Program-made: the position numbers and the translations under genes
Source of the DNA: a virus
Reading direction: 5' to 3' (one strand)
Length of the DNA: 64,000 nucleotides
Virus record (IMG/VR): IMGVR_UViG_3300012012_001194
Location: 1 to 64,000 of that record
In this document: in pieces, positions 1 to 64,000 of the stretch
How positions within the stretch are numbered: position 1 is the stretch's first letter
Layout of the letters: every line of letters starts with the position of its first letter
Notes under the pieces: generated by a model
Told to the model about the DNA's origin: nothing
The model's input: only the letters and a program-made list of their open reading frames with translations
Database searches by the model: none

Positions 1-34
1 TGGAGCTGGAGCTGGAGCTGGAGCTGGAGCTGCT
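1..34 (-). repeat. (GAGCTG)n hexamer repeat encoding a poly-serine tract
   Basis: tggagctggagctggagctg... reads AGC TCC AGC TCC (Ser) in the frame of the 1..1630 ORF. Confidence 0.9.
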
Positions 35-1630
35 AATAGGGATAGGTATTAATGTTGACCAGTAATCCGCTGCGTAAAATATATTAAGCCTGTACTGGAC
101 GTTGGTTCCTGAGGTCTGGTTTATATCTTTTTGGAAATCAATGGTATACCAAGTCCCACCTGCAAGCCCAGATATAGGAGGGCTCTTAGCAGCTAGTATC
201 CAGCTTAGCCCTGCCCAGCGATATACCTCTAGGCGCTTTGATGATAAATTAAATACACCAATTATGTATGCTTTAATGTATTTATTACACGATTCTGAGT
301 ACACAGTGCAGTAGTCTAGTATTACTCCAGCAGTTCCAGTAGTTGTTGCGGAGGAGAACGCAAACGATACGGACACTCTATTACCCATTGTAGATACTAG
401 CGGATAATCTCTTTGGTAAACATGGCTGTCATTAGATGGGTCGTTCCATACTGCAGCAAACCTAGACCCGGTGTTGTATACCGCCAGACCATTAGAGTCC
501 GGCCCAGCAGGAAACCCTCTATGGAAGGTTGTATCTTTATAAAAGTATGTGCTGTTAATAAATTCAAAGTGGCTTGGGGCTTCTTCACTGCCTACTGGTT
601 TATCTAATTCGTCTAAGTATGGCAATAAAGTTGACTCAAGCACACTACTACTTAGCGATGGGTTGTCGGTAATTTCGTTAGAGGTTTCGGCTATGGCGTC
701 TTGATCTCCTGCGGCATCTGCTATCGCTTGGCACACGTCGGTGTATTCATTTGGAAGCTTTCCATTTTGATCTGGTAAGTAGTCATTCTGAGTGCACACC
801 TCCGCCATCCCAAGTGGTATCTCTACGGCCAGACCGGTAATCTGTGTAGATACTATTCGCTTAGCAGATATCTGGTTACTGATGAATGAAAGGCTTATAT
901 TGCCGGAGCAGTCGGGGTATATGTTGTTTAAATACTCTACGCTTATCTTTTTGCAGGACTCGCTTTCAGGCCTACCTTGACACTTGCCGATATACTTCTC
1001 AAATAAGTTAGCTGAGGAATTTTGATTATTTAGCCGAAAGACTATAGCGTTTACTTCTCCAATACCTTGCACATTTCTAGTATCATAACTGATATCTAAG
1101 TCTCCAACTGCTCTTAGTAATACGTCTTTAGTTAAAGCTAAGCTAGCGTCATTTATCGATATAGAACGAACGCTTTCAGACTTATAAGATAGCGCGGCCC
1201 TAGGTGCTAGCAGTGCTTGGCTGACCTTACTAAATCTAGCCGATATGCGGCGCTCCGTTCCTTCGCCAAATACAACCCAACCATAAACCCCGTTAGCAAC
1301 AGGCCTGACTTCATACGGCACTCCAGAGAGCACTGGCTTGGGTAATGACACTACAGCTAATGGAGTAAATTGTGATACTGGGTCCGCTTCGTCAGTAGAG
1401 AGGGTGTAGTTATTGCAGCCTGATATTGTTATCGTAACTATTTTGCTTGTGCAATTAATGCTGCTTACAGCTGCAAACTTAGCCGTTAACTCAGGAAACC
1501 TAAGCCTCATATCTACGATTATATCGTGGGGGAATTCAGTACCGTCGTCAGCCTCGCCAGTAGCTTTGTCATCTAGCGGATAGCGTCTTGTTGAGTTCGC
1601 ATTCAGCCAGTTATTGTTTGTTACAGCCAT
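1..1630 (-). CDS. Putative tail fibre/baseplate-associated protein, runs off the left end (not in the supplied ORF track)
   Basis: ATG at 1630 overlaps the upstream TAA (TAATG). I read the frame by hand and found no stop down to base 2. Starts MAVTNNNWLNANSTRRYPLDD, like WLNSNSQRSYPL of 2982..3926, and is poly-Ser at the window edge. Confidence 0.85.
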   Translation of the reverse strand, partial: MAVTNNNWLNANSTRRYPLDDKATGEADDGTEFPHDIIVDMRLRFPELTAKFAAVSSINCTSKIVTITISGCNNYTLSTDEADPVSQFTPLAVVSLPKPVLSGVPYEVRPVANGVYGWVVFGEGTERRISARFSKVSQALLAPRAALSYKSESVRSISINDASLALTKDVLLRAVGDLDISYDTRNVQGIGEVNAIVFRLNNQNSSANLFEKYIGKCQGRPESESCKKISVEYLNNIYPDCSGNISLSFISNQISAKRIVSTQITGLAVEIPLGMAEVCTQNDYLPDQNGKLPNEYTDVCQAIADAAGDQDAIAETSNEITDNPSLSSSVLESTLLPYLDELDKPVGSEEAPSHFEFINSTYFYKDTTFHRGFPAGPDSNGLAVYNTGSRFAAVWNDPSNDSHVYQRDYPLVSTMGNRVSVSFAFSSATTTGTAGVILDYCTVYSESCNKYIKAYIIGVFNLSSKRLEVYRWAGLSWILAAKSPPISGLAGGTWYTIDFQKDINQTSGTNVQYRLNIFYAADYWSTLIPIPISSSSSSSSSSS

Positions 1631-2970
1631 TATAGTTTAAGCCCCAGTGAGTAAGGCTCCCCTGTAGATACTATTTCGTCATTACCGTCCAATACGGCCT
1701 GCGCATTTATTAAGATTAAATCGCCGTCAGCGGGGTCTATTACCGTAGCGGTAAACCTAACCTTAGCTGACTTACCAGGTTTTAAACTATCCCACCTAAA
1801 TATATAGTTAGGCCATTCTCCTTCTGGGATAACCTCTGTAGGACTGGATGCATCTGTTGGGTACCATACGACAGATTCTATGTCGCCCAGGTTTTCTCCA
1901 GAGCTAAGATCTACCTCTAACCTGATAGGGCCTATGGTAACTTGAGACACATTACAAAAAGAAGCTAGTATAGAAGTTTTAGCCCCCTCAAGAGGTAACG
2001 CAAATATTCTAATAGCGTTATTTTCTCTACAGGTCCTAGCAGCTGACCATCTTTCTTGATTTGCATAATGCTGCCCCCTAACTGTCATAGACCTGTTGCC
2101 AATGGCTTTAAACTTTGTATGCAGCCTTCTTATGCCTTCATATGTCTTAACGAAGTCATTACACTCACAGCACGGGCTGCAGTTGTTGTTAAAATCAATT
2201 TGGCCAGTCGTTGTTGCTGTATAATCGGTAGCGTCCCCTGTTCCTTCTAGTCCAGTCCAGTAACACTCTTTTGTAGCGATTGATATATTACCATAAGAGT
2301 CGGGCTTTATCCCGTTAACGGTTTTAATGCCCCCTTGAATACAATCTTCTGGGCACTCAGGAAAGAGTCCGGTGCCAGTACCGGGCGTGGCTGCTATTTG
2401 AACTCTGTTTACCTTTCTTTTGCCCTCTACGCTAGTAGCCCCTAATAAGCTGAATACTAAGTTATTACCTCCGACTAAGTTAATGTCTCCTGCTATCTCT
2501 ACTGCTCCGAGTTTTATTTTATTTACCTTTATAACGTCTCTAAGATAAGTCCGCTCGTCTAGCACGGCGCTGATAGGAACAAACGAACTGCTCCCTTCTG
2601 ACGATGAACTTGATGAGCTTGTAGCTTCAATTACTGTATCCGAGTATTGCACGACAGTTAGTACAGCGCTGTTATTACGCCATACATAAACTAACCGATG
2701 GCTGCCCCAGGTTGAGATGTCGCTGTCGATTGCATTTAGCGTAGAGAATACTAGAACGTTTCCGTTGTCTCTTATCTCCACTAATGAGTTTGCTGGGTTA
2801 TTAGCGTTAAATCCGGAAACTAAAGAAACTCTTAATGGTAGAGCAAACTCACCTTCATAGCAAAGGTGCAAGTCTTCAAACAGCCCTTTTATGTCTGGGG
2901 ATGGTTTAACAAATGGAAAGTCTGTCCCATTTGGAAAGAAGCCAGAGCCGTAGTTTGATGCTACCGACAT
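1630..2970 (-). CDS. Putative tail fibre/baseplate structural protein with Cys cluster and Ser tract
   Basis: 446 aa, beta-rich; motifs IKTVNGIKPDSYGNISI and CSPCCEC shared with the neighbouring gene; lies downstream of baseplate genes. Confidence 0.6.
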   Translation of the reverse strand: MSVASNYGSGFFPNGTDFPFVKPSPDIKGLFEDLHLCYEGEFALPLRVSLVSGFNANNPANSLVEIRDNGNVLVFSTLNAIDSDISTWGSHRLVYVWRNNSAVLTVVQYSDTVIEATSSSSSSSEGSSSFVPISAVLDERTYLRDVIKVNKIKLGAVEIAGDINLVGGNNLVFSLLGATSVEGKRKVNRVQIAATPGTGTGLFPECPEDCIQGGIKTVNGIKPDSYGNISIATKECYWTGLEGTGDATDYTATTTGQIDFNNNCSPCCECNDFVKTYEGIRRLHTKFKAIGNRSMTVRGQHYANQERWSAARTCRENNAIRIFALPLEGAKTSILASFCNVSQVTIGPIRLEVDLSSGENLGDIESVVWYPTDASSPTEVIPEGEWPNYIFRWDSLKPGKSAKVRFTATVIDPADGDLILINAQAVLDGNDEIVSTGEPYSLGLKL

Positions 2971-2981
2971 TACTTCTCCCT

Positions 2982-3926
2982 TTATAAGCAGCTTCCACTA
3001 TCGCCAATACGGCTGCCTAACACGGTTAAATTCATACGATTAACCGAGCCCTCTAATCTGTTTAAGAAGTTAGTAAGGCTAGTGGCTGACTCTCCAAACC
3101 TAACTAGATCAGTAGTCACTGCTTCGAGCTCAGTACACCCGCAACACGGCTTTGAGCAGGTATCGGTAAGTTGTAGCCCATTAGCGACCGCTGTGATGCT
3201 AAGGCAAGAGTCTCCAACAAAGGATAAGTCTCCCCCCTCGGTTGGTTCCGTTCCGTTGATGGTTCGAATACAACTTGGAATGTCGTCATCGTCTTCGCAG
3301 TTACAATCCACAGTCAGCCCTTCACCTTTTATTGCATTAAAAGTTATGCTGGTGACTCCGTCTACTGTAGAAGACTCTAGCAGCATGTTGCTTCCAGCTA
3401 CAAAAGCTATATCGCCTTGTAGCCGTTTTGTAGTTGTGGATCCATTGACTAAAGTGATACTACTAACTCCACGAAGCATAAGTCTTATAGCATCAGAGTC
3501 TACGTTGGCGGCGTTGTAGGTGAAGTCATATGCTCCGGCTGGCAGACTACTAAGCTCATCTAGTTTTCCTAGTACAACTTTTCCAGCGCAGTCTAGAAAA
3601 TCTCCTTCGCCTATTAGAGAGTAAGTCTTATATTCTGAGTGTGATGAGAAGGCTATAGTGGTTGATGCTACAGTTATTCCTGAAACGTTATCCCAATACC
3701 CCAGCACAATGTTCAGCCCAGTAGAGAACACGGAAAGCGACCTTATATAAAACCGCTCAGGGAAGGCTACTAAACCAGTATGTATTGGAAAGTACAGCCC
3801 TAGAATAAGACTGTCAGGCATGGTAAAGGTCCCAGTCGTATCAACCTTGGAAGCGGTTTCTACAAGGGGGTAGCTTCTCTGACTGTTAGAATTGAGCCAC
3901 TCTAGGTTCCAAATGCCTACGACCAT
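2982..3926 (-). CDS. Putative tail fibre/baseplate structural protein, paralogous to flanking genes
   Basis: 314 aa; WLNSNSQRSYPL N-terminus, IRTINGTEPTEGGDLSF, CSKPCCGC, then a coiled-coil-like C-terminus. Confidence 0.6.
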   Translation of the reverse strand: MVVGIWNLEWLNSNSQRSYPLVETASKVDTTGTFTMPDSLILGLYFPIHTGLVAFPERFYIRSLSVFSTGLNIVLGYWDNVSGITVASTTIAFSSHSEYKTYSLIGEGDFLDCAGKVVLGKLDELSSLPAGAYDFTYNAANVDSDAIRLMLRGVSSITLVNGSTTTKRLQGDIAFVAGSNMLLESSTVDGVTSITFNAIKGEGLTVDCNCEDDDDIPSCIRTINGTEPTEGGDLSFVGDSCLSITAVANGLQLTDTCSKPCCGCTELEAVTTDLVRFGESATSLTNFLNRLEGSVNRMNLTVLGSRIGDSGSCL

Positions 3927-3953
3927 TAGCTTCGACCTCCATGTCGTAAGTTC

Positions 3954-5765
3954 TTAGTACAGTACAGCAACGGCTTCAATCAAGCCAACCTCGCCAGCGT
4001 AGCCATCAGAGGCTAACCTGTTAATCGAGAAGAAAACTATGTCTTGGCCGCTTATGCCTGTAATTGCAGAGCTGTCGATATCGATGTACTCGTCAGCAGC
4101 CAGCGTCGTGCTGGTGCTTATAGCAAGCCCTGTGTCTGTTGTTGGTAAGCTTTCTGGGGACCCAGAAGTTTTAGAAAGTACTCTGTAGCTAGCTGTGAGC
4201 GACGGAATAGTTCCAGCCGATCTTCCTAAAACTCTAAGCCTTAACTTTAGGCTTGGAGTATCTGGAAACGCGTCTTCATGAGGAAGCAAAACCTTAAGTC
4301 TAATAGAACTAGCTTGTACTGGCGGAAGGGCTAGGTACATTATTTCGTTGTAGTATCTCTCTTTAGCGTCGCTAAGCCTTACTATTTGCGGTTGTATAAT
4401 CCTCTCAGATGGCTCTATATTAGCTCTTATGGTAACGATGCCTTGATGGAGAGTGTCCCCATCATCAAGTCTGCTAAATGTTGAGGTGATGGTTACGCTA
4501 TTATCTGCCGCCTTAAGGCCCTCGATAACTCTGCCCCTTTTAAACTTACCACCTACTACGTTCTTGAAGGCTAAGGAGCCTAACTCTGTGTTGCTGTCAA
4601 TCGCTAGGCCTAGGTCTACCCCTATCTTAAGTGCTCCGGTGTTGGCCGGTTTATTATCATAGCACCCGATAATGCTGATGCCGCTTCCTGGGATTGGGTC
4701 CAAGCTTGTCACTACGGTCTTGTCCACCCCGTAAGACGACTTAACAAACCGAAGTAGTAGCTTCCTAGTTATGTCCCTAGGGCACTCAGCTGGGGATAGT
4801 GATGATCCTGACATGGATGATACCGATAGTGAAGAGCTAGACCCTAAGCTTTGGTAAGCCCACGGTACATCGTTGTAGCAGTCAGACATCCACCATATAC
4901 CGTTTATGTCTATATATACTAGGCCGCTAAGGCCCATAGGTAGCTCAACTCCGTTTCCATCGCCTTCGCTTTTAAATAGAGTCACACTTGAAGACTCTGC
5001 TGGCATGGGAGGGAATACATTATATAGGGCGGTGTGGGTTTTTAAGTTATACCCAAATGTCGCTTTTGTTGGTGCAAGGCCTTGAAATGAACTATCGTCG
5101 GCAGGAAGCCAGCCTTGCATTGTGCTGTCAACATTGATGATGCTATGTCTCCCGTTAACTTCAGGAGTTGGGGAGTCACCGCACGGAGTTAAATAGAGAT
5201 CAAATTCGTAATGTACATGATTAGACGGCCCGTCTCTAAGCTGAGGTTGAACAAATACAATACCATCTCCGTCATAGTGAAGCACAGCTACGTCAGCTAT
5301 TGCAGGGCTTTTTGATAGCTTTCCCTTTACTTTACCTGAAAGAAAGTAACGACCTGGCTCGGCTGCCGAATTATCATCAATGACTGAGGATATATTGATA
5401 GCGCCCCTGCCTACTAATAAGATGTCTGCAATCTCAGCGCCGTGCTTGTACAACACAACCCCTAGCACATCCGATAGTGGAGACGTCTCCAATGTTCTTG
5501 TCTGCTGATTGAATTCAAATCCAGCCAGCGCTCGTTCAAATCTAGACCTAGGTCCGTTCCAGCATACTGCCATGCCTACGGTTAAGTCAGGCTCCACGGC
5601 AGAGTCATATGCAACAAGGGCCTCCTTGTTCTCAATACCGTCAACACGGTCTTTGAGATACTGGGCCTGCCCTTCCAATGCTCGAGTTGGTCGGCTATCA
5701 ACTTTAGCCTCAATAGGCTCGCCGTCACGAACATGCTCAACTTTATTTGTCCAAGATGAAGACAT
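3954..5765 (-). CDS. Putative tail fibre/baseplate protein
   Basis: 603 aa; N-terminal RPTRALEGQAQYLKDRVD resembles fibre-attachment helices; Ser-rich linker; synteny. Confidence 0.55.
   Translation of the reverse strand: MSSSWTNKVEHVRDGEPIEAKVDSRPTRALEGQAQYLKDRVDGIENKEALVAYDSAVEPDLTVGMAVCWNGPRSRFERALAGFEFNQQTRTLETSPLSDVLGVVLYKHGAEIADILLVGRGAINISSVIDDNSAAEPGRYFLSGKVKGKLSKSPAIADVAVLHYDGDGIVFVQPQLRDGPSNHVHYEFDLYLTPCGDSPTPEVNGRHSIINVDSTMQGWLPADDSSFQGLAPTKATFGYNLKTHTALYNVFPPMPAESSSVTLFKSEGDGNGVELPMGLSGLVYIDINGIWWMSDCYNDVPWAYQSLGSSSSLSVSSMSGSSLSPAECPRDITRKLLLRFVKSSYGVDKTVVTSLDPIPGSGISIIGCYDNKPANTGALKIGVDLGLAIDSNTELGSLAFKNVVGGKFKRGRVIEGLKAADNSVTITSTFSRLDDGDTLHQGIVTIRANIEPSERIIQPQIVRLSDAKERYYNEIMYLALPPVQASSIRLKVLLPHEDAFPDTPSLKLRLRVLGRSAGTIPSLTASYRVLSKTSGSPESLPTTDTGLAISTSTTLAADEYIDIDSSAITGISGQDIVFFSINRLASDGYAGEVGLIEAVAVLY
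5477..5492. repeat. Dispersed palindrome copy 1 (GTGGAGACGTCTCCAa, 15/16)
   Basis: Inside 3954..5765, read as LETSPL. Confidence 0.9.
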
Positions 5766-5779
5766 CAGTCATACCTCTG

Positions 5780-6370
5780 TTATTTGAACTGCTCGGTCCA
5801 GCTTACTCCTATCTGGCTTGAAGCCTGCTTTAAAACCTGCTGACCTTCAGGGTAGTACTCCCTAGCAAATATAAGATCTCTAGTCCTATCTTCCAACCTT
5901 GGGGTAGCAACCAGAGCCAGCCCAAACACGGTACTATTAGCTCCAACAGAAAATGGCTTCCCATGTACGCCAGCGCTTCCCGTTGTTTGAGCAAAGAACG
6001 TAAGCTGATTTACCACTACGGACGCCCCTTCATAACCGCTTATAAGAGATGCCTTTGGGCTTGATATCAGCTGCAGTCTTAGGAAGTCTCTATCTGCACT
6101 GGCTGAGAGCGCAGAGTAGTACTCTATGCCATCAGCCCTATCAAATGCAGGGGCAGATACCACATCGCCAGGGGATGCTACGTTCTCAAATTCAATGTAC
6201 ATTGCGCTTATCTTGTACTCTTCCTTGCCTTCACCAAAGAGCTTGCAAGCTATCTCGCCCCAAGTCCACTGGATCTGGTTATGGAATGACGCCCCTGGAA
6301 TCCACAGCCCTGCGCTGTTGATTTCATATGACCTTATAAACCCATTTACTTCCGCTATTTTATTAGCCAT
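5780..6370 (-). CDS. Putative baseplate/fibre-attachment protein
   Basis: 196 aa; located between the wedge-like gene and the fibre-like genes. Confidence 0.5.
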   Translation of the reverse strand: MANKIAEVNGFIRSYEINSAGLWIPGASFHNQIQWTWGEIACKLFGEGKEEYKISAMYIEFENVASPGDVVSAPAFDRADGIEYYSALSASADRDFLRLQLISSPKASLISGYEGASVVVNQLTFFAQTTGSAGVHGKPFSVGANSTVFGLALVATPRLEDRTRDLIFAREYYPEGQQVLKQASSQIGVSWTEQFK

Positions 6371-6377
6371 CGTAACC

Positions 6378-7856
6378 TCATGAACACTGGCTGCTTATCG
6401 ATTTAATCGTAACGGCTGAATTTAACAGAACTAAGGAGATATACTCCTCAACCGTCTCGGCTCCCGTGTACCCATCGGCACTCGATGATTGTACATTAAA
6501 AGCACTATCTATAGCGAGTGGAGCTTCAAAAATGAAGAACACCCCATTACCTAGTGCCACTAAGTCCGGCACTATGTCTAACCTAGGTATCTTCTTTGAC
6601 ACTTCCTCTGCCCTTACAGTTACTAAGGTTATTCCACCCGGTATAACCTCGTCAATTAAGAATTGTAAGGGATTGATGCTGGTAGGCAAGCTCTCAGCCT
6701 CGGGCTCCCCTACTTTAACAGGCCTTAAATCCAGCCCTTGGGCTATGGTCTTCCCCTGCGCTATTCCGTTTCTATGAACGACGTCCCAGAAGTGTTCCAC
6801 ATCAAAAGGGTGGCCCCCCACTTCAAAGCTCAGCTCGGTAATGTCGTCTCTAGTGGTTATATTAGTAGGGACTGTGCTATTTGTAAATGTAAGGTCATGC
6901 GCAAACTGATTGCTTATAAACCCGCTTCCAAGGGTAATAGCGTTGATGCCGGAAATATCTGATCCGCTTCTAAGCTCTTGAATCCTTAGCCCAGTGGATA
7001 AGCTTGTACCGGCTATTACTTCGTCGCCTACTGATACCGAAGCAGATGATTTTGGAGACAAGAAGTATACATTCTTATCTGTAATCAAGACCTTGCGGCC
7101 GACGTTATGGATCCGCTCAACAACCTCGCTAGTTTTGGCCACGGGAGCCTGCAAAGAGTGCCCTAATATATTGGCCAGCCGGCCGGAAGACATTCCAAGG
7201 ATTAAACAATCATAGATATTATTAATGAGCTGCTTATAGTCTTCGCCTGAGTTGCCATCAACGCCTATTGGAAGGCCGTAAATTTGCTGAATAGACTTTA
7301 AATCAAATTTAGCATTATGTAGCCATAACGCCAGCTCCGTATCGGAGTTACCATCAGCGTCTATAACATCTTTAATGGCAAATCGGCCGTCTGAGAAAGG
7401 GTTAGCCTTAAAGACAATTCTATTGGCCACCGAATCTATAGTGAAATCAAGCCCTTCATATAGGCTAGCCGATGGGCCGCTTGTTCTGTTGTATATTTGA
7501 CTGACACCGGACAAGTTGTCTGTAAGCGTCCATGAGGCTCCCGACGTCTGCCCATACACCAGTCCCTGCCCACCGTATGCGCCGCCGCCACCAAACACGC
7601 CCTCTACACTTATACCTTTGCTCTTCAAGATAGGAAAATAGCTCCAAGTCTTTACTTTAAAAGGGCTTATAGAGAATCTGCTTTTGCTCTTTTCTGCTTC
7701 TCGCCAAGTCGAAAATGAAGCCTGCCAAAGCGTATTTCTAGCGTCAACCAAGTCTTCAACTTGGTCTTTGCCTTCGTAAACTTCAATCCAGTAACTACCT
7801 GCTAGTGCCCTTACGTCTTCGGCCTTATCCAGGTAGGTCTTAGGGTACTTAAACAT
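6378..7856 (-). CDS. Putative baseplate wedge protein
   Basis: 492 aa; GGAGG RBS; first structural-looking gene after baseplate J once the protease cassette is skipped. Confidence 0.5.
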   Translation of the reverse strand: MFKYPKTYLDKAEDVRALAGSYWIEVYEGKDQVEDLVDARNTLWQASFSTWREAEKSKSRFSISPFKVKTWSYFPILKSKGISVEGVFGGGGAYGGQGLVYGQTSGASWTLTDNLSGVSQIYNRTSGPSASLYEGLDFTIDSVANRIVFKANPFSDGRFAIKDVIDADGNSDTELALWLHNAKFDLKSIQQIYGLPIGVDGNSGEDYKQLINNIYDCLILGMSSGRLANILGHSLQAPVAKTSEVVERIHNVGRKVLITDKNVYFLSPKSSASVSVGDEVIAGTSLSTGLRIQELRSGSDISGINAITLGSGFISNQFAHDLTFTNSTVPTNITTRDDITELSFEVGGHPFDVEHFWDVVHRNGIAQGKTIAQGLDLRPVKVGEPEAESLPTSINPLQFLIDEVIPGGITLVTVRAEEVSKKIPRLDIVPDLVALGNGVFFIFEAPLAIDSAFNVQSSSADGYTGAETVEEYISLVLLNSAVTIKSISSQCS

Positions 7857-8006
7857 GCGCCTCCCTCATGATTAGGGATTTGCATTATCACATATTTTAC
7901 GAACGAATGAAACCAGCTTTTCCAAGCCATCTTTAGTAAAGTCCTTAGCTGATAGGGTAAAACTGTCAGGCGCCTCTATTTGTTTGCCGCTTGACCGGCT
8001 GCTCAG

Positions 8007-8927
8007 CTACTTGGCTTCTCTAACTGCGCTTTTTGGTTCAATTAGGCCCCACCCGTAAGTTGAGTCATATCCTGGGGAGCCTGCATCTAGAGCTGTTTTA
8101 AAGAAAGTTGTGGAGATTTCTTTAAGCAACTGCTTGTATTTAACGTTTTCTGCTTTAAGCGCTGACAGTACTAGTGCAAGCACGCCAGCTACGAAGGGGG
8201 TAGCCATTGAAGTTCCAGACAACTTAGCGTAACCAGTAGGCGGCCAGCACGAAGACACATCAACGCCAGGCGCTGCGATGTCTACCTTTCCTCGGCTAGA
8301 GAACATGGCGGCTAGGTTCTTTTTATTTACAGCGGCTACTGAGATACACTCTTTCATATTAGCCGGGTAGCCTGTAGTTCCTTGGCTTGGGCCTTCGTTG
8401 CCTGCGGCTGCCACTATAAAGCAGCCCTTAGAGTAGGCAAACTTTATTGCTTCTTTTATGCGCTTATCTAAAGATGAGGAGCCTAGGCTCATAGATATGA
8501 TGTCAGCACCTTCTGACACAGCCCACCGGATACCCTTTGCTATCCAATCAGCTGACCCTGATCCCGAGTCGTCTAATACTTTACCAATAAGTAGCTTAGC
8601 GTCAGGAGCTACGCCTATGATTCCGCTTTTATTCTTGTTTGCGGCTATGACTCCGGCACAGTGAGTTCCGTGGCCGTTAGTGTCGTAAGGCCCTGAGTTA
8701 GACTTACTGAAGTCTTGCGTAGCTATAATCTGACCAGCTAAGTCAGGGTGCTTGTCTGCTACGCCTGTATCGAGCACTGCGACCTTGATGCCCTTTCCTG
8801 AGGAGTCTGTCCAGATGTCGGGAATACTGTTAGCCCTTAGGCCCCAATCTATTGTCTCGGAGCAGGTCATAGACAGGCTTTCCACCGTGAATGGCGGAAT
8901 CTTGAATGGAAGCTTCTTAGTAGCCAT
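8007..8927 (-). CDS. Subtilisin-like serine protease (peptidase S8)
   Basis: Catalytic motifs VAVLDTG, HGTHCAG, oxyanion AAAGN and SGTSMATP. Confidence 0.97.
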   Translation of the reverse strand: MATKKLPFKIPPFTVESLSMTCSETIDWGLRANSIPDIWTDSSGKGIKVAVLDTGVADKHPDLAGQIIATQDFSKSNSGPYDTNGHGTHCAGVIAANKNKSGIIGVAPDAKLLIGKVLDDSGSGSADWIAKGIRWAVSEGADIISMSLGSSSLDKRIKEAIKFAYSKGCFIVAAAGNEGPSQGTTGYPANMKECISVAAVNKKNLAAMFSSRGKVDIAAPGVDVSSCWPPTGYAKLSGTSMATPFVAGVLALVLSALKAENVKYKQLLKEISTTFFKTALDAGSPGYDSTYGWGLIEPKSAVREAK

Positions 8928-8928
8928 A

Positions 8929-9282
8929 TTACTTATCCTCGGTCTTTGGATAGTTGTTCTCGATCCATTTTACGACTAACTTAATAAGAACGGGCAGCAG
9001 CCACACAGGTATATCAAAAGCTGCTGTAGATGGTTTTCGCTTACCCTCAACCAGCTTCTCAAGAGTCTGCCCTACCACCTTCTTAGAGACTTTCGAACCT
9101 CTGATGGCCTTGGTTGAATAGGAGTCTGCAGCGTACTTCATGAGGTAGGCGGACACTTCCATGGCCGCATAGATAGCTTTCCACTTATCAAAGGCGGTCT
9201 TCCCCGTTAGCATGTCAGCCAAAGTCTTAGCAGCTGCGAATGGAAAGTCAGAGAACTTTACTGAGAATGGTTTTGCTGCCAT
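8929..9282 (-). CDS. Hypothetical protein with hydrophobic C-terminal helix
   Basis: 117 aa, tightly packed in operon; IPVWLLPVLIKLVVKWI. Confidence 0.7.
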   Translation of the reverse strand: MAAKPFSVKFSDFPFAAAKTLADMLTGKTAFDKWKAIYAAMEVSAYLMKYAADSYSTKAIRGSKVSKKVVGQTLEKLVEGKRKPSTAAFDIPVWLLPVLIKLVVKWIENNYPKTEDK

Positions 9283-9285
9283 GGC

Positions 9286-9690
9286 TTATCCCTCTATAGC
9301 GTCTAGTATGGTTTGAACGTCGTTTTCATCTATCATGCTGGCTGCTTCAGATATAGCCTGCTCAATCAAAGTAATAGCTGGGTCACCAGCTACGCCTTTT
9401 GGTATCTTCACACCCTTGTCTTTAACTCCTGCCCTGATGATCTTCCTTATCTTAATCTTATCTAGAAGGCCTGGTTTTCTGATTCGGTTAAGCGCTTCTT
9501 TGGGGGTATTCTTGCATATCTGGTTTAGCCTTATGAGGTTTACAAGGATCGATACAAGCGCCGAGATAACCACAACTGTACTTATCACAAACCCTTTGGC
9601 ATCTAGCTTGTCTTTAAGGCTTGGGGCTATCTTGTCAGCTAGTTGGTTTACATTATTCATTAGGACCTTCCTTAGTGGAGACGTCTCCAC
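9286..9690 (-). CDS. Hypothetical single-pass membrane protein
   Basis: 134 aa; hydrophobic FVISTVVVISALVSILVNLI; start may be this GTG or the internal ATG (MNNVNQ). Confidence 0.7.
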   Translation of the reverse strand: METSPLRKVLMNNVNQLADKIAPSLKDKLDAKGFVISTVVVISALVSILVNLIRLNQICKNTPKEALNRIRKPGLLDKIKIRKIIRAGVKDKGVKIPKGVAGDPAITLIEQAISEAASMIDENDVQTILDAIEG

Positions 9691-9692
9691 TA
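9673..9692. repeat. Dispersed palindrome copy 2 (perfect 20-mer TAGTGGAGACGTCTCCACTA)
   Basis: Sits at the junction of 9693..9890 and 9286..9690 and contains the predicted GTG start. Confidence 0.95.
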
Positions 9693-9890
9693 CTATTTGA
9701 AGTTACATAACTTACATTTACACTGAGCGCACGAGCAGGCCCCGTGGCAACTTACTGGCGGCTTGTCGCCGTCGCAGCAGCGGTCGTAGGTCTTAGTAGC
9801 CAGAACAGCGCCTATTACAGCTCCGACGCCCAGAATGGTCAATACCTCTAGGAACTGTATGAAGCTTTTAATTGTCTTTTTAAAGTTCAT
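9693..9890 (-). CDS. Small membrane protein with Cys-rich C-terminus
   Basis: 65 aa; N-terminal TM segment followed by 8 Cys. Confidence 0.65.
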   Translation of the reverse strand: MNFKKTIKSFIQFLEVLTILGVGAVIGAVLATKTYDRCCDGDKPPVSCHGACSCAQCKCKLCNFK

Positions 9891-9926
9891 TGTTTAACTG
9901 GCATACCGCCAGTACCTTTACTACCG

Positions 9927-10133
9927 TCAGCAGCTTGTAGGTTTCTTAGCCCGCCTAGGAATGTAGCTTTGATTTGTGTATTTATCTTCTACTACTGGCT
10001 CTTTGTCTTTTATTATTAAAGCCTTTGAAGGAGCAAGTAAATCAAACGATGCCTTATCCAACTTAATAGTTTGATAAGGCATCAGGGTAGCTAAAATGAT
10101 GTATAGCATGTCCGGCCTTGCCTTGTATATCAA
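9927..10133 (-). CDS. Small hypothetical protein
   Basis: 68 aa; fills the gap in the operon; start uncertain. Confidence 0.45.
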   Translation of the reverse strand: MIYKARPDMLYIILATLMPYQTIKLDKASFDLLAPSKALIIKDKEPVVEDKYTNQSYIPRRAKKPTSC

Positions 10134-10143
10134 GGCTTTAAAG

Positions 10144-11079
10144 TTACACCAACATAAACAGGGCTTTGTCTATCAGCTGCTCAGGGAACCCTTCAAAGTT
10201 ACTAAAAGCAAAGGTCTCTTTGGCCCTGATATGCTTTTCAGCGTCTTTGCGCCTGATCCTTAGCACGCCCACAGGCAGGTCAACTCCAGTATCAAAGTCT
10301 TTAAGCTGGCCATGAGAATCGGCCCAGCTATTAAGAATGATAGCGTAAGGGTCTCTATCATTATCATCTACGCCAATAAAGCACATCTGATGACCCCAGT
10401 TATCTGTTTGTCTATGGAATCCGTCGTTAGCTGGTGTCATGCTGTAACCAATATCGCTAGCAGTAGTACAAGGGTAGCCATTAGATATGGCAGCTACTAA
10501 GTCGTCCCAGCTCTTAATCAGGGCTGCCGATTTTACCGGGTGCATTTTACCTTCCTCTACGAACTTATTATCAGGGCCTGGGCTGTCTCCCCACTTCTTA
10601 GCTACTTTTCCAGAATATGCTGGCACACCACCAAAATTACTGCGAAGAACACCGTATTTAATAATAGCGTCTGCCATCCAGCTTCCCAAGGAGCCATCGT
10701 CACCATCTAACTGCCCTCCTCCGATAAGTACTCGGCCTGTGCCATAGAGATAAGGCGGGAACACTGGGTTAAAAGCTTCCCTGTCGCCTTTCATAAGCTT
10801 CTCGGTAGCCATTAAGTATTCACAAGCATTCTTAGCTCCAAAAGACACGCAGTCACCGATCTCTTGTGCGTAGTTCTCTGTGTCTTTACCTAGAAGCTTT
10901 CTTACAACTTCATACAGCATAGTCTTTCCACCCTTAGTGCTTCTTGTAGAGCTAAGGATGTTAAACTCTTTAAACGAGCTGCTAAGCAAATCAAATTGAG
11001 CTTTGACTAATTCTGGGTTGTCTTTACCTGCCCAGCCGCCCTTAGCGCCGTTCTTGTATAGCTTTAGGATATCGCTCAT
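10144..11079 (-). CDS. Papain-like cysteine peptidase (clan CA, C1-like)
   Basis: QEIGDCVSFG (oxyanion Gln, catalytic Cys), WGHQMC (His), ILNSW (Asn). Confidence 0.88.
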   Translation of the reverse strand: MSDILKLYKNGAKGGWAGKDNPELVKAQFDLLSSSFKEFNILSSTRSTKGGKTMLYEVVRKLLGKDTENYAQEIGDCVSFGAKNACEYLMATEKLMKGDREAFNPVFPPYLYGTGRVLIGGGQLDGDDGSLGSWMADAIIKYGVLRSNFGGVPAYSGKVAKKWGDSPGPDNKFVEEGKMHPVKSAALIKSWDDLVAAISNGYPCTTASDIGYSMTPANDGFHRQTDNWGHQMCFIGVDDNDRDPYAIILNSWADSHGQLKDFDTGVDLPVGVLRIRRKDAEKHIRAKETFAFSNFEGFPEQLIDKALFMLV

Positions 11080-11089
11080 TTTATTTTCC

Positions 11090-11863
11090 TTATTTTACAG
11101 ACTTAAGACCTGCTGCTACTTCTCTCCAAGCCTCAGCAAAATCTGTGGCTGTTAGCATTTGCTTACTCTCGTAAAGGGAGTAAAGCGCTTCCTGCATTTC
11201 TTTAAAGAAAGGCTCCCATGCAGCTTTGTTGGCGCCTACTGCTGCTCTGTTAGACTCAGCAGTCTTCTTTAAAAGTTCATCGACTTCCTTGATAGCCCCT
11301 GCGGCTACGGCTGACGCCATAGATTCAAAGGACTTTGCAACGGCTGTTGCAGATCCTTTACGGATAGCTGCAGGCACCTTATTAATAGCTAAGGAATAGG
11401 CTTTCTTTTGAAGGTTGTATCTAGCTTCTGGAAACGTAGGCTCAGGAGCTAATGGTTCTGGATTTGGGTCTAAGTCTTCACCAATGATAACTGGGGAAGA
11501 TATAATAACAGTCTTGGTGACTATCTCTGACGTTTTGTCGCCTTCTTTGACTACGTAGAGATAAGTGATAGCTGCTAGTGCTGTCATACGTTTAGGTACG
11601 ACTCCGGCTCCAAAGAAGATACCGTCTTGGTATTCTCTTACTCTTTTTTCTTTGTCTCCATCAAATACCTTCCAAGCAATACTGCAAGATACAAAGTGCT
11701 TTGGTGGATCTTTAATAGATGACACAGTGAGGTCCACCAGCTCCCCGAGGGGAACTGGGGCCTCGGCTCCAACAATCTTCTGCTGTGGGACCACAAAATC
11801 GGTCGCCAAGGAGCTGCTGGAAATGAGGATCGTAGCTAGTAGGCTAAACAATATCTTATTCAT
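11090..11863 (-). CDS. Exported protein with Sec signal peptide
   Basis: MNKILFSLLATILISSSSLA signal; beta-rich domain, Pro linker, helical C-terminal domain. Confidence 0.75.
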   Translation of the reverse strand: MNKILFSLLATILISSSSLATDFVVPQQKIVGAEAPVPLGELVDLTVSSIKDPPKHFVSCSIAWKVFDGDKEKRVREYQDGIFFGAGVVPKRMTALAAITYLYVVKEGDKTSEIVTKTVIISSPVIIGEDLDPNPEPLAPEPTFPEARYNLQKKAYSLAINKVPAAIRKGSATAVAKSFESMASAVAAGAIKEVDELLKKTAESNRAAVGANKAAWEPFFKEMQEALYSLYESKQMLTATDFAEAWREVAAGLKSVK

Positions 11864-11873
11864 AGATATTCCT

Positions 11874-12149
11874 TTACTTAGAGTGTGCCGCTAAGGCAGC
11901 AGCTACCAATTGTGTAGCTCTTTCCTTGCTTACTGGAGTACTAGGACCAAAAGCCTCTATCAGGGTTACAACTAAGTCAGCAAACCAAGGTTGATCTGCA
12001 AACTGTTTAAATACTTCTACGACCCTGTCATCAACATCGCCAGGAATCATTTTGGTCATAGAGTCGGCGATCTTCACAATAAGATCAATCGCCTTCTTTA
12101 CTTTCTCTGCGTCTAAGGCTACTTTAGCTACAACGTTATCTTCTGACAT
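11874..12149 (-). CDS. Small helical hypothetical protein
   Basis: 91 aa; AGGAG RBS; first gene of the protease cassette. Confidence 0.7.
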   Translation of the reverse strand: MSEDNVVAKVALDAEKVKKAIDLIVKIADSMTKMIPGDVDDRVVEVFKQFADQPWFADLVVTLIEAFGPSTPVSKERATQLVAAALAAHSK

Positions 12150-12186
12150 AGTGCTCTCCTATCTTAAATGAGTAAAACCAACACTC

Positions 12187-13821
12187 TTATACACTCTTAA
12201 CTGTGATTTGGATATCCGACTTATCTAGAAAATAAGCCGTTGATCTAGGGGTTACCATGTTTAAAGGTGAGTTAGGCACCGTAAGGGTGACTGCTCCATT
12301 AATGTATCTTACAGTACCGTTAGGGTACAGCAGCCGGCCTCTTAGATCTACGGAGTCTATTGACTGGTCGTTGGTTAGTATGTTTTGAATAATAGCTATC
12401 AGGTTTGATTCATAAAGCTTTGAAGAGAATCCCAGCTCATTTACATAATCAAACAGTTCGCCTTTAATATTGTCTAGTGGCACTGCGTAGTCCTTATTTC
12501 TATTATGAATAACTACGGAAACCCTTACGTCAAAAGGAATTGCAGCTCTAACTAGTATGTCGGATCCTGAAGGCCTTACGTCTGCTCCATTTAAGAAGCG
12601 CTGGATCTCAGCTATATTGCGCTGCCTTCTTAATACAAAACTATAGTTACCCTTTACTCCGAGCTCTAGGCCTGCGTCAGTATCTGTATCTAGGAACTGA
12701 AGGGTGCAAGTTTGGTAGCGAGTAAAGGCGGCCTCAGCTCCAGTTTTTATGTCTGGCTTAAACCCGGTACCGTCGTCGCTGACGTCGAAGCCTCTCTCGG
12801 TTATAATAGTTTCATAGCCATTAACTATCGACAGGTTAGCCTTGTCGGCCAGTCGAACAATCCTAGAAGCCTCGTAGAAGCCTGGGGCTACGTTTCTTCC
12901 AAATGAGACCTGCCACAGCCCTCCGTTTATTCGCTGCTCTACTAAGGTGGCTTGGGTATCTACCGCTGTCTTAGTCGGGAGCCCATCACCCTTAATATAA
13001 GTATCTACCCTTCCGCCATGGGCTACTGGAAATAATCCGTGATACCTGATCTGTTCTGGGTCACCATACCCAAAAGATCCTACGTCATTGATGCCAGAGA
13101 AGTTGCTCTTTATTAAAGCCGACAATGAGTATTTATTAGAGAAGTTCTTAGATGACACCCCCTCCTTTAACCTTTCAATAAGCTGCAAGTTAGACTCGAT
13201 TGCTGAGCCAGGAATGAAGTCGCTAGCTACTACGGCAGCAGTTATACCCCCAGCAGGAGCAAGCATCGCCAGCCTATCTCCCTGCTTTAAAGCGGTATCC
13301 GCGCCAACAGACTCCGCTTCTACGTCAACATTGAAGCCGTAAGTGCCGTCACCAATAGAAAATATCAACTTATCAAACGGGGTCAGTACCGAGTTAACCG
13401 ACGTCCTAGCTGCAAAGGTACCAGTAACTAAAAACCGTTTACCAAAAGCTACGAACACAGAACCTGAGGCTATTGCCGTAGCTTTTACGGCTGGAATGAT
13501 AAGAGTTATTTCCCCAAATGACCTAGTCCCGCCTTTTCTTGTAATTAAAAAGTTGCTTAAGACTTCGTCTACTAAGGCCGGGTCAGCCAAGGCGGGGTCT
13601 GACTCGATAGCTAAGATCGAGCCAGCCTTCCTAAACTTATCTGCGTAGCTCTCTTGGGCTGCGTGAACGATGCTTTCTAAGTTTATTAGAAGGTCATGGA
13701 TAACACCTCTTCTAAACTCCACCGTTGGCGCCTTCTCTTGTATTCTCTGTACAAGTAGAGTCCTAGCAGCTGCTACGTCTGCAGGTGATAGTTCAGTTAG
13801 GTTGGGAAACGTTATGGGCAT
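12187..13821 (-). CDS. Baseplate J-like wedge protein
   Basis: 544 aa; LDxxxSNFxITRKxG-type segment (VDEVLSNFLITRKGG), GS..ES...L..R motif; follows the gp25-like gene. Confidence 0.85.
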   Translation of the reverse strand: MPITFPNLTELSPADVAAARTLLVQRIQEKAPTVEFRRGVIHDLLINLESIVHAAQESYADKFRKAGSILAIESDPALADPALVDEVLSNFLITRKGGTRSFGEITLIIPAVKATAIASGSVFVAFGKRFLVTGTFAARTSVNSVLTPFDKLIFSIGDGTYGFNVDVEAESVGADTALKQGDRLAMLAPAGGITAAVVASDFIPGSAIESNLQLIERLKEGVSSKNFSNKYSLSALIKSNFSGINDVGSFGYGDPEQIRYHGLFPVAHGGRVDTYIKGDGLPTKTAVDTQATLVEQRINGGLWQVSFGRNVAPGFYEASRIVRLADKANLSIVNGYETIITERGFDVSDDGTGFKPDIKTGAEAAFTRYQTCTLQFLDTDTDAGLELGVKGNYSFVLRRQRNIAEIQRFLNGADVRPSGSDILVRAAIPFDVRVSVVIHNRNKDYAVPLDNIKGELFDYVNELGFSSKLYESNLIAIIQNILTNDQSIDSVDLRGRLLYPNGTVRYINGAVTLTVPNSPLNMVTPRSTAYFLDKSDIQITVKSV

Positions 13822-13823
13822 TA

Positions 13824-14318
13824 TTACCTCGCAGGTACTACCGTTAGCGGAACAACAAACACTCTAGAGACGCCGGCTAGGCTATCAATTCTGACAGACA
13901 AGCTTAATTTTGATCCTATTTCTAACTTTAATGCAAGCAGTTCAACGCCGCTGTACTTCTCATCGTCAGGATAGGTGCCGGCGTTGTCTTCAAGTCTTAA
14001 GTTAAACGCAACCTTATCTCGAGCAAAGGTGAACGCCGTAAAGGCGTCAGCCTCAGTTCTAAGTCTACCCGATCTTGATTGATTTATAAAGTTGCATCCT
14101 CTAGCTGGCAGATAAGGCACTGATCCTAGGGGGGTAAGAAACTCTATAAGCCAGCGCTGTGCTAGCTTTTGTATACCGGCGCATACTTTTCCTGATGACT
14201 GAGACTCACCGTACAACCTTTGAGACATCTCAAATGTGCCGTCAGTATAGGCGCCATCAAACGCAAGTATATCTACCTTGCGACCTGTATAATCATTTGT
14301 TCTCTTAGTTGCCGCCAT
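13824..14318 (-). CDS. Baseplate wedge/sheath initiator (gp25/GPW-like)
   Basis: 164 aa; GIQKLAQRWLIEFLTPLGS...P.RG pattern; directly upstream of baseplate J. Confidence 0.7.
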   Translation of the reverse strand: MAATKRTNDYTGRKVDILAFDGAYTDGTFEMSQRLYGESQSSGKVCAGIQKLAQRWLIEFLTPLGSVPYLPARGCNFINQSRSGRLRTEADAFTAFTFARDKVAFNLRLEDNAGTYPDDEKYSGVELLALKLEIGSKLSLSVRIDSLAGVSRVFVVPLTVVPAR

Positions 14319-14328
14319 CGCCTACTCC

Positions 14329-14790
14329 TTAGCCGCCGTTGGCACTTAGTTCAATTAACTTTTCTATATATCCCAGCACCCCGTATGGAGATTGAAGCGG
14401 ACCATCTCCGCTGCCCTGCCCTCTTCTTCTTCCGGCTGAGAAAGCTTCTGATCTGGCTAAAGAGCAGTGCCTTAAACGAAAGGCTCGCTCCATCGCTTGA
14501 AGATAAGCAGACTGCAGCCTGACGACCTTGGCATCGCCATCAGTTCCTGGCGAGGCTTGGTTGTAAACATCTTGGCAGTTGCTGTCTAGCTCCCCTCTGC
14601 TAAAGGTGTCTCTTACAGCAGCATAATTACCAGGATCTTTGCCCTTGTGGTCTGCAAGCTCCCAAACGCGGGCTCCACCATTAAACATGGCGTCAGCCAT
14701 TTCATTTGACTGCGCAGCCATCTTCGTAATGTTGTCTTTAAACCTAGTATCTGGGCTACTGACCTTTGATATTCCGTAATAGTCACTCAT
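14329..14790 (-). CDS. Hypothetical protein
   Basis: 153 aa; ATGA overlap with the sigma gene. Confidence 0.7.
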   Translation of the reverse strand: MSDYYGISKVSSPDTRFKDNITKMAAQSNEMADAMFNGGARVWELADHKGKDPGNYAAVRDTFSRGELDSNCQDVYNQASPGTDGDAKVVRLQSAYLQAMERAFRLRHCSLARSEAFSAGRRRGQGSGDGPLQSPYGVLGYIEKLIELSANGG

Positions 14791-15617
14791 AGCAGACCCA
14801 TCCTTTCACGGCTGTCCATCTTCTTTTGAATGTCAGCCCTTATTTGGCTTACCCTAGCCGGGGTTATACGCAGCTTGTTAGCAATACTAATGTTATCTAA
14901 TATCTTCTTACCATTCATCCCAAATGTGTGCTCCATGATAAGCTTTGACCTATCGTCTAGGCCGTCATGGACAAAGCCTCTCCAAGCATCGCCTTGCTGC
15001 TGCCCCGGTATAACTGATGATGGATCTGAGGCGTCTTCACTTTCGGAACCTGCAAATGCCTGAGTAGCTGCCCCTTCTGAAAGGCCAGGCTTAAAGCTCC
15101 TAACTCGCTCTATGCGCCTGCCGCTTAGTCCTGTGTAGTCAGCTAGCTCAGAGTCATTAGGCTCTCTACCCAGCTGATCCGTAAGTTCGTTAAATGAGTT
15201 ATTGACGTAGTGGCTGTCAATCCTCACTCTTTCAGGGACATTTAAAATTTGGTTAGACTTAGCTGCAGCTCTTTTTAGGCCTTGGAGGTGCCACATCATA
15301 TGAGTTTTAAGCTTGGACTTTTCTGGGTCATAACTTCTTAGCCCATCCAGGGCCATGCGCTTGGCTTGCAGCTTAACGCTGGGAGAAGCCTCTGCGCCTA
15401 CGTAAGTTTTTATGGCGCTGTCTATGATAGGTTTTAGCTTTCCTACCATCATATCGTTTTGCTCTGGGGATTGGTTTTGCTTCCAAAGCCCGTAATGCTC
15501 ACCAAACTCAGGCTCAATGTTTGAGCTTGGTTTTGGCGGCGTGCCAGGTGCTTGTGGCTTTTGTTTATCTAGAGAGAACATGTTGGGCACTTGTTCAAAC
15601 GGTTTCTTTGGTTCCAT
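14787..15617 (-). CDS. RNA polymerase sigma-70 family factor (group 3, FliA/WhiG-like architecture)
   Basis: Region 2 (GLRSYDPEKSKLKTHMMW), region 3 (LTDQLGREPNDSELADYTGLS), region 4 HTH (IANKLRITPARVSQI). Confidence 0.88.
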   Translation of the reverse strand: MEPKKPFEQVPNMFSLDKQKPQAPGTPPKPSSNIEPEFGEHYGLWKQNQSPEQNDMMVGKLKPIIDSAIKTYVGAEASPSVKLQAKRMALDGLRSYDPEKSKLKTHMMWHLQGLKRAAAKSNQILNVPERVRIDSHYVNNSFNELTDQLGREPNDSELADYTGLSGRRIERVRSFKPGLSEGAATQAFAGSESEDASDPSSVIPGQQQGDAWRGFVHDGLDDRSKLIMEHTFGMNGKKILDNISIANKLRITPARVSQIRADIQKKMDSRERMGLL

Positions 15618-15627
15618 AATTATTCCT

Positions 15628-17283
15628 TTATTTATTGTCCAGCCTACCGCCTAGGTAGGTTGTCGTGTAAATAGGATGCTTTGTCATTGTTAAAATACCC
15701 TCTCCATCTTCAACTTGAGTTCTAACGTATCCTACGGTGAATGTAGTCACAGCCTGTGACGATTGAGCGTCCAGCGAGGTTGTAACCCTAAGTACCATGC
15801 CTCTAAAGTATTTAGGAAAAGACGCAGGACCGTGTAAGTCATTTGGAATTTCAAACTCAATGTAGCTTCCAATACCTATGTCTGTTCTAAAGGGCCCACT
15901 TATAGTTCCCTGTCTTCCTTTTAATATCTCAAACCCATAGAGGGATTTAGCGTAGTTATCTCTAAGCTCCATCGTGTTTTTAATAGTCCCCGTTTTTGAC
16001 TCTAAACCAGAGGGGGTGCCGCCAGTAGGACTAACCGCCGTCTTTACAGGGGCATTTGTTTTCTTATCTGCGCCCAGTGCGTAGTACGTCGCACTTGCAG
16101 TCGATAGCCACGACGGGGGCTGCTTGTAAAGTACAGTGCCCTTACAGTCAGCAGTGCCTATATAGGCCCCTCCAACCCTGAGTCTAGGGAGAGAAGTTTC
16201 ATTTGGAGCGCCACCCATCACTCCAGTCTCTGTCGAGAAAAGAAGCGCAACACCTCTTATAGTGCGAGGCATGTCACCAGAAAGTGAAACAGAGAATATT
16301 TGCTCAGACGGTATAGAGTAAAACGAGTCAGGCTGACCACTTAGGCTTGAAGAGAAGCAGGGCAGGAACGGAATAACGTTTGCTTCATTAATACCTGGAG
16401 CTATCGCAAACATGTAGTTAGCACTGGCCGATACTATAACGTCCCAAATGGTCTGTCCTGCAAAGTTCTCTAAAAATATAGATGTTAAATCTTTATATAT
16501 AGCACTTTTTACATTTTCTGCAGTACTACCATCTAATGGGAGCACGCCTTTCATTTTAGCAAGAGCGTCTAGTGCTGCTTTATTATTAGGGTTTCTAGTA
16601 GAGGGGTTGGCGCAGGTCGGGTCTGCGGAGCGATTCACATCGATTAACCCAGCCGCCTTAGCTCCTGCTTCTGCTATCTTTTTAATGCCACCTTCCCACA
16701 GATTACTTACAAGGTCTGTAGCGCCTCCTATGACTTTAGACGTCCAAGTTGCACCCATCAGCCCGGCGTTCCTTGTTTGAACTACTCCGTCTCCCGCTCT
16801 TGCATTCACCAATAAAGCGGACCTCTGTAGGTCGCCTGGGGTCATCGAATGTGTAGAGGCTCCCATCATGCTTGATGCCGCTAAATCAGACAGCCAGTGC
16901 TCCACAGATACAGAAAGTACGGATCCAGAGGCGTTACGCTGGTACCCAACCCCAGCTATATAACCTTCAAATATCATCTGAGGTTTCACTGCCTCTGAAG
17001 CTTTAAGCCCTGCTGCTAGAGATATAGACTCGTCTTCAGTGGGATTCTCCGCCCATATTCTTATGCTTTTTCTAAATGTAAATAGATTATCTAGGATCTC
17101 TGCTGCTTTAGCCGCTTCATTTGTTTTTGTATTCATACCAAGCGCTAGGGTTATCGTAGCTGTAGGTATTGCATTCAGGGCAAACTCTGTAGTCACCTGA
17201 ACAACGTCATATGGTGTGCCACTGTTGTCACCAATGGTGACGTAGCATACTAACTTTCTCTTTACGTAGGAAGATACAGCCAT
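15628..17283 (-). CDS. Putative baseplate hub protein (gp27/gpD-like)
   Basis: 551 aa, beta-rich; IFEGYI and C-terminal ISGPFRTDIGIGSYI...GMVLRVT patterns; downstream of tape measure. Confidence 0.6.
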   Translation of the reverse strand: MAVSSYVKRKLVCYVTIGDNSGTPYDVVQVTTEFALNAIPTATITLALGMNTKTNEAAKAAEILDNLFTFRKSIRIWAENPTEDESISLAAGLKASEAVKPQMIFEGYIAGVGYQRNASGSVLSVSVEHWLSDLAASSMMGASTHSMTPGDLQRSALLVNARAGDGVVQTRNAGLMGATWTSKVIGGATDLVSNLWEGGIKKIAEAGAKAAGLIDVNRSADPTCANPSTRNPNNKAALDALAKMKGVLPLDGSTAENVKSAIYKDLTSIFLENFAGQTIWDVIVSASANYMFAIAPGINEANVIPFLPCFSSSLSGQPDSFYSIPSEQIFSVSLSGDMPRTIRGVALLFSTETGVMGGAPNETSLPRLRVGGAYIGTADCKGTVLYKQPPSWLSTASATYYALGADKKTNAPVKTAVSPTGGTPSGLESKTGTIKNTMELRDNYAKSLYGFEILKGRQGTISGPFRTDIGIGSYIEFEIPNDLHGPASFPKYFRGMVLRVTTSLDAQSSQAVTTFTVGYVRTQVEDGEGILTMTKHPIYTTTYLGGRLDNK

Positions 17284-18044
17284 TAGTTGCCCTGCACTAT
17301 CTTAATAAGTTCAATCTTGTCCATCTCTATAGCCAAAGCCAAGCTAAGCGCACCCATCTTATCAGCCAAGGCATCTGACCTACGCCACAGCTGCTTAAGG
17401 TCTTCTTTACCGGAGAAAATCTGCAATTCTACATCAGAGCCTATCAAAGCCTCACAATCTGCAAGGACTTGTCCGATGTCCTTAGCAGGTTTAAGGAAGG
17501 CCGTAGCTCGGTAGTGCCCATTACCTAGCGCTAATTTAATATCGTTTAATAAGTTAAAGTAGCTACCAGAGCTGGCTACCGTATACCTATCACCGGTGCG
17601 CTCGTCTACGACATTACAGGTGTCTCCTGACACCTCTAAGTCTAAAATGAATTGCGATCGGCCAAGCCTATCATCAGCAGTAGGTATGTTAAACACAGAA
17701 TAATCGATTGCAAAGATACTATTAACCCCTTCAACTTTAACAACTCCATAACCTGCCATGGTCGATGCAAACTGTATAGGCCAGTAGGTAAGTCTACTGT
17801 CTTTAGCGGTAACCGCCTCATACAAAGCCCCGTCATGCCACATGGTAGTAAGTTGCCTAAGCCTGTAGTTTAAGTAAGCCCTGTCTGGGCTTTCTCCAAA
17901 TATCAATCTATGAACCGTAGACACGTAGCCTGACATAGGCTTCTGGCGAAACATGGGGTCTACAAGCTCCTCGCCAGGGTATTCAAGCCCAGGCCAGTTG
18001 CTTCCGCTGATATTAAGTAGTGCAGTCCTATAATGGTTAATCAT
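17283..18044 (-). CDS. Hypothetical tail-region protein
   Basis: 253 aa; translationally coupled on both sides. Confidence 0.65.
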   Translation of the reverse strand: MINHYRTALLNISGSNWPGLEYPGEELVDPMFRQKPMSGYVSTVHRLIFGESPDRAYLNYRLRQLTTMWHDGALYEAVTAKDSRLTYWPIQFASTMAGYGVVKVEGVNSIFAIDYSVFNIPTADDRLGRSQFILDLEVSGDTCNVVDERTGDRYTVASSGSYFNLLNDIKLALGNGHYRATAFLKPAKDIGQVLADCEALIGSDVELQIFSGKEDLKQLWRRSDALADKMGALSLALAIEMDKIELIKIVQGN

Positions 18045-18553
18045 GTACCGTCACCAGGTAATAGGGCCATTTGCAACGTAAACTGCCCAAGCATAAATTG
18101 AGGGTCTGCCATTTGAATTTGAAATGATAACAGAAAACCCTTAAGTATACGGCTCCCTACGGCTATCGATAGCGGTTCTTTTTTCTTTACTACGTACTTG
18201 TTATAAAAGAATTCATAAAATGGCTCAAGAGGCAACTCATCAATCTTATCAGGCCCGCAAGTTATTGGATTATTTAGAAATAGGTACCCGCCTATTGATA
18301 GGCTTCCTATCTTATCCCCAAACACTGTAAGGTATATTACATCTTGCAGGGTGTGCATAAACTGAGTGTTAGTTTCCCCGGTAGCTACAAAGCTAGTAAT
18401 AATGCCGCCCAGCTGACCAACGCTGGATGCACCTACCCCTCCAGCTGTATCAGAGTCTAATAGTATTGTGATGGGTGTACCGGGCGCCCCCCCATTAGGC
18501 GTGCCGTCTATGGCCATCACTGTACCTGCGCTTGAAGTAAATATACTAGGCAT
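18041..18553 (-). CDS. Putative tail tube initiator / tube-fold baseplate protein
   Basis: 170 aa; immediately after tape measure; YLTVFGDKIGSLSIGG resembles YYVVGKASGTFS of the tube proteins. Confidence 0.55.
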   Translation of the reverse strand: MPSIFTSSAGTVMAIDGTPNGGAPGTPITILLDSDTAGGVGASSVGQLGGIITSFVATGETNTQFMHTLQDVIYLTVFGDKIGSLSIGGYLFLNNPITCGPDKIDELPLEPFYEFFYNKYVVKKKEPLSIAVGSRILKGFLLSFQIQMADPQFMLGQFTLQMALLPGDGT

Positions 18554-18567
18554 TACTCGTGTCCTTA

Positions 18568-21500
18568 TTAGGCGCTAGAGGTATTACTTGGGCCAACCAT
18601 CCCTGCTAACACTTTTGATTCCAAGCCTAAGGTGCCTGTAATCTCAAACTTCTGCCCTTTCTCAAAGACAGCGGTGACTTGATTTTTGCCTTCCTTTCCA
18701 CCGTTAGGGTCGAGAGCGTTCTTCTCTGCGATAGTGGTCTCTGTCTTCTTGAATAGTTTAATTAGCTTAGCTTCATCAACGTTTCCTTGCTTATCTAGGA
18801 CATCCTTAAAGCCTTTATCAAGCAGCCCCTTTTTAAGGGTCTTTTGCTCGTCACTCAACCCCTTGTCATCGGTGCTTGATAGCAATTCGCTTAAAGCCTT
18901 CATCTGTTGACTTTTACTCTTAACCCCCTCTCCTGGCTTAGTCGCATACCGGCCAGCTGCTTCCATCCCCAAGGTTAAGTCTTTTCCAACTTCTCTTGCT
19001 GCTTTTTCGTGAACCTGCACCTCATCCGCTAGCTTTCCACCTTTCTTCATACCTGACAGCTGAAGATCTTTAGTAAAGAAGTCTATCGCCGTTTGAGCTG
19101 TGCCTGCTTGAAGCTCAGACGCCTTTCCAATAGCTGCCTCTTGGGAAGCTGTCATCTTTGTCTTACCGCCCAAGGTCGTAGCTATGCCTAAATCTTTAAG
19201 ACTACTCATCAGCCCTTTCTTTTCTTGAGTCAGTAAGGCATTAAAATAGGATTTCTTATCTTTATCTTTAGGATCACCCGCCCCCATAAGAGCCATTACC
19301 GCCTGTGGGCTGAAGTCTCCCAGCTTAGTCGCTGCTACTATCTGCTGGGCGCTTACTGCTTTTCCTTGCTTCATTAAATCCTTTGCCATTGATTTGTCTT
19401 TATCAGAAAGGCCTTTCATTGCCGCTTCACTGTCTTTCTTCCAATCTTCCAACCCTGTAAGGTCTTTAACGTTCATACCAGCCTTTATAGCGTACTCCTC
19501 TAACTTCTTTTGGTCCTCAGGGGTTCGTATATTATCTCTTTTAGCCAATAACCTTTCATACTCTACTCGGTCTGGCTCTTTTAACGTCTTATCATAGTTC
19601 TCTTTTTTGGCCTGAAGCTTACTGCGCTCCTCGCCTTGCTTGTTTGAAAGCTCCAAGCGCTCTTTCTCTTCTTCGGCTGTAAGAGGAATATTACTTCCGT
19701 TCTTAAAGCTGTCGTATTCGCCAGCGGCTGGCGCATTAGTCCCGTAATACTCGTTTCTTCCCTGAGTTACCGTATCGCCATCTTTATTAATATAACTAAA
19801 GTTACCGGAAGCTACCTGATCGTCAGTAGCCTTTACAGCTTTACCATCTCTAATTACAAACGACTCTCCGTATTTAATACCGGCTTCGGCTGCCTTATAC
19901 TTGTCGTGCAGCATTTCCAGTTGGTTGTTTTGTCTTACTATGTCATTAGTTTTTATGCCCGCAAGGCTAAGTATCTTTTCTCTTTCTTCTTTTTTAGCCT
20001 TATCTCCTTCAGAGCCTGGATCTAAATGTTGAGACGCAACATCAGAACCCGACTTGTATTTACTTAAGAGATAAGTAAGCGCAGTATCATCTTCGCCGCC
20101 CCTAGAAAGCTCCACAACCTTATCGGTATTCTCTGCCCTAGACTTTCTAGCTTGGAGTGCGTTTAACCTAAGCGCCTCTTTATCACCTTTTGAGCTGACA
20201 TCCCCAGTTTCAGATACCTCAAGCTTAGCTCTATCTTCTGCTGTAAGGGCATCTTGAGGGGTTATTAACTTAGCAAGCTTCTCAAGATCCTGTGTTTCTT
20301 TACCGGTAAGTTTACCATCATACTTCTTGAGTATAGCCGTAGCCTCATCGTAATCTTTACCAACAAGGCCTTTAAACTTGGACTCATCTATCCCGCTTTC
20401 GTCTATAATATCGTTAATCTTCTTGTCGATCTCTTTACGGGCAGCGTCGTCCTTTGGAGAAGTACCTGTTATTTTAGATTTCTGATCTCTAAGGGTACGT
20501 ACTGTCTCAAGCTCGCCAGTGTCTGGGGCTGCCATTTGCTCTAAGGTATGGCCTGTGCCTGTTTCTTTAATAAAAGTGTTTACCGCATTTTCATGGTCTT
20601 CTTGCGCTGTCTGGGCTTTCTTAAATACTTCAAAAGAAGCTTCAAGAGCTTTTAAAGGCTCTCCTTTCAGCTCTTCCTTGGCTTTCTTAGCCGACTCCAT
20701 TTTCGAGCCTATGTTTTCTTTAGTAGTATTAGAGAGATCATCAAGCCTGTTTATTTCTCTAGTCCGTGCGGCTTTTTGAGCTTGAGGCTCGTTAGGGTCA
20801 TCCTTCGTTGTCCTGAGAGCATCTGCTTGCTTTTTAAAGCCACTAGTTATATCTGCAAAAGCATTACCGTTATCTTTATTAGCATAAAGAGTATCCAGCC
20901 CCTCCGACCGTCTATCCGTTTCTTTTATTAGACTAGCAATGTCTATCTGAGGAGGAAGCCCGCCTGCATCAAAGTCTCCGTTGAGTAACTCTCCAGCGTC
21001 TACGCCCAGCGCTTTTGCATAGGCCTCAATTCTTAGTATGCTTCCTTGGGCTTTTTCCTTAGCAGCATTACCTTCAACACCAGCCTTTGAAACCGCTGAT
21101 TTGTCCATGCCGAAATCTGATATGTACTTCTTAGCTAGGTCTACCCCATAGCTAACATCGCCCTTCTCTAAATACTTAATCGCTTCATTAGCGGCGCGGT
21201 CTCCAGAGACGTCCCCTACCATAAGACCTGAGTTGTTCATCCTAATATTAAGTCGCTCAGCTTGTTCTTTGTATTGATTAAGCCTAAATTCTTTCTGCTT
21301 AACTTGGAGCTCTAGCGGACTAAGGTTCTTAGCTTGCTCGACTGTTATGCCGTACTTACTTTCAAAGCCTTGCTGCTCTTGCTTGGCCCTCTCAAGCCCG
21401 CTTGCTTTGACCTTCTGGTCAAGCTCTTTAATCTTTGTATCACTGTCTGTTTGGATATCTACGAGCTTAATTCGCTTAGCTGCATCTTCTTTAGATAATG

Positions 21501-24024
21501 GAGCCCCATCTTTAGCCTTCTGGTCAAGCTCTTTAATCTTTGCAGCACTGTCTGTCTGCTTAGCTACAAGCTTGTCACGGCTGTCCTGATCAGCTTTAGA
21601 TAATGGGGCGCCTTCATCCTTATCAATCATCTTATTGTAATAGTCGGTTGATCCCGCCCTGTCGGTGAAGCCGCTTCTAATTAGGTCTTCTTTAAGGTTA
21701 GTCTGCTCCTCTATTAGCTTTTTCTTCTTTTCTGGGTCTTTTTCTTTGGCGATTGCATCAGCATTAATGGTGATTGCACTTCTAAGGTAATCAGTTTTAA
21801 CCTGTTCACCGTTAGCGCCCTTAAATGCTTCAACTGACTTCTGTAAATCATCAAAGTCCTTAGCAAATATCTCTTTAATCTGATCCTTAGGTTGGAAGTT
21901 CAAAGCTGCAGCCATGAAGTCTTCTACCTTAGTTTCTTTTCCAGCACCTCTAAGGAAGTCAGTCGTCCTCTGTAGGAAGCTGCTCTTGCCCATTCCGCCA
22001 AACCCTTCTTCAAACTGGCTTGTGATATCTGCTTCTTGCTTTAATGCTTGGGCCTCTCTGATCTTCCCTTTGTTCATGCTGTAGGCCATGGTTGGAAGAC
22101 CGCCTTCAAACTTTTGATTCCTAGCGTAGGCGTCTGAGGACTCATAGATAGACCCAGCCATGACAGCAAGTGCCTTCTTATCAGCTGCGGTAGTCTTGAT
22201 ACCTTTTTCCTCAATAATCTTATTGAGGTTTCTCTGGGTTAAACCTTTAAGATCATTAAGGTCATCTTTGCCTAAGTTGTCAGCAAATAGGCCTTCAGAG
22301 GTGCGATCTGTTATTTCTTGCGAGCTTGAATTAAGCAACGTCCTTAACTCTGGGCTAACACCCTTCATAAGTTCTTCGTCATCCATTACACTGCGTACAG
22401 CCGTGCCGTTGTACGCCGATAGCTCGTCAGTTACCAGCCGAGTCTGTCCCTGCCTGCCTATATTAGTATTTATATCGTATTTATTTATAACAGCTTCGTT
22501 AGCATCTCTATTGGCGTTAAGACTTTGAATCACGGATATAGGAACTTTACTACCGGCTAAGAACTGGTTGATTCCGCCTTCTTGCTTGTTTAAATCATAT
22601 ACGTTCTTCTTCTCGCCGTTATATGTGTAGTTTCCGCCAGAGTCCTTATCCTTTATAGCTGCGTACACGGCGGCGAGCTCACTACCCTTCTCGGGTTCGA
22701 CTCCAAAGGTCTCAACGGCTCTTGCTATAGAAGCAACATCTTGAGTCCTATAGTCCCTGGTGGCTTGAACATTAAGCTGCTGGTCGATGTTAAGGAGCTT
22801 GTCTGCGTTTGGTAGCCCAAAGACCTGAGCTCCACCAAATATGTTCTTACCTGCTTGGTTCTCTGCTACGGCTTGGTTAGTGATGCCCGGAACAAATACA
22901 CGGTTAACCCCCGACCTGTCAGCCATGCCAGCTGTGGCGCCCATGAGCTTAAACATCTCTGGCATTTCAATACCGGCAGCCTTAGCCACATTAGAGGTGT
23001 TTCTTACCATACGTGCCAGCTTCTGGGGCTCTATGTTCTGCATATTAGCTTGAGTAAGCGTTTCGATCGCTCCTACGAGCTGAGCCATGGGCGCATTAGG
23101 CTCTCCTGCTTCGCCAAATATCTCAGACATGGCATTAACAGCCTTAGACATGCCCTTCAGCTTACTGGCTATCTTATTGGCGTCTAGTTCCCGCAGCTTA
23201 CGGTCTAAGTCCGGCATTTGGGACACTTCGGAGATGGTGGTCCCCATCTGATCTGCAATTTCCTTCATACCTTTGCCGCGCCCAGATGAGTTAGGCATCA
23301 TGCCTCGGCGCTGAGCTTCATCAAACAATGCACCAGCCCTGCCAGCGGTCATGCCGCCCATAGCAGACGCATCCCCTGAGTAGAGCCTATCGTATACGCC
23401 TTTGGTAATCTCGCCTGCTGATTCTGCGCTGTATCCACGGCGCCCAGTCACTGGGTCGATTGCATACCGACCACCACGGGCCATGTTTTGAGCCATAACG
23501 GTGGCTGAGCCTTTAACCCCCGCCATCTTATCTACGAGATCAGGATTTATTTGTGCCAAGAAGGGCATAGCACTTGCCGCATACGAGGCAACATCGTTAG
23601 CATTTTGGCGCTCTCTTCGACCCATGGGCTGGCCTAGTAGGTTTGCAGACCCCTCAATCATCTCGTAAATAGCCCTTTGATCTCGCTGAGAAGCGATCCC
23701 CATTGCTTTACTTTGATTGCTTAATACAGAACCGGCTTTCATCTGGGAATACATATTCATACCTGACGAAAACTGAGCCGGTACGTACTTACCATTAGGG
23801 CCCGCCCCAGCAAAGCTAGACAGGAGGGGCTGCAGAAGACTGTTTAACGCTACGCTCATGCCTGGATCGGTGACGCCTAGGAGGCCGGCAAGGGGAGGCC
23901 CTTCGCCAACGCTTCCCATACCCCTGCCTTGAGATATGATAGGAGAGGCTAAGCCCTGTGCAAATACGTTAGAGAACACAGACTGTAAATACTGATTAGG
24001 ATTGTAATTATACGGCGGTGCCAA
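18568..24024 (-). CDS. Tape measure protein
   Basis: 1818 aa, helical and Ala/Lys/Glu-rich, no Cys; directly follows the frameshifted chaperone pair; TTG start with GGAGGT RBS. Confidence 0.85.
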   Translation of the reverse strand: MAPPYNYNPNQYLQSVFSNVFAQGLASPIISQGRGMGSVGEGPPLAGLLGVTDPGMSVALNSLLQPLLSSFAGAGPNGKYVPAQFSSGMNMYSQMKAGSVLSNQSKAMGIASQRDQRAIYEMIEGSANLLGQPMGRRERQNANDVASYAASAMPFLAQINPDLVDKMAGVKGSATVMAQNMARGGRYAIDPVTGRRGYSAESAGEITKGVYDRLYSGDASAMGGMTAGRAGALFDEAQRRGMMPNSSGRGKGMKEIADQMGTTISEVSQMPDLDRKLRELDANKIASKLKGMSKAVNAMSEIFGEAGEPNAPMAQLVGAIETLTQANMQNIEPQKLARMVRNTSNVAKAAGIEMPEMFKLMGATAGMADRSGVNRVFVPGITNQAVAENQAGKNIFGGAQVFGLPNADKLLNIDQQLNVQATRDYRTQDVASIARAVETFGVEPEKGSELAAVYAAIKDKDSGGNYTYNGEKKNVYDLNKQEGGINQFLAGSKVPISVIQSLNANRDANEAVINKYDINTNIGRQGQTRLVTDELSAYNGTAVRSVMDDEELMKGVSPELRTLLNSSSQEITDRTSEGLFADNLGKDDLNDLKGLTQRNLNKIIEEKGIKTTAADKKALAVMAGSIYESSDAYARNQKFEGGLPTMAYSMNKGKIREAQALKQEADITSQFEEGFGGMGKSSFLQRTTDFLRGAGKETKVEDFMAAALNFQPKDQIKEIFAKDFDDLQKSVEAFKGANGEQVKTDYLRSAITINADAIAKEKDPEKKKKLIEEQTNLKEDLIRSGFTDRAGSTDYYNKMIDKDEGAPLSKADQDSRDKLVAKQTDSAAKIKELDQKAKDGAPLSKEDAAKRIKLVDIQTDSDTKIKELDQKVKASGLERAKQEQQGFESKYGITVEQAKNLSPLELQVKQKEFRLNQYKEQAERLNIRMNNSGLMVGDVSGDRAANEAIKYLEKGDVSYGVDLAKKYISDFGMDKSAVSKAGVEGNAAKEKAQGSILRIEAYAKALGVDAGELLNGDFDAGGLPPQIDIASLIKETDRRSEGLDTLYANKDNGNAFADITSGFKKQADALRTTKDDPNEPQAQKAARTREINRLDDLSNTTKENIGSKMESAKKAKEELKGEPLKALEASFEVFKKAQTAQEDHENAVNTFIKETGTGHTLEQMAAPDTGELETVRTLRDQKSKITGTSPKDDAARKEIDKKINDIIDESGIDESKFKGLVGKDYDEATAILKKYDGKLTGKETQDLEKLAKLITPQDALTAEDRAKLEVSETGDVSSKGDKEALRLNALQARKSRAENTDKVVELSRGGEDDTALTYLLSKYKSGSDVASQHLDPGSEGDKAKKEEREKILSLAGIKTNDIVRQNNQLEMLHDKYKAAEAGIKYGESFVIRDGKAVKATDDQVASGNFSYINKDGDTVTQGRNEYYGTNAPAAGEYDSFKNGSNIPLTAEEEKERLELSNKQGEERSKLQAKKENYDKTLKEPDRVEYERLLAKRDNIRTPEDQKKLEEYAIKAGMNVKDLTGLEDWKKDSEAAMKGLSDKDKSMAKDLMKQGKAVSAQQIVAATKLGDFSPQAVMALMGAGDPKDKDKKSYFNALLTQEKKGLMSSLKDLGIATTLGGKTKMTASQEAAIGKASELQAGTAQTAIDFFTKDLQLSGMKKGGKLADEVQVHEKAAREVGKDLTLGMEAAGRYATKPGEGVKSKSQQMKALSELLSSTDDKGLSDEQKTLKKGLLDKGFKDVLDKQGNVDEAKLIKLFKKTETTIAEKNALDPNGGKEGKNQVTAVFEKGQKFEITGTLGLESKVLAGMVGPSNTSSA
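21411..21620 (-). repeat. 105-bp (35-aa) tandem duplication within the tape measure gene
   Basis: ccttctggtcaagctctttaatctttg at 21411 and 21516; protein GAPLSK...QTDS..KIKELDQK occurs twice. Confidence 0.85.
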
Positions 24025-24045
24025 GCTTGAATACCTCCCGGCTTA

Positions 24046-24381
24046 TTACTCAGACTTTTCCTTATCTATCCAAGGCCTTGCGGCTTTGTCATAGGTATCG
24101 AATAGCTGATCCATACTTTCCCATGCTTGATTGAATAGATCAGCAGTACCGTAGCCCAAGGCACCAGTATACCTTAAAATAGCAAGTTTAACTACCTCTG
24201 CAGATTTATTTGAAGAGTAGGACTGTGCCAACCATTTTAGCCTTAAATTCCACTTGCGATCGAGTACATTGGCGTGTTTAAAGTCTACAACGCCATGAGA
24301 GGCTAGCTCAACAAGAAGGGCACTTACACGATCGCTCGCCAGAAATTTGAAGACTCCGCCATAACCTGAAGCTTGTCGCAC
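24046..24381 (-). CDS. Tail assembly chaperone T segment (expressed as a G-T fusion by -1 frameshift)
   Basis: -1 frame overlapping the end of 24324..25538; lies directly before the tape measure. Confidence 0.75.
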   Translation of the reverse strand: MRQASGYGGVFKFLASDRVSALLVELASHGVVDFKHANVLDRKWNLRLKWLAQSYSSNKSAEVVKLAILRYTGALGYGTADLFNQAWESMDQLFDTYDKAARPWIDKEKSE

Positions 24382-25538
24382 AAGGACTGGAACTCGAAAT
24401 AGGCATGACCTATTACAGCTCTAATCCCTTCTGTTGGTATGTGGTTGTCCAATATATAGTTTAAGAATGGGATTAGCTTTTCTTGTAGGTTCTTGAAAGA
24501 CTGGTCTTCTATATTAGCGTCAGCTAAGGAAGGTATCTCGACCTTTCCGTAGCTCACAGACTCAACACTCTCCAAAGACATAACCATTCGGTATGCTTGG
24601 AGGTTTCGCCAATAGAAGTCTGTGCCAGCCAAAATCCTACCATTATAGTCTATCTGGCCGTCAATTACGATCTGGCGATAAGCTATGTCAGACTCTTTAG
24701 TGGTTAAAGCTTTAAATGTTACTTTAAACTTGCCGCCAAATAACTCATAAGTCTTTCGGTGTCTTGTGCCGCCTAGGATCGATTGCACAAAGTCTTGCTT
24801 ATCAAGTTCGGTAACCTCTGTTAGGTCGACCTTCTTAAGGTCCCAACCACAATGTGGACATTCTGGCATTAGATCAAACATAGGGCGTGTAGGCTGTTCT
24901 ATGGTGTTGTCCTCTGGCATGATACTAGGCTTCTCCTTGGCTGCCTTAGGCGGACGACGAGTTTCTGCGGCATTAGTTTTAATATCATTGATAAAAGCAA
25001 TCTTCTCTTCTTTGGTCTTCTCTGCTTTTGGGGGCGGCGGAGTTGGCGCTTCTTCTTTAGTTGTGGAGACGTCTCCACTAGCGGGGGCTGCCTTAGCCTC
25101 TAGCTTAGGAGTAGGCTTGAGGTCATCTGGAATCACTGCGGCTTTAAGTGGATTAGACTTTTCTTTAGATTTATTAAAGGCATTATCATGAGCAGCTTTT
25201 AGCTCGTCATACCTAGGCTTGTCTTCTACTATCTCTTTAAGAAGCGCTAGCCCTTCTTCTATTTGTCTTCTTTGCTTAAGCGGCACCTTATCAAGCGATA
25301 CTGGGTTTCTAACTTTATTTAAAATAGTGTTATAAGCAGCCATGTCCGGCTCAGAGGCGGTTTCAGTTACAACCTCAGGGATTGGGGCTTCTCTTCCACT
25401 TGTTATAGCGTCTATCTCTTTTTGAAGCTCGTCTAACTTGCCTTCTTTCTGAAGTTTAAGGGCTTTAATCTCAAAGTCGGTCAGTGAAGAGGGCTTAGGT
25501 TTCCCAGCCAACGGCGGGTCCTTTTCATTCTCACTCAT
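24324..25538 (-). CDS. Tail assembly chaperone G with long disordered N-terminus and CxxC
   Basis: 404 aa; position before the T segment and tape measure; CPHCG; ends SNFW. Confidence 0.7.
   Translation of the reverse strand: MSENEKDPPLAGKPKPSSLTDFEIKALKLQKEGKLDELQKEIDAITSGREAPIPEVVTETASEPDMAAYNTILNKVRNPVSLDKVPLKQRRQIEEGLALLKEIVEDKPRYDELKAAHDNAFNKSKEKSNPLKAAVIPDDLKPTPKLEAKAAPASGDVSTTKEEAPTPPPPKAEKTKEEKIAFINDIKTNAAETRRPPKAAKEKPSIMPEDNTIEQPTRPMFDLMPECPHCGWDLKKVDLTEVTELDKQDFVQSILGGTRHRKTYELFGGKFKVTFKALTTKESDIAYRQIVIDGQIDYNGRILAGTDFYWRNLQAYRMVMSLESVESVSYGKVEIPSLADANIEDQSFKNLQEKLIPFLNYILDNHIPTEGIRAVIGHAYFEFQSLCDKLQVMAESSNFWRAIV
24342..24348 (-). other. Programmed -1 frameshift slippery heptamer A AAT TTC
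   Basis: X XXY YYZ in the correct phase (TCA AAT TTC), five codons before the chaperone stop. Confidence 0.75.
25063..25078. repeat. Dispersed palindrome copy 3 (perfect 16-mer)
   Basis: In the disordered part of the chaperone, read as SGDVST. Confidence 0.95.
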
Positions 25539-25556
25539 GCATTCCCCAGTTCTGTT

Positions 25557-28232
25557 TTAACCTATGATCTTGTAGTAGCCATTAGGCGGAGTTCGAAGTT
25601 CGTTGCCTGGATTTTTAAGGTCCTCAATCTTGTATTCCGGTATTAGATCATAGAATTCAAGATCAACTTCTACAAAAGTGGGTGCATCAACCCATGCTGT
25701 TTTTCCTGGATAGGGATAGGTTTCCTCTTCTAAATAAACAACAGGGTTCTCAGTCCATGCTTCGCCGGCGCCTGCCCCGCCGCCGCCAAATAGCCTGCTT
25801 CTTTGCTGCCATCTAGTTTCATAAAGGGTAAACCCGTAAGCCTTGTACTGATCTGTAGACTTGAAGTAGAAGGCGTACTTACCCCAGCCACCAGCTGGGT
25901 CAGCGTCTCCGACTCGACTTGGGTCCCTAAACGGAGCCTGTATAAGCGCTGTGAAGCTGTTGTTTCCTTGTTCGTTAGCCTCCTCAACTGCTTTAGTTAT
26001 TTGATCTAACTGGGCGTCTGCTTTTTGGGCGAAAGTCTCCCCATCTCCGGCGTCGCCGCTGAGATCACCAACAAAACCGCTATAATCTTTTGCTAAAGCA
26101 GTGGCTATATGGCCTTCAGTAGATATGAAGTGGTCGTTGCAGACCATAAACCCTAAACACGCCATGGTCCCAGCTGAGTATAACGGAGTGCCGATTACTG
26201 CACTGTTATCTGTAAAGATATTCGATGGCTGGTAGCTTCCATTACTTCCAAAATGATCAAACTTGCCTCGACTAACAAACGAGCTTATAACGTCGGCAGA
26301 CATGGCTATAAATCCAGGAGAGTCACCTCCTGCGTCTAGTATTATATTTCTAGCATCGCCTCCGGCTCCTGATCTCACATACACCTCTTGTTCCGCCAGC
26401 AAGCTAACAGGGCCGGCAGATTTTAAAACAATACCTTGCTCATCAGCAAACTTGTTCTCGATAACTAGCTTGCCGCTCTCCTTACCGTTTCCTGCAAGTA
26501 TTAAAGTGTCTTTTTCCGCTTTAATTCGTACATCAGCTTCTGTCGAAGCTATATCTATATCTTCCTTAGACCTGAGGCACGTACTTCTCCCAGCTAGCGA
26601 TATGAGGTTACGGCCCGGCCTTAGCTGAATGTCCCCAGGGCAGCTTATCTCAATAGAGCCACCTACCATCCTAATCTCTTCACCGTTGGGGCCCGCAATA
26701 ACGATAGTCCCATCTGGAAGAATCTTAAAATAAGACATCAGTTGGTTGTACTTTGCCGCATACCTGTGATCGACGAATTTGGAGGTTACACCTGAAGGGC
26801 TGATGTACCATGCGTCTGCCAGCTGGCCATAGTCCGGAGGCGCCTCCTTATCTGGCTGCTCGATCGGATCAAAGTCATTGGTGTGGTACTTAAACGGATG
26901 ATCATTCCTCCAAGCAAAGGCATAGGCCACATCATCATCGGCGCACAGCGCCCTGCTTGGAAATGTAGGGGCGCCTATGGTGGTGTCGGTAACCCGGTGG
27001 GCCTCTCCACCACCTATCATGCCAGAGAACCTGTAGTTATCTCTAGTATCACCATCTTTATCATTCTCAATCCTAGCTTTGCGCACGGGAGGCCTATAAA
27101 GCGGGGTGTGCGCTATCGTGATACCTTGAGAAGATCTAAGATGGTAGTTTCCATCTAAGGCTAGATGCTGTTCCCATACCGCCTCACCTGTAGGCCCGCC
27201 TAGTTTATTTACACCAGATGCGCCTGTAGGGGGTAGCCTTAGGGTCTGTCTAAAACCCTGACCAAGATAACCTGTATAGGTTTGAAGTCGGTGATACGGC
27301 ATCTGCTTGTCTTCATCGTCAGACTCTACAGCGTCTCCGGACCCTAAGTAAGGTTTGTCTATCTGCTCTTCTTGAGGAGTGTGAGTCTTAGCGGTCGGGG
27401 ACCCATACGCTAAGGCACCTAGCCCTTCCCAGACATAAGGGCTGGAGCCTACGTAACCAACAGCTTCTCCGTTATCGTCAAAGAACTCTTGCTCGCACAT
27501 AGCCGACCGTATTTGCAAGTTGTGCCCTTGCATTCTGGCTAACTGATCAAAATGAAACGACCAAAATCCACAGTTTTCATCGGCTTTAATAAACGACATA
27601 AATGGGTCAATAAATATGGCTGTTCCTGTCTCACATACCCAGCCCCGCTCACCTACAGCAGTAGAGTCTAAAGGAGATCCGTTAGAAAAGTCTCCTAAGC
27701 ACTCAGGGTCTATGCCGTATAGGAGGGTGTTAGTAGCCTCGGACAGTGCCGAGTGCCCTGAGGCCATAGTTATGGTCTCAGCTAGAGTGTTTGCAATATC
27801 CGCCATTACCTCAGGCTCTACCCCTATAATAGTTCCAGTGCTCGAAGACTCGCTTCTAATAAAGTAGACCTTGGTATTAGGTTGCAGGCTGCCAATGCGG
27901 CGAGCACCCATTCTGGATTGCGAGGTATCAGACATGAGGTTGCACATTACAGACGTGCCGCTGTTGAATGAGTTAACCTTATACCACCCCCAGAAGGGGA
28001 CCGCCTCAGCAACAATTCCAACCTCGACCCTGCTCGTATTCGACATGTCAAGCTTGTTGACGCTGCCTGTAGAGTAAGGATCAGCGTTGTGCTTAGTGGG
28101 TCTGTTTAGCGGATTGTCTCGGCTAATGACCGCCGCTGTTGTCCGCACTGCGGACTCAACTCCAGTCGTAAAAGTGTTAATAAAGTTACTAAAACTATAG
28201 CTGCCGGGGGTATCTGCCATGATAGTATCCAA
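25557..28232 (-). CDS. Putative baseplate spike/hub protein (gp5/gpV/VgrG-like)
   Basis: 891 aa; N-terminal OB-fold-like segment, then beta-helix-like repeats (DGTIVIAGPNGEEIRMVGGSIEISCPGDIQL). Confidence 0.6.
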   Translation of the reverse strand: MDTIMADTPGSYSFSNFINTFTTGVESAVRTTAAVISRDNPLNRPTKHNADPYSTGSVNKLDMSNTSRVEVGIVAEAVPFWGWYKVNSFNSGTSVMCNLMSDTSQSRMGARRIGSLQPNTKVYFIRSESSSTGTIIGVEPEVMADIANTLAETITMASGHSALSEATNTLLYGIDPECLGDFSNGSPLDSTAVGERGWVCETGTAIFIDPFMSFIKADENCGFWSFHFDQLARMQGHNLQIRSAMCEQEFFDDNGEAVGYVGSSPYVWEGLGALAYGSPTAKTHTPQEEQIDKPYLGSGDAVESDDEDKQMPYHRLQTYTGYLGQGFRQTLRLPPTGASGVNKLGGPTGEAVWEQHLALDGNYHLRSSQGITIAHTPLYRPPVRKARIENDKDGDTRDNYRFSGMIGGGEAHRVTDTTIGAPTFPSRALCADDDVAYAFAWRNDHPFKYHTNDFDPIEQPDKEAPPDYGQLADAWYISPSGVTSKFVDHRYAAKYNQLMSYFKILPDGTIVIAGPNGEEIRMVGGSIEISCPGDIQLRPGRNLISLAGRSTCLRSKEDIDIASTEADVRIKAEKDTLILAGNGKESGKLVIENKFADEQGIVLKSAGPVSLLAEQEVYVRSGAGGDARNIILDAGGDSPGFIAMSADVISSFVSRGKFDHFGSNGSYQPSNIFTDNSAVIGTPLYSAGTMACLGFMVCNDHFISTEGHIATALAKDYSGFVGDLSGDAGDGETFAQKADAQLDQITKAVEEANEQGNNSFTALIQAPFRDPSRVGDADPAGGWGKYAFYFKSTDQYKAYGFTLYETRWQQRSRLFGGGGAGAGEAWTENPVVYLEEETYPYPGKTAWVDAPTFVEVDLEFYDLIPEYKIEDLKNPGNELRTPPNGYYKIIG

Positions 28233-28236
28233 TCAT

Positions 28237-28284
28237 AAAAAAAGAACTGCCGCACGCCCCTATTGTGAGGTGTACGGCAGTTTT
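28237..28284 (-). terminator. Intrinsic terminator after the tail tube genes
   Basis: Minus strand AACTGCCGTACACCTC-loop-GGGGCGTGCGGCAGTT, followed by CTTTTTTT. Confidence 0.85.
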
Positions 28285-28303
28285 ATTCAATAGCACTAAA
28301 CAA

Positions 28304-28780
28304 TTAGCTTACAGCGTTAGCTTCATACTCTAAGTCTGTGATAACCCCTTGGATCTGAGAGTTAATCAAGTTGTCTTGTGCTGCTATAGTAAACCCCACG
28401 CTTTGAAGAAGAACTCCCTTTAAGGTTAAAGTAAGTCCGCCTCCGGTTCCGCCATCTGCAGTACAAAAAGAACCAGGGATAGCCAACACCAATGTCCGGT
28501 TTCCCTCGCAAGGGTCAGCTAGGTCAGTTATAGAATTCAAGGCTGCGTCTCCAAAGCCTAGAATCTGACCTGCACTAAATGTTCCACTGGCCTTGCCGAC
28601 TACATAATACCTTTTGTTAGACCCTATTTCAAAAAGGGGCTGGACTGGCTGCTGGTGCGACACCTGCAAGCTTTGTAACAAGGTTATGTCATCTCCATTA
28701 AAGGAGATTGCAGTATTAGCCGTGGTTCGAAAAGCCCCTTGGTAGTCGCCTTGTGAGTTTTCCCCAAATATTGCTGCCAT
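28304..28780 (-). CDS. Tail tube protein, paralog 2
   Basis: ATG at 28780 (MAAIFGEN); QPVQPLFEIGSNKRYYVVG; highly similar to 28808..29284. Confidence 0.8.
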   Translation of the reverse strand: MAAIFGENSQGDYQGAFRTTANTAISFNGDDITLLQSLQVSHQQPVQPLFEIGSNKRYYVVGKASGTFSAGQILGFGDAALNSITDLADPCEGNRTLVLAIPGSFCTADGGTGGGLTLTLKGVLLQSVGFTIAAQDNLINSQIQGVITDLEYEANAVS

Positions 28781-28807
28781 GGTTTCACCCTTCAAATAGA
28801 GATTAGA

Positions 28808-29284
28808 CTAGTTCATGTCGACTTCAGTATATTCAAGATCAAGCATAATACCGTTAATATTAGAATTGATCAAATTATCTTGGGCAGCCACAGAGAAGCC
28901 AACTTGTTGCAGCAATACGCTTTTCAAAGAAAGGCTAAGGCTGCCCCCGTTCTTACCGTCAATTTGACAGTAAGAGTTAGGAATAAGAAGGTTTAACTGC
29001 CTGTTTCCGACGCAAGGGTTAGCCAAGTCAGTGATGTTGCTGAGGGCCTCGCTGCCGAAACCAAGTACCTGGCCGATGGTGAAAGTACCACTTGCTTTGC
29101 CAACAACGTAGAAGCGCTTGTCAGAGCCTACTTCAAACAAAGGTTGGACAGGCTGCTGGTGAGTTACTTGCAAGTTCTGAACTAAGGTTAGGTCTTTGCC
29201 GGCGAACTTTAAAGCTGTGCCGGCAGTGGTCCTAAAAGCGCCTTGGTAGTTAGATGCAGAGTTTTCTCCGAAGATTGATGCCAT
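28808..29284 (-). CDS. Tail tube protein, paralog 1
   Basis: 158 aa; directly after sheath; QPVQPLFEVGSDKRFYVVG. Confidence 0.8.
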   Translation of the reverse strand: MASIFGENSASNYQGAFRTTAGTALKFAGKDLTLVQNLQVTHQQPVQPLFEVGSDKRFYVVGKASGTFTIGQVLGFGSEALSNITDLANPCVGNRQLNLLIPNSYCQIDGKNGGSLSLSLKSVLLQQVGFSVAAQDNLINSNINGIMLDLEYTEVDMN

Positions 29285-29320
29285 GTTATTGGCCTCCTAT
29301 AGTTAATTGCACTTATGAAC

Positions 29321-32086
29321 TTACACAACTAACTTAAGTTCAATGTTATTAAGAGGATAAGGAATGGTAAGGTTAACAATCGCCACAATGTGGTCCTTAA
29401 GAACAGCATGTTGGCGGAGCTCAGCAATGGTGTAATCCAGAAGCTGAGGTCCAATGCTGTTAGTTCCTACCGATGTCTTAAAGCCATCACCAATACCTTT
29501 AAGGGTAATGCTGATGTTAGTAAGGGTAAGGGGAGTGATGTTAGACCTTCCAATGTAAGGCACCAAACCGCTTCGGAATGCATAGCTCATATTATCGACA
29601 TTGGTTCGGACCTGTTCTTCACGGCGATTTAAGTCCGTGTTGTTGGTCGTTACCGCATGACGATTGATAAAGCTACCGTCTTCTGCTTTGATGATAATCC
29701 AACCGCCGTCTCCGGCGATAGTATTAAGCTGAGCACTGTTGAAGCCGTTGATGGCGTCTCCAACATAGTCGATACCTGATACTGATACGCTGGTAAGGCC
29801 TTGGTGAGGGTTTACACCAGAACGAAGACCGGCAATAGCCGCAGCTAAGAAGTAGCTAGGCTGATTGGTGTATCCGCTCAAGGTTAAGTTATCGTTAGCG
29901 ATAGCAACGACTCGAGTAGAGGAGTACTTGCCAGCAGCTTGACCGATAGCGTTAGAATACTCGGTGTTGTTCTGGGTTCTCCAAATCTCGACCTTCTGAG
30001 CTACGGCTACCGCTGCTGCGGGGCCGGCACTAAGTCGAAGCGTGTTTTCAGATACTACAGAGTCAACAGTGTACTCAGTGTAGCTGATACGGGAAAACCC
30101 GTCAGTAACAAAGAAGTATCTAACCTTATCTCCAGCTCTTACTTTATTAGTAATAAACTTGGCGTTGTTAGCAGGAACGCTTAAGCGAGTATACTGCGTT
30201 CCAGAGGTCAATGGATCGTCGCTGATGGTTGCTAAGACCGTGCCCAAGTCGGATGACTTAGTGGAGTTAACAACAGCGGCGGTCCGTTCAACCTTAGTGC
30301 CGACAACTACAGCTCTCCAACGACCTACCTCTGCTCCTGACTGGTCTTCAGCGTGAGCTTTGTAGGCGTCGACAACCACTTGGGTGGTGGTAAGCGGAAC
30401 AAGGTTATAAAGGTCTTCACGATCACCGAGAAGATCAAGCACCGCCAACCAGTCGTCTGTTACAGCGGGGTTAGATACGGCGGTGAAGCGGACTTCTTGA
30501 CCGTTTGAGTTCTGAAGCGCCATGAATACGCCCCAGCAAAGAGGGTTGTCAGGGTGCAGCGTACCAAGCAAAGCTGGTAAGTCGCCTACATCATTGAGGG
30601 TTCCAAACTCGCCAACATAACGTTGTAGCCAAGCTCGGTATTCAACATATATTTCGCCTGCTTCTACAGGAAGGGCCGCTTTAACGCCATCATCAGTCCA
30701 GCTGTCAAAGAAAGCAGTTGGGTGATCTTGAATGACTAGTTCAGTAGCGCTAGCGGTGTAGTTAACAAGGGGCGCTGTTTCTTCACGGTTCATAGGAACC
30801 AAGAGGTTAGTGACAATATAAAGCTTGATGTCTAAGTCAGCAGCGCTTTGAATTTCAACTGGAAGGTCGTCTTCAAGAACTAGCGTTCTGTAGAAACCTT
30901 CAACTGAAGCGGTAGCTATGATGTAGTACTTATCACCTTTGCAGAGGCCCGTGCCGCTGAAAGCAACAGTAACACCTTGGTTACCGACGCTGACTGCCGT
31001 AGCTGCCGCAGTAACTGCAACAGCAGCGCTAAAGTCTACGCCATTAGTAGTGGAGACAGAGATTTCAGGGGACGATGCAAATGCCCCACCTTTAGTTACT
31101 TCAACGATGTAAGTAGTGTCGCCATCGCCAGTGTAGGTTCCAGCTTTAGTTGCGACAGGAGGAGTGAAGTCTTGAACTACATGCACTCTCCACTTCTGCC
31201 CTACTACTAAGTCATCAGGGCTAACGCTGTCACCAACAGCCGCTGAGGAGGCTGAGGCCGTAGCATTAATGTCGAACTCTACTTTAAGCCCTCTTGTGCC
31301 GATAGTGGTAAACCCACCAGCTGCCGCAGGGGTAACAGAGGCTACGTTATCAAGGCCTGAGCTAGTAGTTACACGGAGTAGGCCAGTGGTCAGATCTCCA
31401 TCTCTGGAGCTCTGAGTAACTTCAATAGTGTAGTACTCGTCAAGTACGCCATCTTCTCGGCCATCATAGGCGGAGCCATCAGCAGTGACAGTAATACAGT
31501 TCTGGACTGTACCAAGGTCATCTACGCTGGTGCCCGCGCTTAAGGCAGCCTTGTTTGTAGTAGCTGATGTGGCAGCTGCGGTAGAACTAGCTACAGTGTC
31601 ACCAATGAATCCAGCGATCTTAGTATTTAATTCGTAAGTGGTGCCGCTAGCAACCCCGCGAACATAAACGGCGTCGCCAATTTTAGCGCCACGGTCTTTA
31701 AACACGGCAGATTTAGCATAGGATGCGCCGTTGCTAGCAAAGGCTACACCATTAGCTTTAATTCTATTAGGGTAACTAGCTACGGGAACAACAGTGTCGT
31801 AAACACCTGCGTTGTTTTCATAGTATTTTAACTTAGCGTTATCTAAATACAGCTTAACATAGGTAGTGTCTACTACTGAGCCAGTAGTAAGGCCTGGCCA
31901 GCTGTAAGAGGTATCAGATAAGGGGTCAAGCTCACCTAGGTAGGTTATCAGCTTTTCGTCAGCTACGCTGTATCTAAACAGCTCAGCATGACCGCCACTG
32001 ATATGACAGTTTAATACGCCAGCGGTAGCAACGGGTGCTAATCGGAATTCTTGGAATACTTTAACTTGCGGCAGAACATATGCCAT
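29321..32086 (-). CDS. Contractile tail sheath protein
   Basis: 921 aa; N-terminal YVLPQVKVFQEF and C-terminal IPYPLNNIELKLVV typical of sheaths; followed by tube genes. Confidence 0.88.
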   Translation of the reverse strand: MAYVLPQVKVFQEFRLAPVATAGVLNCHISGGHAELFRYSVADEKLITYLGELDPLSDTSYSWPGLTTGSVVDTTYVKLYLDNAKLKYYENNAGVYDTVVPVASYPNRIKANGVAFASNGASYAKSAVFKDRGAKIGDAVYVRGVASGTTYELNTKIAGFIGDTVASSTAAATSATTNKAALSAGTSVDDLGTVQNCITVTADGSAYDGREDGVLDEYYTIEVTQSSRDGDLTTGLLRVTTSSGLDNVASVTPAAAGGFTTIGTRGLKVEFDINATASASSAAVGDSVSPDDLVVGQKWRVHVVQDFTPPVATKAGTYTGDGDTTYIVEVTKGGAFASSPEISVSTTNGVDFSAAVAVTAAATAVSVGNQGVTVAFSGTGLCKGDKYYIIATASVEGFYRTLVLEDDLPVEIQSAADLDIKLYIVTNLLVPMNREETAPLVNYTASATELVIQDHPTAFFDSWTDDGVKAALPVEAGEIYVEYRAWLQRYVGEFGTLNDVGDLPALLGTLHPDNPLCWGVFMALQNSNGQEVRFTAVSNPAVTDDWLAVLDLLGDREDLYNLVPLTTTQVVVDAYKAHAEDQSGAEVGRWRAVVVGTKVERTAAVVNSTKSSDLGTVLATISDDPLTSGTQYTRLSVPANNAKFITNKVRAGDKVRYFFVTDGFSRISYTEYTVDSVVSENTLRLSAGPAAAVAVAQKVEIWRTQNNTEYSNAIGQAAGKYSSTRVVAIANDNLTLSGYTNQPSYFLAAAIAGLRSGVNPHQGLTSVSVSGIDYVGDAINGFNSAQLNTIAGDGGWIIIKAEDGSFINRHAVTTNNTDLNRREEQVRTNVDNMSYAFRSGLVPYIGRSNITPLTLTNISITLKGIGDGFKTSVGTNSIGPQLLDYTIAELRQHAVLKDHIVAIVNLTIPYPLNNIELKLVV

Positions 32087-32122
32087 GATGATTGGCCTCC
32101 GTGCCTGTTAGTGCGCCCCGTC

Positions 32123-32746
32123 TTAGGGCAGGTAAGAAGATAAATTAACCCTCTTTAAAATCGGCCCTTGCTGGGCCACTGTCCAAACCTCTTGTCCAGT
32201 GTACTGTATGACTATGGGAGCTGCATAGTTCTCTTTTGCTTCTTCTAACTGGAAAAGTTCTCCAAGCTCCACTGCTTCAAACTTAACTAAATTAAGGATA
32301 TTTGCAATAACTAATCCGTAGGTATTCAAATCTTTAAATACTTCTCCAGAAATTATCTCAGATTGTGCTCCACTATTTGATATGCAAAACAGAGTATGGG
32401 AGCCTGTCATAAGCCTTCCATATCGCTGTGATCCTAGGTGAACGTTGTCTATTCCAGCGCTGTCATTTAACACCAACCTACTTGAAGCCCAGCTTCCTCT
32501 TTTAATAATTATAGCAGGTCTTTTTTCTGTCGCCTCTGGTTTCCACCTAGTTATTGACTCAATAAGTATGCCAGTGGGCTGTGTAGCCTTCCACAGCATC
32601 CCTCTTAGTTGCTCGGTTTCAATGTTATCAGCGTCAGAAAACCTATTAGTGAGCCAATCCCGCAAAAACCCAGTAACAATATGGGGTGTCATGCCGAGAG
32701 CGCAGAGGTTGTTACCCGTATCAAAAGCGGGTTTAGGATCACTCAT
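32123..32746 (-). CDS. Putative tail terminator/completion protein
   Basis: 207 aa; RPAIIIKRG motif; between neck and sheath genes. Confidence 0.6.
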   Translation of the reverse strand: MSDPKPAFDTGNNLCALGMTPHIVTGFLRDWLTNRFSDADNIETEQLRGMLWKATQPTGILIESITRWKPEATEKRPAIIIKRGSWASSRLVLNDSAGIDNVHLGSQRYGRLMTGSHTLFCISNSGAQSEIISGEVFKDLNTYGLVIANILNLVKFEAVELGELFQLEEAKENYAAPIVIQYTGQEVWTVAQQGPILKRVNLSSYLP

Positions 32747-32952
32747 TACTTCTTACCTTTTGGATTCATAAAACTAAAATCAGGCTTATAAGGTTTAGGC
32801 GGTTCTACTTTTGGAAGCTCTGGTTGTTTAGTGGAGACGTCTCCACTGCGCCCGCCTAATGACTTTACATGGGCAGCCATCTTGTCAAAAGTCGATTCAT
32901 GGCCAAACAGTGAGTGAGTGTCCATCATTCTAGGGGCTCGTTTCTCCATCAT
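32746..32952 (-). CDS. Small hypothetical protein with K-x-A motifs
   Basis: 68 aa; coupled to both neighbours; EKRA, DKMA. Confidence 0.6.
   Translation of the reverse strand: MMEKRAPRMMDTHSLFGHESTFDKMAAHVKSLGGRSGDVSTKQPELPKVEPPKPYKPDFSFMNPKGKK
32831..32846. repeat. Dispersed palindrome copy 4 (perfect 16-mer, extends to 18)
   Basis: Read as SGDVST in 32746..32952. Confidence 0.95.
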
Positions 32953-33761
32953 ATTCCATTCTCCGGTATAGTGTAAACAACGTCAGAGAACGGGGCCATC
33001 CTAAGATTCACAGCCGCCACGATGTTGTATCCCCTTATAGTAATCAATTCCGTATATTCATGCACGATGTATCTTCTACCGCTACCCTTATCCCAGATTA
33101 CATCTTGGCTGCTTAATACTGCATCGCTTATTATTCTACAGTTTTGTGTAGTTCCCTGACTTGAAGTGCCCACCTTTTGTGTATCTTGCTGCTCCGTCTC
33201 ATTTGAGACCTGCATGTCCACTAATATAGGGACGGCGGAATAGTAGCCGTTTACAAACCCGGTTCCAAGACACACCTGGCAATTACCGTCAATTGGCTCA
33301 TCGGTAAGCGGGTCTGCGCATCGTGTGCACTTTGTACCAATACGCTTTCTTTTAAATAAAACCGTATCTGGAACTGAAACAAACCGCTGCATTCTAAGCG
33401 TTTCTTTTCTAAGTATCTCTCTGGCTATGCGCCAAGTTCTGTAATCAACCCCTGAGTCCGAAGATATAACAGGGGAGTAATAGGTACCAGAATAAGTTAT
33501 TAGCTTAACTCTATAGAACCAATCCAGCTCCTTACCAAACAATCTAGCCTCATCATCCACTAAGTACCAAGTATTAATAGCTGGAATGCCTATGGCAGTA
33601 AAGTCAGCAGTCTCTCCAGAGGAGCTGGCTCCCTCTAAGATAAAGTAATAAGGGCCGACGTCGGTAAATAGCCGGTTCAATTCCCATTCGACTACTGTGC
33701 CGCCAGAAGGGGAGAACCTTATAGAGGTTCGTTCAAACGGTTCTATTCCTTGGATAGGCAT
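32949..33761 (-). CDS. Putative neck/head-closure protein with Zn-binding Cys pairs
   Basis: 270 aa; CTRC...CQVCLGTGFVNGY; head-tail junction position. Confidence 0.6.
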   Translation of the reverse strand: MPIQGIEPFERTSIRFSPSGGTVVEWELNRLFTDVGPYYFILEGASSSGETADFTAIGIPAINTWYLVDDEARLFGKELDWFYRVKLITYSGTYYSPVISSDSGVDYRTWRIAREILRKETLRMQRFVSVPDTVLFKRKRIGTKCTRCADPLTDEPIDGNCQVCLGTGFVNGYYSAVPILVDMQVSNETEQQDTQKVGTSSQGTTQNCRIISDAVLSSQDVIWDKGSGRRYIVHEYTELITIRGYNIVAAVNLRMAPFSDVVYTIPENGI

Positions 33762-34093
33762 GGTCGATTCCTCACCTTCTTAAGGTGGGCCTCACAGTCC
33801 CTGACGACATCTGGGTTCCAAGACACGTATGAGTGAAGGTGGCCAAAAACAAAGTGGCAATTGCTAGGCTTAGAGCATAGAACAATAAAGTTATCATCGT
33901 CTAGCTCCTTAGTTGGATCAACCTGTACTGGGATCTTATGGTGCACAACGAGGTTCTTCGATGCTCCACAGGCTGCGCAGTTCTTACCTTTTACAAAGTT
34001 ATTACGTACGGTGGGCCACTTGCCTGACCTCGAGCTCAATATCCAGCTTATTGCACTTACAGCCGCATTCCCTAACGACTTTAATGTTATCAC
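33743..34093 (-). CDS. Small HNH endonuclease
   Basis: CAACG...VHHKIP...NFIVLC...CHFVFGH. Confidence 0.85.
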   Translation of the reverse strand: MITLKSLGNAAVSAISWILSSRSGKWPTVRNNFVKGKNCAACGASKNLVVHHKIPVQVDPTKELDDDNFIVLCSKPSNCHFVFGHLHSYVSWNPDVVRDCEAHLKKVRNRPCLSKE

Positions 34094-35016
34094 CTGTACC
34101 TTCCAAGCCCGTTATAGGCAGAGCTAAAAGAGCCATCCCAGGCTTCTTTGTTGATTTGAACTTTAACCATCCGGACCCACTTCAGGTAATCCTGAAGCAT
34201 GCGCTCCCCTATGGCCTCATACTCCTGTGACTTATTCTTGTCATCTATAGATAGGCCACCAGCGTTGTAATTAAGCTGATTTCTTCGATAGTGCTTGGCA
34301 GCTGCTAAGTACAGCTCTCCCATAATCCCGTTGATAATAGCAGAGGTATCTGGGAAATTTAAGGTGGTGAATTTTAGCCGTATTGGAGGTTGCATCGTGT
34401 TCCAGTATTGGACACAGACAATCATCGCTTCACAAATCTCCGAAAGGTCGAACTCAAGGGTATTAAGTAGCGGGTTATCAGCAGGTCCGTTGTCCCGAAG
34501 GTAAACCCTGATTGTTTCGACAGCCGGTATACCTGAATTTGGAAGAGCTGACGACGTAGCAAACTGACTATTCTCGACTACAAGAAAAAACTTGTTAGAG
34601 GTGAGCAGCTCTCCCTCGGCTGATAGTACGCCCCAGTTACCTTCAAATATGCCCTTGTTACGAGTTGCACTTGCTGGGATCCTAGCCCTTACTACTCCGG
34701 CGGCTGCGTTTACAAATAGCCCCTCTACGTCAACAAGAGGGGCGGCCGTACTAGGGGCAAACACCTCTTTAGCTTTTAGGACGACTCGGCCTTGAGGGCC
34801 TGCCGAGCTTGATGAGCTTGAGTAGTCAGTAAAGCCGCAACTGGTAAAGTTTATGGGCCTGCCTTCAGAGTCTCTGAGGACCATCTCGATAACAGGGGCC
34901 ATGCCTTGAGACGTGCTCACTGCCGCTGTCTTAGTTAAGACAGGTCTCCCGTCCACTCTTGTGATGCTAGGTCTGAGCACTAGCTGGTCCGAACACTCGA
35001 TGATAGACGGGTCCAT
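34090..35016 (-). CDS. Putative head-tail adaptor with N-terminal Ig-like domain
   Basis: 308 aa; beta-sandwich N-terminus with Ser tract; helical C-terminus IRVYLRD...YNAGGLSIDDKNK. Confidence 0.55.
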   Translation of the reverse strand: MDPSIIECSDQLVLRPSITRVDGRPVLTKTAAVSTSQGMAPVIEMVLRDSEGRPINFTSCGFTDYSSSSSSAGPQGRVVLKAKEVFAPSTAAPLVDVEGLFVNAAAGVVRARIPASATRNKGIFEGNWGVLSAEGELLTSNKFFLVVENSQFATSSALPNSGIPAVETIRVYLRDNGPADNPLLNTLEFDLSEICEAMIVCVQYWNTMQPPIRLKFTTLNFPDTSAIINGIMGELYLAAAKHYRRNQLNYNAGGLSIDDKNKSQEYEAIGERMLQDYLKWVRMVKVQINKEAWDGSFSSAYNGLGRYR

Positions 35017-35031
35017 GATTACTCCAGATGC

Positions 35032-36291
35032 TTATATTTTACAAGGCCCTGGTTGGTGTTGCCCTTTCAATGCACACAGGTCAGCGTAAACATAAAGGAT
35101 ATTGTTATTCTTATGAAAGTCCGAAGGGGCCGCAGTCCAAAGCCTCGCTGCTTGGAATCTGCAATCTACTTCCGGTACATACTTAGAGTAGTTCCTATCA
35201 GTATAATACCAAAAAGAGTTTTGATTAATATAGTTAATGTGAGTCGGATCCTGCGTAGCGCCCCTACCATCGGAGCTAGGTGTGCCGGATAGGATGAAGC
35301 CACCGGGGGCTAGAACCCTATAAAAGTCGTTCATACACGCTACAAACTTGTCCCTGGGGATATGCGTTAACACATCGAAGGCCCTAATAATACCAACCGA
35401 GTTGTTATCAAAGGGGAGCGGGGACTCTCCTATCTTATGGATAATGTCTGCTTCCCTCACGTCTAGGCTCTTATAGCCTTTTGGAGAAGGGGACCCTCCT
35501 CCTAAATTAATCATAGGAAGGTTACCTCTCTTGCACCACTCTTCACATAGTTTGTGCAGGTATCGGTTGTAGTTGTTGTTTTGGCCCTTAGCTATCTTAT
35601 CAGCCTTAGCCACAAACGAGTTGCTCTTCTTAGGGTCAAGAATTCTGCGGTATAAATACAGGCACTCTTCGTGATAGTAGAATTTAGCCCCTGTTAAATA
35701 GGTTTTGCATACCAAATCATGGTCGTCACAAACCTCCATGGCGACGTCATGGCCTCCAGCCTGATAATAAACATCTCTATGCCAAGCTCTGACATGGTTA
35801 GGGGCGTAATAGATTTGCCCTAGCGAACTTGGGCTGTCAGGAAAGCACTTATGGGCTACATACTGCTTGCCTTCATAAGTGTAGTCGTAGGTCTTCCATC
35901 CATAAAGGTTGTTATAGACCTCAGGAGAGCCGTTGGGGTAGTAGCTGGCGAAGTCTGAGTAATGAAAGCCAGGACCCTCAGCCATATGGCGGTCAAACAT
36001 CCTTTGTAGCGCTGTGTCTACTAAGATGTCATCATGGTCTAACTCTACATAGATGTCCCCAGTAGCGTGGCTGCATGCGTAGCTCTTCAAAGCCCCGATC
36101 TTAGCCGACTTTACTGGTTTTAATAAAACTCTAGGGTCTGTGGCTATGTCTTGAGGTATGGATAATGGGGTATCGCCGTTTGGCACAATGATCCATTCCC
36201 AGTTTGTGTAAGTCTGCTTCTTTAAGCTAATATAGCAATCGTTTATCCAAGTTGTATCGTTGGTCGGAGTGAATACGCTAAACTTAATCAC
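35032..36291 (-). CDS. Glycosyltransferase family 2 fused to a class I SAM methyltransferase-like domain
   Basis: FSVFTPT...SLKKQTYTNWEWIIV, ELDHDD (DxD); C-terminal INLGGG, LPFDNNSV, RVLAPGG. Confidence 0.88.
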   Translation of the reverse strand: MIKFSVFTPTNDTTWINDCYISLKKQTYTNWEWIIVPNGDTPLSIPQDIATDPRVLLKPVKSAKIGALKSYACSHATGDIYVELDHDDILVDTALQRMFDRHMAEGPGFHYSDFASYYPNGSPEVYNNLYGWKTYDYTYEGKQYVAHKCFPDSPSSLGQIYYAPNHVRAWHRDVYYQAGGHDVAMEVCDDHDLVCKTYLTGAKFYYHEECLYLYRRILDPKKSNSFVAKADKIAKGQNNNYNRYLHKLCEEWCKRGNLPMINLGGGSPSPKGYKSLDVREADIIHKIGESPLPFDNNSVGIIRAFDVLTHIPRDKFVACMNDFYRVLAPGGFILSGTPSSDGRGATQDPTHINYINQNSFWYYTDRNYSKYVPEVDCRFQAARLWTAAPSDFHKNNNILYVYADLCALKGQHQPGPCKI

Positions 36292-36381
36292 TGTGCCACG
36301 TCTTTCTGTAAAGGATTAGATGCCACAACTATAGGAGCATAGAATAGCTAATGTTGTGTTTAATTTCTAGCCGTATTAAAT

Positions 36382-36409
36382 AAAAAAACCCCGGCCTAGG
36401 CCGGGGTTT
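36382..36409 (-). terminator. Intrinsic terminator ending the capsid gene block
   Basis: AAACCCCGGCCTAGGCCGGGGTTTTTTT on the minus strand. Confidence 0.9.
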
Positions 36410-36430
36410 AGTTTTATGAATAAAATCAAA

Positions 36431-36763
36431 CTAGATAGAGCTTGAGTAATTTACGCCACAAGGATCAGCGGTGCTGATGGAGTTATTGTCTACCTTAATC
36501 GTCTTGGTTACGTCAAGGGTTTCATCGTAGAAAAATGGCGAAGGCGAACTAACAATAGCGATGTCTCCTGCCTTAACTGAGGTGATAAAGGCTTCTCTCT
36601 TCCTTTTGGAAGTGATGGCCTGAAGAAGTCCGGGCATGGAGCCAAAGAAGGTATACTCGTCGCCAGCTGCGAGTCTCTTCCCATGAGGAGGAAGAAAGCC
36701 GAAGACAGCAGTCTTTCCAGACATATTCCTGACTTTAGTTTCCAAACAAGTTGAATCAGCCAT
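36431..36763 (-). CDS. Small hypothetical head-region protein
   Basis: 110 aa; AAGGAGGT RBS; ends YSSSI. Confidence 0.75.
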   Translation of the reverse strand: MADSTCLETKVRNMSGKTAVFGFLPPHGKRLAAGDEYTFFGSMPGLLQAITSKRKREAFITSVKAGDIAIVSSPSPFFYDETLDVTKTIKVDNNSISTADPCGVNYSSSI

Positions 36764-36777
36764 GATAACCTCCTTGG

Positions 36778-37173
36778 TTAGTTTGCGTCAGCAGACATCT
36801 GCTTAGCTATGGCGCCGTGGTATGTTAGCACTGCGTCAAAAAGGTCAGGCCTAGAGGCAAGCTCATAAGATGCCGTTTTGACAACAGAGTTAAGTTGATT
36901 GTCAGCTGAGGAGCCAACAAGGCCACCGAGCTGTCGATTAGCTATGTTTAAAAAGCTGGTTTGTGCGGACGCACTCTTAACACTCTCTTGAGCGCTGGCT
37001 TCACCAAGTCTGGCAGCCATCTCAAGGAGGCTTGAGACTTCTTCATCGTTCTGTGGAACGATGTTGTAGTCACTTGCTAGCTTCTCAAGAAAAACAGGAA
37101 CAAAGACTTCACGCACAAGAGTAGCGTGTGCAGCTTGAGCTTGATTAAGCTCTTCATGCGTTAAATTAGACAT
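36778..37173 (-). CDS. Putative internal head protein with K-x-A motifs
   Basis: 131 aa; EKLA, VKSA, VKTA; directly downstream of the capsid gene. Confidence 0.65.
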   Translation of the reverse strand: MSNLTHEELNQAQAAHATLVREVFVPVFLEKLASDYNIVPQNDEEVSSLLEMAARLGEASAQESVKSASAQTSFLNIANRQLGGLVGSSADNQLNSVVKTASYELASRPDLFDAVLTYHGAIAKQMSADAN

Positions 37174-37199
37174 TATTAGCCTCCAGACCTAAGATTAAA

Positions 37200-37221
37200 G
37201 GGGCCGTTGTTAGACGGCCCC
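37200..37221 (-). terminator. Stem-loop right after the major capsid gene (weak terminator or mRNA stabiliser)
   Basis: GGGGCCGT/ACGGCCCC 8-bp stem with a 6-nt loop; only a short U tract. Confidence 0.6.
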
Positions 37222-37227
37222 AGCCCA

Positions 37228-38157
37228 TTACGCAAAGTCAACTCGAGCAACTGCATTGGTGTTGCCGATAGCACCACCAAGAGTTTCATAAGCGAAGAAT
37301 TCCAACATGTAGGCTTTTCGGTCTACATAGAGGGTTGTATCTTCAAGAATGAAGCTTTTGCCCAGGAATTTAGGATCAGCGAACATAAAGATGCTGTCAG
37401 TAGGAACCAAGTCCTGTTTAATGGAGATGATCCAACGAGCATTCATAAAGCTCTGCTCTGACCAGCCGTTCTTGAATACGTCCTGACTGAAGTCCCCACC
37501 CATTTCTTCACGACCGAATTTCATCAGTTCACGAATAGTGAGGTTGTTGACTAAGCAGGTGCCTACTTCAAGGCGACTGATTGTTCTTGGAAGAATCTTG
37601 AATGCATCTTGCAAGGTGTCACGGGTAATACCACCATAGATGGTTTCCCATTGGACCAAGCCAGACTGGGTAACGGTAGCATCAGCTGCGCTTCCCATAG
37701 CTGCATTACAAGCGGAAATAAATTTCCTATCTTCTTCCGCTAACATATCTTTAATGGCATTATCCGAGAGGATTTGCCTGATGTCCATGCGGTAAGTACG
37801 AAGTTCATCTACGTCCTTTGTGAATCGTGGGGTCACGATACGGTCAAAGGTTACACGATACTTCTGACCACGAACATAAAGGTTCATAGGAAGAGTATTG
37901 AATGGGATCGAGATTGCTGCTGGAGAATCAGGTTCACGTTCAATAATCTTTACAGGCTTATCAGTGTCGACTTGTTGATCAAGATCGTCATTGCTAACCT
38001 GAACTGGTGGAAGAATTCTTCGGTAGAAGCCTTCTTCACGCATTCTGTACCTGGTGTAATCGACCACTGCATCAAGTGCTCGTTTTTCCATTCCAGGAGT
38101 TTCAAGATAGCTGAGGAATGTTTCATTCGTCAGCTTAGTTTCATTATCGTAAGCCAT
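37228..38157 (-). CDS. Major capsid protein (HK97 fold)
   Basis: 309 aa; follows protease, scaffold and decoration genes; strong RBS and downstream hairpin; C-terminal FFAYETLGGAIGNTNAVARVDF fits the HK97 fold. Confidence 0.78.
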   Translation of the reverse strand: MAYDNETKLTNETFLSYLETPGMEKRALDAVVDYTRYRMREEGFYRRILPPVQVSNDDLDQQVDTDKPVKIIEREPDSPAAISIPFNTLPMNLYVRGQKYRVTFDRIVTPRFTKDVDELRTYRMDIRQILSDNAIKDMLAEEDRKFISACNAAMGSAADATVTQSGLVQWETIYGGITRDTLQDAFKILPRTISRLEVGTCLVNNLTIRELMKFGREEMGGDFSQDVFKNGWSEQSFMNARWIISIKQDLVPTDSIFMFADPKFLGKSFILEDTTLYVDRKAYMLEFFAYETLGGAIGNTNAVARVDFA

Positions 38158-38174
38158 GGTAGCTCTCCTCCTGT

Positions 38175-38747
38175 TTAGTAGGCTGTTTTGCCGGGTTTGT
38201 AGGTAGGCCAGAACGCCAATACGTTATTGCGGTCTGACTGGCGTTTACGGACGCCACGGGAAACAACACCTACTACAGCGGTAGGATTAGTACTGCCGCT
38301 AAGCGCTGTAGAATCTTCTAAGGTAACAACACTTTGGTTGGTCAAAAGACCACCGTCAGCGCTGCTGTTAGAGCTGCTCTTGCAGCGAAGGAACTCATTA
38401 GGAGCATAAGTAAAACCAGAGTCAAACTCAGTGGTTTCTAATTCATAAGCACCTAAGGCTACAAGGCCAGTAACGGTACCTGTAGGCCCGATGGGGTACC
38501 AAGTGGTTCCACCAGAGTTAGAGACGTCGTTATCGTCGCTGTTTTGAAGCAAGAAGATAGGAACCTGTGAACCAGTTGCGCCGAGTTCAAACTCGCCGCT
38601 TGCATTCAAATGGACACATCGTCCAGCGTACACAGTCGTTACAGTTACATTACTTGACAGCTTGGCTGTGTAGTCCAATGCTGCCATGTGAAACCAACCC
38701 TTGATCGCATCAAGAGTATGGTCAAACATCTGGCGTGGTGTTGCCAT
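38175..38747 (-). CDS. Putative capsid decoration/cement protein
   Basis: 190 aa, Gly/Thr/Ser beta-rich; immediately upstream of the capsid gene. Confidence 0.6.
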   Translation of the reverse strand: MATPRQMFDHTLDAIKGWFHMAALDYTAKLSSNVTVTTVYAGRCVHLNASGEFELGATGSQVPIFLLQNSDDNDVSNSGGTTWYPIGPTGTVTGLVALGAYELETTEFDSGFTYAPNEFLRCKSSSNSSADGGLLTNQSVVTLEDSTALSGSTNPTAVVGVVSRGVRKRQSDRNNVLAFWPTYKPGKTAY

Positions 38748-38804
38748 TATTGAAGACCTCCGTGTCTGTTGGCTACAAATCTAGCGCGGGTTAAACCAAG
38801 ACAC

Positions 38805-39191
38805 TTATAAACCTAAGTGCTGGCGGAAACGACGATCGGACTCGCGCTCGGAAGTAGTCCGTCGTCCCACGTATGGATCGTTCATTGAGTCGTAATTGTT
38901 AGCCTGCTTTTCTGGTTTACCCAGTGACTTTGGCTTAACAGTGCGGTTAACATCGGCAGCCTTGATGAGGATTTCTAAAGCCTTGGCATGGTTAGTCAAA
39001 GCTGAAGCGGCCTTTTCACGGTCGGCTGGATCGATTCGTTCAAACTGGATGAGCGCTTCAACCGCTTTTGGAAGCAGGTCGTTGATGCGGGCATCAGCAG
39101 CTTGTTTTTGATTCAACTCTTTTTGAGCAACATCAAGTGCTGCTTCTACACATTGAATGTAATCAATGGTTTTTTCTGCAATGTTAGACAT
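38805..39191 (-). CDS. Putative scaffold-associated protein
   Basis: Helical with four K-x-A motifs; ATG at 39191 with GGAGG RBS. Confidence 0.55.
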   Translation of the reverse strand: MSNIAEKTIDYIQCVEAALDVAQKELNQKQAADARINDLLPKAVEALIQFERIDPADREKAASALTNHAKALEILIKAADVNRTVKPKSLGKPEKQANNYDSMNDPYVGRRTTSERESDRRFRQHLGL

Positions 39192-39208
39192 AAAAATAGC
39201 CTCCAAGT

Positions 39209-40450
39209 TTATCCAACGATGTCACGAACACACAGTTTAATCTGATTGCGCAAGTTTCTCTGTTGAGCGGTCTTAGCTTCGGTGAAGCTAAACTTACCAG
39301 CCCTACGATAAGCCTGAGCATATTTAATCAAGTTCACCAAATCGTTGGTTACTTGTCGTTTAGCGGAAGCCTGTTTGCCACCCATCATGGCAGGATCCAT
39401 CATAGCAGGATCCATCATGGCAGGATCCATAGGAGGAGCGCCGGCGTCTCCGCCACCACCGCCTTGTTGAATCATAGCAAGCAATTCTTCAGGGTTAATG
39501 CCTTGCTCTTGAAGGGCCATAAGCAACTCATGAGCAGCGTCGTCAGGGCTAGCACCAGCTTCTGGAGCGCCCTCGCCTTCGCCAGCCATCTGAGCCATCA
39601 TTGAAGGATCTACATCCATTCCGCCTTGATCGCCTTCAGTTTCTTCTTCAGCAGCTGGGTCACCAGCTTCGTCAGAAGGGGCAGCAGCTTCGCCTTCAGC
39701 AGCCTTATAAAAAGCGGCTAAATAGCTTCCTACCATGGCGGCTTTTTCTAGGCCATCAGCGATAGTGGCTTCAATTGATCCAGCTACAGCGTCTTGAGCT
39801 AGCTTAGTCAATTGATATTCTTCTTCAGTCAAAGTAGCGGCAGCGGATCCCGCAGCAGCCATCTTTTTGGCCTTGGATTTTTCTTCTTCTTTTTCTTTAT
39901 CCATAGGCTTAGATGCGTCGCCCTTTGCTTGCATCTTTTTTTGGATAAAAGGGGGCATCGTCTCAGCCGCCTCTTTAATTGAGTAAGCTATGTCTGAAAG
40001 AAGGTCATTAGCTTTCTTCTCAGTAAGGCCCCTAAGTGTCCCGAAAGAAAGGGAGCTGTACTTTTCGCCTTCGCTAGTCTTAGCGGGGTGTGTAGTACCG
40101 GGATCTTCTTTATCGCTCTTGTAGTTGTCTTCGTTAGCGGGGTCTTCGCCAGTTGAGGTGCTGGTGATGCCTACATTGAGCTGTTGATCTTCTTGTGAAG
40201 GAGAATCATCACTGGCGGAGTCTACTCCACCATTAAAGATGGTCTTCTTAACGTCAGATGTGTTTTCTTGTGAGCGTTGCCCTTCGCTAGCGGGTTGAGT
40301 GCCGTCATCAACGCTTTTGCTGGGGTGACTTGTGGCGCCGCCTTGGCTGCCGGGCTCAGTATTAGCTTCTGCGCGCTTCTTTACAGAAGCTTGTTTCTCG
40401 TTTTCAACTTCTGAGAGAAACTCTCGCAGCTGGTCAAATAGCTGTGGCAT
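39209..40450 (-). CDS. Putative scaffolding/prohead core protein
   Basis: 413 aa, acidic and low complexity, ~11 K-x-A motifs; between protease and capsid genes. Confidence 0.6.
   Translation of the reverse strand: MPQLFDQLREFLSEVENEKQASVKKRAEANTEPGSQGGATSHPSKSVDDGTQPASEGQRSQENTSDVKKTIFNGGVDSASDDSPSQEDQQLNVGITSTSTGEDPANEDNYKSDKEDPGTTHPAKTSEGEKYSSLSFGTLRGLTEKKANDLLSDIAYSIKEAAETMPPFIQKKMQAKGDASKPMDKEKEEEKSKAKKMAAAGSAAATLTEEEYQLTKLAQDAVAGSIEATIADGLEKAAMVGSYLAAFYKAAEGEAAAPSDEAGDPAAEEETEGDQGGMDVDPSMMAQMAGEGEGAPEAGASPDDAAHELLMALQEQGINPEELLAMIQQGGGGGDAGAPPMDPAMMDPAMMDPAMMGGKQASAKRQVTNDLVNLIKYAQAYRRAGKFSFTEAKTAQQRNLRNQIKLCVRDIVG
39383..39430 (-). repeat. 15-bp tandem repeat x3 encoding (MDPAM)n
   Basis: catcatggcaggatc units. 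Confidence 0.9.
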
Positions 40451-40596
40451 TGTAACTTTACTCCTTTATACGTTCAGCGTGTCGGTTGCAGCTATCCTTA
40501 GCTGACCTTGAGAGTAACTCTCACGCCTTTACTAATTCTGTACAGTACTTCAAAATCACGCAATACCGTATTATGCTTTTTTGTATATTTAATTAC

Positions 40597-42024
40597 TTAA
40601 GCCAATACGTTATAAGCAGCCACCGCTCTACAATAACTAGACACCTGAACTTCATCCTTAGCAGCAGCTTTAATCCATTGAAGCTGGTGCACGGCATAAG
40701 CCTTAGCCAGTTCTTCATACTTTCCGTTATCATTTGCGGTCTTTTCTAGCACCGCAGGGGCTTGTACATTAGCGATAACCAGCCTTCGAACGCCAGCTTC
40801 TAAGTTATTAGGGCTAAGCGAATGAGCCGCTGCCATCTTACAAGATTCTAGGTTTTGCTTTTCGGTAGATGTTGTCTTTTCTGGATCAGAACTCTTGTCC
40901 GTCGCCTTTTCAATAGTGGAGACGTCTCCAATGAGCTTAGTGAATACGCCCGGAAGTTGTTTCTTAACTTCTTTGGCAACTTTATCGTGTCCCTTAGCCG
41001 TTAGCCAGTCTTCAACGGACACTAAAATGCCTTGCTTAGCGCAGGCGGACCATGGGTAGCTGCCATTTGCAGAGCCTTGCTTCCAAAAAGACAAGGGTTT
41101 AACCCTGTCGTGAATTGCGGCTAGTAGTATCGGGCTGAATTCTTTGGCGGTCTTTTCTAGTTCAGCCATCTTAACGGCGACTTCGACCATTTTGCCGATG
41201 TCAGCAGAGAGGTCACCGCTTAGAACGCCAATCGAAGCACCTACTCCGGCAAGTTCAGCTAATTCTGCGCCACCAGCAACATAAACGCCAGAAGCTGCTT
41301 TGTAATGACCGACTACCCAAGCTATGCGGTCCGCTGGGCGATAAACATCGCTGATATCAAACCAAGTTGGATTAGGGTTGTCTACATGGAGAACATGGCC
41401 GTCTTCGGCTACCTTGGTCAGGTTAGCCTTGCAACCACCATACTTGCACATATCTTCGGTGCAGTACTCATCTCTGTTTCTTGCCTTATTACCACAGCCT
41501 GAGCAGACGTCATGGGCAACCTTGCAAGCCATGCTTACGCCCCAGTTATCATCCCCAGAAGCTATCTTCTGCATTTCTTTATCAGCAACTAGCCCCTTGT
41601 TACGGGCAGCGGCTTCTTTAGTGGCGTTAAGGGCTACGATAAGTTCAACCCTCTTCATCTTCTCGTTGAACATTGAGGCTTTGACTAAGCCGTAGCTCTG
41701 TTGCGGGTCTTTGTTCTTGTGATTGCGGTACCAGCGGGCATGCTTAATAAATGTATCGTGGTATTTGCGGCAAGTGGCTTCTTTAAAACCATCACCATTA
41801 CGGTTAGGGCCGTAAGCTTCCGTAGCTCCGATAGCGATCATATGAATAGGCTGTTCGCCTGGCTTAAATTCGATTCCTTTAAGGAGGTGGGCGGCTTCGT
41901 CACCCGCCCGCTTTACGAACGAAGATAAGTCAGACCCGACTAAGCCTTTAGAAGATAATTTTATAAGGGAGCTAACTGAGTCCCCAAAGTTCTGAGAGTT
42001 TGGAGCGATAATCTTGATCATCAT
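40597..42024 (-). CDS. Putative prohead (maturation) protease with Zn-ribbon-like Cys cluster
   Basis: PNRNGDGF, NHKNKDP, VSMACKV...CSGCGN resemble HK97/assemblin-clan protease His/Ser motifs; canonical position upstream of scaffold and capsid. Confidence 0.7.
   Translation of the reverse strand: MMIKIIAPNSQNFGDSVSSLIKLSSKGLVGSDLSSFVKRAGDEAAHLLKGIEFKPGEQPIHMIAIGATEAYGPNRNGDGFKEATCRKYHDTFIKHARWYRNHKNKDPQQSYGLVKASMFNEKMKRVELIVALNATKEAAARNKGLVADKEMQKIASGDDNWGVSMACKVAHDVCSGCGNKARNRDEYCTEDMCKYGGCKANLTKVAEDGHVLHVDNPNPTWFDISDVYRPADRIAWVVGHYKAASGVYVAGGAELAELAGVGASIGVLSGDLSADIGKMVEVAVKMAELEKTAKEFSPILLAAIHDRVKPLSFWKQGSANGSYPWSACAKQGILVSVEDWLTAKGHDKVAKEVKKQLPGVFTKLIGDVSTIEKATDKSSDPEKTTSTEKQNLESCKMAAAHSLSPNNLEAGVRRLVIANVQAPAVLEKTANDNGKYEELAKAYAVHQLQWIKAAAKDEVQVSSYCRAVAAYNVLA
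40916..40931. repeat. Dispersed palindrome copy 5 (15/16)
   Basis: atagtggagacgtctccaatg, identical over 21 bp to copy 1 but read in another frame (IGDVST). Confidence 0.9.
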
Positions 42025-42067
42025 GGCTTATGTACCTTATGAGGTAGTTTGTTGTTTAGCTAATCGG

Positions 42068-43057
42068 TTAAGGTTTAGGCGGAGGTTGCTTTTTAACCCA
42101 ATCTGCAATCAGACTATTAGCGTCGCCCACCGTGTTGCTGATAGCCCCGCCAGCGTTTGCGCCGCCAAGGAATCCAAGTATGCCTCCTGAGATGCCCCCA
42201 ATAGTTTTAAGACCGCCCCTAGTGAAGCCTAATCCGTAATCTCCAAACAGCCTATCGTTATTATGAGGTACCTTGTTTATAAGGCCGGTATCCTTAGACG
42301 CTATGTTAGTCCATGCGTTCATGCGCATCAACTCGGACTGAGATTTCTTAGCCGTAGATCTAAAGAGACGCTCTATGTCAGCAGGGACGCCGGGCCCTGT
42401 TACTCTTGGACCTTTGAAAGCCCCAACCAAATCAAAAGCACCGGGAAGTGCTTTAGAACCAAGGTATCCGCCGCCGACGGCTCCAGTAAAGCCGCCGATG
42501 CCGATACCTAGCTTGTTATCTTCAAATTCAGGGGAAAAAATAGGGGTTTCTTTAGCATTAGACCCCCCGTATGCCCCGCCTGGGCCTCTTCTAAGCATGT
42601 TAATAGGATTAATTGACCAAGGCCGAGCCGGGTCGTCAGGGACGGGCTGAGTGCCGTAAGATGTTGGAGGTATTATGTGCTGGCCCTGATCATCGGTCTG
42701 TACTGCGGCTGCAGCGTCAGGCGTTGAAAGAGCACCGATAGCGGCGCCAGGAACAGCGCCGGCAAGTGCGCCGTATAGGGCGTCACTTAGTTTTAGTTTC
42801 CTATTCTTTAAGTACCCAACCCCTAAAGAGCCAAGTCCGCCAATACCAGCTCCGGCTGCCCCGCCAATAATCGCTCTTCTTGATTCCTCTGGCAAGTCGG
42901 CAAATGATTTACGCACGCTATCGTACATCTCGCCAATGCCGGCGGCCTTTACATTATTAGACCTCTTAGCTGCTTGAACCTCGGCGTACTTAGTAGCCAA
43001 GATCTCGACGGCTTCAGAAGCTGACTTGGTCATTAGAGTATCAATAAACTTAGACAT
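42068..43057 (-). CDS. Glycine-zipper protein, putative internal/ejection protein
   Basis: 329 aa; several GxxxG hydrophobic segments; N-terminal TKSA and VKAA; no Cys. Confidence 0.6.
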   Translation of the reverse strand: MSKFIDTLMTKSASEAVEILATKYAEVQAAKRSNNVKAAGIGEMYDSVRKSFADLPEESRRAIIGGAAGAGIGGLGSLGVGYLKNRKLKLSDALYGALAGAVPGAAIGALSTPDAAAAVQTDDQGQHIIPPTSYGTQPVPDDPARPWSINPINMLRRGPGGAYGGSNAKETPIFSPEFEDNKLGIGIGGFTGAVGGGYLGSKALPGAFDLVGAFKGPRVTGPGVPADIERLFRSTAKKSQSELMRMNAWTNIASKDTGLINKVPHNNDRLFGDYGLGFTRGGLKTIGGISGGILGFLGGANAGGAISNTVGDANSLIADWVKKQPPPKP

Positions 43058-43084
43058 CGTGCGTCTCCGTAATCTAGTTATCTA

Positions 43085-44443
43085 TTATTTCTTATCGTCT
43101 TCTTTTTTCTTGGATCGTGACGACGAGCCTCTAGCCATCACATCTTTTCTTAGGCTAGAGGTGTCTGACCTAGTGTTTTCAATGTCCAGCATCTGCTGCA
43201 CATCTGTAGGATCGATAGCGGCGTTACCACCTTCAAGCCTTTTTCTCAATAACGGCCTCATAATAGAGGTGTTAGTGGAAGAGTCGGGAGCAATGTTACT
43301 GATCTCATTAAAGTGCATAGCTACGTCTTCTGGATGGTGCGCTCCAATGATGTCGTCATTGGCCATTAAGTCGGAAATGGCGGCGCTAGACCTGATGTTT
43401 TTAAGCATCATGTCTTGAGTAAGCTGGTCATTACGAAAACCGTAATCCTTAATTTCGTTACCAATATCCGACCCGCCAGACCTAGCTGCGTCCCAAGTGG
43501 ACTTAGCTCGGCTCGCCAACGTAGCTGCCTGTGGAACAGATACCCCTGCGGCTTTCTTGTCCATACCGTCTAAGACTGAGCCGGTATACTCTACAGGCAA
43601 TGAGTCAGAGAAGGCTGAAGAGATGGCTGAGCTAATCACCTTCTTAAGGTAGCCCACAGAAGCCGTTTTATTTAAATGAACTTCGGCTGCTTTAATGCAC
43701 CCGTGGATCAAGTTGTAGGGAGCCGCTTTAAGTTCAACAGGGGCTGCAATGTCGGCCACGGTGCCAGCTTGTTTCTTAAAGGATTTGTTTGAGCTTGAGA
43801 GGATGTTCAGCAAGGCTTCGGCCTTCTTACCGAAGAGCCTAACGCTGTTGTTCTGAACTACGGTAAAGGGCTTACCTCCAAAGGTTCTAAAGTAGCTGGC
43901 CAGCTTATTAATGCCGTCCATCATGCGATCCCTGCTTTGGGAGGAATCCGCACGTAGCTTCTCAGAGTTTCTACCTATCTTTTCGATCAAAGAGCTGATT
44001 GCCCTAGTGTGACCTAAGCCGTCACGCTCTAAGGGACGGTATCCACCCTTATCATCGGCTAACTTAGTAAGTGGCTTTAGTCCGACCTTCTCAGGTTCTG
44101 GGGCCCGGCGATAAGCGTCAGATATCAAAGTGTCACGCAGCAGGCTAGAGGCGGTCTTGACCCTGTCTGGGTAGACCGTGTCAATAACCGTCTTAAGGTC
44201 TGCCAGCTCAAATTCAGCAAGCTTCTCTAGCGGGTCTGCCCCCGATTGCCGCTGGGTCTCACTCCTACCGGTATTGTAGGCTCGAACCATGAGCTCTAGA
44301 TGGCCGACGGGTACTCCATTTGAGGACGCTGTTTTTGCCAGCGCCTCATTCGGTGAGCAACCAGAGTTTACAAGCTCGGCTACCTCACTCAAAGAGTCCG
44401 TGATTTTTGTTTCAGCTTCTTTGCTAAGCCTTGGTGTCGCCAT
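43085..44443 (-). CDS. Putative internal head protein rich in K-x-A motifs
   Basis: 452 aa, helical, ~11 K-x-A. Confidence 0.6.
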   Translation of the reverse strand: MATPRLSKEAETKITDSLSEVAELVNSGCSPNEALAKTASSNGVPVGHLELMVRAYNTGRSETQRQSGADPLEKLAEFELADLKTVIDTVYPDRVKTASSLLRDTLISDAYRRAPEPEKVGLKPLTKLADDKGGYRPLERDGLGHTRAISSLIEKIGRNSEKLRADSSQSRDRMMDGINKLASYFRTFGGKPFTVVQNNSVRLFGKKAEALLNILSSSNKSFKKQAGTVADIAAPVELKAAPYNLIHGCIKAAEVHLNKTASVGYLKKVISSAISSAFSDSLPVEYTGSVLDGMDKKAAGVSVPQAATLASRAKSTWDAARSGGSDIGNEIKDYGFRNDQLTQDMMLKNIRSSAAISDLMANDDIIGAHHPEDVAMHFNEISNIAPDSSTNTSIMRPLLRKRLEGGNAAIDPTDVQQMLDIENTRSDTSSLRKDVMARGSSSRSKKKEDDKK

Positions 44444-45365
44444 CGGCTCTGGCCTCCGGTAATTTAGTTCCTACTAATCTTTCCAATATGGACGTATCGC
44501 CGCCAGCTATCAACATAGCCTCATCAGCCCTAGGCTCCGCTGCATTAATGTCGTCATCAATCCAGCTTAGCTTATTCTTGTTATTAGCGTTTGACCCCGT
44601 GGTAACCACAGTAGACATAGCCCGCATAAAGTAATCAAGCACATTGCCGTCACCAGTGCCAGCAGCGCCTGCGGTACCGGCAGCGAGTTCTTGCTCTTTC
44701 TGGTGCATCTGCAGTAACTGTAGCTGATTCCAGCTGTTTGGAGCAACGATCTTAGAAGAATGAAGATTCTTTCTTAATAAGTTTGAGGTTATCTCGTTGT
44801 AAGCCCACTTATTAACTTCTGGATCTGCTTTATTATAAATTAGCCATTCAAGCTTCTCAGAGCCATAAAGGTAACCGTATAGCTTCCACATAACATCGAG
44901 GTCTCGCTCCGAGGCCCCAAAGAAAGCAGACTTACCAATAGCGAAGTGCATTATCCAAGAGTTGTTCTTAATACGGTCTATAACATTAAAGAATAGGCTC
45001 TCGTACCACTTTATGCATTTTGGAGACAAGTTAGACATCTCAGAGATAGATCCGATATCGCCTTGAGCTAGTATTCTAGCCTCCAGCTCCCAGCGCATGA
45101 TCTTAGCTTCTGGCTGTGTATAGATTTCATAGGCATCAGCTAAAGGCTGATTTGAAAGACACTTGGCGTAGTACTCCCAAGGATCTTCAATCTTATTAAG
45201 AAGGCTAGAGAACTTCCAAGCGGCTTGAACATACTTATCGTCCTCAAACCTGTCGGGGTTGCGCTTGCTGTTAAACAAGGCGACAGCCCTTCTCCAGCGC
45301 CAGTCAACGGGTCTAACCGGACTGGCCTTTCTAAAGTTAACATATTCGGAAAGGCTAGCTTCCAT
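44424..45365 (-). CDS. Hypothetical protein
   Basis: Likely start is the ATG at 45365 overlapping the upstream TAA; Trp-rich helical protein. Confidence 0.7.
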   Translation of the reverse strand: MEASLSEYVNFRKASPVRPVDWRWRRAVALFNSKRNPDRFEDDKYVQAAWKFSSLLNKIEDPWEYYAKCLSNQPLADAYEIYTQPEAKIMRWELEARILAQGDIGSISEMSNLSPKCIKWYESLFFNVIDRIKNNSWIMHFAIGKSAFFGASERDLDVMWKLYGYLYGSEKLEWLIYNKADPEVNKWAYNEITSNLLRKNLHSSKIVAPNSWNQLQLLQMHQKEQELAAGTAGAAGTGDGNVLDYFMRAMSTVVTTGSNANNKNKLSWIDDDINAAEPRADEAMLIAGGDTSILERLVGTKLPEARADGDTKA

Positions 45366-45796
45366 TAACCAACGTCGCTCCAACCAGTGATAGCAATGTC
45401 CCAAGTAGCGGCACCTGTGCCGGAAGGGTGAATTTGCAAATAGATTCTTCGTTGTCGATCGGAAAGAGGGCCGTCGCCGTTCTTGAAAGCCCGGCCGTAA
45501 TCGTCACTCATAGTAAGGTACTCACCAGAGGTTCCAGATGCGCTGGGGAATACTCGGTAAAGTTCTTGATCGTCTACATAATCGCCTTCTGGATCCGCTC
45601 CCCCAGAGGAAGAGCCGGCTGCAAACGCCTTTTTAGAATTAAAGACATCAACACTAAAGTTAACAAGAGCGTCGCCGCCAACTTGTTTAATGATGATCTT
45701 CTTAATAAACCCTTCGGAGAAGAACCCAAGCGCAAGCTGGGTAGTTTCGCCGTTGGGGGCGCTGACGCTTCGGTAGTGCTTTTCGTATATACGCAT
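45365..45796 (-). CDS. Small beta-rich hypothetical protein
   Basis: 143 aa; GGAG RBS. Confidence 0.7.
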   Translation of the reverse strand: MRIYEKHYRSVSAPNGETTQLALGFFSEGFIKKIIIKQVGGDALVNFSVDVFNSKKAFAAGSSSGGADPEGDYVDDQELYRVFPSASGTSGEYLTMSDDYGRAFKNGDGPLSDRQRRIYLQIHPSGTGAATWDIAITGWSDVG

Positions 45797-45807
45797 TTCT
45801 AGCTCCG

Positions 45808-48621
45808 TTACACGTTGTTGTCGTCTAGGCTGATGCCTTCGTCAGGGTACGAATCAATAGTCTTCTGCTTGAGGAACAGTAAGAGGTCGCCGAGCTGCTC
45901 AAAGGAGTTCCTAAGGTTGTCTTCAAGCTCAGGGATGTCCTTCTTGCCGTAGCGGTCTTCAAACTTATCTTTGTGCCAATAAAAGCTAAAGAGGATACGC
46001 CCAATCTTGTCCAGCCCGCCCATAAGGTCGCCCAAGTGACGGTCTACCATCGTGTCATCACGGACAGACTTGATTAAAGTACCAATCATAGAAGTATCAA
46101 ATACGTCCTTTTGGCCGGACTGCGCCGCTTGGTAGCCAACAGCCATGGTATTAGGGTCAGGGAGCCTAGGGTCGTATATCGCTGAGTTTGACTGCAGCGA
46201 TTGGCTGCTCATAGCAGGAAGTGCTTGCTGTTGAGGATAAGTAGATTGTACGCTGCCTAGCAACGTAGACTCCATACCCGAAGGTGGAGTTGGGAATGCA
46301 GGTGCAGAGGTGGAGCCCTGCATGGATGAATCAATAGGGTCGCCGGGAGCGGCTGACTTAATTAAATCCCCTGCGTCTTCTTTGGTAGGCAAGTGAACCC
46401 TGTAGTTTACTACCTTATTTTGTTTAGCCTCTTCAAGGATGGTTCTAGCTTGCTTCTCACGGAGAGAAGCGTCACGAACCAAGTGAATAAGAGCATCTTG
46501 AGGAGCCATTATCCTGCCGTTTACAGCAACCTCAGAACCAGTGTGCCGTACATTCAAAGAGGCCGTCTTTTGATAGATAGCGTGTTGAAGGTCGGTAAGG
46601 TTGCCTGGGGTTATAGAGCCGTCGCCGCTGCAGCAGTCTCCTGACAGCTTGATTACTTTAAAGCTACCAGGGATATAAAGGTCACCTTTAATAGCTTTGA
46701 TGCGTACGCCTGGCTTTTCAGTAACGTAAAGTCTACGCCCGCCACCGATCAGACGTGGGCCGTAACTGCTCATATCGCAGTCGTCGTAAGAGCGCTTGGT
46801 TATTACCTTGGGCAAGTAATCGGGTTTAGGCTGCGAGGCACTATCGTGATACATAACTCTGTAGTTTTTTGTGCCATCTGAAGAGCCTTCTACTTTGAGA
46901 ACTTCAAAAGGTACGCTAGCGTCGCCGCTTTCGCTGACAGCCATATAAACGCTGCCCTTAGCTAGCGATGAGATCTCAGGGAGCTTCTCAAAGAACTTAG
47001 CGTAGCTGTCGCCGCTGTCTTTACTTTCTGGTGCGTCTTGCCCGCCGTCACGTGGTGGGCGGGTGAATAAGTTGCCTGGATGACTATTGATCCAGTTCTT
47101 CTCGCCTGCGTAGCTAACTACGGTAGCAAAGTCCTGACGACCGGAGGGGCCGTGAGGCATTAGGAAGATAACAGTCTTGAGCATGGAGAACGGGGATATA
47201 AGAAGGTCGTAGATCCCTGTCGTAGGCGGGTTCTCTATAGAGGTCGGCTCTTGAACTCTGTAAGCGATAGCGGCATCGTCCTTAGTTCTGGCATCTCTAA
47301 AGATGACGCCGTCAGTAAGGAGCTTCTGCTTATCTGCTTCCGAAGAGTCCATGATACCGTCTGAGCCGTTATCAGAGGAGTTGAAGCTTCTTACAATAAT
47401 AGTAAGGCCTTGCTTCTCTTGCGGCCTAAGGTACACAGACTCTTCAGATAACACGCCTGGCTCAGTAAGTGTACTTAGCTTAGCTACGGCGTCCTTAATA
47501 AAGGTGCCGCCACAAGCTTTATCAATAGCCTCTGCCATCTTAGGAAACTGCTGGCAGATATCGATGAGGCCCTTGACTAGTTCTCGGTAGCTGCTTTTAT
47601 TATGGGCCGCTTCTTTATTTAAGAATGACTTCAAAGTAAGCTTATTATCGTACTTAGGATCAAGCTCCGGATTAGTGCAAGCATGTTTAGCTAGCTGCCC
47701 AATGCCGTCGAGCATTTCTTCTCTATCATCTGACCCAGCTTTGTAGCCGGCGGGTACTCCCATGCTTGCTCCACTGTTTCCAGGGTACTGCTGTCTCATG
47801 GGCTGTTGCATAGGGCTAGGGGCTGGACGTCTAGGGCCTTGCGTTCCTGTGCCGCCTTGTCCGCCGTTATATCCTGGAGTGCTCTTTGAAGGGTCCTTTG
47901 GATCCTTGCGGTACTCTAGACCAGTGCCTCCGTGACCGCCATTCCATCCCGCTACGGTAGCGGCGGGGTCTGGCTTAGAGCGTGTAGGTTGGGTCATCCC
48001 ATAGGCTTTATTAGAGGAGAAATTATTAGGGGCTGCACTGGGGTTTGCGTTGTCTTTGATGTTGATAGGAGGGAAGGCTTGCTTAGTATGGGAGGCAAAC
48101 TTAGATGGCGGACGGCTGAACGCTTGAAGGTCAGGAGTAAGGAAGCCTAAACGGCTCATGTTTTGATCAGTCTTCTTACCAAGGCTGGCAGGCTTACGGC
48201 GTAAGATGTAGTTAAGCCAGTTTTCTTTAAGCGGTACGAATTGGTCTTGGTCTTTAAGATAGAGGAGCTCATGCCCTTTAAGGTCGCCATTAATAAAGAA
48301 CACAGGAGCGTAGAGCCACTGGGTTCCTACTTTAAAACCAAACAAGCCTACTGCTTTGGTGTTATCTTCATTGCGCTCCATTAGCTCAAACCCAACTTCA
48401 TAGTCGAGAAGGCCTGGCGCTTTATCTTTTAAATAAGCATGGGCAAGGTTGCTAAATGCTTGCTCAAACTGAGTGTCGTTGCCTTCGCCACCAAGCTCAG
48501 CTTGCTTGACGAAGCCATTGATAGGGGGCAGTTCGATAAGAAACTTGTTATTATTGCTCATATTCTTAACCTTCCCTGGCTTAGAAATTAACATAGAGCC
48601 ATTATGCTCTTTATTTTCCAA
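45808..48621 (-). CDS. Large putative head/internal protein with K-x-A motifs
   Basis: Up to 937 aa (start uncertain); folded blocks alternate with low-complexity segments. Confidence 0.65.
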   Translation of the reverse strand: MENKEHNGSMLISKPGKVKNMSNNNKFLIELPPINGFVKQAELGGEGNDTQFEQAFSNLAHAYLKDKAPGLLDYEVGFELMERNEDNTKAVGLFGFKVGTQWLYAPVFFINGDLKGHELLYLKDQDQFVPLKENWLNYILRRKPASLGKKTDQNMSRLGFLTPDLQAFSRPPSKFASHTKQAFPPINIKDNANPSAAPNNFSSNKAYGMTQPTRSKPDPAATVAGWNGGHGGTGLEYRKDPKDPSKSTPGYNGGQGGTGTQGPRRPAPSPMQQPMRQQYPGNSGASMGVPAGYKAGSDDREEMLDGIGQLAKHACTNPELDPKYDNKLTLKSFLNKEAAHNKSSYRELVKGLIDICQQFPKMAEAIDKACGGTFIKDAVAKLSTLTEPGVLSEESVYLRPQEKQGLTIIVRSFNSSDNGSDGIMDSSEADKQKLLTDGVIFRDARTKDDAAIAYRVQEPTSIENPPTTGIYDLLISPFSMLKTVIFLMPHGPSGRQDFATVVSYAGEKNWINSHPGNLFTRPPRDGGQDAPESKDSGDSYAKFFEKLPEISSLAKGSVYMAVSESGDASVPFEVLKVEGSSDGTKNYRVMYHDSASQPKPDYLPKVITKRSYDDCDMSSYGPRLIGGGRRLYVTEKPGVRIKAIKGDLYIPGSFKVIKLSGDCCSGDGSITPGNLTDLQHAIYQKTASLNVRHTGSEVAVNGRIMAPQDALIHLVRDASLREKQARTILEEAKQNKVVNYRVHLPTKEDAGDLIKSAAPGDPIDSSMQGSTSAPAFPTPPSGMESTLLGSVQSTYPQQQALPAMSSQSLQSNSAIYDPRLPDPNTMAVGYQAAQSGQKDVFDTSMIGTLIKSVRDDTMVDRHLGDLMGGLDKIGRILFSFYWHKDKFEDRYGKKDIPELEDNLRNSFEQLGDLLLFLKQKTIDSYPDEGISLDDNNV

Positions 48622-48647
48622 CTCTGCAACAATTACAGTGGCGATTA

Positions 48648-49019
48648 TTATCTAGGTCGCATATTTAATAGGTTTCGAGTCATGCTACCGCTATTCATTA
48701 GGTCGAGCATAATTCCAAACCTTGTCGCCTGGGCCATCTTAGCATAATTACCATTCGAGGTGTTAGTGGAGACGTCTCCACTATTTACCTGAGATACGGC
48801 AGCGGCCTGATTAGATACAGAAGGCAGTAGCGTAGACGGGGCCATGGCCTGCGGAAGTGTGTTTACTTGGGCTGCGGCTTGCGGAGATGGCTTACCAGCT
48901 TTAGCAGCAGAAAGGGGAGGCGTAGCGGATGAGCCGCTGCTGGCGGCAGGCTTAGGAATCGATAAGTCTTTTGGAGAAGCGGCGCCAGCAGCTGCCCATT
49001 TATTAAGAAAATAGCTCAT
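48648..49019 (-). CDS. Low-complexity hypothetical protein
   Basis: 123 aa, Ala/Ser/Pro-rich; coupled to the RNAP gene (TAATG). Confidence 0.6.
   Translation of the reverse strand: MSYFLNKWAAAGAASPKDLSIPKPAASSGSSATPPLSAAKAGKPSPQAAAQVNTLPQAMAPSTLLPSVSNQAAAVSQVNSGDVSTNTSNGNYAKMAQATRFGIMLDLMNSGSMTRNLLNMRPR
48764..48783. repeat. Dispersed palindrome copy 6 (perfect 20-mer)
   Basis: Read as SGDVST in 48648..49019. Confidence 0.95.
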
Positions 49020-50938
49020 TAAAGTACCCCTTTGTCTTCTTTCATGTCTAAGACACCGTTGTCCATTTGCTTAGTGTTATACCCTTTTACTGGGCCTTTG
49101 CGTCCAAAGTCAACAGCCTTAGCTAGAGAAGGAACATAGGAAGTACTTTGCTCATCACTTATAGCCCCACGATGCACAGCTTGCAGAGTCGACTTTTTAA
49201 GGTTACTACCAAGCATGCGAGTCATCCAGTCGGGGTCATGCTGAAGGTTTTCTAGCCCACGGACAAAGTGAGGCTCAAAAGGAGCGGGCTTATTATGGAC
49301 GGTAACCTTACCGACGCCGAAGTCATTAAAGTCATTAATCATCGAAGGCTTAATCTTAGTACCTATGGTGTAGTGCAGAACTGGCTGCTCTAAATAATTA
49401 CCTACTGATTCACTAGGGGTTACTATTCTATGTCCCTCTCTAGGTTCCCAGTCGTGCTCCACTGAGTCATAGGGGACAACATCATCTGGGGCAAATTGTT
49501 TGTACTCATCCGTAAGCTTAATGTGATTAATAAGCCCTTTCGACATAACCTCAATATTACGACGATTACCGCCCATGCCGGCGTTTCTCATAGCACCTTT
49601 GAAAGCTTGAACAAACTGCCTGCGCCCTTCGCCTATGCCTTTGAACTTAGTCAACTGAGCAGGGTTTGCTATGCCGTCAGAAAGGGTGTCGCCAGCCTCT
49701 ACTGTATCGTTGAGCTTTACAGATACTGCGGCTTCAGGGTTAACATAGTGGTCTACCCCGTTGATAGCTACAAAATACCCGCCGGTTGCTGCTGGCTTAA
49801 TGCCTGTAACCTTTCCATCTGTCTGTGCGTGGGCGGCCCAGTAAGGAGACTGCTTAGGCGCCTGCACCAATTGATTTAAATGTTTAAACCCTGATACGGC
49901 TCCTGCGGCTCCGGCTACGCCACCAGTATGCTTTGAGCTCAGCTGCCCTTGGGAGATTGGCTCCGAAAGCGCTTGCATCGCAGCAATACCTACAGAGTCT
50001 CCAATAGGAGCAAAGCCTCCCCGCTCTCTTATTCCTAAGTCTCTAGAGTAAAGTCCGCCATCGGGAGCGCCCATGGCTATTGGACTACGAACTAGAAGCC
50101 GTTTAAGGTTCTTAGACTTTAAATCTTTAAGTATTCTTGGAGTTAAGACGGTGTTTCTGCCATACCCTCCAGCCGGCATAGCTAGAAGAGCGCCCTCGTT
50201 ATCATCATCCTCGATGTCTACAGGAAGCCCGCGGTTTTCAGACCTCGTAGGATCCTCAGCGTCGTCGCCTACCACGATCATCCTATGGCCGATTTGATTA
50301 AGCTGCTTTGAGAAGAACCCAGCGTCCATGGTGGCGAACTTGGTATCCGCAACCCCTTTACGAGCTCCGAAAGCTCCAGCAAAGTATTCTGCAGGGTTAA
50401 GACCTTTAGAATAGGAGCTGAATACCGGAATAGGTATTGGGTTGTCGTGGTGGTCTGTGTAAAGTAAGTCACCGCCCCTTAAGCTTTTAAGGTTCATCGG
50501 CTTACCACGGGACCCAGACTGAATCTGTCTAGCTAGCTGATTATTCTCCCTGACGGAGTCATCGAATATACCCTTCTCCATGTCCTTCTGAGAGTTGTTC
50601 AGCAAGTCGATCATTTGGTTGTTTTTACCGGTCTCGTCGTTCTGAGGGTCAGCCATAATGCTGGCTATGGCGGTTCTAAGCTTAGCCTTTGCATCCATAG
50701 AGTACTTAGACTCTCTGAGATCTTTAAGGCCGAACGAGAACCCACCGCTGCCATAAGCCACATCTCTACCAATGTCGTAGAGCTTCTTTGACACTTCTTT
50801 GTACTTATCAGGGTGCTGCTCCGCTATGGTCTGCATGAGCGCTGCAGAGGACTTAGAATCTAAAGTTCTAGAGTAGTCCTTAAGTTCATTAGGGAGGGCG
50901 TCGTTAACCATGATCTGACCGATGGTGGTCCTAAGCAT
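49019..50938 (-). CDS. Phage DNA-directed RNA polymerase beta' subunit, C-terminal half
   Basis: TTIGQ start, SGSRG, bridge helix EYF...GARKGVADT...T..AG, trigger loop VGIAAMQALSEPISQGQLSSKHTGG. Confidence 0.93.
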   Translation of the reverse strand: MLRTTIGQIMVNDALPNELKDYSRTLDSKSSAALMQTIAEQHPDKYKEVSKKLYDIGRDVAYGSGGFSFGLKDLRESKYSMDAKAKLRTAIASIMADPQNDETGKNNQMIDLLNNSQKDMEKGIFDDSVRENNQLARQIQSGSRGKPMNLKSLRGGDLLYTDHHDNPIPIPVFSSYSKGLNPAEYFAGAFGARKGVADTKFATMDAGFFSKQLNQIGHRMIVVGDDAEDPTRSENRGLPVDIEDDDNEGALLAMPAGGYGRNTVLTPRILKDLKSKNLKRLLVRSPIAMGAPDGGLYSRDLGIRERGGFAPIGDSVGIAAMQALSEPISQGQLSSKHTGGVAGAAGAVSGFKHLNQLVQAPKQSPYWAAHAQTDGKVTGIKPAATGGYFVAINGVDHYVNPEAAVSVKLNDTVEAGDTLSDGIANPAQLTKFKGIGEGRRQFVQAFKGAMRNAGMGGNRRNIEVMSKGLINHIKLTDEYKQFAPDDVVPYDSVEHDWEPREGHRIVTPSESVGNYLEQPVLHYTIGTKIKPSMINDFNDFGVGKVTVHNKPAPFEPHFVRGLENLQHDPDWMTRMLGSNLKKSTLQAVHRGAISDEQSTSYVPSLAKAVDFGRKGPVKGYNTKQMDNGVLDMKEDKGVL

Positions 50939-50940
50939 GA

Positions 50941-51159
50941 TTAGCCTCCAATAGTGAGCTTCTTAATGATAGGTGGTGTAATTCCATATTGTTTAAGGAC
51001 ACTTGCAAAATCAGCATCACCTGCTGTATAGCAGGTGATTGTGTTATCAAGGTTATCAAAGAACAAAGCGATCGGGTTATTAAAGCTGTCATAAATGACT
51101 AACCTTGTCGCCTTCGTTATAGGGCCCGCATTAAACGAGTCATGATAATCAAGAAGCAT
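50941..51159 (-). CDS. Small hypothetical protein
   Basis: 72 aa; packed between neighbours. Confidence 0.6.
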   Translation of the reverse strand: MLLDYHDSFNAGPITKATRLVIYDSFNNPIALFFDNLDNTITCYTAGDADFASVLKQYGITPPIIKKLTIGG

Positions 51160-51832
51160 TTCTTCTGTTCTTTCTTAATAAGTGAAGGATGCCTGCAGCC
51201 TTCTCACTAACGCTAAAGTTATCAGCAGCTGTCTTGATTGGTGCAGCACCTTGGTCAGGTGAAGGAGCGCCGCCTTGGTCCTGTTTCTGGCCGTCTGCAC
51301 CTTGCTGGCCTTTAGGGTCATCAAGGATATCATGAGGCAAGTTAAGCCCGAGGGATGAGTAAAGATGGGTCATGAGCTTTTGAATACGGTGCATGTACAC
51401 CTCAGTCTGAGCTCCGTCATTCTTCTTTACAGCACCTTTACCGCCGCCTTTTGCTTCAGCCATAGCTCGTTGCATTTCGTCTTTTACAACTGACCTAATT
51501 TGCTCTGTAGGGTCAGGAGGAGGAGGAGGGGCACCGCCCATCATGGAAGGATCCATAGGGGGAGCACCACCGGCCATAGCAGGGTCCATAGGAGGAGCAC
51601 CGCCAGCCATAGCAGGATCCATAGGAGGAGCACCACCGGCCATAGCAGGATCCATAGGAGGAGCACCACCGGCCATGGCGGGATCCATTGGAGGAGCGCC
51701 TTGTGGAGGGGCGCCGCCCATAGAAGGGTCCATTGGAGGAGCTCCTGGAGGAGCGCCTGCACCCTCTGGAGGCATGAAGGCTCGCTTAACATTGAGTTGT
51801 GCCTGCTTCAAAAGATACTTGTTGATAGCCAT
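51149..51832 (-). CDS. Gly/Pro/Met repeat protein with K-x-A motifs
   Basis: 227 aa; (GGAPPMDPAMA)n; LKQA, VKRA, IKTA, EKAA. Confidence 0.75.
   Translation of the reverse strand: MAINKYLLKQAQLNVKRAFMPPEGAGAPPGAPPMDPSMGGAPPQGAPPMDPAMAGGAPPMDPAMAGGAPPMDPAMAGGAPPMDPAMAGGAPPMDPSMMGGAPPPPPDPTEQIRSVVKDEMQRAMAEAKGGGKGAVKKNDGAQTEVYMHRIQKLMTHLYSSLGLNLPHDILDDPKGQQGADGQKQDQGGAPSPDQGAAPIKTAADNFSVSEKAAGILHLLRKNRRNAS
51528..51757 (-). repeat. 33-bp tandem repeat encoding GGAPPMDPAMA
   Basis: About 5-6 units of ggaggagcaccaccggccatagcaggatccata with synonymous variation. Confidence 0.92.
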
Positions 51833-51881
51833 GTTAATTACCCTTCTTATATGTTTAAAACGTTAATTGCCGTTATCGTCA

Positions 51882-53378
51882 TCAATCCTTGGAATAATCT
51901 GGATACTCGTCAACAATCTGCATGTTTGGCTTTGATACAGTACTTGACTCCATTAAGCCGCCTAGTAAATCATTAGCCATGCTCGCTGGCAATCGTTTTC
52001 CTTCGCCCGCAGAGGTGCTAGGGGACAAGTACGTACTCCTGTCAACGCCTGTATTACCCATCCCCTTTCTAATCGCCATCTCATTAACCCCAGCGCCACC
52101 TAAGCCGCCGATAGCGCCACCAGCAAGAGCACCACGGCCAAGTCGACCAAGAATACCTACGCCTTTCTTTCGTTTACCAAACATAGCGTTACCTACGCCG
52201 CCTATTGCAGCGCCTGCGCCGCCACCTAGGATAGCCGCCTGAGCTGTAGGGTCAAGACCTTTATAAGCATCTAAAGCCTGAGCTCCCATGCCCTTAAGGC
52301 TTTCTAAAAAAGCTCGCTTGTGCATGGTTCCGTTTTGATGACCAAGGCGAGCGGCAAAGGCTGCCGACTTGTTCACCTTTTTACCCTTTTTTTTGTTATT
52401 ATCACTTATGAACTTTCTCATCTCCCCGTGGGCTCCCTTGAACTCATTAGGAACATCATCAGTCAAGTCGTCATAGTCTTTTAAGTCGTCTGATGCGCCC
52501 TTTTCAAGTTGCGATCTTAAGCGCTGGTTACGAACGGCTGCGTCGTATCCTTCAAATCCGCCGCCTAGTAAAGATATAAGAGCCCCCGCTCCGGATCCAG
52601 CTCCTAAACCGCCTGCTAAGGATGCAGCAGCCATAGGTTCTGCGACCCCGGCAGCGCCTAGCATACCTACGCCCTGCCCCATTCGTCCAAATAACTCGCC
52701 CACAGCGCCTGTAGTCCTGCCGACGTTACCCTCTTGGTAACGAGGCGAGCGGCCAGCTAATTGCTCTAAAGCGTCAACAGATCCGGCTCGATGAAATCCC
52801 CCCGCAGGCAGCAGGGCTCCCCACCTACTTAAATGCGGGTCTGCCGCAGCTAGATCCATAGTTTGGCCTTCAGCTTTAGCTTTATTATATTCGTCCCTAA
52901 TTGTAGCGATCTGGCTAGCTCTGGCTGCATTATTTCCTAGGGCTCCGAGTGTTGCACCAATGCCAGTCCCAAGCATGGCACCTCTAGGGCCATTAGCGAA
53001 TCCACCTATGGTGGCGCCTCCAGCGGCGCCTAAAAGCGAAGTCAATACCCTTGCAGTATTTGGATTGGTTATGTTAAAAGCCGGGCTGTTACCCATGGCT
53101 TTAGATAATGTCGTGGCTTTACCTGCCCTAGCATCTGAGTACGGTAATCCCAGAACGTCACCAGCGGTGGCCCAGCGGCTGCCACTTAAAAGTTCATCAT
53201 CAGGGCCGCCATACCCCTTGGGCGCTGCTTTAGGAGGGCCTCCAGCAGGCTTAGGCTTATTAGGTTCATAGGAGTATTTAGGCTTTTTCTTATCAGGAGC
53301 ATCAGCCTCTTCCGCTTGCTTGTATAATTGCTCTAATGCTAACTTAAGTTCGGCGGCTTGGGCTGTAACACTATTCAT
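51882..53378 (-). CDS. Glycine-zipper protein, putative internal/ejection protein
   Basis: 498 aa; several GxxxG hairpins separated by KQA, KGA, KSA and KRA; no Cys. Confidence 0.62.
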   Translation of the reverse strand: MNSVTAQAAELKLALEQLYKQAEEADAPDKKKPKYSYEPNKPKPAGGPPKAAPKGYGGPDDELLSGSRWATAGDVLGLPYSDARAGKATTLSKAMGNSPAFNITNPNTARVLTSLLGAAGGATIGGFANGPRGAMLGTGIGATLGALGNNAARASQIATIRDEYNKAKAEGQTMDLAAADPHLSRWGALLPAGGFHRAGSVDALEQLAGRSPRYQEGNVGRTTGAVGELFGRMGQGVGMLGAAGVAEPMAAASLAGGLGAGSGAGALISLLGGGFEGYDAAVRNQRLRSQLEKGASDDLKDYDDLTDDVPNEFKGAHGEMRKFISDNNKKKGKKVNKSAAFAARLGHQNGTMHKRAFLESLKGMGAQALDAYKGLDPTAQAAILGGGAGAAIGGVGNAMFGKRKKGVGILGRLGRGALAGGAIGGLGGAGVNEMAIRKGMGNTGVDRSTYLSPSTSAGEGKRLPASMANDLLGGLMESSTVSKPNMQIVDEYPDYSKD

Positions 53379-53463
53379 ATCAACACTCCATGTTAAAAAT
53401 GAGCAACTTAAACTCTATTGGAACAGTTTAAACTACATAATACAACGGCGCTACTGCAAACGA

Positions 53464-54102
53464 TTAGTCAAGAAGTAGTGGAGAAGCCTTCCTAAGCAGC
53501 TCGGGACGAAGCAACCCGTAGTCCCTTAGAAGCTTTGAAGTTCCTAAGAGGTTTTCATTGTGCCTGCCTGCACTGTAGTATCCGGCAGCTCCGCCAGCAG
53601 CAGCTGGCGCCAAGGTCGCCATGATTGAAGTAGATAGGGGCTGGCCCGTCAGCTTGCTAGCGGCTAAGCCACCAAGACCGCCGATCCCTGCATACCCTAG
53701 CGCTCTAAGCGTTGGGTTAGCCTTATGACTCTTAAAGTCATACTTCTCACTAGGATCGTTCTTTAATTTGTTGATGATGTTCTCAAAGCCAGGCCGGCCT
53801 AAGCCATAACCACTAAGATCGTCATCAGTAGGTTGAACCATGCTCTTGGCTTGGTCCAGCATAGATATAGCCATAGGCATACGGTCAGGACCGGGCTGCA
53901 TGAAGTCCTTAAGGTTCATATTGCGAGCGGACTTCTCAGACGTTAGCTTGCTCCAGTTCTTCTTATCTGGGTAGGCTTCGCTTCCTGGCTTGGCGGGAGT
54001 TCCGCCTCTTTTCTTTTTTGCTTGAATGTTAGCCCACAACCCAGGGTTGCTCTCAGATGCTGATGATTTAAAGAACAAGCTATGTAATCCCTGTAAGCTC
54101 AT
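53464..54102 (-). CDS. Glycine-zipper protein with short basic N-terminal module
   Basis: Likely ATG at 54102 with AAGGAG RBS; GLWANIQAKKKRG module; C-terminal GxxxG pair. Confidence 0.62.
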   Translation of the reverse strand: MSLQGLHSLFFKSSASESNPGLWANIQAKKKRGGTPAKPGSEAYPDKKNWSKLTSEKSARNMNLKDFMQPGPDRMPMAISMLDQAKSMVQPTDDDLSGYGLGRPGFENIINKLKNDPSEKYDFKSHKANPTLRALGYAGIGGLGGLAASKLTGQPLSTSIMATLAPAAAGGAAGYYSAGRHNENLLGTSKLLRDYGLLRPELLRKASPLLLD

Positions 54103-54232
54103 GATCGGCTCCTTAGATAATAACCCAGCTGAAAAAGCCTCGTCGCTCTGACACACTTCCGCTTCGAGCAACGATTAGTCCCAGGAAAGTGCTAAAACAG
54201 GCCCTAGCCTTTCCAGCCAAGTACACATAATA

Positions 54233-55726
54233 TTACTCTTTACTTCCAATTTGTTTAAGCAAATTAAGGAATTGCTCATTTAATTCCTGCTTTCTATTAG
54301 CGGCAGAAATCAAATAGTCATCCGTAGCTGGTACTGGATCTGCTCCAACACCCACATATCTCAACATAGATCTTAGCCTACCGGGGGCTGTCCTAGCTAT
54401 GTATCTTTCTATTTGAACCTTCCTATCTTCTATAGGGAGGTGCTCATGGCTATCAAAGCGCAAAGCCCTTCCTTCACTCTGACTACTCCTAGCAGTGTTC
54501 CAATGCGGGTCTAATAGCTGAACTAGCTTAGTTCCCTTAAAGGAAAGACCCTCAGTTCCAGACGGGCCTAAGAGCGCAACCTTAAGCTTGTCGGTATTGT
54601 AGTCGTCTACTAAGCGCTTACGCTCTTTATCAGATAGGGCGCCCGTGAAAGAGGCAGCTGGAATGCCAGCTCGGTCTAGCGCCGCTTGATAAGGGGAAAG
54701 CCCAGCATCAATGAAGTTGGAGAAGATCAGGGCTTTGCCCTTGGGGTCTTTATCCAAGAGCCCTTTAAGATTACTAAAGGCAGTGGTCAGCTTGGGCGAG
54801 TCATCAAATGCCTTTTGGACATCTTTGTTACCCTTCATAAATGGAAGAGTAGAAAGACCTACCTGTCTCAGCCCCGTCATGAAGCTGGTCATTCGGCTGA
54901 CCTCTTCCTGCGTCAGCGGGTAATTCATCTTGAGCTTCCATCGAAGCGCAGCAGGAAGCTGCCCCATCATGTAGCTGTTAAGGTCGGTCTGGTTTTGGCT
55001 CATCTCTACGACGACGTCTTTGCGGTTAATCTCAGCTTTGGGAGCCAGAGGTGCAAAGTAATCCACCTTCCCTTGAAGCTTGTTTTTAAGCTGATCTTGG
55101 TTGATGATCGATGGCTCGCCGGGAGCCCCGTTGAAGATGCGCTTGTACCACGGCTGCTTGGGAGCCTCATCCATGTACATGTTACCGAACTCTTCAGGGC
55201 TCATGTCCTCGCCAGTGAGGATGTTATAAGGCACTGTGAAGTCGCTTGGGTCGTTAACTACTGGTGTGCCCGTGAGAAGCACCACCTGCCTAGCCTTTCT
55301 AGCAGCTTCTACTAGGTTCTTGGCTTGAGCCGAGTTTGGATTACGGAAGCGATGAGCCTCATCTACTAAGAGGGAGCCTGGGTTCTCAATCGTACGGCCA
55401 AGCGCTACTCCGGTGTGGCTCATGATGCTACTTGGCGTAGCAGTTGGTTGATCAATAAACTTTTCCTGCTCCTTACGTAAGTTGTTACGTAGAGAAGCTG
55501 GAACTACAGCGGTGTAAGGTATTTTTGACTCGTCTGCTGCAGCTAAGCCGCTTAGTGTTTTTCCAGACCCAAGGCTGTGATAAAGCAACATACGAGCTTT
55601 GCCAGCTGTGTCTAACTGTTTCTGTACCTTATCTACTACTCCCTGCTGGTGCGGCTGCAGCGAGATATTAGGATTAAGGTCAGCCTGTTTTGTGGAGACG
55701 TCTCCACTAATGTAGTCTTGGGTCAC
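54233..55726 (-). CDS. SNF2-family (SF2) helicase/translocase
   Basis: LQPHQ, GSGKT, DEAH, LTGTP, IFSNF, GTEGLS, DPHWN, QSEGRALR. Confidence 0.95.
   Translation of the reverse strand: MTQDYISGDVSTKQADLNPNISLQPHQQGVVDKVQKQLDTAGKARMLLYHSLGSGKTLSGLAAADESKIPYTAVVPASLRNNLRKEQEKFIDQPTATPSSIMSHTGVALGRTIENPGSLLVDEAHRFRNPNSAQAKNLVEAARKARQVVLLTGTPVVNDPSDFTVPYNILTGEDMSPEEFGNMYMDEAPKQPWYKRIFNGAPGEPSIINQDQLKNKLQGKVDYFAPLAPKAEINRKDVVVEMSQNQTDLNSYMMGQLPAALRWKLKMNYPLTQEEVSRMTSFMTGLRQVGLSTLPFMKGNKDVQKAFDDSPKLTTAFSNLKGLLDKDPKGKALIFSNFIDAGLSPYQAALDRAGIPAASFTGALSDKERKRLVDDYNTDKLKVALLGPSGTEGLSFKGTKLVQLLDPHWNTARSSQSEGRALRFDSHEHLPIEDRKVQIERYIARTAPGRLRSMLRYVGVGADPVPATDDYLISAANRKQELNEQFLNLLKQIGSKE
55692..55707. repeat. 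Dispersed palindrome copy 7 (perfect 16-mer)
   Basis: In the N-terminal leader of the SNF2 gene (SGDVSTKQA). Confidence 0.95.
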
Positions 55727-55728
55727 GG

Positions 55729-58700
55729 CTACTCCACTATGACAACTTTGTCGTTGGCATCAATCTCGCCGGAACGGTACGCACGCATGGCATCAGCCTT
55801 AGTCTTGAAGTACCTCTCTGGCCTCTTAGATGCTTCAGAAGTGGCGGTGTAGAGCCCGCCTTGGTATTCATTCATTGGCAACTGATGAACCTTGAAGTTC
55901 TTTACAGCGAACAGGTTTCTGCTGGGTAGCATCTTCTCCATAGCGTCTTTAACCGCTTCGTCAGTAGTAGGCACATGGTAGTTCATAGCATCGCCATCGA
56001 AGTCGGCGCCAAACCCTTTTACAATAATAGGAGGAACTTGAAGAGTACTTCCCTTAACAAGGGTAGGCCTAAACGCCATAACCCCATATCTATGTAACAC
56101 TGGAGCACGAGTAATGATAACAGGTCTTGCTTCCATCTCAGAAGTCATGGCATCCATAGCCATCTTATCTTTATTCTCTATCATTTCTGCGGCTTTAAAC
56201 CTATCAACTCCACGCCTGACTAATCTTCTCATAATAAATGGCTTATACACTGCCCAAGCCCTGTCTTCAGGGATACCGACTTGATCCATGTCCAGTTCTG
56301 GATTAGGAGTAATAGCAGCCCTACCTACCATGTCAACATTAGATGCTAATAGCTTTCTTTGAAGGACACTGAACTTAGGGTTATCACCAAAGACTTGCTT
56401 TAGTATTCCCTTTACGTTCTTCTGCTCTAACTTTGGATTGGTAGCATCGCCAAGCCCAGTTACGGCTTTGAGGGAGTCATAAACGCTTGTTCTATGCTCA
56501 GAAAGATCAGAGAAGCTCTTGGACGACTCCCTCATCTCGTTGTTAGAGTCGATCAACTCTTTATAAAGATAGTTAGCGTCTCCAACCATAGGCAGCCCGC
56601 TTGACTGCATCACGCTAACTGGCCTAAATAAAGGAGGAAGCACAGGAGCTTTAGACATCATCCAGTCAGATGGATGCATATTCAGTTCTTTAGTGCTCTT
56701 AAGATACCCAAGTTTACGAACTGCTTCATCTCTGTAAGACTTCTTACCAGAAGCTATCTGAGCTCTGGCTTTCATGATCTCTTGGTCGACATTGATCTTC
56801 TTTAGTGCTATCCCAATAGCGTTAGGTCCCTTAACGCCGTTAAGAGCTTCTTTACCAGCTAATACGTCTCTAAATTTGTTCTCTGTTAATCCCAGTACTT
56901 TGCGTATGGGCTCTTCCATAACAGGGTTAGGCATCGGCTCGTGCAGCTTTATGTGGCTCCACATCGTACCGCCATGGCCGCCCGTAAGCTTAGGGTCAAA
57001 TAACCCATCACCGACTGGCTTCATGCCGCCTTCCCAATCTACGGTGTCGGATCGCTTAATCTCACGATCGCCTGAGAGGGAGTCTATATCTCTATCAGTC
57101 AATGCCATGAGCTGTGTCTTGGAGCCGCTGCGCACGGGGTTAATTCCAGCTGCTTGGAGCTGTGCCATAAACTTGCGATAGGTCAAAGGCACTCTAGGGA
57201 TTGGCATAGCCTTGCCCCCCATGAAGGCCGCCCAGTAATCATCGTTCTTCTGGCCTCGAATAGCTCCTGCGTCTCTTAGAACCTCATGGGCCCCGTGAGA
57301 GAGTAGAGCGTTAACGTCCATGAGGGCCATTCTTTTAGATCCGGTCTCTCCGCCTTTAGCCGGGGTCTCTTCAGCGGTGTACCCGCTAGAAATTCCTCGA
57401 CCTTGGCCTTTAGACTCAGAGGTGTGATGCAACTTCATAAAGAAGCGATTGCCTGTGAAGATGTTCTTAATCTTCTTACCTGACTCAGGATCTTCGAGGT
57501 CTTCCATATCACTAAGGTTGTTTTTTCTAAGCTCATCGATAGCGAACTCAGTAAGGTCTTCGATGTTGTCGAAGTCTTTAACTGCGTAGCGTTTACCTGT
57601 CTTCTCAGATATCTTTCCAAGAGCAGCTTCTACCATCTGGCTTGGATTAGTTCGAGTAATAACCCCAAGCGGGTTTAGTAGTACTTCAAAGGGCCGTCCG
57701 TCTGCGCCTTTTGGCATCTTGTCATCAGGAACAACAGTGGAGATAACTCCTTTATCACCATAACGCCCGGAGAGCTTATCTCCTTCTTTCATGGGGTTAA
57801 GGCTCTTTACCGTTACTGCAAATCCTTTTTTAGTTTGAGCCACGTCGGTAACCACACCTTCGTTCTCGTGATCCCACGTGGTGCTGGCGTTATTAAACCC
57901 AGTCCTAGACCTTCCAACTTGCTGGTTATGGGCTCTTGAGAGTACGTTAGCTTGTAAGATAAGTGGGTCACCTTTTCTTACAACTGTACCCGGCTTAATC
58001 ACACCGTTGTCGTCAAGGTTGTCTACGAGGGCCCTAGAATAATCAGAAGGAAACAGTGTAAGAAACGCCCGCTTTCCAGGCTTGGTGTCTTTGTCAAATT
58101 CAGCCTCATGCTGATACATGTGCTCAGAGGTTAGACGTTTAGCTGCGCCTTCTGAAATAACAATAGCGTCTTCAAAGTTGTAACCCTTGTAAGGTATGTA
58201 GGCGGTTCTAAGATTAGTGCCTAGCGCAGATGTGCCTTTGTCATTAGTGTAGTTAGATCTAGCTAACAAGTCACCTTGGTTGACAACATCACCAACTTTT
58301 ACGGTAGCCGTGTTATGTAGAAAAGTCTTACGGTTGAATGGAAGATTATTATAGATCTCTTTCTTGTGAAGCTGGCCGTCTTCTCCCCGTACATGAATCT
58401 CATCACCATCTACTTTGATTACTTGGCCCGCTACATCAGAGTGTATAGCGCCCATATGTTTACCGTAATCTTCCTCATAAGACTTGTCGTCTTCATCGGG
58501 CATACCTGATTGCACATAAGGGGCTTCAGGGTTTTGTAGGGGTAGCGCCTGCGTAAGCATGCGGGCGCCCATCATTACTCGCTGCCCTTTGGTAGCGCTC
58601 TTAAGAGGAATCATATTGGCTAGCTGATTAAAGGCGTGCTCCATGCGAGGAAGCTCATGGCTAACCTCTGCTCTGTTCACGTACTTGATCTTACCGTTAA

Positions 58701-60204
58701 CTAAAGCAGCTATCTTTTGATTATTAGGATCTCGAAGCTGATTAGGGAACGCCACAACAGAGTCGGCCATCTCTTGAGGAGTTCGCCACACTTGCTCGTT
58801 AGTGTTCACGTCTCTAAATCCGCCATACACCTTTCCATCAATACCTTTTCTGGAGTTGATAGCAATACGACTGTCTACGCCTACTTTGAGAGACTCTGGA
58901 GTTAGCAAGGGGTCTACAAAGCCAAAGTGAGACGGCTGTACGTTACGAGCCTCTTCAGGTACAGATTGCAGCGAAGGGATACCGCCTTCACCGAGGCGGC
59001 TAATCCTAGTTACTTGGTTAAGCAGGTCGGCAGGGTTAACTTCTTCAAGGGGTTGGCCTAACCCGCTAGTCATAATGGCGCCATTAATCTGAGAGTTTAA
59101 AAACCCAGCGCTGAAAGGGCTTAGGTTCTTCCTGAAGCTAGCCTTCCATAGCAGAGGGCGCATTACTCGGTGTGCAGCGTTGACCCTTTCTGCAAATAAG
59201 TCTTCAGGCCCAACCATAGACTGATACGCCATAGCGTCACGGTCGTCTGGGTCTACCTCTTTACGGTGGACAGCTAATATCTTCTTAGTAGCAGCTAAAA
59301 TAGAATCTGCTGATACGTTCTTAAACGGCTGACCTAAAGTGCGAGACGTAACCTCGGGATCCATCTCCATCTTGGCGATAGCTTCTAATATAGATTGCTT
59401 TTTACTCTCTGCGGTATGAATCTCGCCTGCCTTAGTCTTGCCTATCTTGGCAAACAGCTTTTCCATATGGTTTGGATCGTCGGTAGCAGAGTTAGCACTG
59501 TAGATCTCATTACCCCAGGCTTCTCTAAGCTGCTTGTCAGTAGCGCCAAGGGCTTTTAGTAAAGGAGTAACAGGTACAGAGGATTGGCCGAAGCCTATAG
59601 AAAATACACCCTTCTCAGGATCTAGCGAGTAGCGATGGGACGAGCCTTTTCCTGGCATAACGTTGACATGGCTTTCGACTTCACCATTCTTAGCGATACG
59701 AGTGAACACGCCTGGCTTTAGCCGCATTTGATTAGCTAACGTGTATTCAGTGCCGGTGACGATGAAAGTGCCACGGTCGGTCATATAGGGAACTTTAGCC
59801 AGCGTAGTTCTACGGGTGTCTAGCGTATCGCCAGTAACATTATCTGTTAATGTTAGCGTACCTTTAAGTGCCCGATTTAAGGTATCGCCCTTAAGAATTG
59901 CATTCTTCTGTGACTTGATAGACTTCTGCTCATCGGGGTCGTCCCAGCCAATATCCGAAACACTTAAGGTGTGCCTCTGGTTTACTAATGGTTGGATGTT
60001 AGATGCGGCAGCTTGAATACCAGAAAAGATAGCAGTCCTAGTAGCTTTGATATCATCAAACTTGCGCATTGGCGGCGGTACGGGGGGTTGCATAACGGGC
60101 GGCGGCAGGGTAGGAGCTGCCGTAGAAGCAACCAAGCCGACTGGCTTAGGCTTAGTCGGCTCGGAGCTCAGAACACTGTTATCGTCATCAAGTATTCCAG
60201 CCAT
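55729..60204 (-). CDS. Phage DNA-directed RNA polymerase: beta fused to the N-terminal half of beta'
   Basis: beta motifs PYMTDRGTFIV, GYNFEDAIVISE, GDKLSGRYGDKGVIS, LNPLGV, MKLHH; beta' motifs GLFD, PVLPP..RP, RAPVLH and catalytic GADFDGD (55990-56010). Confidence 0.96.
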   Translation of the reverse strand: MAGILDDDNSVLSSEPTKPKPVGLVASTAAPTLPPPVMQPPVPPPMRKFDDIKATRTAIFSGIQAAASNIQPLVNQRHTLSVSDIGWDDPDEQKSIKSQKNAILKGDTLNRALKGTLTLTDNVTGDTLDTRRTTLAKVPYMTDRGTFIVTGTEYTLANQMRLKPGVFTRIAKNGEVESHVNVMPGKGSSHRYSLDPEKGVFSIGFGQSSVPVTPLLKALGATDKQLREAWGNEIYSANSATDDPNHMEKLFAKIGKTKAGEIHTAESKKQSILEAIAKMEMDPEVTSRTLGQPFKNVSADSILAATKKILAVHRKEVDPDDRDAMAYQSMVGPEDLFAERVNAAHRVMRPLLWKASFRKNLSPFSAGFLNSQINGAIMTSGLGQPLEEVNPADLLNQVTRISRLGEGGIPSLQSVPEEARNVQPSHFGFVDPLLTPESLKVGVDSRIAINSRKGIDGKVYGGFRDVNTNEQVWRTPQEMADSVVAFPNQLRDPNNQKIAALVNGKIKYVNRAEVSHELPRMEHAFNQLANMIPLKSATKGQRVMMGARMLTQALPLQNPEAPYVQSGMPDEDDKSYEEDYGKHMGAIHSDVAGQVIKVDGDEIHVRGEDGQLHKKEIYNNLPFNRKTFLHNTATVKVGDVVNQGDLLARSNYTNDKGTSALGTNLRTAYIPYKGYNFEDAIVISEGAAKRLTSEHMYQHEAEFDKDTKPGKRAFLTLFPSDYSRALVDNLDDNGVIKPGTVVRKGDPLILQANVLSRAHNQQVGRSRTGFNNASTTWDHENEGVVTDVAQTKKGFAVTVKSLNPMKEGDKLSGRYGDKGVISTVVPDDKMPKGADGRPFEVLLNPLGVITRTNPSQMVEAALGKISEKTGKRYAVKDFDNIEDLTEFAIDELRKNNLSDMEDLEDPESGKKIKNIFTGNRFFMKLHHTSESKGQGRGISSGYTAEETPAKGGETGSKRMALMDVNALLSHGAHEVLRDAGAIRGQKNDDYWAAFMGGKAMPIPRVPLTYRKFMAQLQAAGINPVRSGSKTQLMALTDRDIDSLSGDREIKRSDTVDWEGGMKPVGDGLFDPKLTGGHGGTMWSHIKLHEPMPNPVMEEPIRKVLGLTENKFRDVLAGKEALNGVKGPNAIGIALKKINVDQEIMKARAQIASGKKSYRDEAVRKLGYLKSTKELNMHPSDWMMSKAPVLPPLFRPVSVMQSSGLPMVGDANYLYKELIDSNNEMRESSKSFSDLSEHRTSVYDSLKAVTGLGDATNPKLEQKNVKGILKQVFGDNPKFSVLQRKLLASNVDMVGRAAITPNPELDMDQVGIPEDRAWAVYKPFIMRRLVRRGVDRFKAAEMIENKDKMAMDAMTSEMEARPVIITRAPVLHRYGVMAFRPTLVKGSTLQVPPIIVKGFGADFDGDAMNYHVPTTDEAVKDAMEKMLPSRNLFAVKNFKVHQLPMNEYQGGLYTATSEASKRPERYFKTKADAMRAYRSGEIDANDKVVIVE

Positions 60205-60205
60205 T

Positions 60206-61153
60206 TTAGGCCTCGTATTCTAGAGTTTTACCTATGTCACCGGAAGGTCTAAGAGTTTTCTTGTTTTTAGCGACATCTACGGGAACAGGAATTGAATAGA
60301 TGGGCTGCCCCTCTATTGCTCTGCGGTTAAGGAACTCGTTGAGGTAACGTTGGGATTCTAGCTTCTCAGCGTCGTTCTTCTTGGCATCTTGATACCCTGT
60401 GTATATACCTGCAGTACCGAGGCCCAGACCTAGCGCTCCGAGTACACCGGCGTATCCTTTTAAGGCGTCCTTAGGATTTGGAGTATTATCTTTAATCTTC
60501 CTACCTAACGCTCCAATACCCGCAACCACGTTTCCACCAAAATCCAATAAGTTGTCCTTAGCTTGCTTCTCGCCTTCAGAATGAAACTCAGCTAACTTCT
60601 CTAAGTCCTCAGCCAAACTAGCGGACTTAACCGCTTTAATAGGCGAGCTCAATCTATTAGAGTGAGCCTCTACTAGAGCCTTACCAAATTCAGCTTTAGC
60701 GTCGGTAAGCTCTTGATCTTTCTCTGCTTTAACTTTCTTAGTTAGCAAATGGTTTATAAGAGAGTAGCTTCCAACCGCTGGAACAGCGGCGGCAGTAAGC
60801 GCCGCTGAAAGATAGTAAGGGTTAGCCAGATCACCAGGCTGAAACTTTGACTCCTTTTCCATGGAGATATTCTTGCCGGGTTTATAAGTACCTAGATTCT
60901 TTGCTTTACCTTTAAGCTTGCGCTTACGTCTACTCTCAAAGAACTCAGAAGTGCCTGGAATGGCACTCTGACCAGGAACAGGGACTTCCACCATGGATCC
61001 GCTAGGAGCACCAAGGGTTGACTCCCTGTCTGTGAGAAGCGAGCCGCTATTTAGATGCTTAAGCAGAGCTAAGCCAGAGCCCCCTAGTAAGCTATAAAGA
61101 CCAGTCCTCTTTAAATCTTCCATCTGCCTAGAGTCGAAATAATCGTTTGGCAT
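60206..61153 (-). CDS. Membrane-type/glycine-zipper protein with K-x-A motifs
   Basis: 315 aa; hydrophobic Gly/Ala segments; VKSA, EKLA, EKQA; no Cys. Confidence 0.6.
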   Translation of the reverse strand: MPNDYFDSRQMEDLKRTGLYSLLGGSGLALLKHLNSGSLLTDRESTLGAPSGSMVEVPVPGQSAIPGTSEFFESRRKRKLKGKAKNLGTYKPGKNISMEKESKFQPGDLANPYYLSAALTAAAVPAVGSYSLINHLLTKKVKAEKDQELTDAKAEFGKALVEAHSNRLSSPIKAVKSASLAEDLEKLAEFHSEGEKQAKDNLLDFGGNVVAGIGALGRKIKDNTPNPKDALKGYAGVLGALGLGLGTAGIYTGYQDAKKNDAEKLESQRYLNEFLNRRAIEGQPIYSIPVPVDVAKNKKTLRPSGDIGKTLEYEA

Positions 61154-61155
61154 TG

Positions 61156-61506
61156 TTATCTCCTAGTTGGAACTATCTTTCCTTGAATGTCCGCCCACTC
61201 CATGTGGATGCTTATCTTCTGTTTGTCTTCAGAGATGAGCTTTGTCCTATCTATCTGAACGCAAGCCCTGTTAGCTATGAGATCTCTTACTTTTGCGTAT
61301 TCCTTAAGGTCTTCAGGATTGCTTAGATCAAATATCTTGACCTTTACATCCAGTTGCAGAGGGATATTCTCATACTCCTCCTGCGTTGTATTAGGGGCCA
61401 TTGGCCCGCCAGCAATTGGAAAGCCCTGCGCCGTAGTGCCGGAAGCCTGTCGGTACTTTACGCCAACGCCGCCAAGCCCAAATTGACTTAGTATTTTATC
61501 GTTCAT
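61156..61506 (-). CDS. Hypothetical protein
   Basis: 116 aa; within the operon. Confidence 0.7.
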   Translation of the reverse strand: MNDKILSQFGLGGVGVKYRQASGTTAQGFPIAGGPMAPNTTQEEYENIPLQLDVKVKIFDLSNPEDLKEYAKVRDLIANRACVQIDRTKLISEDKQKISIHMEWADIQGKIVPTRR

Positions 61507-61515
61507 AATGCCTTT

Positions 61516-61932
61516 CTAGTAGCGTGTTACGCCGGAGATGCCACGATCTCGTTCTCGCTTACGCCTTGTCATCTCAGTCTGTCGCTTAATAATCTCTGTC
61601 AGCCTATCATACTCATTGGTGATCTCCTCTTGAAGGAGGTCGTCCTTAGATGGGATAGGGGGCTTGGTAGCTTGATACAACCCCGGACCTAGCAGCTTAT
61701 TACCAAGATAGTAACTGCCTGCGCCGCCAAGAGCAGCAAGGCCTCCCCCGGTATAACCAAGATCTCTAATAAGGGGCAGCGGGTTAAGGGCGTCAAACCA
61801 AGATTTGCCCTCGGCGCTCTTCTCAGCTAAAGCAAGAGCTTGCTTAACTCTCACATGAATTTGATCAAGGGTAAGCCCGTCCTCAACACACTTGGCCAAA
61901 AAGGCTACCTTAAACATTTGCTTGTCGTTCAT
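61516..61932 (-). CDS. Small glycine-zipper protein with K-x-A-rich leader
   Basis: 138 aa; FKVA, VKQA, EKSA, then GGGLAALGGAG. Confidence 0.62.
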   Translation of the reverse strand: MNDKQMFKVAFLAKCVEDGLTLDQIHVRVKQALALAEKSAEGKSWFDALNPLPLIRDLGYTGGGLAALGGAGSYYLGNKLLGPGLYQATKPPIPSKDDLLQEEITNEYDRLTEIIKRQTEMTRRKRERDRGISGVTRY

Positions 61933-61936
61933 AATG

Positions 61937-62293
61937 TTATCCTAGTATGATACCTGAGTTAGTTACGCTAGCGCCTGTAGACCAGATCCTACGATTATCG
62001 TGTGCTAAGTCTTTTATGACCTTAGCGTCTGTAGGGTCGCCCTGTTCCTTGGCTTCTTGAATGCACAGCATGATGTCTCTAGCCGCTGCAATAATCTGAG
62101 ACTTCTCATCTTGGTGCTGGACTCGGCTGGACTCCTCAAACAAGGCCTTGGCCCTCTTTCTCATGACGCTAATAGGCTCGGACTTGTCAGAGCCGTCTCT
62201 GCCGTCGTGAATACGGATAAGCCCGCCTTCAGCCCAGAATTCTATCTGGTTGTATTTATAAGTCTTCTTAATGCTAATCGAAGGAACATCCAT
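61937..62293 (-). CDS. Hypothetical protein
   Basis: 118 aa; within the operon. Confidence 0.65.
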   Translation of the reverse strand: MDVPSISIKKTYKYNQIEFWAEGGLIRIHDGRDGSDKSEPISVMRKRAKALFEESSRVQHQDEKSQIIAAARDIMLCIQEAKEQGDPTDAKVIKDLAHDNRRIWSTGASVTNSGIILG

Positions 62294-62352
62294 AACCAGC
62301 CCTTTCAGTTAAAACCCAATAATACACTAATTTAAGCAGGCTGTCACTCAGC

Positions 62353-63648
62353 TTATTGGCCAAAGAATCCAGGCACCACTGCCTTAATAGCCCCCGCTAC
62401 AACGCCTGCGCCCTGCAGCGTTCTTTGAGCCTGCGGAGTCAAGCCTACCAAAGCGCCTAAGACTTTGCCACCTAAAGTAGCTTGCACATACCCAGCGCCC
62501 ATACCTAGGCCGACCCTAGCAATGTCCATCGGAGTTATGAAGCCAGTGTTACCCCGCATGTTATTAGCGGCCCCTACTACGCCCATCGTAGCTGCCTGCA
62601 AATACGATGGAGTGAACGGGTCATTTAAAACTAAGCGGTTAAAGGCGTCAACTGGTACCGGCTCTAAACCAAAGATTGATTGATTGTTATTAAAGAAGTC
62701 AGCAGCTTTGCTCATCTCGCTAGAGATACTAGGCTGCAGCTCTGCTAAAGCTTGAGAAGCCTTAATGATTGGAGGCGTAGTATGCGGGTTGCCATAGAGC
62801 ACGTTAGGAGTAGTAAAGGCGTTCCACGCACTAGACTTGCGATCTGGGTTTAGCTTATTATCCCAAGTAGAAGCTCCAAGTACTCCAAGCGCCGCGCCGG
62901 GAGCAGCTCCAAGAGCGCCGCCAAGCATAGCTAAGCGCTTACGCAACTTACCTTTCTCAAATACATTAGGGGCAACGTTCTCAGCTATAGTTCCAGCACC
63001 GTAGCCAAGGCCTGCTGCAAGAGTGCCGCCGGCTACCATCGATGCAAGAGGTGTTGGACCCCCAAAGCGGCTAGCAAAGCTGGAGGGCGTAATCATAGCC
63101 ATTTGAGAGATGGGCCTAAGGATGCTAGATATAGTAGCGCTGGCAGACTTTACTAAAATCCAAGGGTGCTCAAGGTTGGGCCGGCTGACTTTATTAGCCA
63201 CGCCTTGCTTAGTCAAGAAAGTGGAGACGTCTCCACTGGGGACTAACACCTTACCTGAAACTGGGCTGAGCCAAGCGTGCATATTAGGTGAGAGGGCCCT
63301 AGCTATCTTTTCGTAAAGCTTTTTTGATGATGAGATGTAGGTGCTTATAAGCTCGGGCACATGCTGCCACGCTAAATCTTCAGCAATTTTGTTCAGACCT
63401 TCTTGCCTAGAAACAGTGTAAGGGATAATATCCCTAGGTGCGTGGACTTTAAATGCCGTTGGGACGTGCGTTACCCCTACAAACTTCTTATTAAGATCAG
63501 AATCAATGACGAAATCCTCTGGCCTTTCCATGAAGAGCTTCCTCAATATTTTGTTCTTTTCGTGATAGTTACGGTCGTCCGACATCTGCTTCGCTAGAAG
63601 AAGCTGGTGCAGGTCGGCCTTTGGGTTGCGTTCTGTCTCTAGCTGCAT
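62353..63648 (-). CDS. Glycine-zipper protein, first gene of the minus-strand block
   Basis: Likely ATG at 63648 with GGAGG RBS; NKIA, VKSA, SKAA; several GxxxG segments; no Cys. Confidence 0.65.
   Translation of the reverse strand: MQLETERNPKADLHQLLLAKQMSDDRNYHEKNKILRKLFMERPEDFVIDSDLNKKFVGVTHVPTAFKVHAPRDIIPYTVSRQEGLNKIAEDLAWQHVPELISTYISSSKKLYEKIARALSPNMHAWLSPVSGKVLVPSGDVSTFLTKQGVANKVSRPNLEHPWILVKSASATISSILRPISQMAMITPSSFASRFGGPTPLASMVAGGTLAAGLGYGAGTIAENVAPNVFEKGKLRKRLAMLGGALGAAPGAALGVLGASTWDNKLNPDRKSSAWNAFTTPNVLYGNPHTTPPIIKASQALAELQPSISSEMSKAADFFNNNQSIFGLEPVPVDAFNRLVLNDPFTPSYLQAATMGVVGAANNMRGNTGFITPMDIARVGLGMGAGYVQATLGGKVLGALVGLTPQAQRTLQGAGVVAGAIKAVVPGFFGQ
63220..63237. repeat. Dispersed palindrome copy 8 (perfect 18-mer)
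   Basis: Read as SGDVST. Confidence 0.95.
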
Positions 63649-63768
63649 TACAAAGATCCTCCACCCCGATGGTACCAATTCTTGGCTAATCAAGCCATAG
63701 TTGGATGTCGTTTGGAAGGAATTATGTTTAAGTCTGGAATGTATCAACACATACGGAGGTCATCACCA

Positions 63769-64000
63769 ATGGTATCGGTTGGATCTAAAAAAGGCGTTGA
63801 GATTAAGAAAGTCAAGAAGCGTAATGGGAGCGTCGATCTATTTGATCCGCATAAGATAGCCTCGGCAGTAGAACGCTGCTTTAAAAACGGACTGCAAAGC
63901 ACAGACGAGGAAGCTCAGGTCGCCGGCGTTAAAGTTTCCAAGGCAGTTGTCAACATTCTCAACAAAAAAACTGAAGAGGAAATAATAGAAGTCGAAGCCC
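63769..64000 (+). CDS. ATP-cone domain protein, partial (likely ribonucleotide reductase large subunit)
   Basis: GGAGGT RBS at 63755; MVSVGSKKGVEIKKVKKRNGSVDLFDPHKIASAVERCF matches ATP-cone VxKRxGxxxxFDxxKI; runs off the window. Confidence 0.8.
   Translation, partial: MVSVGSKKGVEIKKVKKRNGSVDLFDPHKIASAVERCFKNGLQSTDEEAQVAGVKVSKAVVNILNKKTEEEIIEVEA

Follow-up and report, generated by a model that had tools for sequence, protein, structure and literature searches.

Results

Copies of a palindromic word in a freshwater jumbo phage

The DNA analyzed here is a window of 64,000 nucleotides from the 101,503-bp record of an uncultured freshwater jumbo phage, of a type with a genome of ~190 kb, its own RNA polymerase genes and nearly all genes on one strand. 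The window carries eight copies of the 16-bp palindrome GTGGAGACGTCTCCAC, six of them exact and two matching at 15 of 16 positions (A as the last base), for which 100 dinucleotide shuffles yielded 0 matches. The starts of these copies, the split between perfect and imperfect ones and the lengths of the gaps all agree with the earlier note on this stretch, which had also proposed a whole-genome scan. Extending the search to the whole record revealed six further copies outside the window, at 70332, 73462, 81174, 84015, 95858 and 97655, bringing the total to 14 per 101.5 kb; the shuffles gave none.

The copies in the window occupy diverse settings. Copy 1, GTGGAGACGTCTCCAA (5477..5492), lies inside gene 3954-5765(-) at nt 274, where it is read as L-E-T-S-P, and is found at the same codon position in three related genomes (G001, G002, and G005). 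The same three genomes have an orthologous slot for copy 2 (9675..9690, exact), which is intergenic, ~15 nt before the ATG of a small gene (~9286-9660(-)), and directly followed by the ribosome-binding site AAGGAAGG. Copy 3 (25063..25078, exact), inside gene 24324-25538(-), is placed in a Pro/Ala-rich, indel-rich linker and read as S-G-D-V-S-T. Copy 4 (32831..32846, exact) is in a short ORF, 32746-32952(-), flanked by a larger gene on each side; its orthologs in G001 and G002 have one mismatch. Copy 5 (40916..40931, 15/16) is located at nt 1094 of gene 40597-42024(-) and read as I-G-D-V-S-T. As previously noticed, copies 1 and 5 have 21 nt in common, ATAGTGGAGACGTCTCCAATG, despite being read in different frames. 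Copy 6 (48766..48781), inside the small gene 48648-49019(-), is exact and displays the full 20-bp dyad TAGTGGAGACGTCTCCACTA. Copy 7 (55692..55707, exact) covers codons 7-12 of an SNF2-type helicase gene, 54233-55726(-), and is 22 nt past the stop codon of an RNA polymerase gene; it is absent in G002, which has a one-mismatch copy 3.1 kb away, within the polymerase gene. Finally, copy 8 (63221..63236, exact) is inside gene 62353-63750(-), where it is read as S-G-D-V-S-T.

Sequence conservation and symmetry

The same word occurs at the same density in at least six related freshwater phage contigs, with one copy per 6.8–8.6 kb in G001, G002, G005, G011, and G013. Orthologous copies are found at the same codon in genomes with a median protein identity of 57–75% and G+C contents of 41–47%. 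Inside the word, orthologs show no synonymous changes, whereas neighbouring codons vary, which bears out the earlier proposal that the DNA rather than the peptide is conserved. New copies can arise by point mutation, as exemplified by the change from FRDVNT to FRDVST in the G002 polymerase. The apparent avoidance of the third reading frame holds in this window and breaks down in the relatives: across five related genomes, the word is read as GDVS 19 times, as ETSP 16 times and as WRRL 9 times.

A logo built from 51 exact copies, t-A-[G/T]-TGGAGACGTCTCCA-[C/A]-[T/A]-a, is a symmetric dyad of 18–20 bp with the invariant 14-mer TGGAGACGTCTCCA inside it. Information ends at ±10; there is no promoter-like flank and no element at a fixed distance from the word. 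The sole asymmetry concerns position ±9, with A in 46/51 versus 34/51 copies. Among one-mismatch variants, 16 would disrupt pairing versus 9 that would give a wobble pair, so that G-U pairs are not favoured, and variation is least at the centre of the word. This pattern of mismatches fits a reader of duplex DNA rather than of an RNA stem.

The word is lacking in more distant relatives, and a scan of 596 Gb of bacterial genomes with the 18-mer gave 7 matches, approximately the chance level. Judging from this distribution, the reader, if any, is probably clade-specific and phage-encoded. The bacterial count for the 18-mer, together with the symmetry and the length of 14–20 bp, also sets the word apart from Chi-like recombination or protection sites, which are short asymmetric words that are over-represented in the host genome as well.

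Spacing of the copies

The copies are spaced more evenly than expected at random. In five genomes, the coefficients of variation of the gaps are 0.52, 0.47, 0.59, 0.36, and 0.46, with P values against random placement from <5e-5 to 0.008, although it should be noted that these tests are not independent across genomes because most copies are orthologous. Of the pooled gaps, which range from 0.5 to 25 kb, 32/89 fall between 7 and 9 kb, and Rayleigh tests for a phase-locked period are not significant. Hence, the near-regular interval of ~7.6 kb described in the earlier note stands as a modal distance between evenly spaced neighbours but not as a phase-locked period.

Copies gained or lost along lineages follow the same tendency. 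The lineage-specific slots (n = 19) lie near the midpoints of the intervals between conserved copies (mean |u-0.5| of 0.136 versus 0.25 expected by chance, P = 2e-4), and the same ~15-kb interval is filled at different places by different lineages (25001/28415, 63378/66488, 148892/149790/152408, and 163802/165856). Replaced copies shift between unrelated genes, for example, from the start of the SNF2 gene to the inside of the polymerase gene. The even gaps and the midpoint filling of long ones support the view that spacing is under selection. Collectively, the genome comparisons show that selection acts on the word as DNA and that the word is symmetric and private to one phage clade, with a spacing maintained through loss and gain of copies.

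Gene context

Most copies lie deep within genes, up to 2.6 kb from the next start, consistent with the earlier description of a palindrome embedded in unrelated genes. This description does not extend to the 5 of 14 copies that are intergenic (9675, 70332, 73462, 81174, and 97655), a clear excess over the 0.65 expected with intergenic DNA making up 4.6% (P = 3e-4). The intergenic copies follow a stop codon and precede the next ribosome-binding site; those at 70332, 73462, and 81174 are located exactly at junctions between conserved and genome-specific genes. The genomes have a separate promoter consensus, CTTAAT-N17-CATAAT: three copies in G001 adjoin the -35 element of such early promoters, and the copy at 97655 of the present record (G000) is flanked by a terminator and an early promoter of this type. 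Thus, the earlier assertion that no site lies upstream of a transcription unit is incorrect for about one third of the copies, which lie before ribosome-binding sites or beside early promoters. A location at gene starts or promoters, as in this third, is not required by a purely architectural role. The word itself does not qualify as a sigma-70-type or phage-polymerase promoter, given that there is no information outside the dyad and that most copies are intragenic. Nor is it an intrinsic terminator or structural hairpin: covariation is absent, most mismatches break a pair and no U-tract follows, whereas the true terminators of these genomes consist of a hairpin followed by T8 and then AGCTATCA.

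Search for the reader

The earlier note inferred a dimeric reader and drew an analogy to parS/ParB. The symmetric dyad of the logo fits a dimer; a ParB-type reader is not detectable. Six-frame searches for ParB_N (PF02195) in G000, G001 (92% complete), and G002, and then in five genomes at E<=10, produced no candidate, in contrast to a control in which 10–11 of 14 known genomes were positive; a very divergent fold could escape such searches. Of 78 conserved proteins specific to the clade, 72 were scanned against Pfam, and no classical dimeric helix-turn-helix (HTH) or RHH regulator appeared among the 25 listed of 42 matched families. With the obvious reader not detectable, the candidate list comprises 60 clade-specific conserved proteins.

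The sole clade-specific protein among those scanned with signs of DNA binding is HNH-endonuclease-like and has three tandem HTH-like repeats in its C-terminal part. Its gene, 67236-68006(-) of the record (phrog_3377, E = 2e-42), is syntenic in all five word-bearing genomes, where the products are 51–68% identical, and in a pattern-based scan of a viral collection, all close relatives came from contigs of this clade. The first HNH histidine is apparently replaced in the alignment (SIERIDNN...), and the protein may therefore be inactive. The three tandem repeats suggest a monomer on an asymmetric site.

Discussion

A proposed range-limited factor as the reader of the word

Our best explanation, which we advance tentatively, is that a putative two-fold-symmetric, phage-encoded protein with range-limited action docks on the double-stranded DNA at these copies. 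Such a protein would read all 14 core bases and a further two or three in either flank, and its action, be it spreading, sliding, bridging, or blocking, would reach only a few kb from each site. With this limited reach, the phage would need a site every ~7–8 kb, at any place where the coding sequence or the gap between two genes can accommodate it. We infer all three elements of this explanation, namely, a protein dimer as reader, its range-limited action and its role. As to the role, our preferred guess, by analogy with the KorB-OB logic, is that the protein serves to mark or organise the entire phage chromosome and not to control individual genes.

In a more specific form, which we regard as somewhat doubtful, the word would be a private 'self' mark: a non-ParB, clade-specific protein would nucleate at each copy and cover or bridge a few kb on each side, such that the phage chromosome in its entirety, but not the DNA of the host, would be coated, compacted, or shielded. 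The range of the protein would then set the grid of 7–8 kb, and selection would refill gaps of ~15 kb. If true, this would imply a novel family of readers serving to mark a genome throughout its length.

The evidence indicates that selection keeps the spacing and not the gene context, which points to a factor reaching a few kb. It should be emphasized, however, that even spacing and gap filling would also be expected from transcription roadblocks or nuclease targets, both of which are considered below. The clade adds comparative evidence of considerable depth for selection on the DNA word itself within essential genes. Should its reader indeed mark or organise the whole viral chromosome, this could represent a general principle of DNA handling in large phages and provide a source of very specific DNA-binding proteins.

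Alternative explanations

The copies could serve a transcription regulator of the whole genome as operators or roadblocks, which we consider rather unlikely. A tightly bound dimer would halt or insulate RNA polymerase on the one-directional gene array, or repress or activate nearby promoters, and thereby time early versus late expression. The arrangement of nearly all genes on one strand is consistent with this, as are the excess of intergenic copies and the copies abutting early promoters; blocks distributed along a long array would favour even spacing as well, and there is a precedent in the repressor stoperators across Cluster A mycobacteriophage genomes (PMC9283540). However, most copies are deep in genes, replaced copies change between unrelated genes and the word is not accompanied by any element at a constant distance. 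Furthermore, stoperators are asymmetric and oriented with transcription, in contrast to the symmetric sites described here, and the scan of 72 clade-specific proteins revealed nothing repressor-like.

We deem it improbable that a site-specific endonuclease or nickase, perhaps the conserved HNH-like protein, acts on the copies. In this scenario, nicks or breaks at intervals would provide starting points for recombination, replication, or clamp loading, or promote the exchange of modules among relatives infecting the same cell. A related class is that of the localised nick sites of T5, phiKMV, and tf, where virion DNA has a single-strand interruption at the motif; the sequences covered here for the runs with this phage were contigs. 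The synteny and clade restriction of the HNH-like gene and the HTH-like repeats of its product are compatible with such a function, and so is the position of three copies exactly at gene junctions. A reader that recognises each base across 14 bp would also be more typical of nucleases than of regulators. Nevertheless, a palindrome nicked on both strands would amount to a break in the phage's own chromosome, the protein may be inactive and its tandem repeats suggest an asymmetric target. Moreover, the 64-kb structural region is fully syntenic, with no mosaic boundary at any copy, and the co-occurrence of gene and word is confounded by common descent.

An action of the word in RNA, as a short mRNA hairpin for an RNase or an RNA-binding protein involved in processing, stabilisation, or translational control, appears very unlikely. 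Transcripts of the word can fold into a 5–8-bp stem with an ACGU loop (-6.7 to -15.1 kcal/mol), the intergenic copies are placed between stop codon and ribosome-binding site, and the relatives encode a CsrA homolog. Yet it is the sequence and not the pairing that is kept, with loop bases as invariant as stem bases; the stems are short, 2 of 5 tested copies fold no better than shuffles and no Rfam family is matched. In addition, the CsrA gene was not found in the sequenced part of this phage, and the binding target of CsrA is GGA in loops. An assembly, adapter, or cloning artefact, such as a Golden Gate-like design, which was contemplated in the earlier note and might be suggested by the engineered look of the spacing and by GAGACGTCTC, two overlapping type IIS sites (inverted CGTCTC, BsmBI/Esp3I), is ruled out for all practical purposes, because orthologous positions are occupied in contigs from many metagenomes at 25–43% protein divergence, the stretch is present in runs of 15 studies, the copy at 55692 is spanned by an independent contig, and copies are in frame within conserved proteins.

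Comparison with known systems

Dispersed, often intragenic palindromes through which dimers organise chromosomes are known from parS/ParB, NBS/Noc, matS/MatP, and SBS/SlmA, and parS resembles the word in its length of 16 bp and its ACGT centre. However, these sites are host-owned, confined to chromosome regions and degenerate, whereas the word is restricted to one clade of phages, genome-wide and almost invariant. The consensus sequences of parS and of the OB operators are TGTTNCACGTGAAACA and TTTAGCSGCTAAA, respectively; GTGGAGACGTCTCCAC fits neither, the resemblance to parS being limited to length and centre.

OB operators are present in 12 copies on the IncP plasmid RK2, where a KorB dimer loads, slides, and acts at kilobase range (PMC11790492, PMC13768133). 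In both cases, near-perfect short palindromes are dispersed over promoter-proximal and promoter-distal places of a mobile genome, and a logic of loading followed by sliding at kilobase range would explain the required density of sites. In contrast, KorB is a ParB-family CTPase, and ParB_N is not detectable in five genomes of this clade (E<=10); OB is unrelated in sequence to the word, and no KorA- or TrbA-like partner is known here.

Stoperators of Cluster A phages, such as L5 and Bxb1, likewise comprise many copies of one site genome-wide and are repressor sites that act on elongating polymerase, not only at promoters (PMC9283540). These sites are asymmetric, oriented with transcription and bound by the monomeric immunity repressor of temperate phages, whereas the sites of this clade are symmetric, save for position ±9, which sets the word apart from stoperators. 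The 72 clade-specific proteins scanned likewise yielded no HTH regulator.

The closest published case is the 17-bp dyad repeat TGTTCGG-N3-CCGAACA of Cluster O mycobacteriophages, Corndog and its relatives (PMC4351075). These phages are non-temperate, and both systems have invariant inverted arms in tens of copies genome-wide, found in intergenic regions, at gene 5′ ends, and deep in genes, most of them off promoters and with no orientation relative to transcription; in both, reader and function are unexplained (PMC4351075). The Cluster O repeat differs in having an N3 spacer, whereas the two halves of the word adjoin directly and its 14 core bases are all fixed, and in its density of approximately one copy per 2 kb, compared to one per 7–8 kb here; host and phage type are also unrelated to this ~190-kb phage. 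Even spacing maintained through turnover, observed here across 57–75% protein identity, was not reported for the five near-identical Cluster O genomes (PMC4351075). Dispersed invariant palindromes in lytic phages have been in print, without explanation, since the description of Cluster O in 2015, and the word described here belongs to this descriptive class of dispersed dyad repeats.

A clade-specific palindrome

The eight copies of the 16-mer GTGGAGACGTCTCCAC that the earlier note had placed in the window were all recovered in the same positions by a search allowing up to two mismatches (six exact, two ending in A), and none was found across 100 dinucleotide-preserving shuffles of the window. 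The window makes up the initial 64 kb of a 101,503-bp viral record that has an estimated completeness of 49% and carries nearly all of its genes on the minus strand. This whole record contains 14 copies, with the 14-mer TGGAGACGTCTCCA invariant in all of them. Allowing up to three substitutions uncovered no further sites in the whole record, and thus sites are either essentially perfect or absent. In a scan of viral contigs, at least nine long ones proved to contain numerous copies of the 14-mer; among these, G003 and G004 appear to be pieces near-identical to G001 (190 kb, 92% complete), and G013 has ~94% protein identity to G001. Whole-record searches with at most one mismatch yielded 26 sites in G001, 21 in G002 (181 kb), 18 in G005 (137 kb), 15 in G011 (102 kb), and 11 in G013 (75 kb). 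The scan of the whole record and its relatives therefore confirms the overall observation and extends it to five related genomes bearing the word. The word-bearing genomes are considerably diverged: compared with G001, their proteins show a median identity of 75% (the record under study), 64% (G002), 62% (G011), and 58% (G005), and G+C content ranges from 41% to 47%. Furthermore, sequencing runs from 15 lake and freshwater studies contain parts of the stretch, RNA runs contributing only small shares in the form of contigs, and the copy at 55692 is spanned by an independent contig. The palindrome is neither an artefact nor a quirk of one genome. Loose contig ends at palindromes were considered as possible strand breaks and rejected, as they represent short matches from other copies or from contigs of relatives.

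In 596 Gb of bacterial genomes, the 18-mer had seven matches, about the number expected by chance; the palindrome, for which the earlier note had suggested looking in host chromosomes, is not a host word. It is also absent from more distant relatives found via the polymerase (41–53% identity), and no other dispersed dyads or lattices with a different spelling were detected in the complete 204.8-kb genome of G006, in G008 and G010, or in the initial 50 kb of Salmonella phage Arash. Thus, the lattice is a trait of one sub-clade. A very distant relative with a 44% identical polymerase (G007, IMGVR_UViG_3300010162_000535; 92.7 kb) carries a different palindrome, TCTCGCGCGAGA(A), in six exact copies as well as variant forms, against 0–1 copies for permuted-arm controls; the spacing in G007 is not significantly even (CV 0.66).

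Anatomy and conservation of the site

The logo of 51 exact copies from three genomes, taken in coding-strand orientation, reads t-A-[G/T]-TGGAGACGTCTCCA-[C/A]-[T/A]-a, with halves that mirror each other and differ slightly at position ±9 only; the full 20-bp duplex form is TAGTGGAGACGTCTCCACTA. The logo holds no information beyond ±10 and, hence, no −10/−35 element or U-tract at a fixed distance. Among 26 one-mismatch variants from five genomes, the central CG is the least variable part. It is the sequence itself that is kept, in both halves and in the centre, as expected if a protein with two-fold symmetry recognizes the DNA duplex, and we consider it very probable that a protein reads the duplex of the word. 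The core holds one AGACGTCT, which we take to be a "met box", a lead to MetJ that we do not claim.

When every site was mapped onto G001 coordinates, most copies proved to be orthologous. In alignments of the proteins that host it, the word is identical across all genomes and the flanking codons differ both synonymously and non-synonymously, as exemplified by L-E-T-S-P in the gene for a 600-aa protein (nt 274) and I-G-D-V-S-T in that for a 475-aa protein (nt 1094). The third reading frame, which the earlier note described as never used, is indeed unused within the window, but all three frames are employed in the family (GDVS 19, ETSP 16, and WRRL 9 times). In the G002 polymerase, the motif FRDVNT is changed to FRDVST, yielding TAGAGACGTCTCCA; new copies arise by point mutation of half-fitting sequence rather than by insertion. 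Selection acts on the DNA of the word.

Maintenance of spacing

In each of the five genomes tested, the gaps between copies are more even than expected from random placement (CV of gaps 0.52, P = 0.008 in the record; 0.47, P < 5e-5 in G001; 0.59, P = 0.006 in G002; 0.36, P < 5e-5 in G005; 0.46, P = 0.0014 in G011), although the tests lack independence, most sites being orthologous between genomes. Among the pooled gaps, 32 of 89 fall into the modal class of 7–9 kb, and a Rayleigh scan for a phase-locked period was not significant, so that ~7.6 kb represents a preferred neighbour distance and not a ruler. The near-regular ~7.6 kb interval initially proposed stands as a modal gap.

Stronger evidence on spacing than the evenness tests comes from turnover of the copies. 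There are about 16 conserved slots (mapped positions in G001 coordinates), and where these are 14–17 kb apart, one extra copy lies between them, in a position that differs by lineage. In G001 coordinates, the extra copy is found at 25001 in G005 versus 28415 in G001; at 63378 in the record and G001 versus 66488 in G002; at 148892 (G001), 149790 (G005), or 152408 (G002 and G011); at 163802 in G001 versus 165856 in G002 and G011; and at 132778 in G005 only. The non-conserved slots (n = 19), with the relative position u measured in the slot's own genome, are centred between the flanking conserved copies (mean |u−0.5| of 0.136 versus 0.25 expected, P = 2e-4). This centring in long intervals implies that selection keeps the density of the word, whichever gene carries it, which argues for a reach of a few kilobases and against regulation of particular genes. 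Our best reading, held tentatively, is that the copies would be docking sites along the whole chromosome for a symmetric phage protein, the action of which, once docked, would be limited in range.

Gene content and genomic context of the copies

The record encodes baseplate and tail genes as well as a multisubunit RNA polymerase, in which the beta subunit is fused to the N-terminal part of beta′ (55729–60204, minus strand) and the rest of beta′ is encoded by a second gene (49019–50938, minus strand); a gene for an SNF2-type helicase (54233–55726) is located directly behind the polymerase gene. The baseplate genes are interspersed with a sigma-like gene at 14787–15617, the match of which is weak (Sigma70_r3, E = 4e-5). 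Of the named phages, Salmonella phage Arash is the nearest (polymerase identity of 31%), and its virions contain polymerase subunits and sigma (PMC10585845). The only large plus-strand gene encodes a B12-type ribonucleotide reductase with an ATP-cone (63682–64000 in the window, continuing to position 66027 of the record), and in G002, G005, and G011 this gene bears the palindrome with one mismatch, conserved at slot 74182. A gene at 35032–36291 (minus strand), situated among those for head and neck, combines a glycosyltransferase family 2 domain and a methyltransferase domain in one fusion. In two relatives, an RNA-binding regulator of the CsrA/RsmA family (PF02599, E = 2e-21; G001:152096–152281 and G002:32596–32745, both plus strand) is encoded opposite to the direction of nearly all other genes, and no counterpart was found within the record.

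Intergenic DNA constitutes 4.6% of the record yet carries 5 of its 14 copies (P = 3e-4). Three copies (70332, 73462, and 81174) occupy tight junctions in which a genome-specific upstream gene uses the TAG of the flank as its stop codon and a conserved downstream gene has its ribosome-binding site within the next 0–40 nt; at 70332 and 73462, the product of the upstream gene is of low complexity and has a basic tail at its C terminus. In G001, three copies adjoin the −35 element of early promoters, and the copy at 97655 of the record lies between a terminator and an early-type promoter. Accordingly, about a third of the copies contradict the initial statement that no site precedes a transcription unit. 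The intergenic enrichment may signify either that gene gaps tolerate the word best or that its reader also acts on transcription. A genome-wide transcription roadblock or operator would accommodate the promoter-adjacent copies; as a reading of the sites overall, we regard it as unlikely.

The early-type promoter, GCTTAATTC-N13-GCGTCATAATATAATGG, is long and highly conserved, with roughly 5–20 instances per genome as judged by its −10 part, and terminators consist of a hairpin followed by T8 and then AGCTATCAG. Promoter–terminator units are stacked in the presumed early region (record 97300–98340, corresponding to 13300–14340 of L176, a stretch beyond the window; 106–110 kb in G001). On the minus strand at 97700–98330 (L176:13700–14330), ~600 nt without an ORF, located between promoter and terminator, contain two copies each of CGTCTTGAGCAGGACGTTAA and GGATGTGGATGAAACTTCCACA and, after the palindrome, three tandem GAGTTACGGGT; this segment, which has no Rfam match, may be a non-coding RNA. 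The 54-nt leader that separates the PhoH-like gene (69628–70278) from the palindrome is nearly identical in the record (70278–70331, minus strand; positions 6278–6331 of L175, another stretch beyond the window), G001, and G002 despite genome divergence and may be a structured leader RNA. Genes for low-complexity, genome-specific proteins (record 70347–70958 and 73477–73776, or L175:6347–6958 and L175:9477–9776; G001 80205–81944 and 85681–86932), with basic tails of KPKGRR in the record and KLKKKNR or KLKKNR in G001, stand alone or in tandem immediately upstream of palindromes located between genes, and their number and sequence vary among relatives.

Search for a candidate reader protein

A ParB-type reader, suggested by the likeness to parS, did not materialize: a six-frame search with PF02195 gave no match at E ≤ 0.001 or even at E ≤ 10. 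Proteins of G001 kept in G002 and absent from G006 number 78, of which 60 remain when presence in the record, G005, and G011 is also required wherever those genomes cover the region. Among the Pfam families listed for clade-specific conserved proteins (25 of 42 in one scan) are PhoH, C39 and S8 peptidases, SNF2, MoxR-type AAA, cupins, a sulfotransferase-like protein, CsrA, and DUF6321, and none of those listed is a classical regulator.

The only clade-specific candidate with signs of DNA binding is an HNH-like protein of 257 aa (record 67236–68006, minus strand; L175:3236–4006), which matches the PHROG HNH endonuclease family phrog_3377 (E = 2e-42) and has three C-terminal beta-hairpin and HTH-like repeats. 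It is syntenic in all five palindrome-bearing genomes (51–68% identity), and its close relatives are confined to this clade in a pattern-based scan of the viral collection. A profile search of solved structures returned no significant match; the predicted fold has a mean pLDDT of 62.9 with an unresolved N-terminal domain, and a structure search with it reached small HTH domains, including those of I-TevI and I-HmuI, at Z ≤ 4.3, below the useful mark. The match to an endonuclease family would suit a role of the copies as nuclease or nickase targets, which we nevertheless consider improbable: the first catalytic histidine of the protein seems to be replaced (SIERIDNN), and its architecture points to a monomer recognizing a target without symmetry. 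Co-occurrence of the protein and the word is confounded by descent, and as the reader it is a lead, not a finding.

Interpretation and comparison with known systems

That the word functions as an RNA hairpin is very improbable, given that its symmetry provides a stem of only 5–8 bp, that the one-mismatch variants break this stem in 16 cases versus 9 in which a wobble pair keeps it, and that a search of the whole record yielded no Rfam match. Docking sites for a symmetric protein with range-limited action remain our preferred, if tentative, reading. The interpretation originally offered is partly supported: DNA-level selection, the symmetric site, and the kept spacing hold, whereas the parS/ParB analogy, the frame argument, and the absence of sites upstream of transcription units find no support. 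What is new here is the demonstrated maintenance of spacing and a case without ParB; this kind of system is itself known but unexplained.

In the literature, the word was found only as a primer sequence, and we found no paper on evenly spaced palindromes in phage genomes. Stoperators have the genome-wide distribution in common with the palindrome but are asymmetric and oriented (PMC9283540). The best-understood mechanistic analogue is KorB of RK2, which loads at scattered OB palindromes, slides, and acts at kilobase range (PMC11790492), although assignment of the phage system to the KorB family fails because no ParB fold was found. Among published systems, a 17-bp dyad repeat found in Cluster O mycobacteriophages comes closest. 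It has invariant arms, and its 34 copies are divided among intergenic DNA (14), the vicinity of 5′ ends (10), and gene interiors (10); its function is described as unknown, with a dimeric protein predicted to bind the repeat in a role other than transcription initiation (PMC4351075).

Follow-up and report, generated by a model that had tools for sequence, protein, structure and literature searches.

A cysteine-free bacterial-type RNA polymerase, sigma-70-family factor and SNF2-family ATPase as a candidate packaged and injected transcription system of a freshwater phage

Virion-carried RNA polymerases (RNAPs) are known from N4-like, phiKZ-like and crAss-like phages. The N4 enzyme, a single-subunit T7-like RNAP of 3500 aa from a podovirus, travels in the virion and is ejected to carry out early transcription; N4 also encodes another RNAP and relies on that of the host late in infection. 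In phiKZ-like phages and in AR9/PBS2, a multisubunit RNAP of the beta/beta' type without alpha or omega is packaged in the head and injected. These phages possess a virion and a non-virion RNAP set, each split into four to five chains, and the virion enzyme has no recognisable sigma factor. Outside the phages, poxviruses package a multisubunit RNAP accompanied by an SNF2-family ATPase (NPH-I).

Some ejected phage proteins are devoid of cysteine. N4 gp50, gp51 and gp52 contain no Cys in 4294 aa, and our count agrees with the premise of an earlier note on the DNA studied here that the N4 virion RNAP is Cys-free. Similarly, gp15 (747 aa) and gp16 (1318 aa) of the podovirus T7 are ejected through the tail and lack Cys, compared to 1.4–2.7% in T7 cytoplasmic enzymes; together with gp14, they form a trans-envelope conduit and have no polymerase function. 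Suppression of Cys has been described as a conserved feature of Schitoviridae ejection proteins, and the rationale of passage through the periplasm was given there as well (PMC11445570). Neither the Cys rule nor this rationale is therefore new, both having been published for N4-like phages. The virion RNAP of phiKZ has 17 Cys in 2856 aa (0.60%, versus 1.16% in its non-virion RNAP). As this injected enzyme keeps Cys, a protein need not lack Cys to be ejected, and lacking Cys does not prove ejection.

The DNA analyzed here, called the window, comprises positions 1–64,000 of IMGVR_UViG_3300012012_001194, from an uncultured freshwater phage with a genome of ~200 kb. The earlier note proposed that this phage packages and injects a Cys-free RNAP together with a sigma factor, an SNF2 protein and glycine-zipper proteins. 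The four central genes are:

55729..60204, minus strand, RNAP beta fused to the N-terminal part of beta' (beta/beta'N), 1491 aa, 0 Cys; Pfam Rpb2_6 (E 6.5e-51) and Rpb1_2 (E 1.3e-21)
49019..50938, minus strand, C-terminal part of RNAP beta' (beta'C), 639 aa, 0 Cys; Pfam Rpb1_5 (E 1.5e-19); homolog of gp216 of Salmonella phage Arash
14787..15617, minus strand, sigma-70-family factor, 276 aa, 0 Cys; PHROG 351 (E 2.6e-8); homolog of Arash gp10
54233..55726, minus strand, SNF2-family ATPase, 497 aa, 0 Cys; Pfam Helicase_C, ResIII and SNF2-rel_dom; homolog of Arash gp217 (34% identity)

The identities given in the earlier note withstood the family searches. For the RNAP chains they are backed by Pfam and PHROGs matches: the beta and beta' catalytic domains of a bacterial-type multisubunit RNAP are present, and the catalytic DFDGD (residues 1401–1405 of beta/beta'N) is invariant across 25 homologs at D1401, D1403 and D1405. 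Both four-Cys zinc sites of cellular beta' (Cys 70/72/85/88 and 814/888/895/898 in Salmonella) are missing from the phage chains. Models of alpha (PF01000) and omega (PF01192), which very divergent analogues could escape, matched nothing in the contig or in four relatives that are 83–92% complete, and matched in 14 of 14 control genomes. Each of these four relatives encodes a single RNAP set, with the sole beta match and the sole beta' match located in a single ORF; separate virion and non-virion gene sets of the phiKZ/AR9 type are absent from them. In most relatives beta'C carries a long fused C-terminal extension, a Cys-free low-complexity sequence rich in A, G, P and Q, for which BLAST found no separate matching protein in the source phage.

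The sigma-70 assignment is supported at the family level by PHROG 351. The protein aligns over its full length with RpoS, SigA and RpoD across regions 2–4 (E 4.7e-5), while Pfam region 3 scored just below its cut-off (24.0 versus 25.3) and the models of regions 2 and 4 did not match this protein. For the SNF2 protein, supported by both Pfam and PHROGs, the scores of SNF2-rel_dom (30.0; cut-off 24.9) and Helicase_C (47.8; cut-off 23.5) indicated that both SNF2 lobes are present. Its solved matches were NPH-I, Rad5, ISWI and Rad54, of which vaccinia NPH-I was the closest (E 2e-9). RapA was not among them, and a RapA-like identity was dropped. The match to NPH-I is limited to the generic helicase C-terminal domain, and poxviruses are eukaryotic viruses with another entry route; the pairing of a packaged RNAP with NPH-I is an analogy and not a demonstrated homology of the systems.

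The source lineage differs from the phages above in architecture. Compared to N4, it has a bacterial-type two-chain RNAP with a sigma factor and an SNF2 protein, and only one RNAP set; a sheath homolog is present, and its relative Arash is a myovirus. Compared to phiKZ, it combines one RNAP set and a beta–beta' fusion with a sigma-70-family factor, zero Cys and no zinc sites. The mReC lineage has a bacterial-like beta/beta' that matches the source phage, but its PF07068 capsid gave no match here at E 0.05; the paper describing that lineage is silent on chain fusion, sigma, virions and cysteine (Weinheimer and Aylward 2020, PMC7481178).

The RNAP, sigma and SNF2 genes all lie on the minus strand in one block with the capsid, sheath and baseplate wedge genes, and the RNAP set thus shares its location in the morphogenesis block with virion-packaged phage RNAPs. 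Further Cys-free proteins and two comparison proteins of the same operon are:

18568..24024, minus strand, tape-measure-like protein, 1818 aa, 0 Cys, 1 Trp, 54 Met
37228..38157, minus strand, major capsid protein, 309 aa, 2 Cys (comparison); homolog of Arash gp226, the major capsid protein (E 4e-40)
29321..32086, minus strand, sheath-like protein, 921 aa, 4 Cys (comparison); homolog of Arash gp236 (E 2e-36)
42068..43057, minus strand, glycine-zipper protein, 329 aa, 0 Cys, nine GxxxGxxxG motifs, one hydrophobic segment; ortholog 45% identical, 0 Cys
48648..49019, minus strand, Cys-free protein downstream of beta'C, 123 aa
51149..51832, minus strand, Cys-free, Met-rich protein, 227 aa; ortholog 91% identical, 0 Cys
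51882..53378, minus strand, glycine-zipper protein, 498 aa, 0 Cys, seven GxxxGxxxG motifs; Pfam Gly-zipper_Omp sub-threshold (E 5.7e-4)
53464..54102, minus strand, Cys-free protein, 212 aa if started at ATG 54102; ortholog in the related genome G001, 0 Cys
60206..61153, minus strand, Cys-free protein upstream of beta/beta'N, 315 aa, one hydrophobic segment
62353..63648, minus strand, Cys-free glycine-zipper protein, 431 aa if started at ATG 63648, GGAGG site upstream; first gene of the minus-strand block

A recount reproduced the absence of Cys that the earlier note had reported for beta/beta'N, beta'C, sigma, SNF2, the 1818-aa protein and the glycine-zipper proteins at 42068, 51882, 60206 and 62353; for the last of these a longer reading (62353–63750, 465 aa) is likewise free of Cys. 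At 53464, the claim stood for the 212-aa reading and failed for the longer ORF started at TTG 54171, whose sole Cys is residue 7. This residue lies upstream of ATG 54102, which is preceded by AAGGAG, and the protein therefore likely starts at that ATG and lacks the Cys. The ORF at 45365–45796 also has no Cys. The 1818-aa protein is probably the tape measure, by its position, its size and weak leads: its position matches that of Cys-free Arash gp4, and ESM Atlas tape-measure clusters scored only 0.84–0.85. Its ortholog in G001 is 47% identical and also has no Cys. For a 976-aa Cys-free protein, the ESM Atlas yielded no usable lead.

The Cys reported in structural proteins of the operon was also recovered, with 4 in the sheath, 2 in each of two tube proteins, 2 in the capsid, 10 in the hub and 9–10 in the fibre proteins. 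Among these labels, homology supports only the capsid, the sheath and one baseplate wedge protein; the sheath label is that of the earlier note and our own, and is not carried by the Arash record for gp236. PHROGs and Pfam searches with the structural proteins gave almost no matches, and tube, neck, hub, spike and fibre are putative labels. They revealed no portal, the capsid protein had no Pfam match at E 0.05, including T4-type PF07068, and PDB sequence searches with two candidates returned zero matches.

Among proteins of at least 300 aa, 13 of 39 are Cys-free; 1.1 were expected, and the maximum in 2000 shuffles was 5. Base composition was ruled out as the cause, as TGY codons are missing in frame only: per 1000 codons, in-frame TGY amounts to 0 in the Cys-free genes compared to 12.2 elsewhere in the gene set, and the off-frame values are similar (18.6 and 41.9 versus 23.0 and 39.4). 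Intracellular enzymes of the same genomes carry 1–4.5% Cys. In the source phage and its 92%-complete relative, RNR has 20 Cys, and the DnaB-like helicase, a second helicase (7 Cys), an SbcC-like protein, TerL and the glycosyl- and methyltransferases have 7–16 each.

The pattern extends across the lineage. With over 1,500 homologs of beta/beta'N, many of them from contigs ~200 kb long, this lineage is large; it is widespread in lakes and has been cultured on Salmonella and Vibrio. Close and distant homologs are Cys-free, including orthologs at 37–47% identity. No Cys was found in 96 of 108 intein-free beta/beta'N homologs, in 43 of 44 sigma homologs and in 108 of 120 SNF2 homologs. In 150 representatives of beta'C, the aligned part contains 0.085% Cys compared to 1.88% in the inteins. 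In a separate set of 12 homologs with inteins, the inteins hold 90 of the 92 Cys, the +1 extein residue always being Ser or Thr. As TGY is missing in frame only, most homologs are Cys-free and nearly all Cys of intein-bearing homologs falls in the inteins, the Cys absence is due to selection on the mature protein. The RNAP chains, sigma and SNF2 thus exhibit the Cys suppression described for Schitoviridae ejection proteins.

Virion data come from Salmonella phage Arash (OQ632216). Arash and the Vibrio phages D69, D148 and D181 share the beta/beta'N fusion and the beta'C chain with the source phage, at only 25–34% identity; beta/beta'N is 31% identical to Arash gp206. By mass spectrometry, the homologs of beta/beta'N, beta'C, SNF2 and sigma were among the best-detected virion proteins of Arash (PMC10585845). 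From these data, gp206, gp216, gp217 and gp10 gave 8.4, 6.6, 8.1 and 10.3 unique peptides per 100 aa, respectively, compared to 9.8 for the capsid, 5.5 for the portal, 1.4 for RNR and 0.2 for the primase. The preparation held many non-structural enzymes, including RNR, ligases and primase, and its authors left contamination open; the paper lists the proteins without establishing or analyzing a packaged transcription system or a Cys rule (PMC10585845). In Arash, the RNAP genes are flanked by those of the portal and the capsid. In both phages, the sigma gene is located between a long Cys-free protein (the tape-measure-like gene in the window) and a baseplate wedge gene. Cys is strongly depleted in Arash as well, with 1 Cys in the 1525 aa of gp206 and none in gp217 and gp10, but beta'C of the clade formed by Arash and D69 retains 4 Cys, unlike that of the source phage. 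The Arash capsid and tail tube are also Cys-free, which means that low Cys there marks virion proteins generally and not ejected ones alone.

Three outcomes had been named in the earlier note as speaking against it: normal Cys levels in close homologs, equally Cys-free cytoplasmic enzymes and absence from purified virions. The homologs proved Cys-free, the cytoplasmic enzymes normal or high in Cys, and the four homologs in Arash present at the level of structural proteins (PMC10585845), which supports its interpretation. We consider it likely that RNAP, sigma, SNF2 and their neighbours are packed into the virion and delivered with the DNA, and that Cys has been selected against in them for this reason. 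The single RNAP would be made late, alongside the head and tail proteins, and the virion would be loaded with this RNAP, one dedicated sigma-70-family factor, SNF2, and the glycine-zipper and low-complexity proteins. At infection, the packed proteins may exit via the tail, with or before the DNA, and then refold, and the sigma-containing holoenzyme would begin early transcription independently of the host polymerase. A second sigma (3 Cys in G001; gp196 in Arash, likewise 3 Cys), synthesized after infection, would probably redirect the same core later. Cys would be counterselected in each travelling chain, as disulfides or zinc sites may hinder storage in an oxidizing particle, threading through the narrow tube and passage close to disulfide-forming enzymes of the periplasm.

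The reason for the Cys loss may lie elsewhere than in the periplasm, even if the proteins are packaged and ejected. That disulfides formed during storage block threading, or that zinc sites cannot be rebuilt, is quite possible, if short of our expectation, and was already proposed for N4-like phages (PMC3915230). The loss of both beta' zinc sites agrees with it, a contractile tail delivers via its tube and limits exposure to the periplasm, and the Cys-free set is poor in Trp, Ile, Phe and His as well, which fits chains built to unfold. Against it, shell and tail proteins share the oxidizing milieu yet retain Cys, and so does the phiKZ virion RNAP. From the present data, the periplasm rationale cannot be separated from disulfide cross-linking in the virion or zinc-free refolding. 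A simple rationale of avoiding oxidation damage is weakened, because Met, which is also easily oxidized, is enriched 1.38-fold in the Cys-free set.

Packaging as such would also be compatible with sigma or SNF2, or both, not serving the phage polymerase: sigma could redirect the host core RNAP to promoters of early phage genes, and SNF2 could act on DNA, for example by pulling the genome in or clearing host proteins. Large phages without an RNAP of their own pair sigma homologs with the host core (PMC7598289, PMC13282480), the sigma gene belongs to the tail module 33 kb away from the RNAP genes, and D69 has no SNF2 gene adjacent to its RNAP genes. We nevertheless regard this as unlikely, since phage RNAP and sigma occur together across the whole lineage and follow the same Cys rule, the four Arash proteins are alike in unique peptides per 100 aa (6.6–10.3), and the SNF2 gene is translationally adjacent to, and directly downstream of, beta/beta'N in the source phage and adjoins beta'C in Arash. 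A complex model of sigma with beta'N residues 1020–1491 also docked region 2 of sigma onto the hairpin of phage beta'N, with a score of 0.75 versus 0.35 for the best of three controls, at least 56% of contacts shared between runs and a partner pLDDT of at least 70; among solved complexes 58 of 80 reach the mark applied, among mismatched pairs 2 of 110. The structure of sigma bound to the beta' clamp helices is solved and well known, and the model may be reproducing it; the result shows likeness only.

The remaining alternative, an ordinary intracellular late-operon RNAP whose Cys was lost through cytoplasmic thiol chemistry disturbed by the phage or by a defence of the host, or through lineage history after zinc-site loss, and whose Arash signal is carry-over of abundant late proteins as the Arash authors' caveat would allow (PMC10585845), appears unlikely: the Cys content of other intracellular enzymes argues against a general thiol problem, history cannot keep zero Cys at 45–70% divergence nor in exteins but not inteins, the carry-over enzymes gave 0.2–1.4 unique peptides per 100 aa, and proven ejected proteins of N4 and T7 bear the same Cys-free signature. 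In its favour is also the single RNAP set, which must also work freshly made in the cytoplasm, so that the late-operon location alone is no proof of packaging.

If packaging and delivery of the RNAP with sigma and SNF2 hold, the lineage would represent a fourth design of virion RNAP and the one nearest to the cellular enzyme, with two chains, a sigma-family factor and an SNF2 partner, without zinc, alpha or omega, and with a single polymerase serving the entire cycle. Because phages of the lineage are in culture on Salmonella and Vibrio, the idea is directly testable. A zinc-free and Cys-free bacterial-type RNAP that survives ejection would be a natural minimal enzyme for studies of folding and assembly, and the Cys rule, checked against inteins, would serve as a sequence-only predictor of ejected phage proteins, a set otherwise hard to define. 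More speculatively, and with considerable doubt on our part, the signature might mark a whole ejected proteome of at least 25 proteins, about one third of the coding capacity of the contig, whose members would assemble at the host membrane into an entry structure capable of transcription. It would cover a sigma-dependent bacterial-type transcription machine, an SNF2 motor, glycine-zipper membrane proteins and long chains rich in A, G, P and Q, with one polymerase throughout that passes from the injected Cys-free sigma to a new Cys-bearing one.

Lys-x-Ala, the head-protease mark, was not enriched overall, with observed/expected ratios of 1.11 in the Cys-free set and 1.43 in other proteins. Among the first 30 residues, K-x-A was conserved in 8 of the 20 Cys-free proteins compared to 9 of the 56 others (p 0.057), and also on the capsid and a scaffold-like protein; as a packaging mark of the Cys-free set it is suggestive only. 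Outside the window, a block at 81–96 kb of the same contig encodes nine further Cys-free proteins.

The contig of this phage, whose first 64 kb make up the window, is 101.5 kb long (49% complete according to CheckV), and near-identical DNA is present in lake and freshwater metagenomes of several studies. All long open reading frames of the window lie on the minus strand, apart from a sole plus-strand ribonucleotide reductase (RNR) that starts at 63682 and runs past the window end. The assignments of the RNA polymerase (RNAP) chains, the SNF2 protein, and the sigma factor in the earlier note were borne out by Pfam and PHROGs, while phage Arash and PHROG 6 provided the homologs by which the capsid, sheath-like, and baseplate wedge proteins were recognized:

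55729-60204, minus strand: fusion of RNAP beta with the N-terminal portion of beta' (beta/beta'N; Pfam Rpb2_6, E 6.5e-51; Rpb1_2, E 1.3e-21)
49019-50938, minus strand: C-terminal part of beta' (beta'C; Pfam Rpb1_5, E 1.5e-19)
54233-55726, minus strand: SNF2-family ATPase (Pfam/PHROGs)
14787-15617, minus strand: sigma factor (Pfam/PHROGs)
37228-38157, minus strand: capsid
29321-32086, minus strand: sheath-like protein
12187-13821, minus strand: baseplate wedge protein

Most of the other structural labels of the window found no confirmation in Pfam and PHROGs profile searches. The DFDGD catalytic motif of beta/beta'N was unchanged in all 25 homologs inspected. Regions 2 to 4 of the sigma protein align with RpoS, SigA, and RpoD (E 4.7e-5); the Pfam model of region 3 scored slightly below the cut-off, and those of regions 2 and 4 gave no match. 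A protease gene is located amid the baseplate-region genes (8007-8927; phrog_3677, E 2.5e-82). The 891-aa protein encoded at 25557-28232, with 10 Cys and a weak match to DUF2345 (VgrG-type), is probably a tail hub or spike.

The earlier note had reported that the RNAP chains, sigma, SNF2, the tape-measure-like protein, and several glycine-zipper proteins are devoid of Cys, and all counts were reproduced with one apparent exception. The single Cys of the open reading frame at 53464 is residue 7 of a TTG-started reading and falls before the ATG at 54102, which is preceded by AAGGAG; the protein is therefore likely made without it, and its ortholog likewise has no Cys. No Cys was present in 13 of the 39 proteins that are 300 aa or longer (expected: 1.1), a number never approached in 2000 shuffles, which yielded at most five. 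In frame, TGT/TGC codons were absent from the Cys-free genes and occurred 12.2 times per 1000 codons in the remaining genes. Off frame, the frequency was normal in both sets, so that base composition was ruled out as the cause. Over the whole contig, the Cys-free proteins were also depleted in Trp (0.42-fold relative to the other proteins) and in Ile, His, and Phe (approximately 0.7-fold), and contained 1.2- to 1.4-fold more Met, Gln, Pro, Lys, Ala, and Gly.

The Cys ban extends to close homologs, which were overwhelmingly Cys-free or nearly so. Of 108 intein-free beta/beta'N homologs (53-91% identical), 96 had no Cys, ten had one, and two had two. Sigma was Cys-free in 43 of 44 homologs and SNF2 in 108 of 120, those with 8-11 Cys being intein carriers. 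For 150 cluster representatives of beta'C, the Cys content was 0.085% in the aligned part, 0.044% in fused C-terminal extensions, and 1.88% in inteins. In the 12 beta/beta'N homologs with inteins, at four different sites, 90 of 92 Cys were intein-internal and hence spliced out. Since the +1 extein nucleophile was Ser or Thr in every case, the mature chain gains no Cys from splicing. As read from these sequences, selection against Cys acts on the mature proteins. Ortholog by ortholog, Cys status was preserved between the contig and G001, a 190-kb relative (92% complete), even in fast-evolving proteins such as the tape-measure-like protein (47% identity) and a 976-aa protein (37% identity), both with no Cys in either genome.

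Inteins are frequent in the RNAP and SNF2 genes of the lineage (beta/beta'N homologs P0019-P0119, beta'C P0121-P0270, SNF2 P0379, P0415, and P0421), with at least four insertion points in beta/beta'N (following query residues 437, 626, 811, and 851) and several in beta'C. In most relatives, beta'C (P0121-P0270) is extended at its C terminus by 350-1150 aa rich in A, G, P, and Q. This extension is missing from the 639-aa chain of this phage and matches no protein of this phage.

Cytoplasmic enzymes are not equally Cys-free. Those encoded on this contig include RNR with 20 Cys, asparagine synthase with four, an aminotransferase with five, and PhoH with six. In G001, a DnaB-like helicase has 12, a second ResIII helicase seven, an SbcC-like protein 11, TerL 13, and glycosyl-/methyltransferases 14-16; nearly all proteins of its remaining 80 kb contain 1-4.5% Cys. 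A second sigma-like gene of G001 (G001:C1:157023-157736) encodes three Cys, as does Arash gp196. Such second genes, also found in Vibrio phage D69 (VPHD69_0246), lie in a non-structural region and have 2-3 Cys, whereas the tail-module sigma is Cys-free. The presence of two sigmas suggests a possible sigma switch on one RNAP core.

The proposed packaging in virions is supported by a relative, Arash, a cultured Salmonella myovirus that shares beta/beta'N, beta'C, SNF2, and sigma at 25-34% identity and in whose virions these homologs were detected by mass spectrometry, its authors leaving packaging or carry-over undecided (PMC10585845). There, gp206 (beta/beta'N) was top-ranked with 128 unique peptides. 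Computed from these data, unique peptides per 100 aa amounted to 8.4 for gp206, 6.6 for gp216 (beta'C), 8.1 for gp217 (SNF2), and 10.3 for gp10 (sigma), with 9.8 for the capsid, 5.5 for the portal, 1.4 for RNR, and 0.2 for the primase. According to our tally, among Arash proteins that are 300 aa or longer, Cys made up 0.33% in those represented by at least 12 unique peptides and 1.17% in the rest. The distant Arash and D69 clade has 1-2 Cys in beta/beta'N and four in beta'C.

Taken together, a virion-carried holoenzyme ejected with accessory proteins is the best explanation, and we consider it likely. Known ejected proteins show the same trait: N4 gp50 (3500 aa), whose lack of Cys was confirmed by counting, gp51, and gp52 have none, compared to 1.1-1.4% in N4 replication enzymes, and neither do T7 gp15 and gp16. 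Cys suppression throughout the ejection operon of Schitoviridae has been described, citing an earlier suggestion that transit of a periplasm with disulfide-forming enzymes is the cause (PMC11445570); in another version, disulfides block injection (PMC3915230). Candidate causes are oxidation in the periplasm, cross-links formed in the stored particle, and zinc-free refolding. As Cys is retained in this phage's shell and tail proteins, ejection appears to weigh more than residence in the particle, but the capsid and tail tube of Arash are Cys-free too. Plain oxidation avoidance is disfavored by the Met enrichment of the Cys-free set.

The Cys rule is neither new nor universal, the latter because 17 Cys occur among the 2856 aa of the phiKZ virion RNAP (0.60%; non-virion RNAP, 1.16%). 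Already known are the rule for N4-like phages and the virion data for the distant relative Arash. The novelty lies in the combination, for which a literature search found no account: in one large lineage, with more than 1,500 beta/beta'N homologs, a strict Cys ban covers SNF2 and an RNAP that is of bacterial type, sigma-dependent, zinc-free, and single-copy. A single RNAP set was found in four of four relatives (83-92% complete), and profile searches of these and the contig detected no alpha or omega subunit. The two zinc sites of cellular beta', each with four Cys, are necessarily absent from the Cys-free phage chains. Unlike the phiKZ and AR9 RNAPs, which have no sigma homologs according to reviews (PMC7598289, PMC13282480), this lineage has one. 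In a complex model, sigma region 2 sits on a beta'N helical hairpin (residues 1196-1244) with a score of 0.75 (best of three controls: 0.35), which is a likeness rather than binding, as this textbook interface has been solved and the score may reflect structures already known to the modelling program. Of 80 solved complexes, 58 attained the score mark, as did 2 of 110 mismatched pairs; contact agreement between runs was at least 56% and partner pLDDT at least 70. The best solved match of SNF2 was vaccinia NPH-I, a poxvirus ATPase packaged with RNAP, the match being limited to the generic C-terminal lobe.

The Cys-free pattern continues beyond the window in a block at G000:C1:81189-96836 of the whole contig, with nine more such proteins of unassigned function (367, 211, 217, 473, 760, 350, 162, 976, and 128 aa). 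Glycine-zipper motifs are numerous in several of them (19 GxxxGxxxG in the 760-aa protein), and all nine are candidates for additional ejected proteins. The capsid, a scaffold-like protein, and several of the Cys-free proteins share a conserved Lys-x-Ala motif within their first ~25 residues (genes at window positions 42068, 48648, 51149, 54233, 37228, and 39209 and contig positions 85128, 85816, 91047, and 93265); it may mark a leader that the head protease cleaves, its excess being not significant (p 0.057). Within the second block, a 728-aa protein (G000:C1:82303-84489, minus strand) unites 2H phosphoesterase, NUDIX, and DUF4269 domains and is possibly an RNA-end-processing enzyme adjoining the candidate virion proteins.

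Follow-up and report, generated by a model that had tools for sequence, protein, structure and literature searches.

Two genes on the minus strand of the viral DNA analyzed here (the window: 64,000 nucleotides from an uncultured freshwater phage, positions 1 to 64,000 of the IMG/VR record IMGVR_UViG_3300012012_001194) probably provide the entire catalytic core for a virion-carried, sigma-dependent phage RNA polymerase (RNAP) without alpha and omega subunits. The fuller version of this proposal, which we put forward tentatively, is that this two-chain core, devoid of zinc sites and cysteines, combines with a phage sigma factor and an SNF2 helicase into a sigma-70-type holoenzyme that might be carried in the capsid and injected into the host.

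Anatomy of the two chains

The longer gene, beta::beta'N (55729..60204, minus strand), is a single open reading frame (ORF) of 1491 aa that contains both double-psi beta-barrels and encodes a complete beta, a linker of about 10 residues and beta' up to E. coli residue 554. Pfam domains in this chain include Rpb2_6 (residues 596-939), Rpb2_3 and Rpb1_2 (residues 1289-1423); among PDB sequences, bacterial beta is matched at residues ~120-1044 and beta' at residues 1098-1489, and homologues of 1440-1560 aa span 100% of the fused chain. The beta moiety (residues 1-1023; 57136..60204, minus strand) is collinear in the alignment with E. coli beta 1-1342, from residue 1 through the C-terminal GINI, with the E. 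coli insertions SI1 and SI2 missing. Its first ~50 residues are a lineage-specific Pro-rich extension, and it retains the active-site lysines (GDKLSGRYGDKG) and a flap-tip-like helix. At the junction (LQAAGINPVRSGSKTQLMAL, residues 1016-1035, nucleotides 57100-57159), the linker VRSGSKTQLMA (residues 1024-1034; 57103..57135, minus strand) separates the final beta residues (GINP) from the first aligned beta' residues. The beta' N-terminal moiety (residues 1035-1491; 55732..57102, minus strand), which corresponds to approximately E. coli beta' 25-554 according to the alignment and to PDB matches to beta' and gamma, contains the clamp coiled-coil, the lid, the rudder and the catalytic barrel. The catalytic loop in this barrel reads GADFDGD (residues 1399-1405; 55990..56010, minus strand), with all three Asp retained. 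The first residue of the loop is variable (among 120 homologues, G in 66, N in 35 and A in 9), and in E. coli beta' the N458S substitution has mild effects only, the main sugar selector being R425 (PMC7862312). Invariant alignment columns include beta K1065, K1073, E813 and D814, and beta' R425, D460, D462 and D464.

The second gene, beta'C (49019..50938, minus strand), encodes 639 aa with the Pfam domain Rpb1_5, matches M. tuberculosis beta' 663-1182 in PDB, and comprises the bridge helix (residues 183-213; 50300..50392, minus strand), the trigger loop with its His retained (residues 319-340; 49919..49984, minus strand), the jaw and the C-terminal clamp. An AF2 model of this chain (pLDDT 76.6) contains a 36-residue helix at 182-217, and its top Foldseek match is T. 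thermophilus beta' (E 3e-25). At the split point, E1491 of the first chain corresponds to E554 of E. coli beta' and M1 of the second chain to L569, which leaves just 14 residues of an E. coli loop unmatched. Joining of the two chains by a split intein was ruled out, there being no extra residues at the break compared with an unsplit relative. The two genes are 4.79 kb apart, with five ORFs in between: a helicase of the SNF2/DEAD type (54233..55726, minus strand; 497 aa, 34% identity to Arash gp217) directly after the fused gene, and four ORFs of 235, 498, 227 and 72 aa (50941..54171, minus strand) that encode low-complexity, glycine-zipper or membrane-like segments, have almost no Cys and are not alpha-like.

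These results agree with an earlier sequence-only reading, which had beta running directly into beta', the chain ending shortly after the catalytic loop, GADFDGD in place of NADFDGD, and the bridge helix and trigger loop in a second gene ~4.8 kb away. Judging from the alignments, the catalytic residues are intact in both chains, and the defining parts of a bacterial-type core are present: both barrels with the catalytic lysines and DxDGD, and the bridge helix and trigger loop, which are recognized by Pfam, by alignment and in the model. The two structural zinc sites of beta' are both gone, as that reading had also noted. The segment with E. coli C70, C72, C85 and C88 is deleted in the alignment (GLFDPKLTGGHGGTMWSHIKL; 56944..57006, minus strand), and this Zn ribbon is missing from every form examined, including those of the isolated phages Arash and D69 and a single-chain relative, L021. 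At the former second zinc site, Zn-II (VVGDDAED ... VRSPIAMGAPDGGLYSRDLG; 50033..50275, minus strand), the four Cys ligands (E. coli C814, C888, C895 and C898) are substituted in the alignment, with Tyr and Asp conserved at the last two positions throughout the window's subclade; this region of the beta'C model has a pLDDT of 84-92. All four Zn-II cysteines are retained in Arash, D69 and L021.

Alpha (PF01000, PF01193) and omega (PF01192) were searched for at the sensitivity of Pfam and found neither in the 101.5-kb record, which is ~49% complete, nor in five near-complete relatives (two of them rated 100% complete and one 92%, the other two being isolate genome records), whereas controls matched in 14 of 14 cellular genomes; the statement of the sequence-only reading that neither subunit is recognizable thus holds over this wider set. 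Flanking ORFs that could have hidden an alpha, such as the 315-aa ORF at 60206-61153, were rejected as low-complexity, glycine-zipper or membrane-like proteins with no family match.

Conservation of the layout and relationship to other polymerases

Four lake metagenome runs from three studies cover the junction without a single indel, and a contig from run X1 that covers 55942-57291 is identical to the window. A strain variant differs by substitutions only, many of them spaced by multiples of three bases. The chain is fused and ends at the same point in all of the best 120 clusters at 90% identity and in all of the best 150 representatives at 50% identity (the latter searched with residues 700-1491 of the fused chain), and hundreds of clusters have both ends of both chains in common. 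Two isolates, Salmonella phage Arash and Vibrio phage D69, encode the same fused, C-terminally cut-off chain. Judged by these reads and homologous sequences, the two-chain layout is real and conserved, and the possibility raised in the sequence-only reading that the fusion is a sequencing error finds no backing in the runs or the clusters. The probability that the fusion and split are an assembly or sequencing artefact, or that the gene is a decaying pseudogene, is negligible: this suspicion could have arisen from the GADFDGD motif, which is unusual, and from the record being metagenomic, but the independent reads, the substitution-only variant, the isolate genomes and the intact catalytic residues all speak against it. 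Expression is a separate matter, on which one metatranscriptome run, with 0.08 of the sampled words present, provides no evidence.

Within a very large clade of phages, some of which have an unsplit, single-chain enzyme, the window's version is a derived one. Two relatives, L021 and L022, encode an unsplit beta::beta' of 2066 and 2869 aa, respectively, in phage-like contexts; elsewhere among relatives, the enzyme comes in five scattered pieces, and the RNAP genes of the clade are heavily invaded by inteins. Each complete relative genome carries one RNAP set. In the tree, the single-chain and split forms comprise a polytomy (support 60) in which neither is placed first; this tree was built without an archaeal or eukaryotic outgroup and says nothing on depth in the tree of life. 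The split would nevertheless be secondary, with genes inserted into an ancestral single-chain beta::beta' gene, given the existence of the unsplit forms and the variation of the distance between the two RNAP genes among relatives, from 0.6 to 4.8 kb.

The closest systems are those of Arash (gp206, 1525 aa, and gp216, 606 aa; OQ632216.1) and the Vibrio phages D69, D181 and D148, which have in common with the window the fusion junction, the split point, the Zn-ribbon deletion, a single RNAP set per genome, a sigma factor in the structural module and a linked SNF2 helicase. The identity, however, is ~31%, their catalytic loop reads AADYDGD, the four Zn-II cysteines are kept, and the helicase gene follows beta'C, whereas in the window it lies between the two chains. 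In the accessible part of the Arash report, the proteins are named simply beta and beta', and the fusion, the split and the missing zinc sites go unmentioned (PMC10585845). No description of the two-chain layout was found in the literature searched, in which few subscription journals were covered.

Known fused or split polymerases resemble this enzyme in part. In the Helicobacter and Wolbachia fusions and in engineered E. coli tethers, the beta C-terminus is joined in frame to the beta' N-terminus, but these enzymes have a full-length beta', both zinc sites, alpha2 and omega, whereas the window's chain stops at E. coli beta' residue 554 and the remainder is a separate gene. In cyanobacteria and plastids, beta' is likewise cut after the catalytic barrel, into gamma (RpoC1) and RpoC2, and the halves must co-assemble. 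That split is a different one: where the fused chain ends, the alignment of gamma (624-625 aa) has reached only gamma residue ~552-554, which places the cyanobacterial break ~65 residues further on, the order given in the sequence-only reading. Moreover, rpoC1 and rpoC2 are neighboring genes, beta is a chain of its own, and the cyanobacterial enzyme has alpha, omega and both zinc sites.

The phiKZ and AR9 RNAPs are also phage-encoded, lack alpha and omega, have a beta' that is split after the barrel, exist in a virion-packaged form and have an SNF2-type helicase linked to the RNAP genes (PMC7598289; PMC7824862). Unlike the window's enzyme, with its intact and fused beta, one set in complete relatives and a sigma factor, they have a beta that is split, come in two paralogous sets and use no homologue of sigma-70. 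Their sequences have also diverged too far to be placed on trees, whereas the window's enzyme is easy to match with bacterial beta and beta'. The gp50 protein of phage N4 (Schitoviridae), an ejected and entirely Cys-free RNAP, is a functional analogue for the proposed life cycle, but has the unrelated, T7-like single-subunit fold. A further group of uncultured tailed phages, mReC (Weinheimer & Aylward 2020, PMC7481178), likewise encodes bacterial-like beta and beta' and occupies a deep branch of its own. The mReC contigs were selected for NADxDGD; their separate, full-length genes for beta (~1120-1156 aa) and beta' (~1392-1417 aa), tens of kb apart, rule out by architecture that the window belongs to this lineage.

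Cysteine absence, sigma factor and proposed carriage in the virion

The loss of the zinc sites is likely to be part of a complete removal of cysteine that extends to the sigma factor, the SNF2 helicase and neighboring proteins. There is no Cys in the 1491 + 639 + 497 + 276 aa of the two chains, the helicase and the sigma factor, whereas the genome averages 0.8% (joint P ~8e-11), and homologues are Cys-free in 112 of 129 cases for the fused chain, 105 of 107 for beta'C and 43 of 44 for sigma. The sequence-only reading had described the enzyme as streamlined, which misses this likelier cause of the zinc losses. Cysteine suppression is a published rule for ejected phage proteins (PMC11445570), and the conserved absence of cysteine seen here follows it. 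In N4, the virion RNAP (3500 aa) has no Cys and the replication proteins have 1.1-1.4%; the coat protein of N4, a plain capsid protein, is Cys-depleted as well, so that low cysteine content marks virion or extracytoplasmic proteins and not ejection specifically. The two Arash sigmas also differ, with no Cys in the virion sigma, gp10, and three in the second one, gp196, which is missing among the virion entries in the accessible part of the Arash table (PMC10585845). The most likely reason for the absence of zinc and cysteine is that the enzyme travels inside the virus particle and is injected along with the DNA; if Arash, D69 and L021, which keep the Zn-II cysteines, eject their polymerases too, cysteine loss is not obligatory.

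The 276-aa sigma-70-family factor (14787..15617, minus strand) is encoded in the baseplate module, is the counterpart of Arash gp10 and was found only via PHROGs (phrog_351, E 2.6e-8) and by fold, the top Foldseek matches being sigma factors without exception; it has a 24-bit match to Pfam Sigma70_r3. Pfam scans of the record for Sigma70_r2 and r4 yielded nothing useful, only a chance match of 10.9 bits inside an 1818-aa ORF. This protein is likely to be the initiation factor of the two-chain polymerase. A predicted sigma-beta'N complex lends this weak support, with a score of 0.60 (best control 0.00), runs agreeing in at least 62% of contacts and partner pLDDT of at least 70. Of 80 solved complexes, 58 attained this mark, as did 2 of 110 mismatched pairs; among those with scores up to 0.60, however, are only 7 of the 80 complexes and both mismatches, and since this is a textbook pair, the passing score may reflect likeness to solved holoenzymes.

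Mass spectrometry (MS) of Arash virions provides indirect support for the presence of the window's enzyme in virions and its delivery into the cell. In these data, gp206 is the most abundant virion protein (3516 spectra, 100% coverage), with more spectra than the major capsid protein, and gp216, the helicase gp217 and the sigma gp10 were detected as well (PMC10585845). By analogy with these homologues, the holoenzyme and the helicase would be loaded into the capsid at a late stage of infection and be ejected together with the DNA, whereupon the holoenzyme would transcribe the early genes without relying on the host polymerase. The phage sigma would direct initiation via the retained beta' coiled-coil and beta flap, and the Zn ribbon and Zn-II would have been lost because cysteine is selected against in proteins that exit the capsid and pass through the periplasm. 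The covalent beta-beta' tether would take over the role of the alpha dimer in assembly.

Experiments with tethered E. coli subunits reportedly indicate that a covalent tether largely removes the need for a platform, which counts against the idea that the phage chains are catalytic subunits only, assembled on a host alpha dimer, perhaps with omega. We consider that arrangement unlikely, at roughly one chance in four, although every cellular RNAP requires the alpha platform (PMC7598289), the phage enzyme is clearly bacterial in type and the missing phage alpha gene would be equally expected. Other phage multisubunit RNAPs function without alpha, among them the active non-virion RNAPs of phiKZ and AR9 (PMC7598289), and packaging would need host alpha to be co-packaged, with no host subunit mentioned for Arash in the accessible part of the report (PMC10585845). 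As far as sequence goes, alpha independence is consistent with the lack of alpha and omega in the five relatives; host alpha could possibly be recruited.

The same two-chain core could also act unpackaged, being made after infection for the middle or late genes, like the non-virion RNAPs of phiKZ and AR9, while the host polymerase reads the early ones. The Arash virion list includes ribonucleotide reductases, a kinase and ligases, and its authors allow for carry-over of abundant enzymes (PMC10585845); the second sigma encoded by relatives could redirect either polymerase, and with one RNAP set per complete genome, intracellular expression is needed in any case. Against this, gp206 outnumbers the Arash major capsid protein in spectra, the RNAP genes are located within the structural module, and the clade-wide absence of cysteine, a trait also of the N4 virion RNAP, is not readily accounted for in a purely cytoplasmic enzyme. 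We regard the unpackaged enzyme as improbable, at about one chance in five.

Implications of a proposed virion-delivered bacterial-type polymerase

If the virion-carried polymerase is confirmed, virion delivery would be known for the first time for a bacterial-type multisubunit RNAP, and polymerase injection would extend from the T7-like (N4) and very divergent (crAss, phiKZ) enzymes to a plainly bacterial type. The enzyme's subunit set would also be the smallest of any natural sigma-dependent polymerase. Should alpha, omega and the zinc sites be truly dispensable, the enzyme would separate the parts required for catalysis and sigma-dependent initiation from those that serve assembly only, and a two-gene, sigma-directed polymerase free of metal sites would suit structural work and orthogonal transcription systems. 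The single-chain, two-chain and five-piece forms within one clade, along with the inteins, make up a natural series for the study of subunit fusion and splitting. Phages of this kind are common in lakes and some, such as Arash and Vibrio phage D69, have been cultured, so that these questions are directly testable.

Architecture of the two RNA polymerase genes

The window covers the first 64 kb of a 101.5-kb linear IMG/VR virus record with an estimated completeness of ~49% (CheckV) and encodes an RNA polymerase (RNAP) in two pieces: a fused beta::beta'N chain (window 55729-60204, minus strand; a 1491-aa ORF with the Pfam domains Rpb2_6, Rpb2_3, and Rpb1_2) and a beta'C chain (window 49019-50938, minus strand; a 639-aa ORF with Rpb1_5). 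In a search against solved structures, residues ~120-1044 of the fused chain matched bacterial beta (E 1e-71) and residues 1098-1489 matched beta', with the beta'C chain matching the C-terminal half of beta'. When the two chains are aligned with the E. coli rpoB and rpoC sequences, the beta part follows E. coli beta collinearly over its whole length, from residue 1 through the closing GINI, without the E. coli lineage insertions; a flap-tip-like helix, E813/D814, and the catalytic lysines are retained. A linker of ~10 residues is followed by beta' from about residue 25 (E. coli numbering), and the lid, rudder, clamp coiled-coil, R425, and the three catalytic Asp all reside in the beta'N moiety. 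The fused chain terminates at the equivalent of E554 and the beta'C chain begins at L569, so that a 14-residue variable loop alone is missing; the bridge helix and the trigger loop with its His are found in beta'C. Structure prediction, a check proposed in the sequence-only reading, yielded a beta'C model (AlphaFold, mean pLDDT 76.6; 84-92 in the former second zinc site) that resembles Thermus thermophilus beta' (E 3e-25). Both the fusion and the split noticed in that reading are borne out. The alignment of the cyanobacterial gamma subunit (624-625 aa) stops at about gamma residue 552-554, where the fused chain ends, which places the cyanobacterial break ~65 residues further on.

Eight perfect copies of a 14-bp palindrome, TGGAGACGTCTCCA, are present in the window (starting at 5478, 9676, 25064, 32832, 40917, 48767, 55693, and 63222; none expected by chance). 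Two copies sit closely downstream of the RNAP genes: the one at 55693-55706 starts 23 nt past the stop of the fused gene, and the one at 48767-48780 ~240 nt past that of the beta'C gene.

Distribution, variants, and phylogeny

A sequencing error at the fusion point can be dismissed because contigs of four lake or freshwater runs from three studies cover 55400-57400 without insertions or deletions, and the same layout recurs across homologous clusters and cultured phages. A single contig spans 55942-57291, including the junction (57100-57159), with no differences, and a strain variant differs by substitutions only, many of them spaced at multiples of three bases. All of the best 120 clusters (90% identity), which come from contigs up to 235 kb long, join beta and beta' domains within a single protein, typically of ~1440-1560 aa and longer where inteins are present. 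Residues 700-1491 of the fused chain also served as the query for a full HMMER pass over 1.84 billion representatives; each of the best 150 matches ran through the junction, and those on full-length proteins stopped at most a few residues short of the C-terminus. The beta'C chain has a homologue family of its own (~620-660 aa). Among cultured phages, the layout is shared by Salmonella phage Arash (gp206 and gp216) and by the Vibrio phages D69, D181, and D148. In a complete 204.8-kb relative bounded by terminal repeats, the fused gene and the beta'C gene each occur exactly once.

A scan of bacterial and archaeal genome assemblies additionally identified unsplit beta::beta'N::beta'C forms, namely, a 2066-aa ORF on a 162-kb contig (L021:8875-15072) and a 2869-aa ORF on a 204-kb contig (L022:8899-17505). 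These phage-like contigs, binned into a cyanobacterial and a Bacteroidales MAG, are probably misassigned phage genomes. The L021 chain continues uninterrupted across the split point, contains an NADFDGD loop and 5 Cys, and is encoded near genes for a phage-type helicase, a baseplate-hub-like protein, and a dCTP deaminase. In a complete 196.5-kb record (locus L017), the same enzyme is dispersed over at least five scattered genes (at about 13.5, 32-36, 80.5, and 140.6-142.4 kb), and one 643-aa piece bridges the beta/beta' junction. In a tree of concatenated beta and beta' (33 rows, 2173 columns), the split and unsplit phage forms comprise one group (SH-aLRT 100) set off by a long branch from all 25 sampled bacteria; the branching order of single-chain and split forms was not recovered.

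Inteins and homing endonucleases have heavily colonized the RNAP genes of this clade, lengthening chains to as much as 3350 aa (among homologues P0021-P0271, loci L012, L014, and L016, and phages D181 and D148). Insertion hot spots lie in catalytic motifs, near residues 440, 810, 850, and 1405 of P0001.

We rate the enzyme as a member of the phage multisubunit RNAPs. Identity with mReC of the Weinheimer and Aylward phages was rejected given the different architecture, with separate, full-length mReC subunits. In the accessible part of the Arash paper, the proteins are labeled 'beta' and 'beta-prime', with no mention of fusion, split, or zinc sites; jumbo-phage RNAP reviews published through 2026 are confined to the phiKZ/AR9 type, crAss-like enzymes, YonO, and mReC, and full-text literature searches returned no description of the two-chain fused/split layout.

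Sigma factor, missing subunits, and active site

A 276-aa ORF in the baseplate module (window 14787-15617) matches a phage sigma family (E 2.6e-8) and folds like sigma-70 factors, with sigma factors as all top Foldseek matches (probability 1.0); relatives carry one or two such genes. The predicted complex of this protein with beta'N scored 0.60 (best control 0.00), the runs sharing 62% or more of their contacts and the partner having a pLDDT of 70 or higher. In the benchmark, 58 of the 80 solved complexes reached this mark, as did 2 of the 110 mismatched pairs; passes at 0.60 or less account for only 7 of the 80 complexes and for both mismatches. This prediction hints that the phage sigma pairs with the beta'N moiety; sigma-beta' being a textbook pair, the pass may reflect likeness to solved holoenzymes.

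Profiles of alpha and omega produced no matches in the 101.5-kb record or in five near-complete relatives, with all control genomes matched, in agreement with the sequence-only reading, which recognized neither subunit. Candidates for alpha among the ORFs beside the RNAP genes were rejected as glycine-zipper or low-complexity proteins. While the observations behind that reading are confirmed, its interpretation, a streamlined and possibly alpha-independent enzyme, is partly supported.

The catalytic loop is indeed GADFDGD in the alignment with E. coli rpoC. Despite the replacement of the active-site Asn by Gly, we expect an active enzyme, given that this position varies within the clade (G in 66, N in 35, and A in 9 of 120 homologues), that E. 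coli N458S shifts sugar selectivity only a few-fold, and that the main determinant, R425 (PMC7862312), is conserved. Relative to the rifampicin-binding cluster of E. coli beta (residues 507-534), the aligned segment (window 58993-59067, minus strand) is strongly diverged, SGLGQPLEEVNPADLLNQVTRISRL; judging from this alignment (A3), rifampicin probably does not inhibit the enzyme.

Cysteine depletion and probable virion carriage

Both zinc sites are gone, as originally noticed: the segment of the beta' N-terminal Zn ribbon (C70, C72, C85, and C88) is deleted from the fused chain, and none of the four ligands of Zn site II (C814, C888, C895, and C898) is present in beta'C. The ribbon deletion is shared with Arash, D69, and L021, all of which retain Zn site II; in Arash and D69, its four ligands are the sole cysteines of beta'C. 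Within the window's subclade, none of the 107 intein-free beta'C homologues retains Zn site II, and Tyr and Asp are conserved at the positions of its last two ligands. Proteins with no cysteine at all make up 112 of the 129 fused homologues, 105 of the 107 beta'C homologues, and 43 of the 44 sigma homologues. Of the 86 ORFs in this genome that reach 100 aa, 24 (10,562 aa together) lack Cys, including both RNAP chains, the SNF2 helicase, sigma, an 1818-aa ORF, and most ORFs near the RNAP genes; the remaining ones average 1.22% Cys. At the genome mean, the joint chance of zero Cys in RNAP, helicase, and sigma is ~8e-11.

Between the RNAP genes lie a Cys-free ORF with tandem PPMDPAMAGGA repeats and a Cys-free 498-aa glycine-zipper protein (window 51149-51832 and 51882-53378, minus strand), which look membrane-active. 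Further large Cys-free ORFs without family matches are the 1818-aa one (window 18568-24024, minus strand) and, outside the window, a run of five or six and a separate one of 976 aa (record 81189-90583 and 93265-96195); these may be additional capsid cargo or ejection proteins.

The textbook injected polymerase, the N4 virion RNAP, contains no Cys in 3500 residues, in contrast to 1.1-1.4% in N4 replication proteins. Cysteine suppression is conserved in ejection proteins of Schitoviridae and has been related to transit through the oxidizing periplasm (Lokareddy et al., PMC11445570). In Arash virions, gp206 yielded the most spectra of any protein, and gp216, the helicase gp217, and the sigma gp10 were likewise detected; the preparation contained cytoplasmic enzymes too, and its authors allow for carry-over. 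Gp10 and gp217 correspond to the window's sigma (14787-15617) and helicase (54233-55726), respectively. The virion sigma gp10 lacks Cys; the second Arash sigma, gp196, has 3 and is not among the virion entries examined from the Arash paper's table. The lack of cysteine, as in the N4 virion RNAP and ejection proteins, together with the homologues in Arash virions, points to carriage of the RNAP in the virion. The likeliest reading, which we favor with moderate confidence, is that the two chains form a virion-carried, sigma-dependent RNAP without alpha or omega, the zinc sites of which would have been lost through selection against cysteine.
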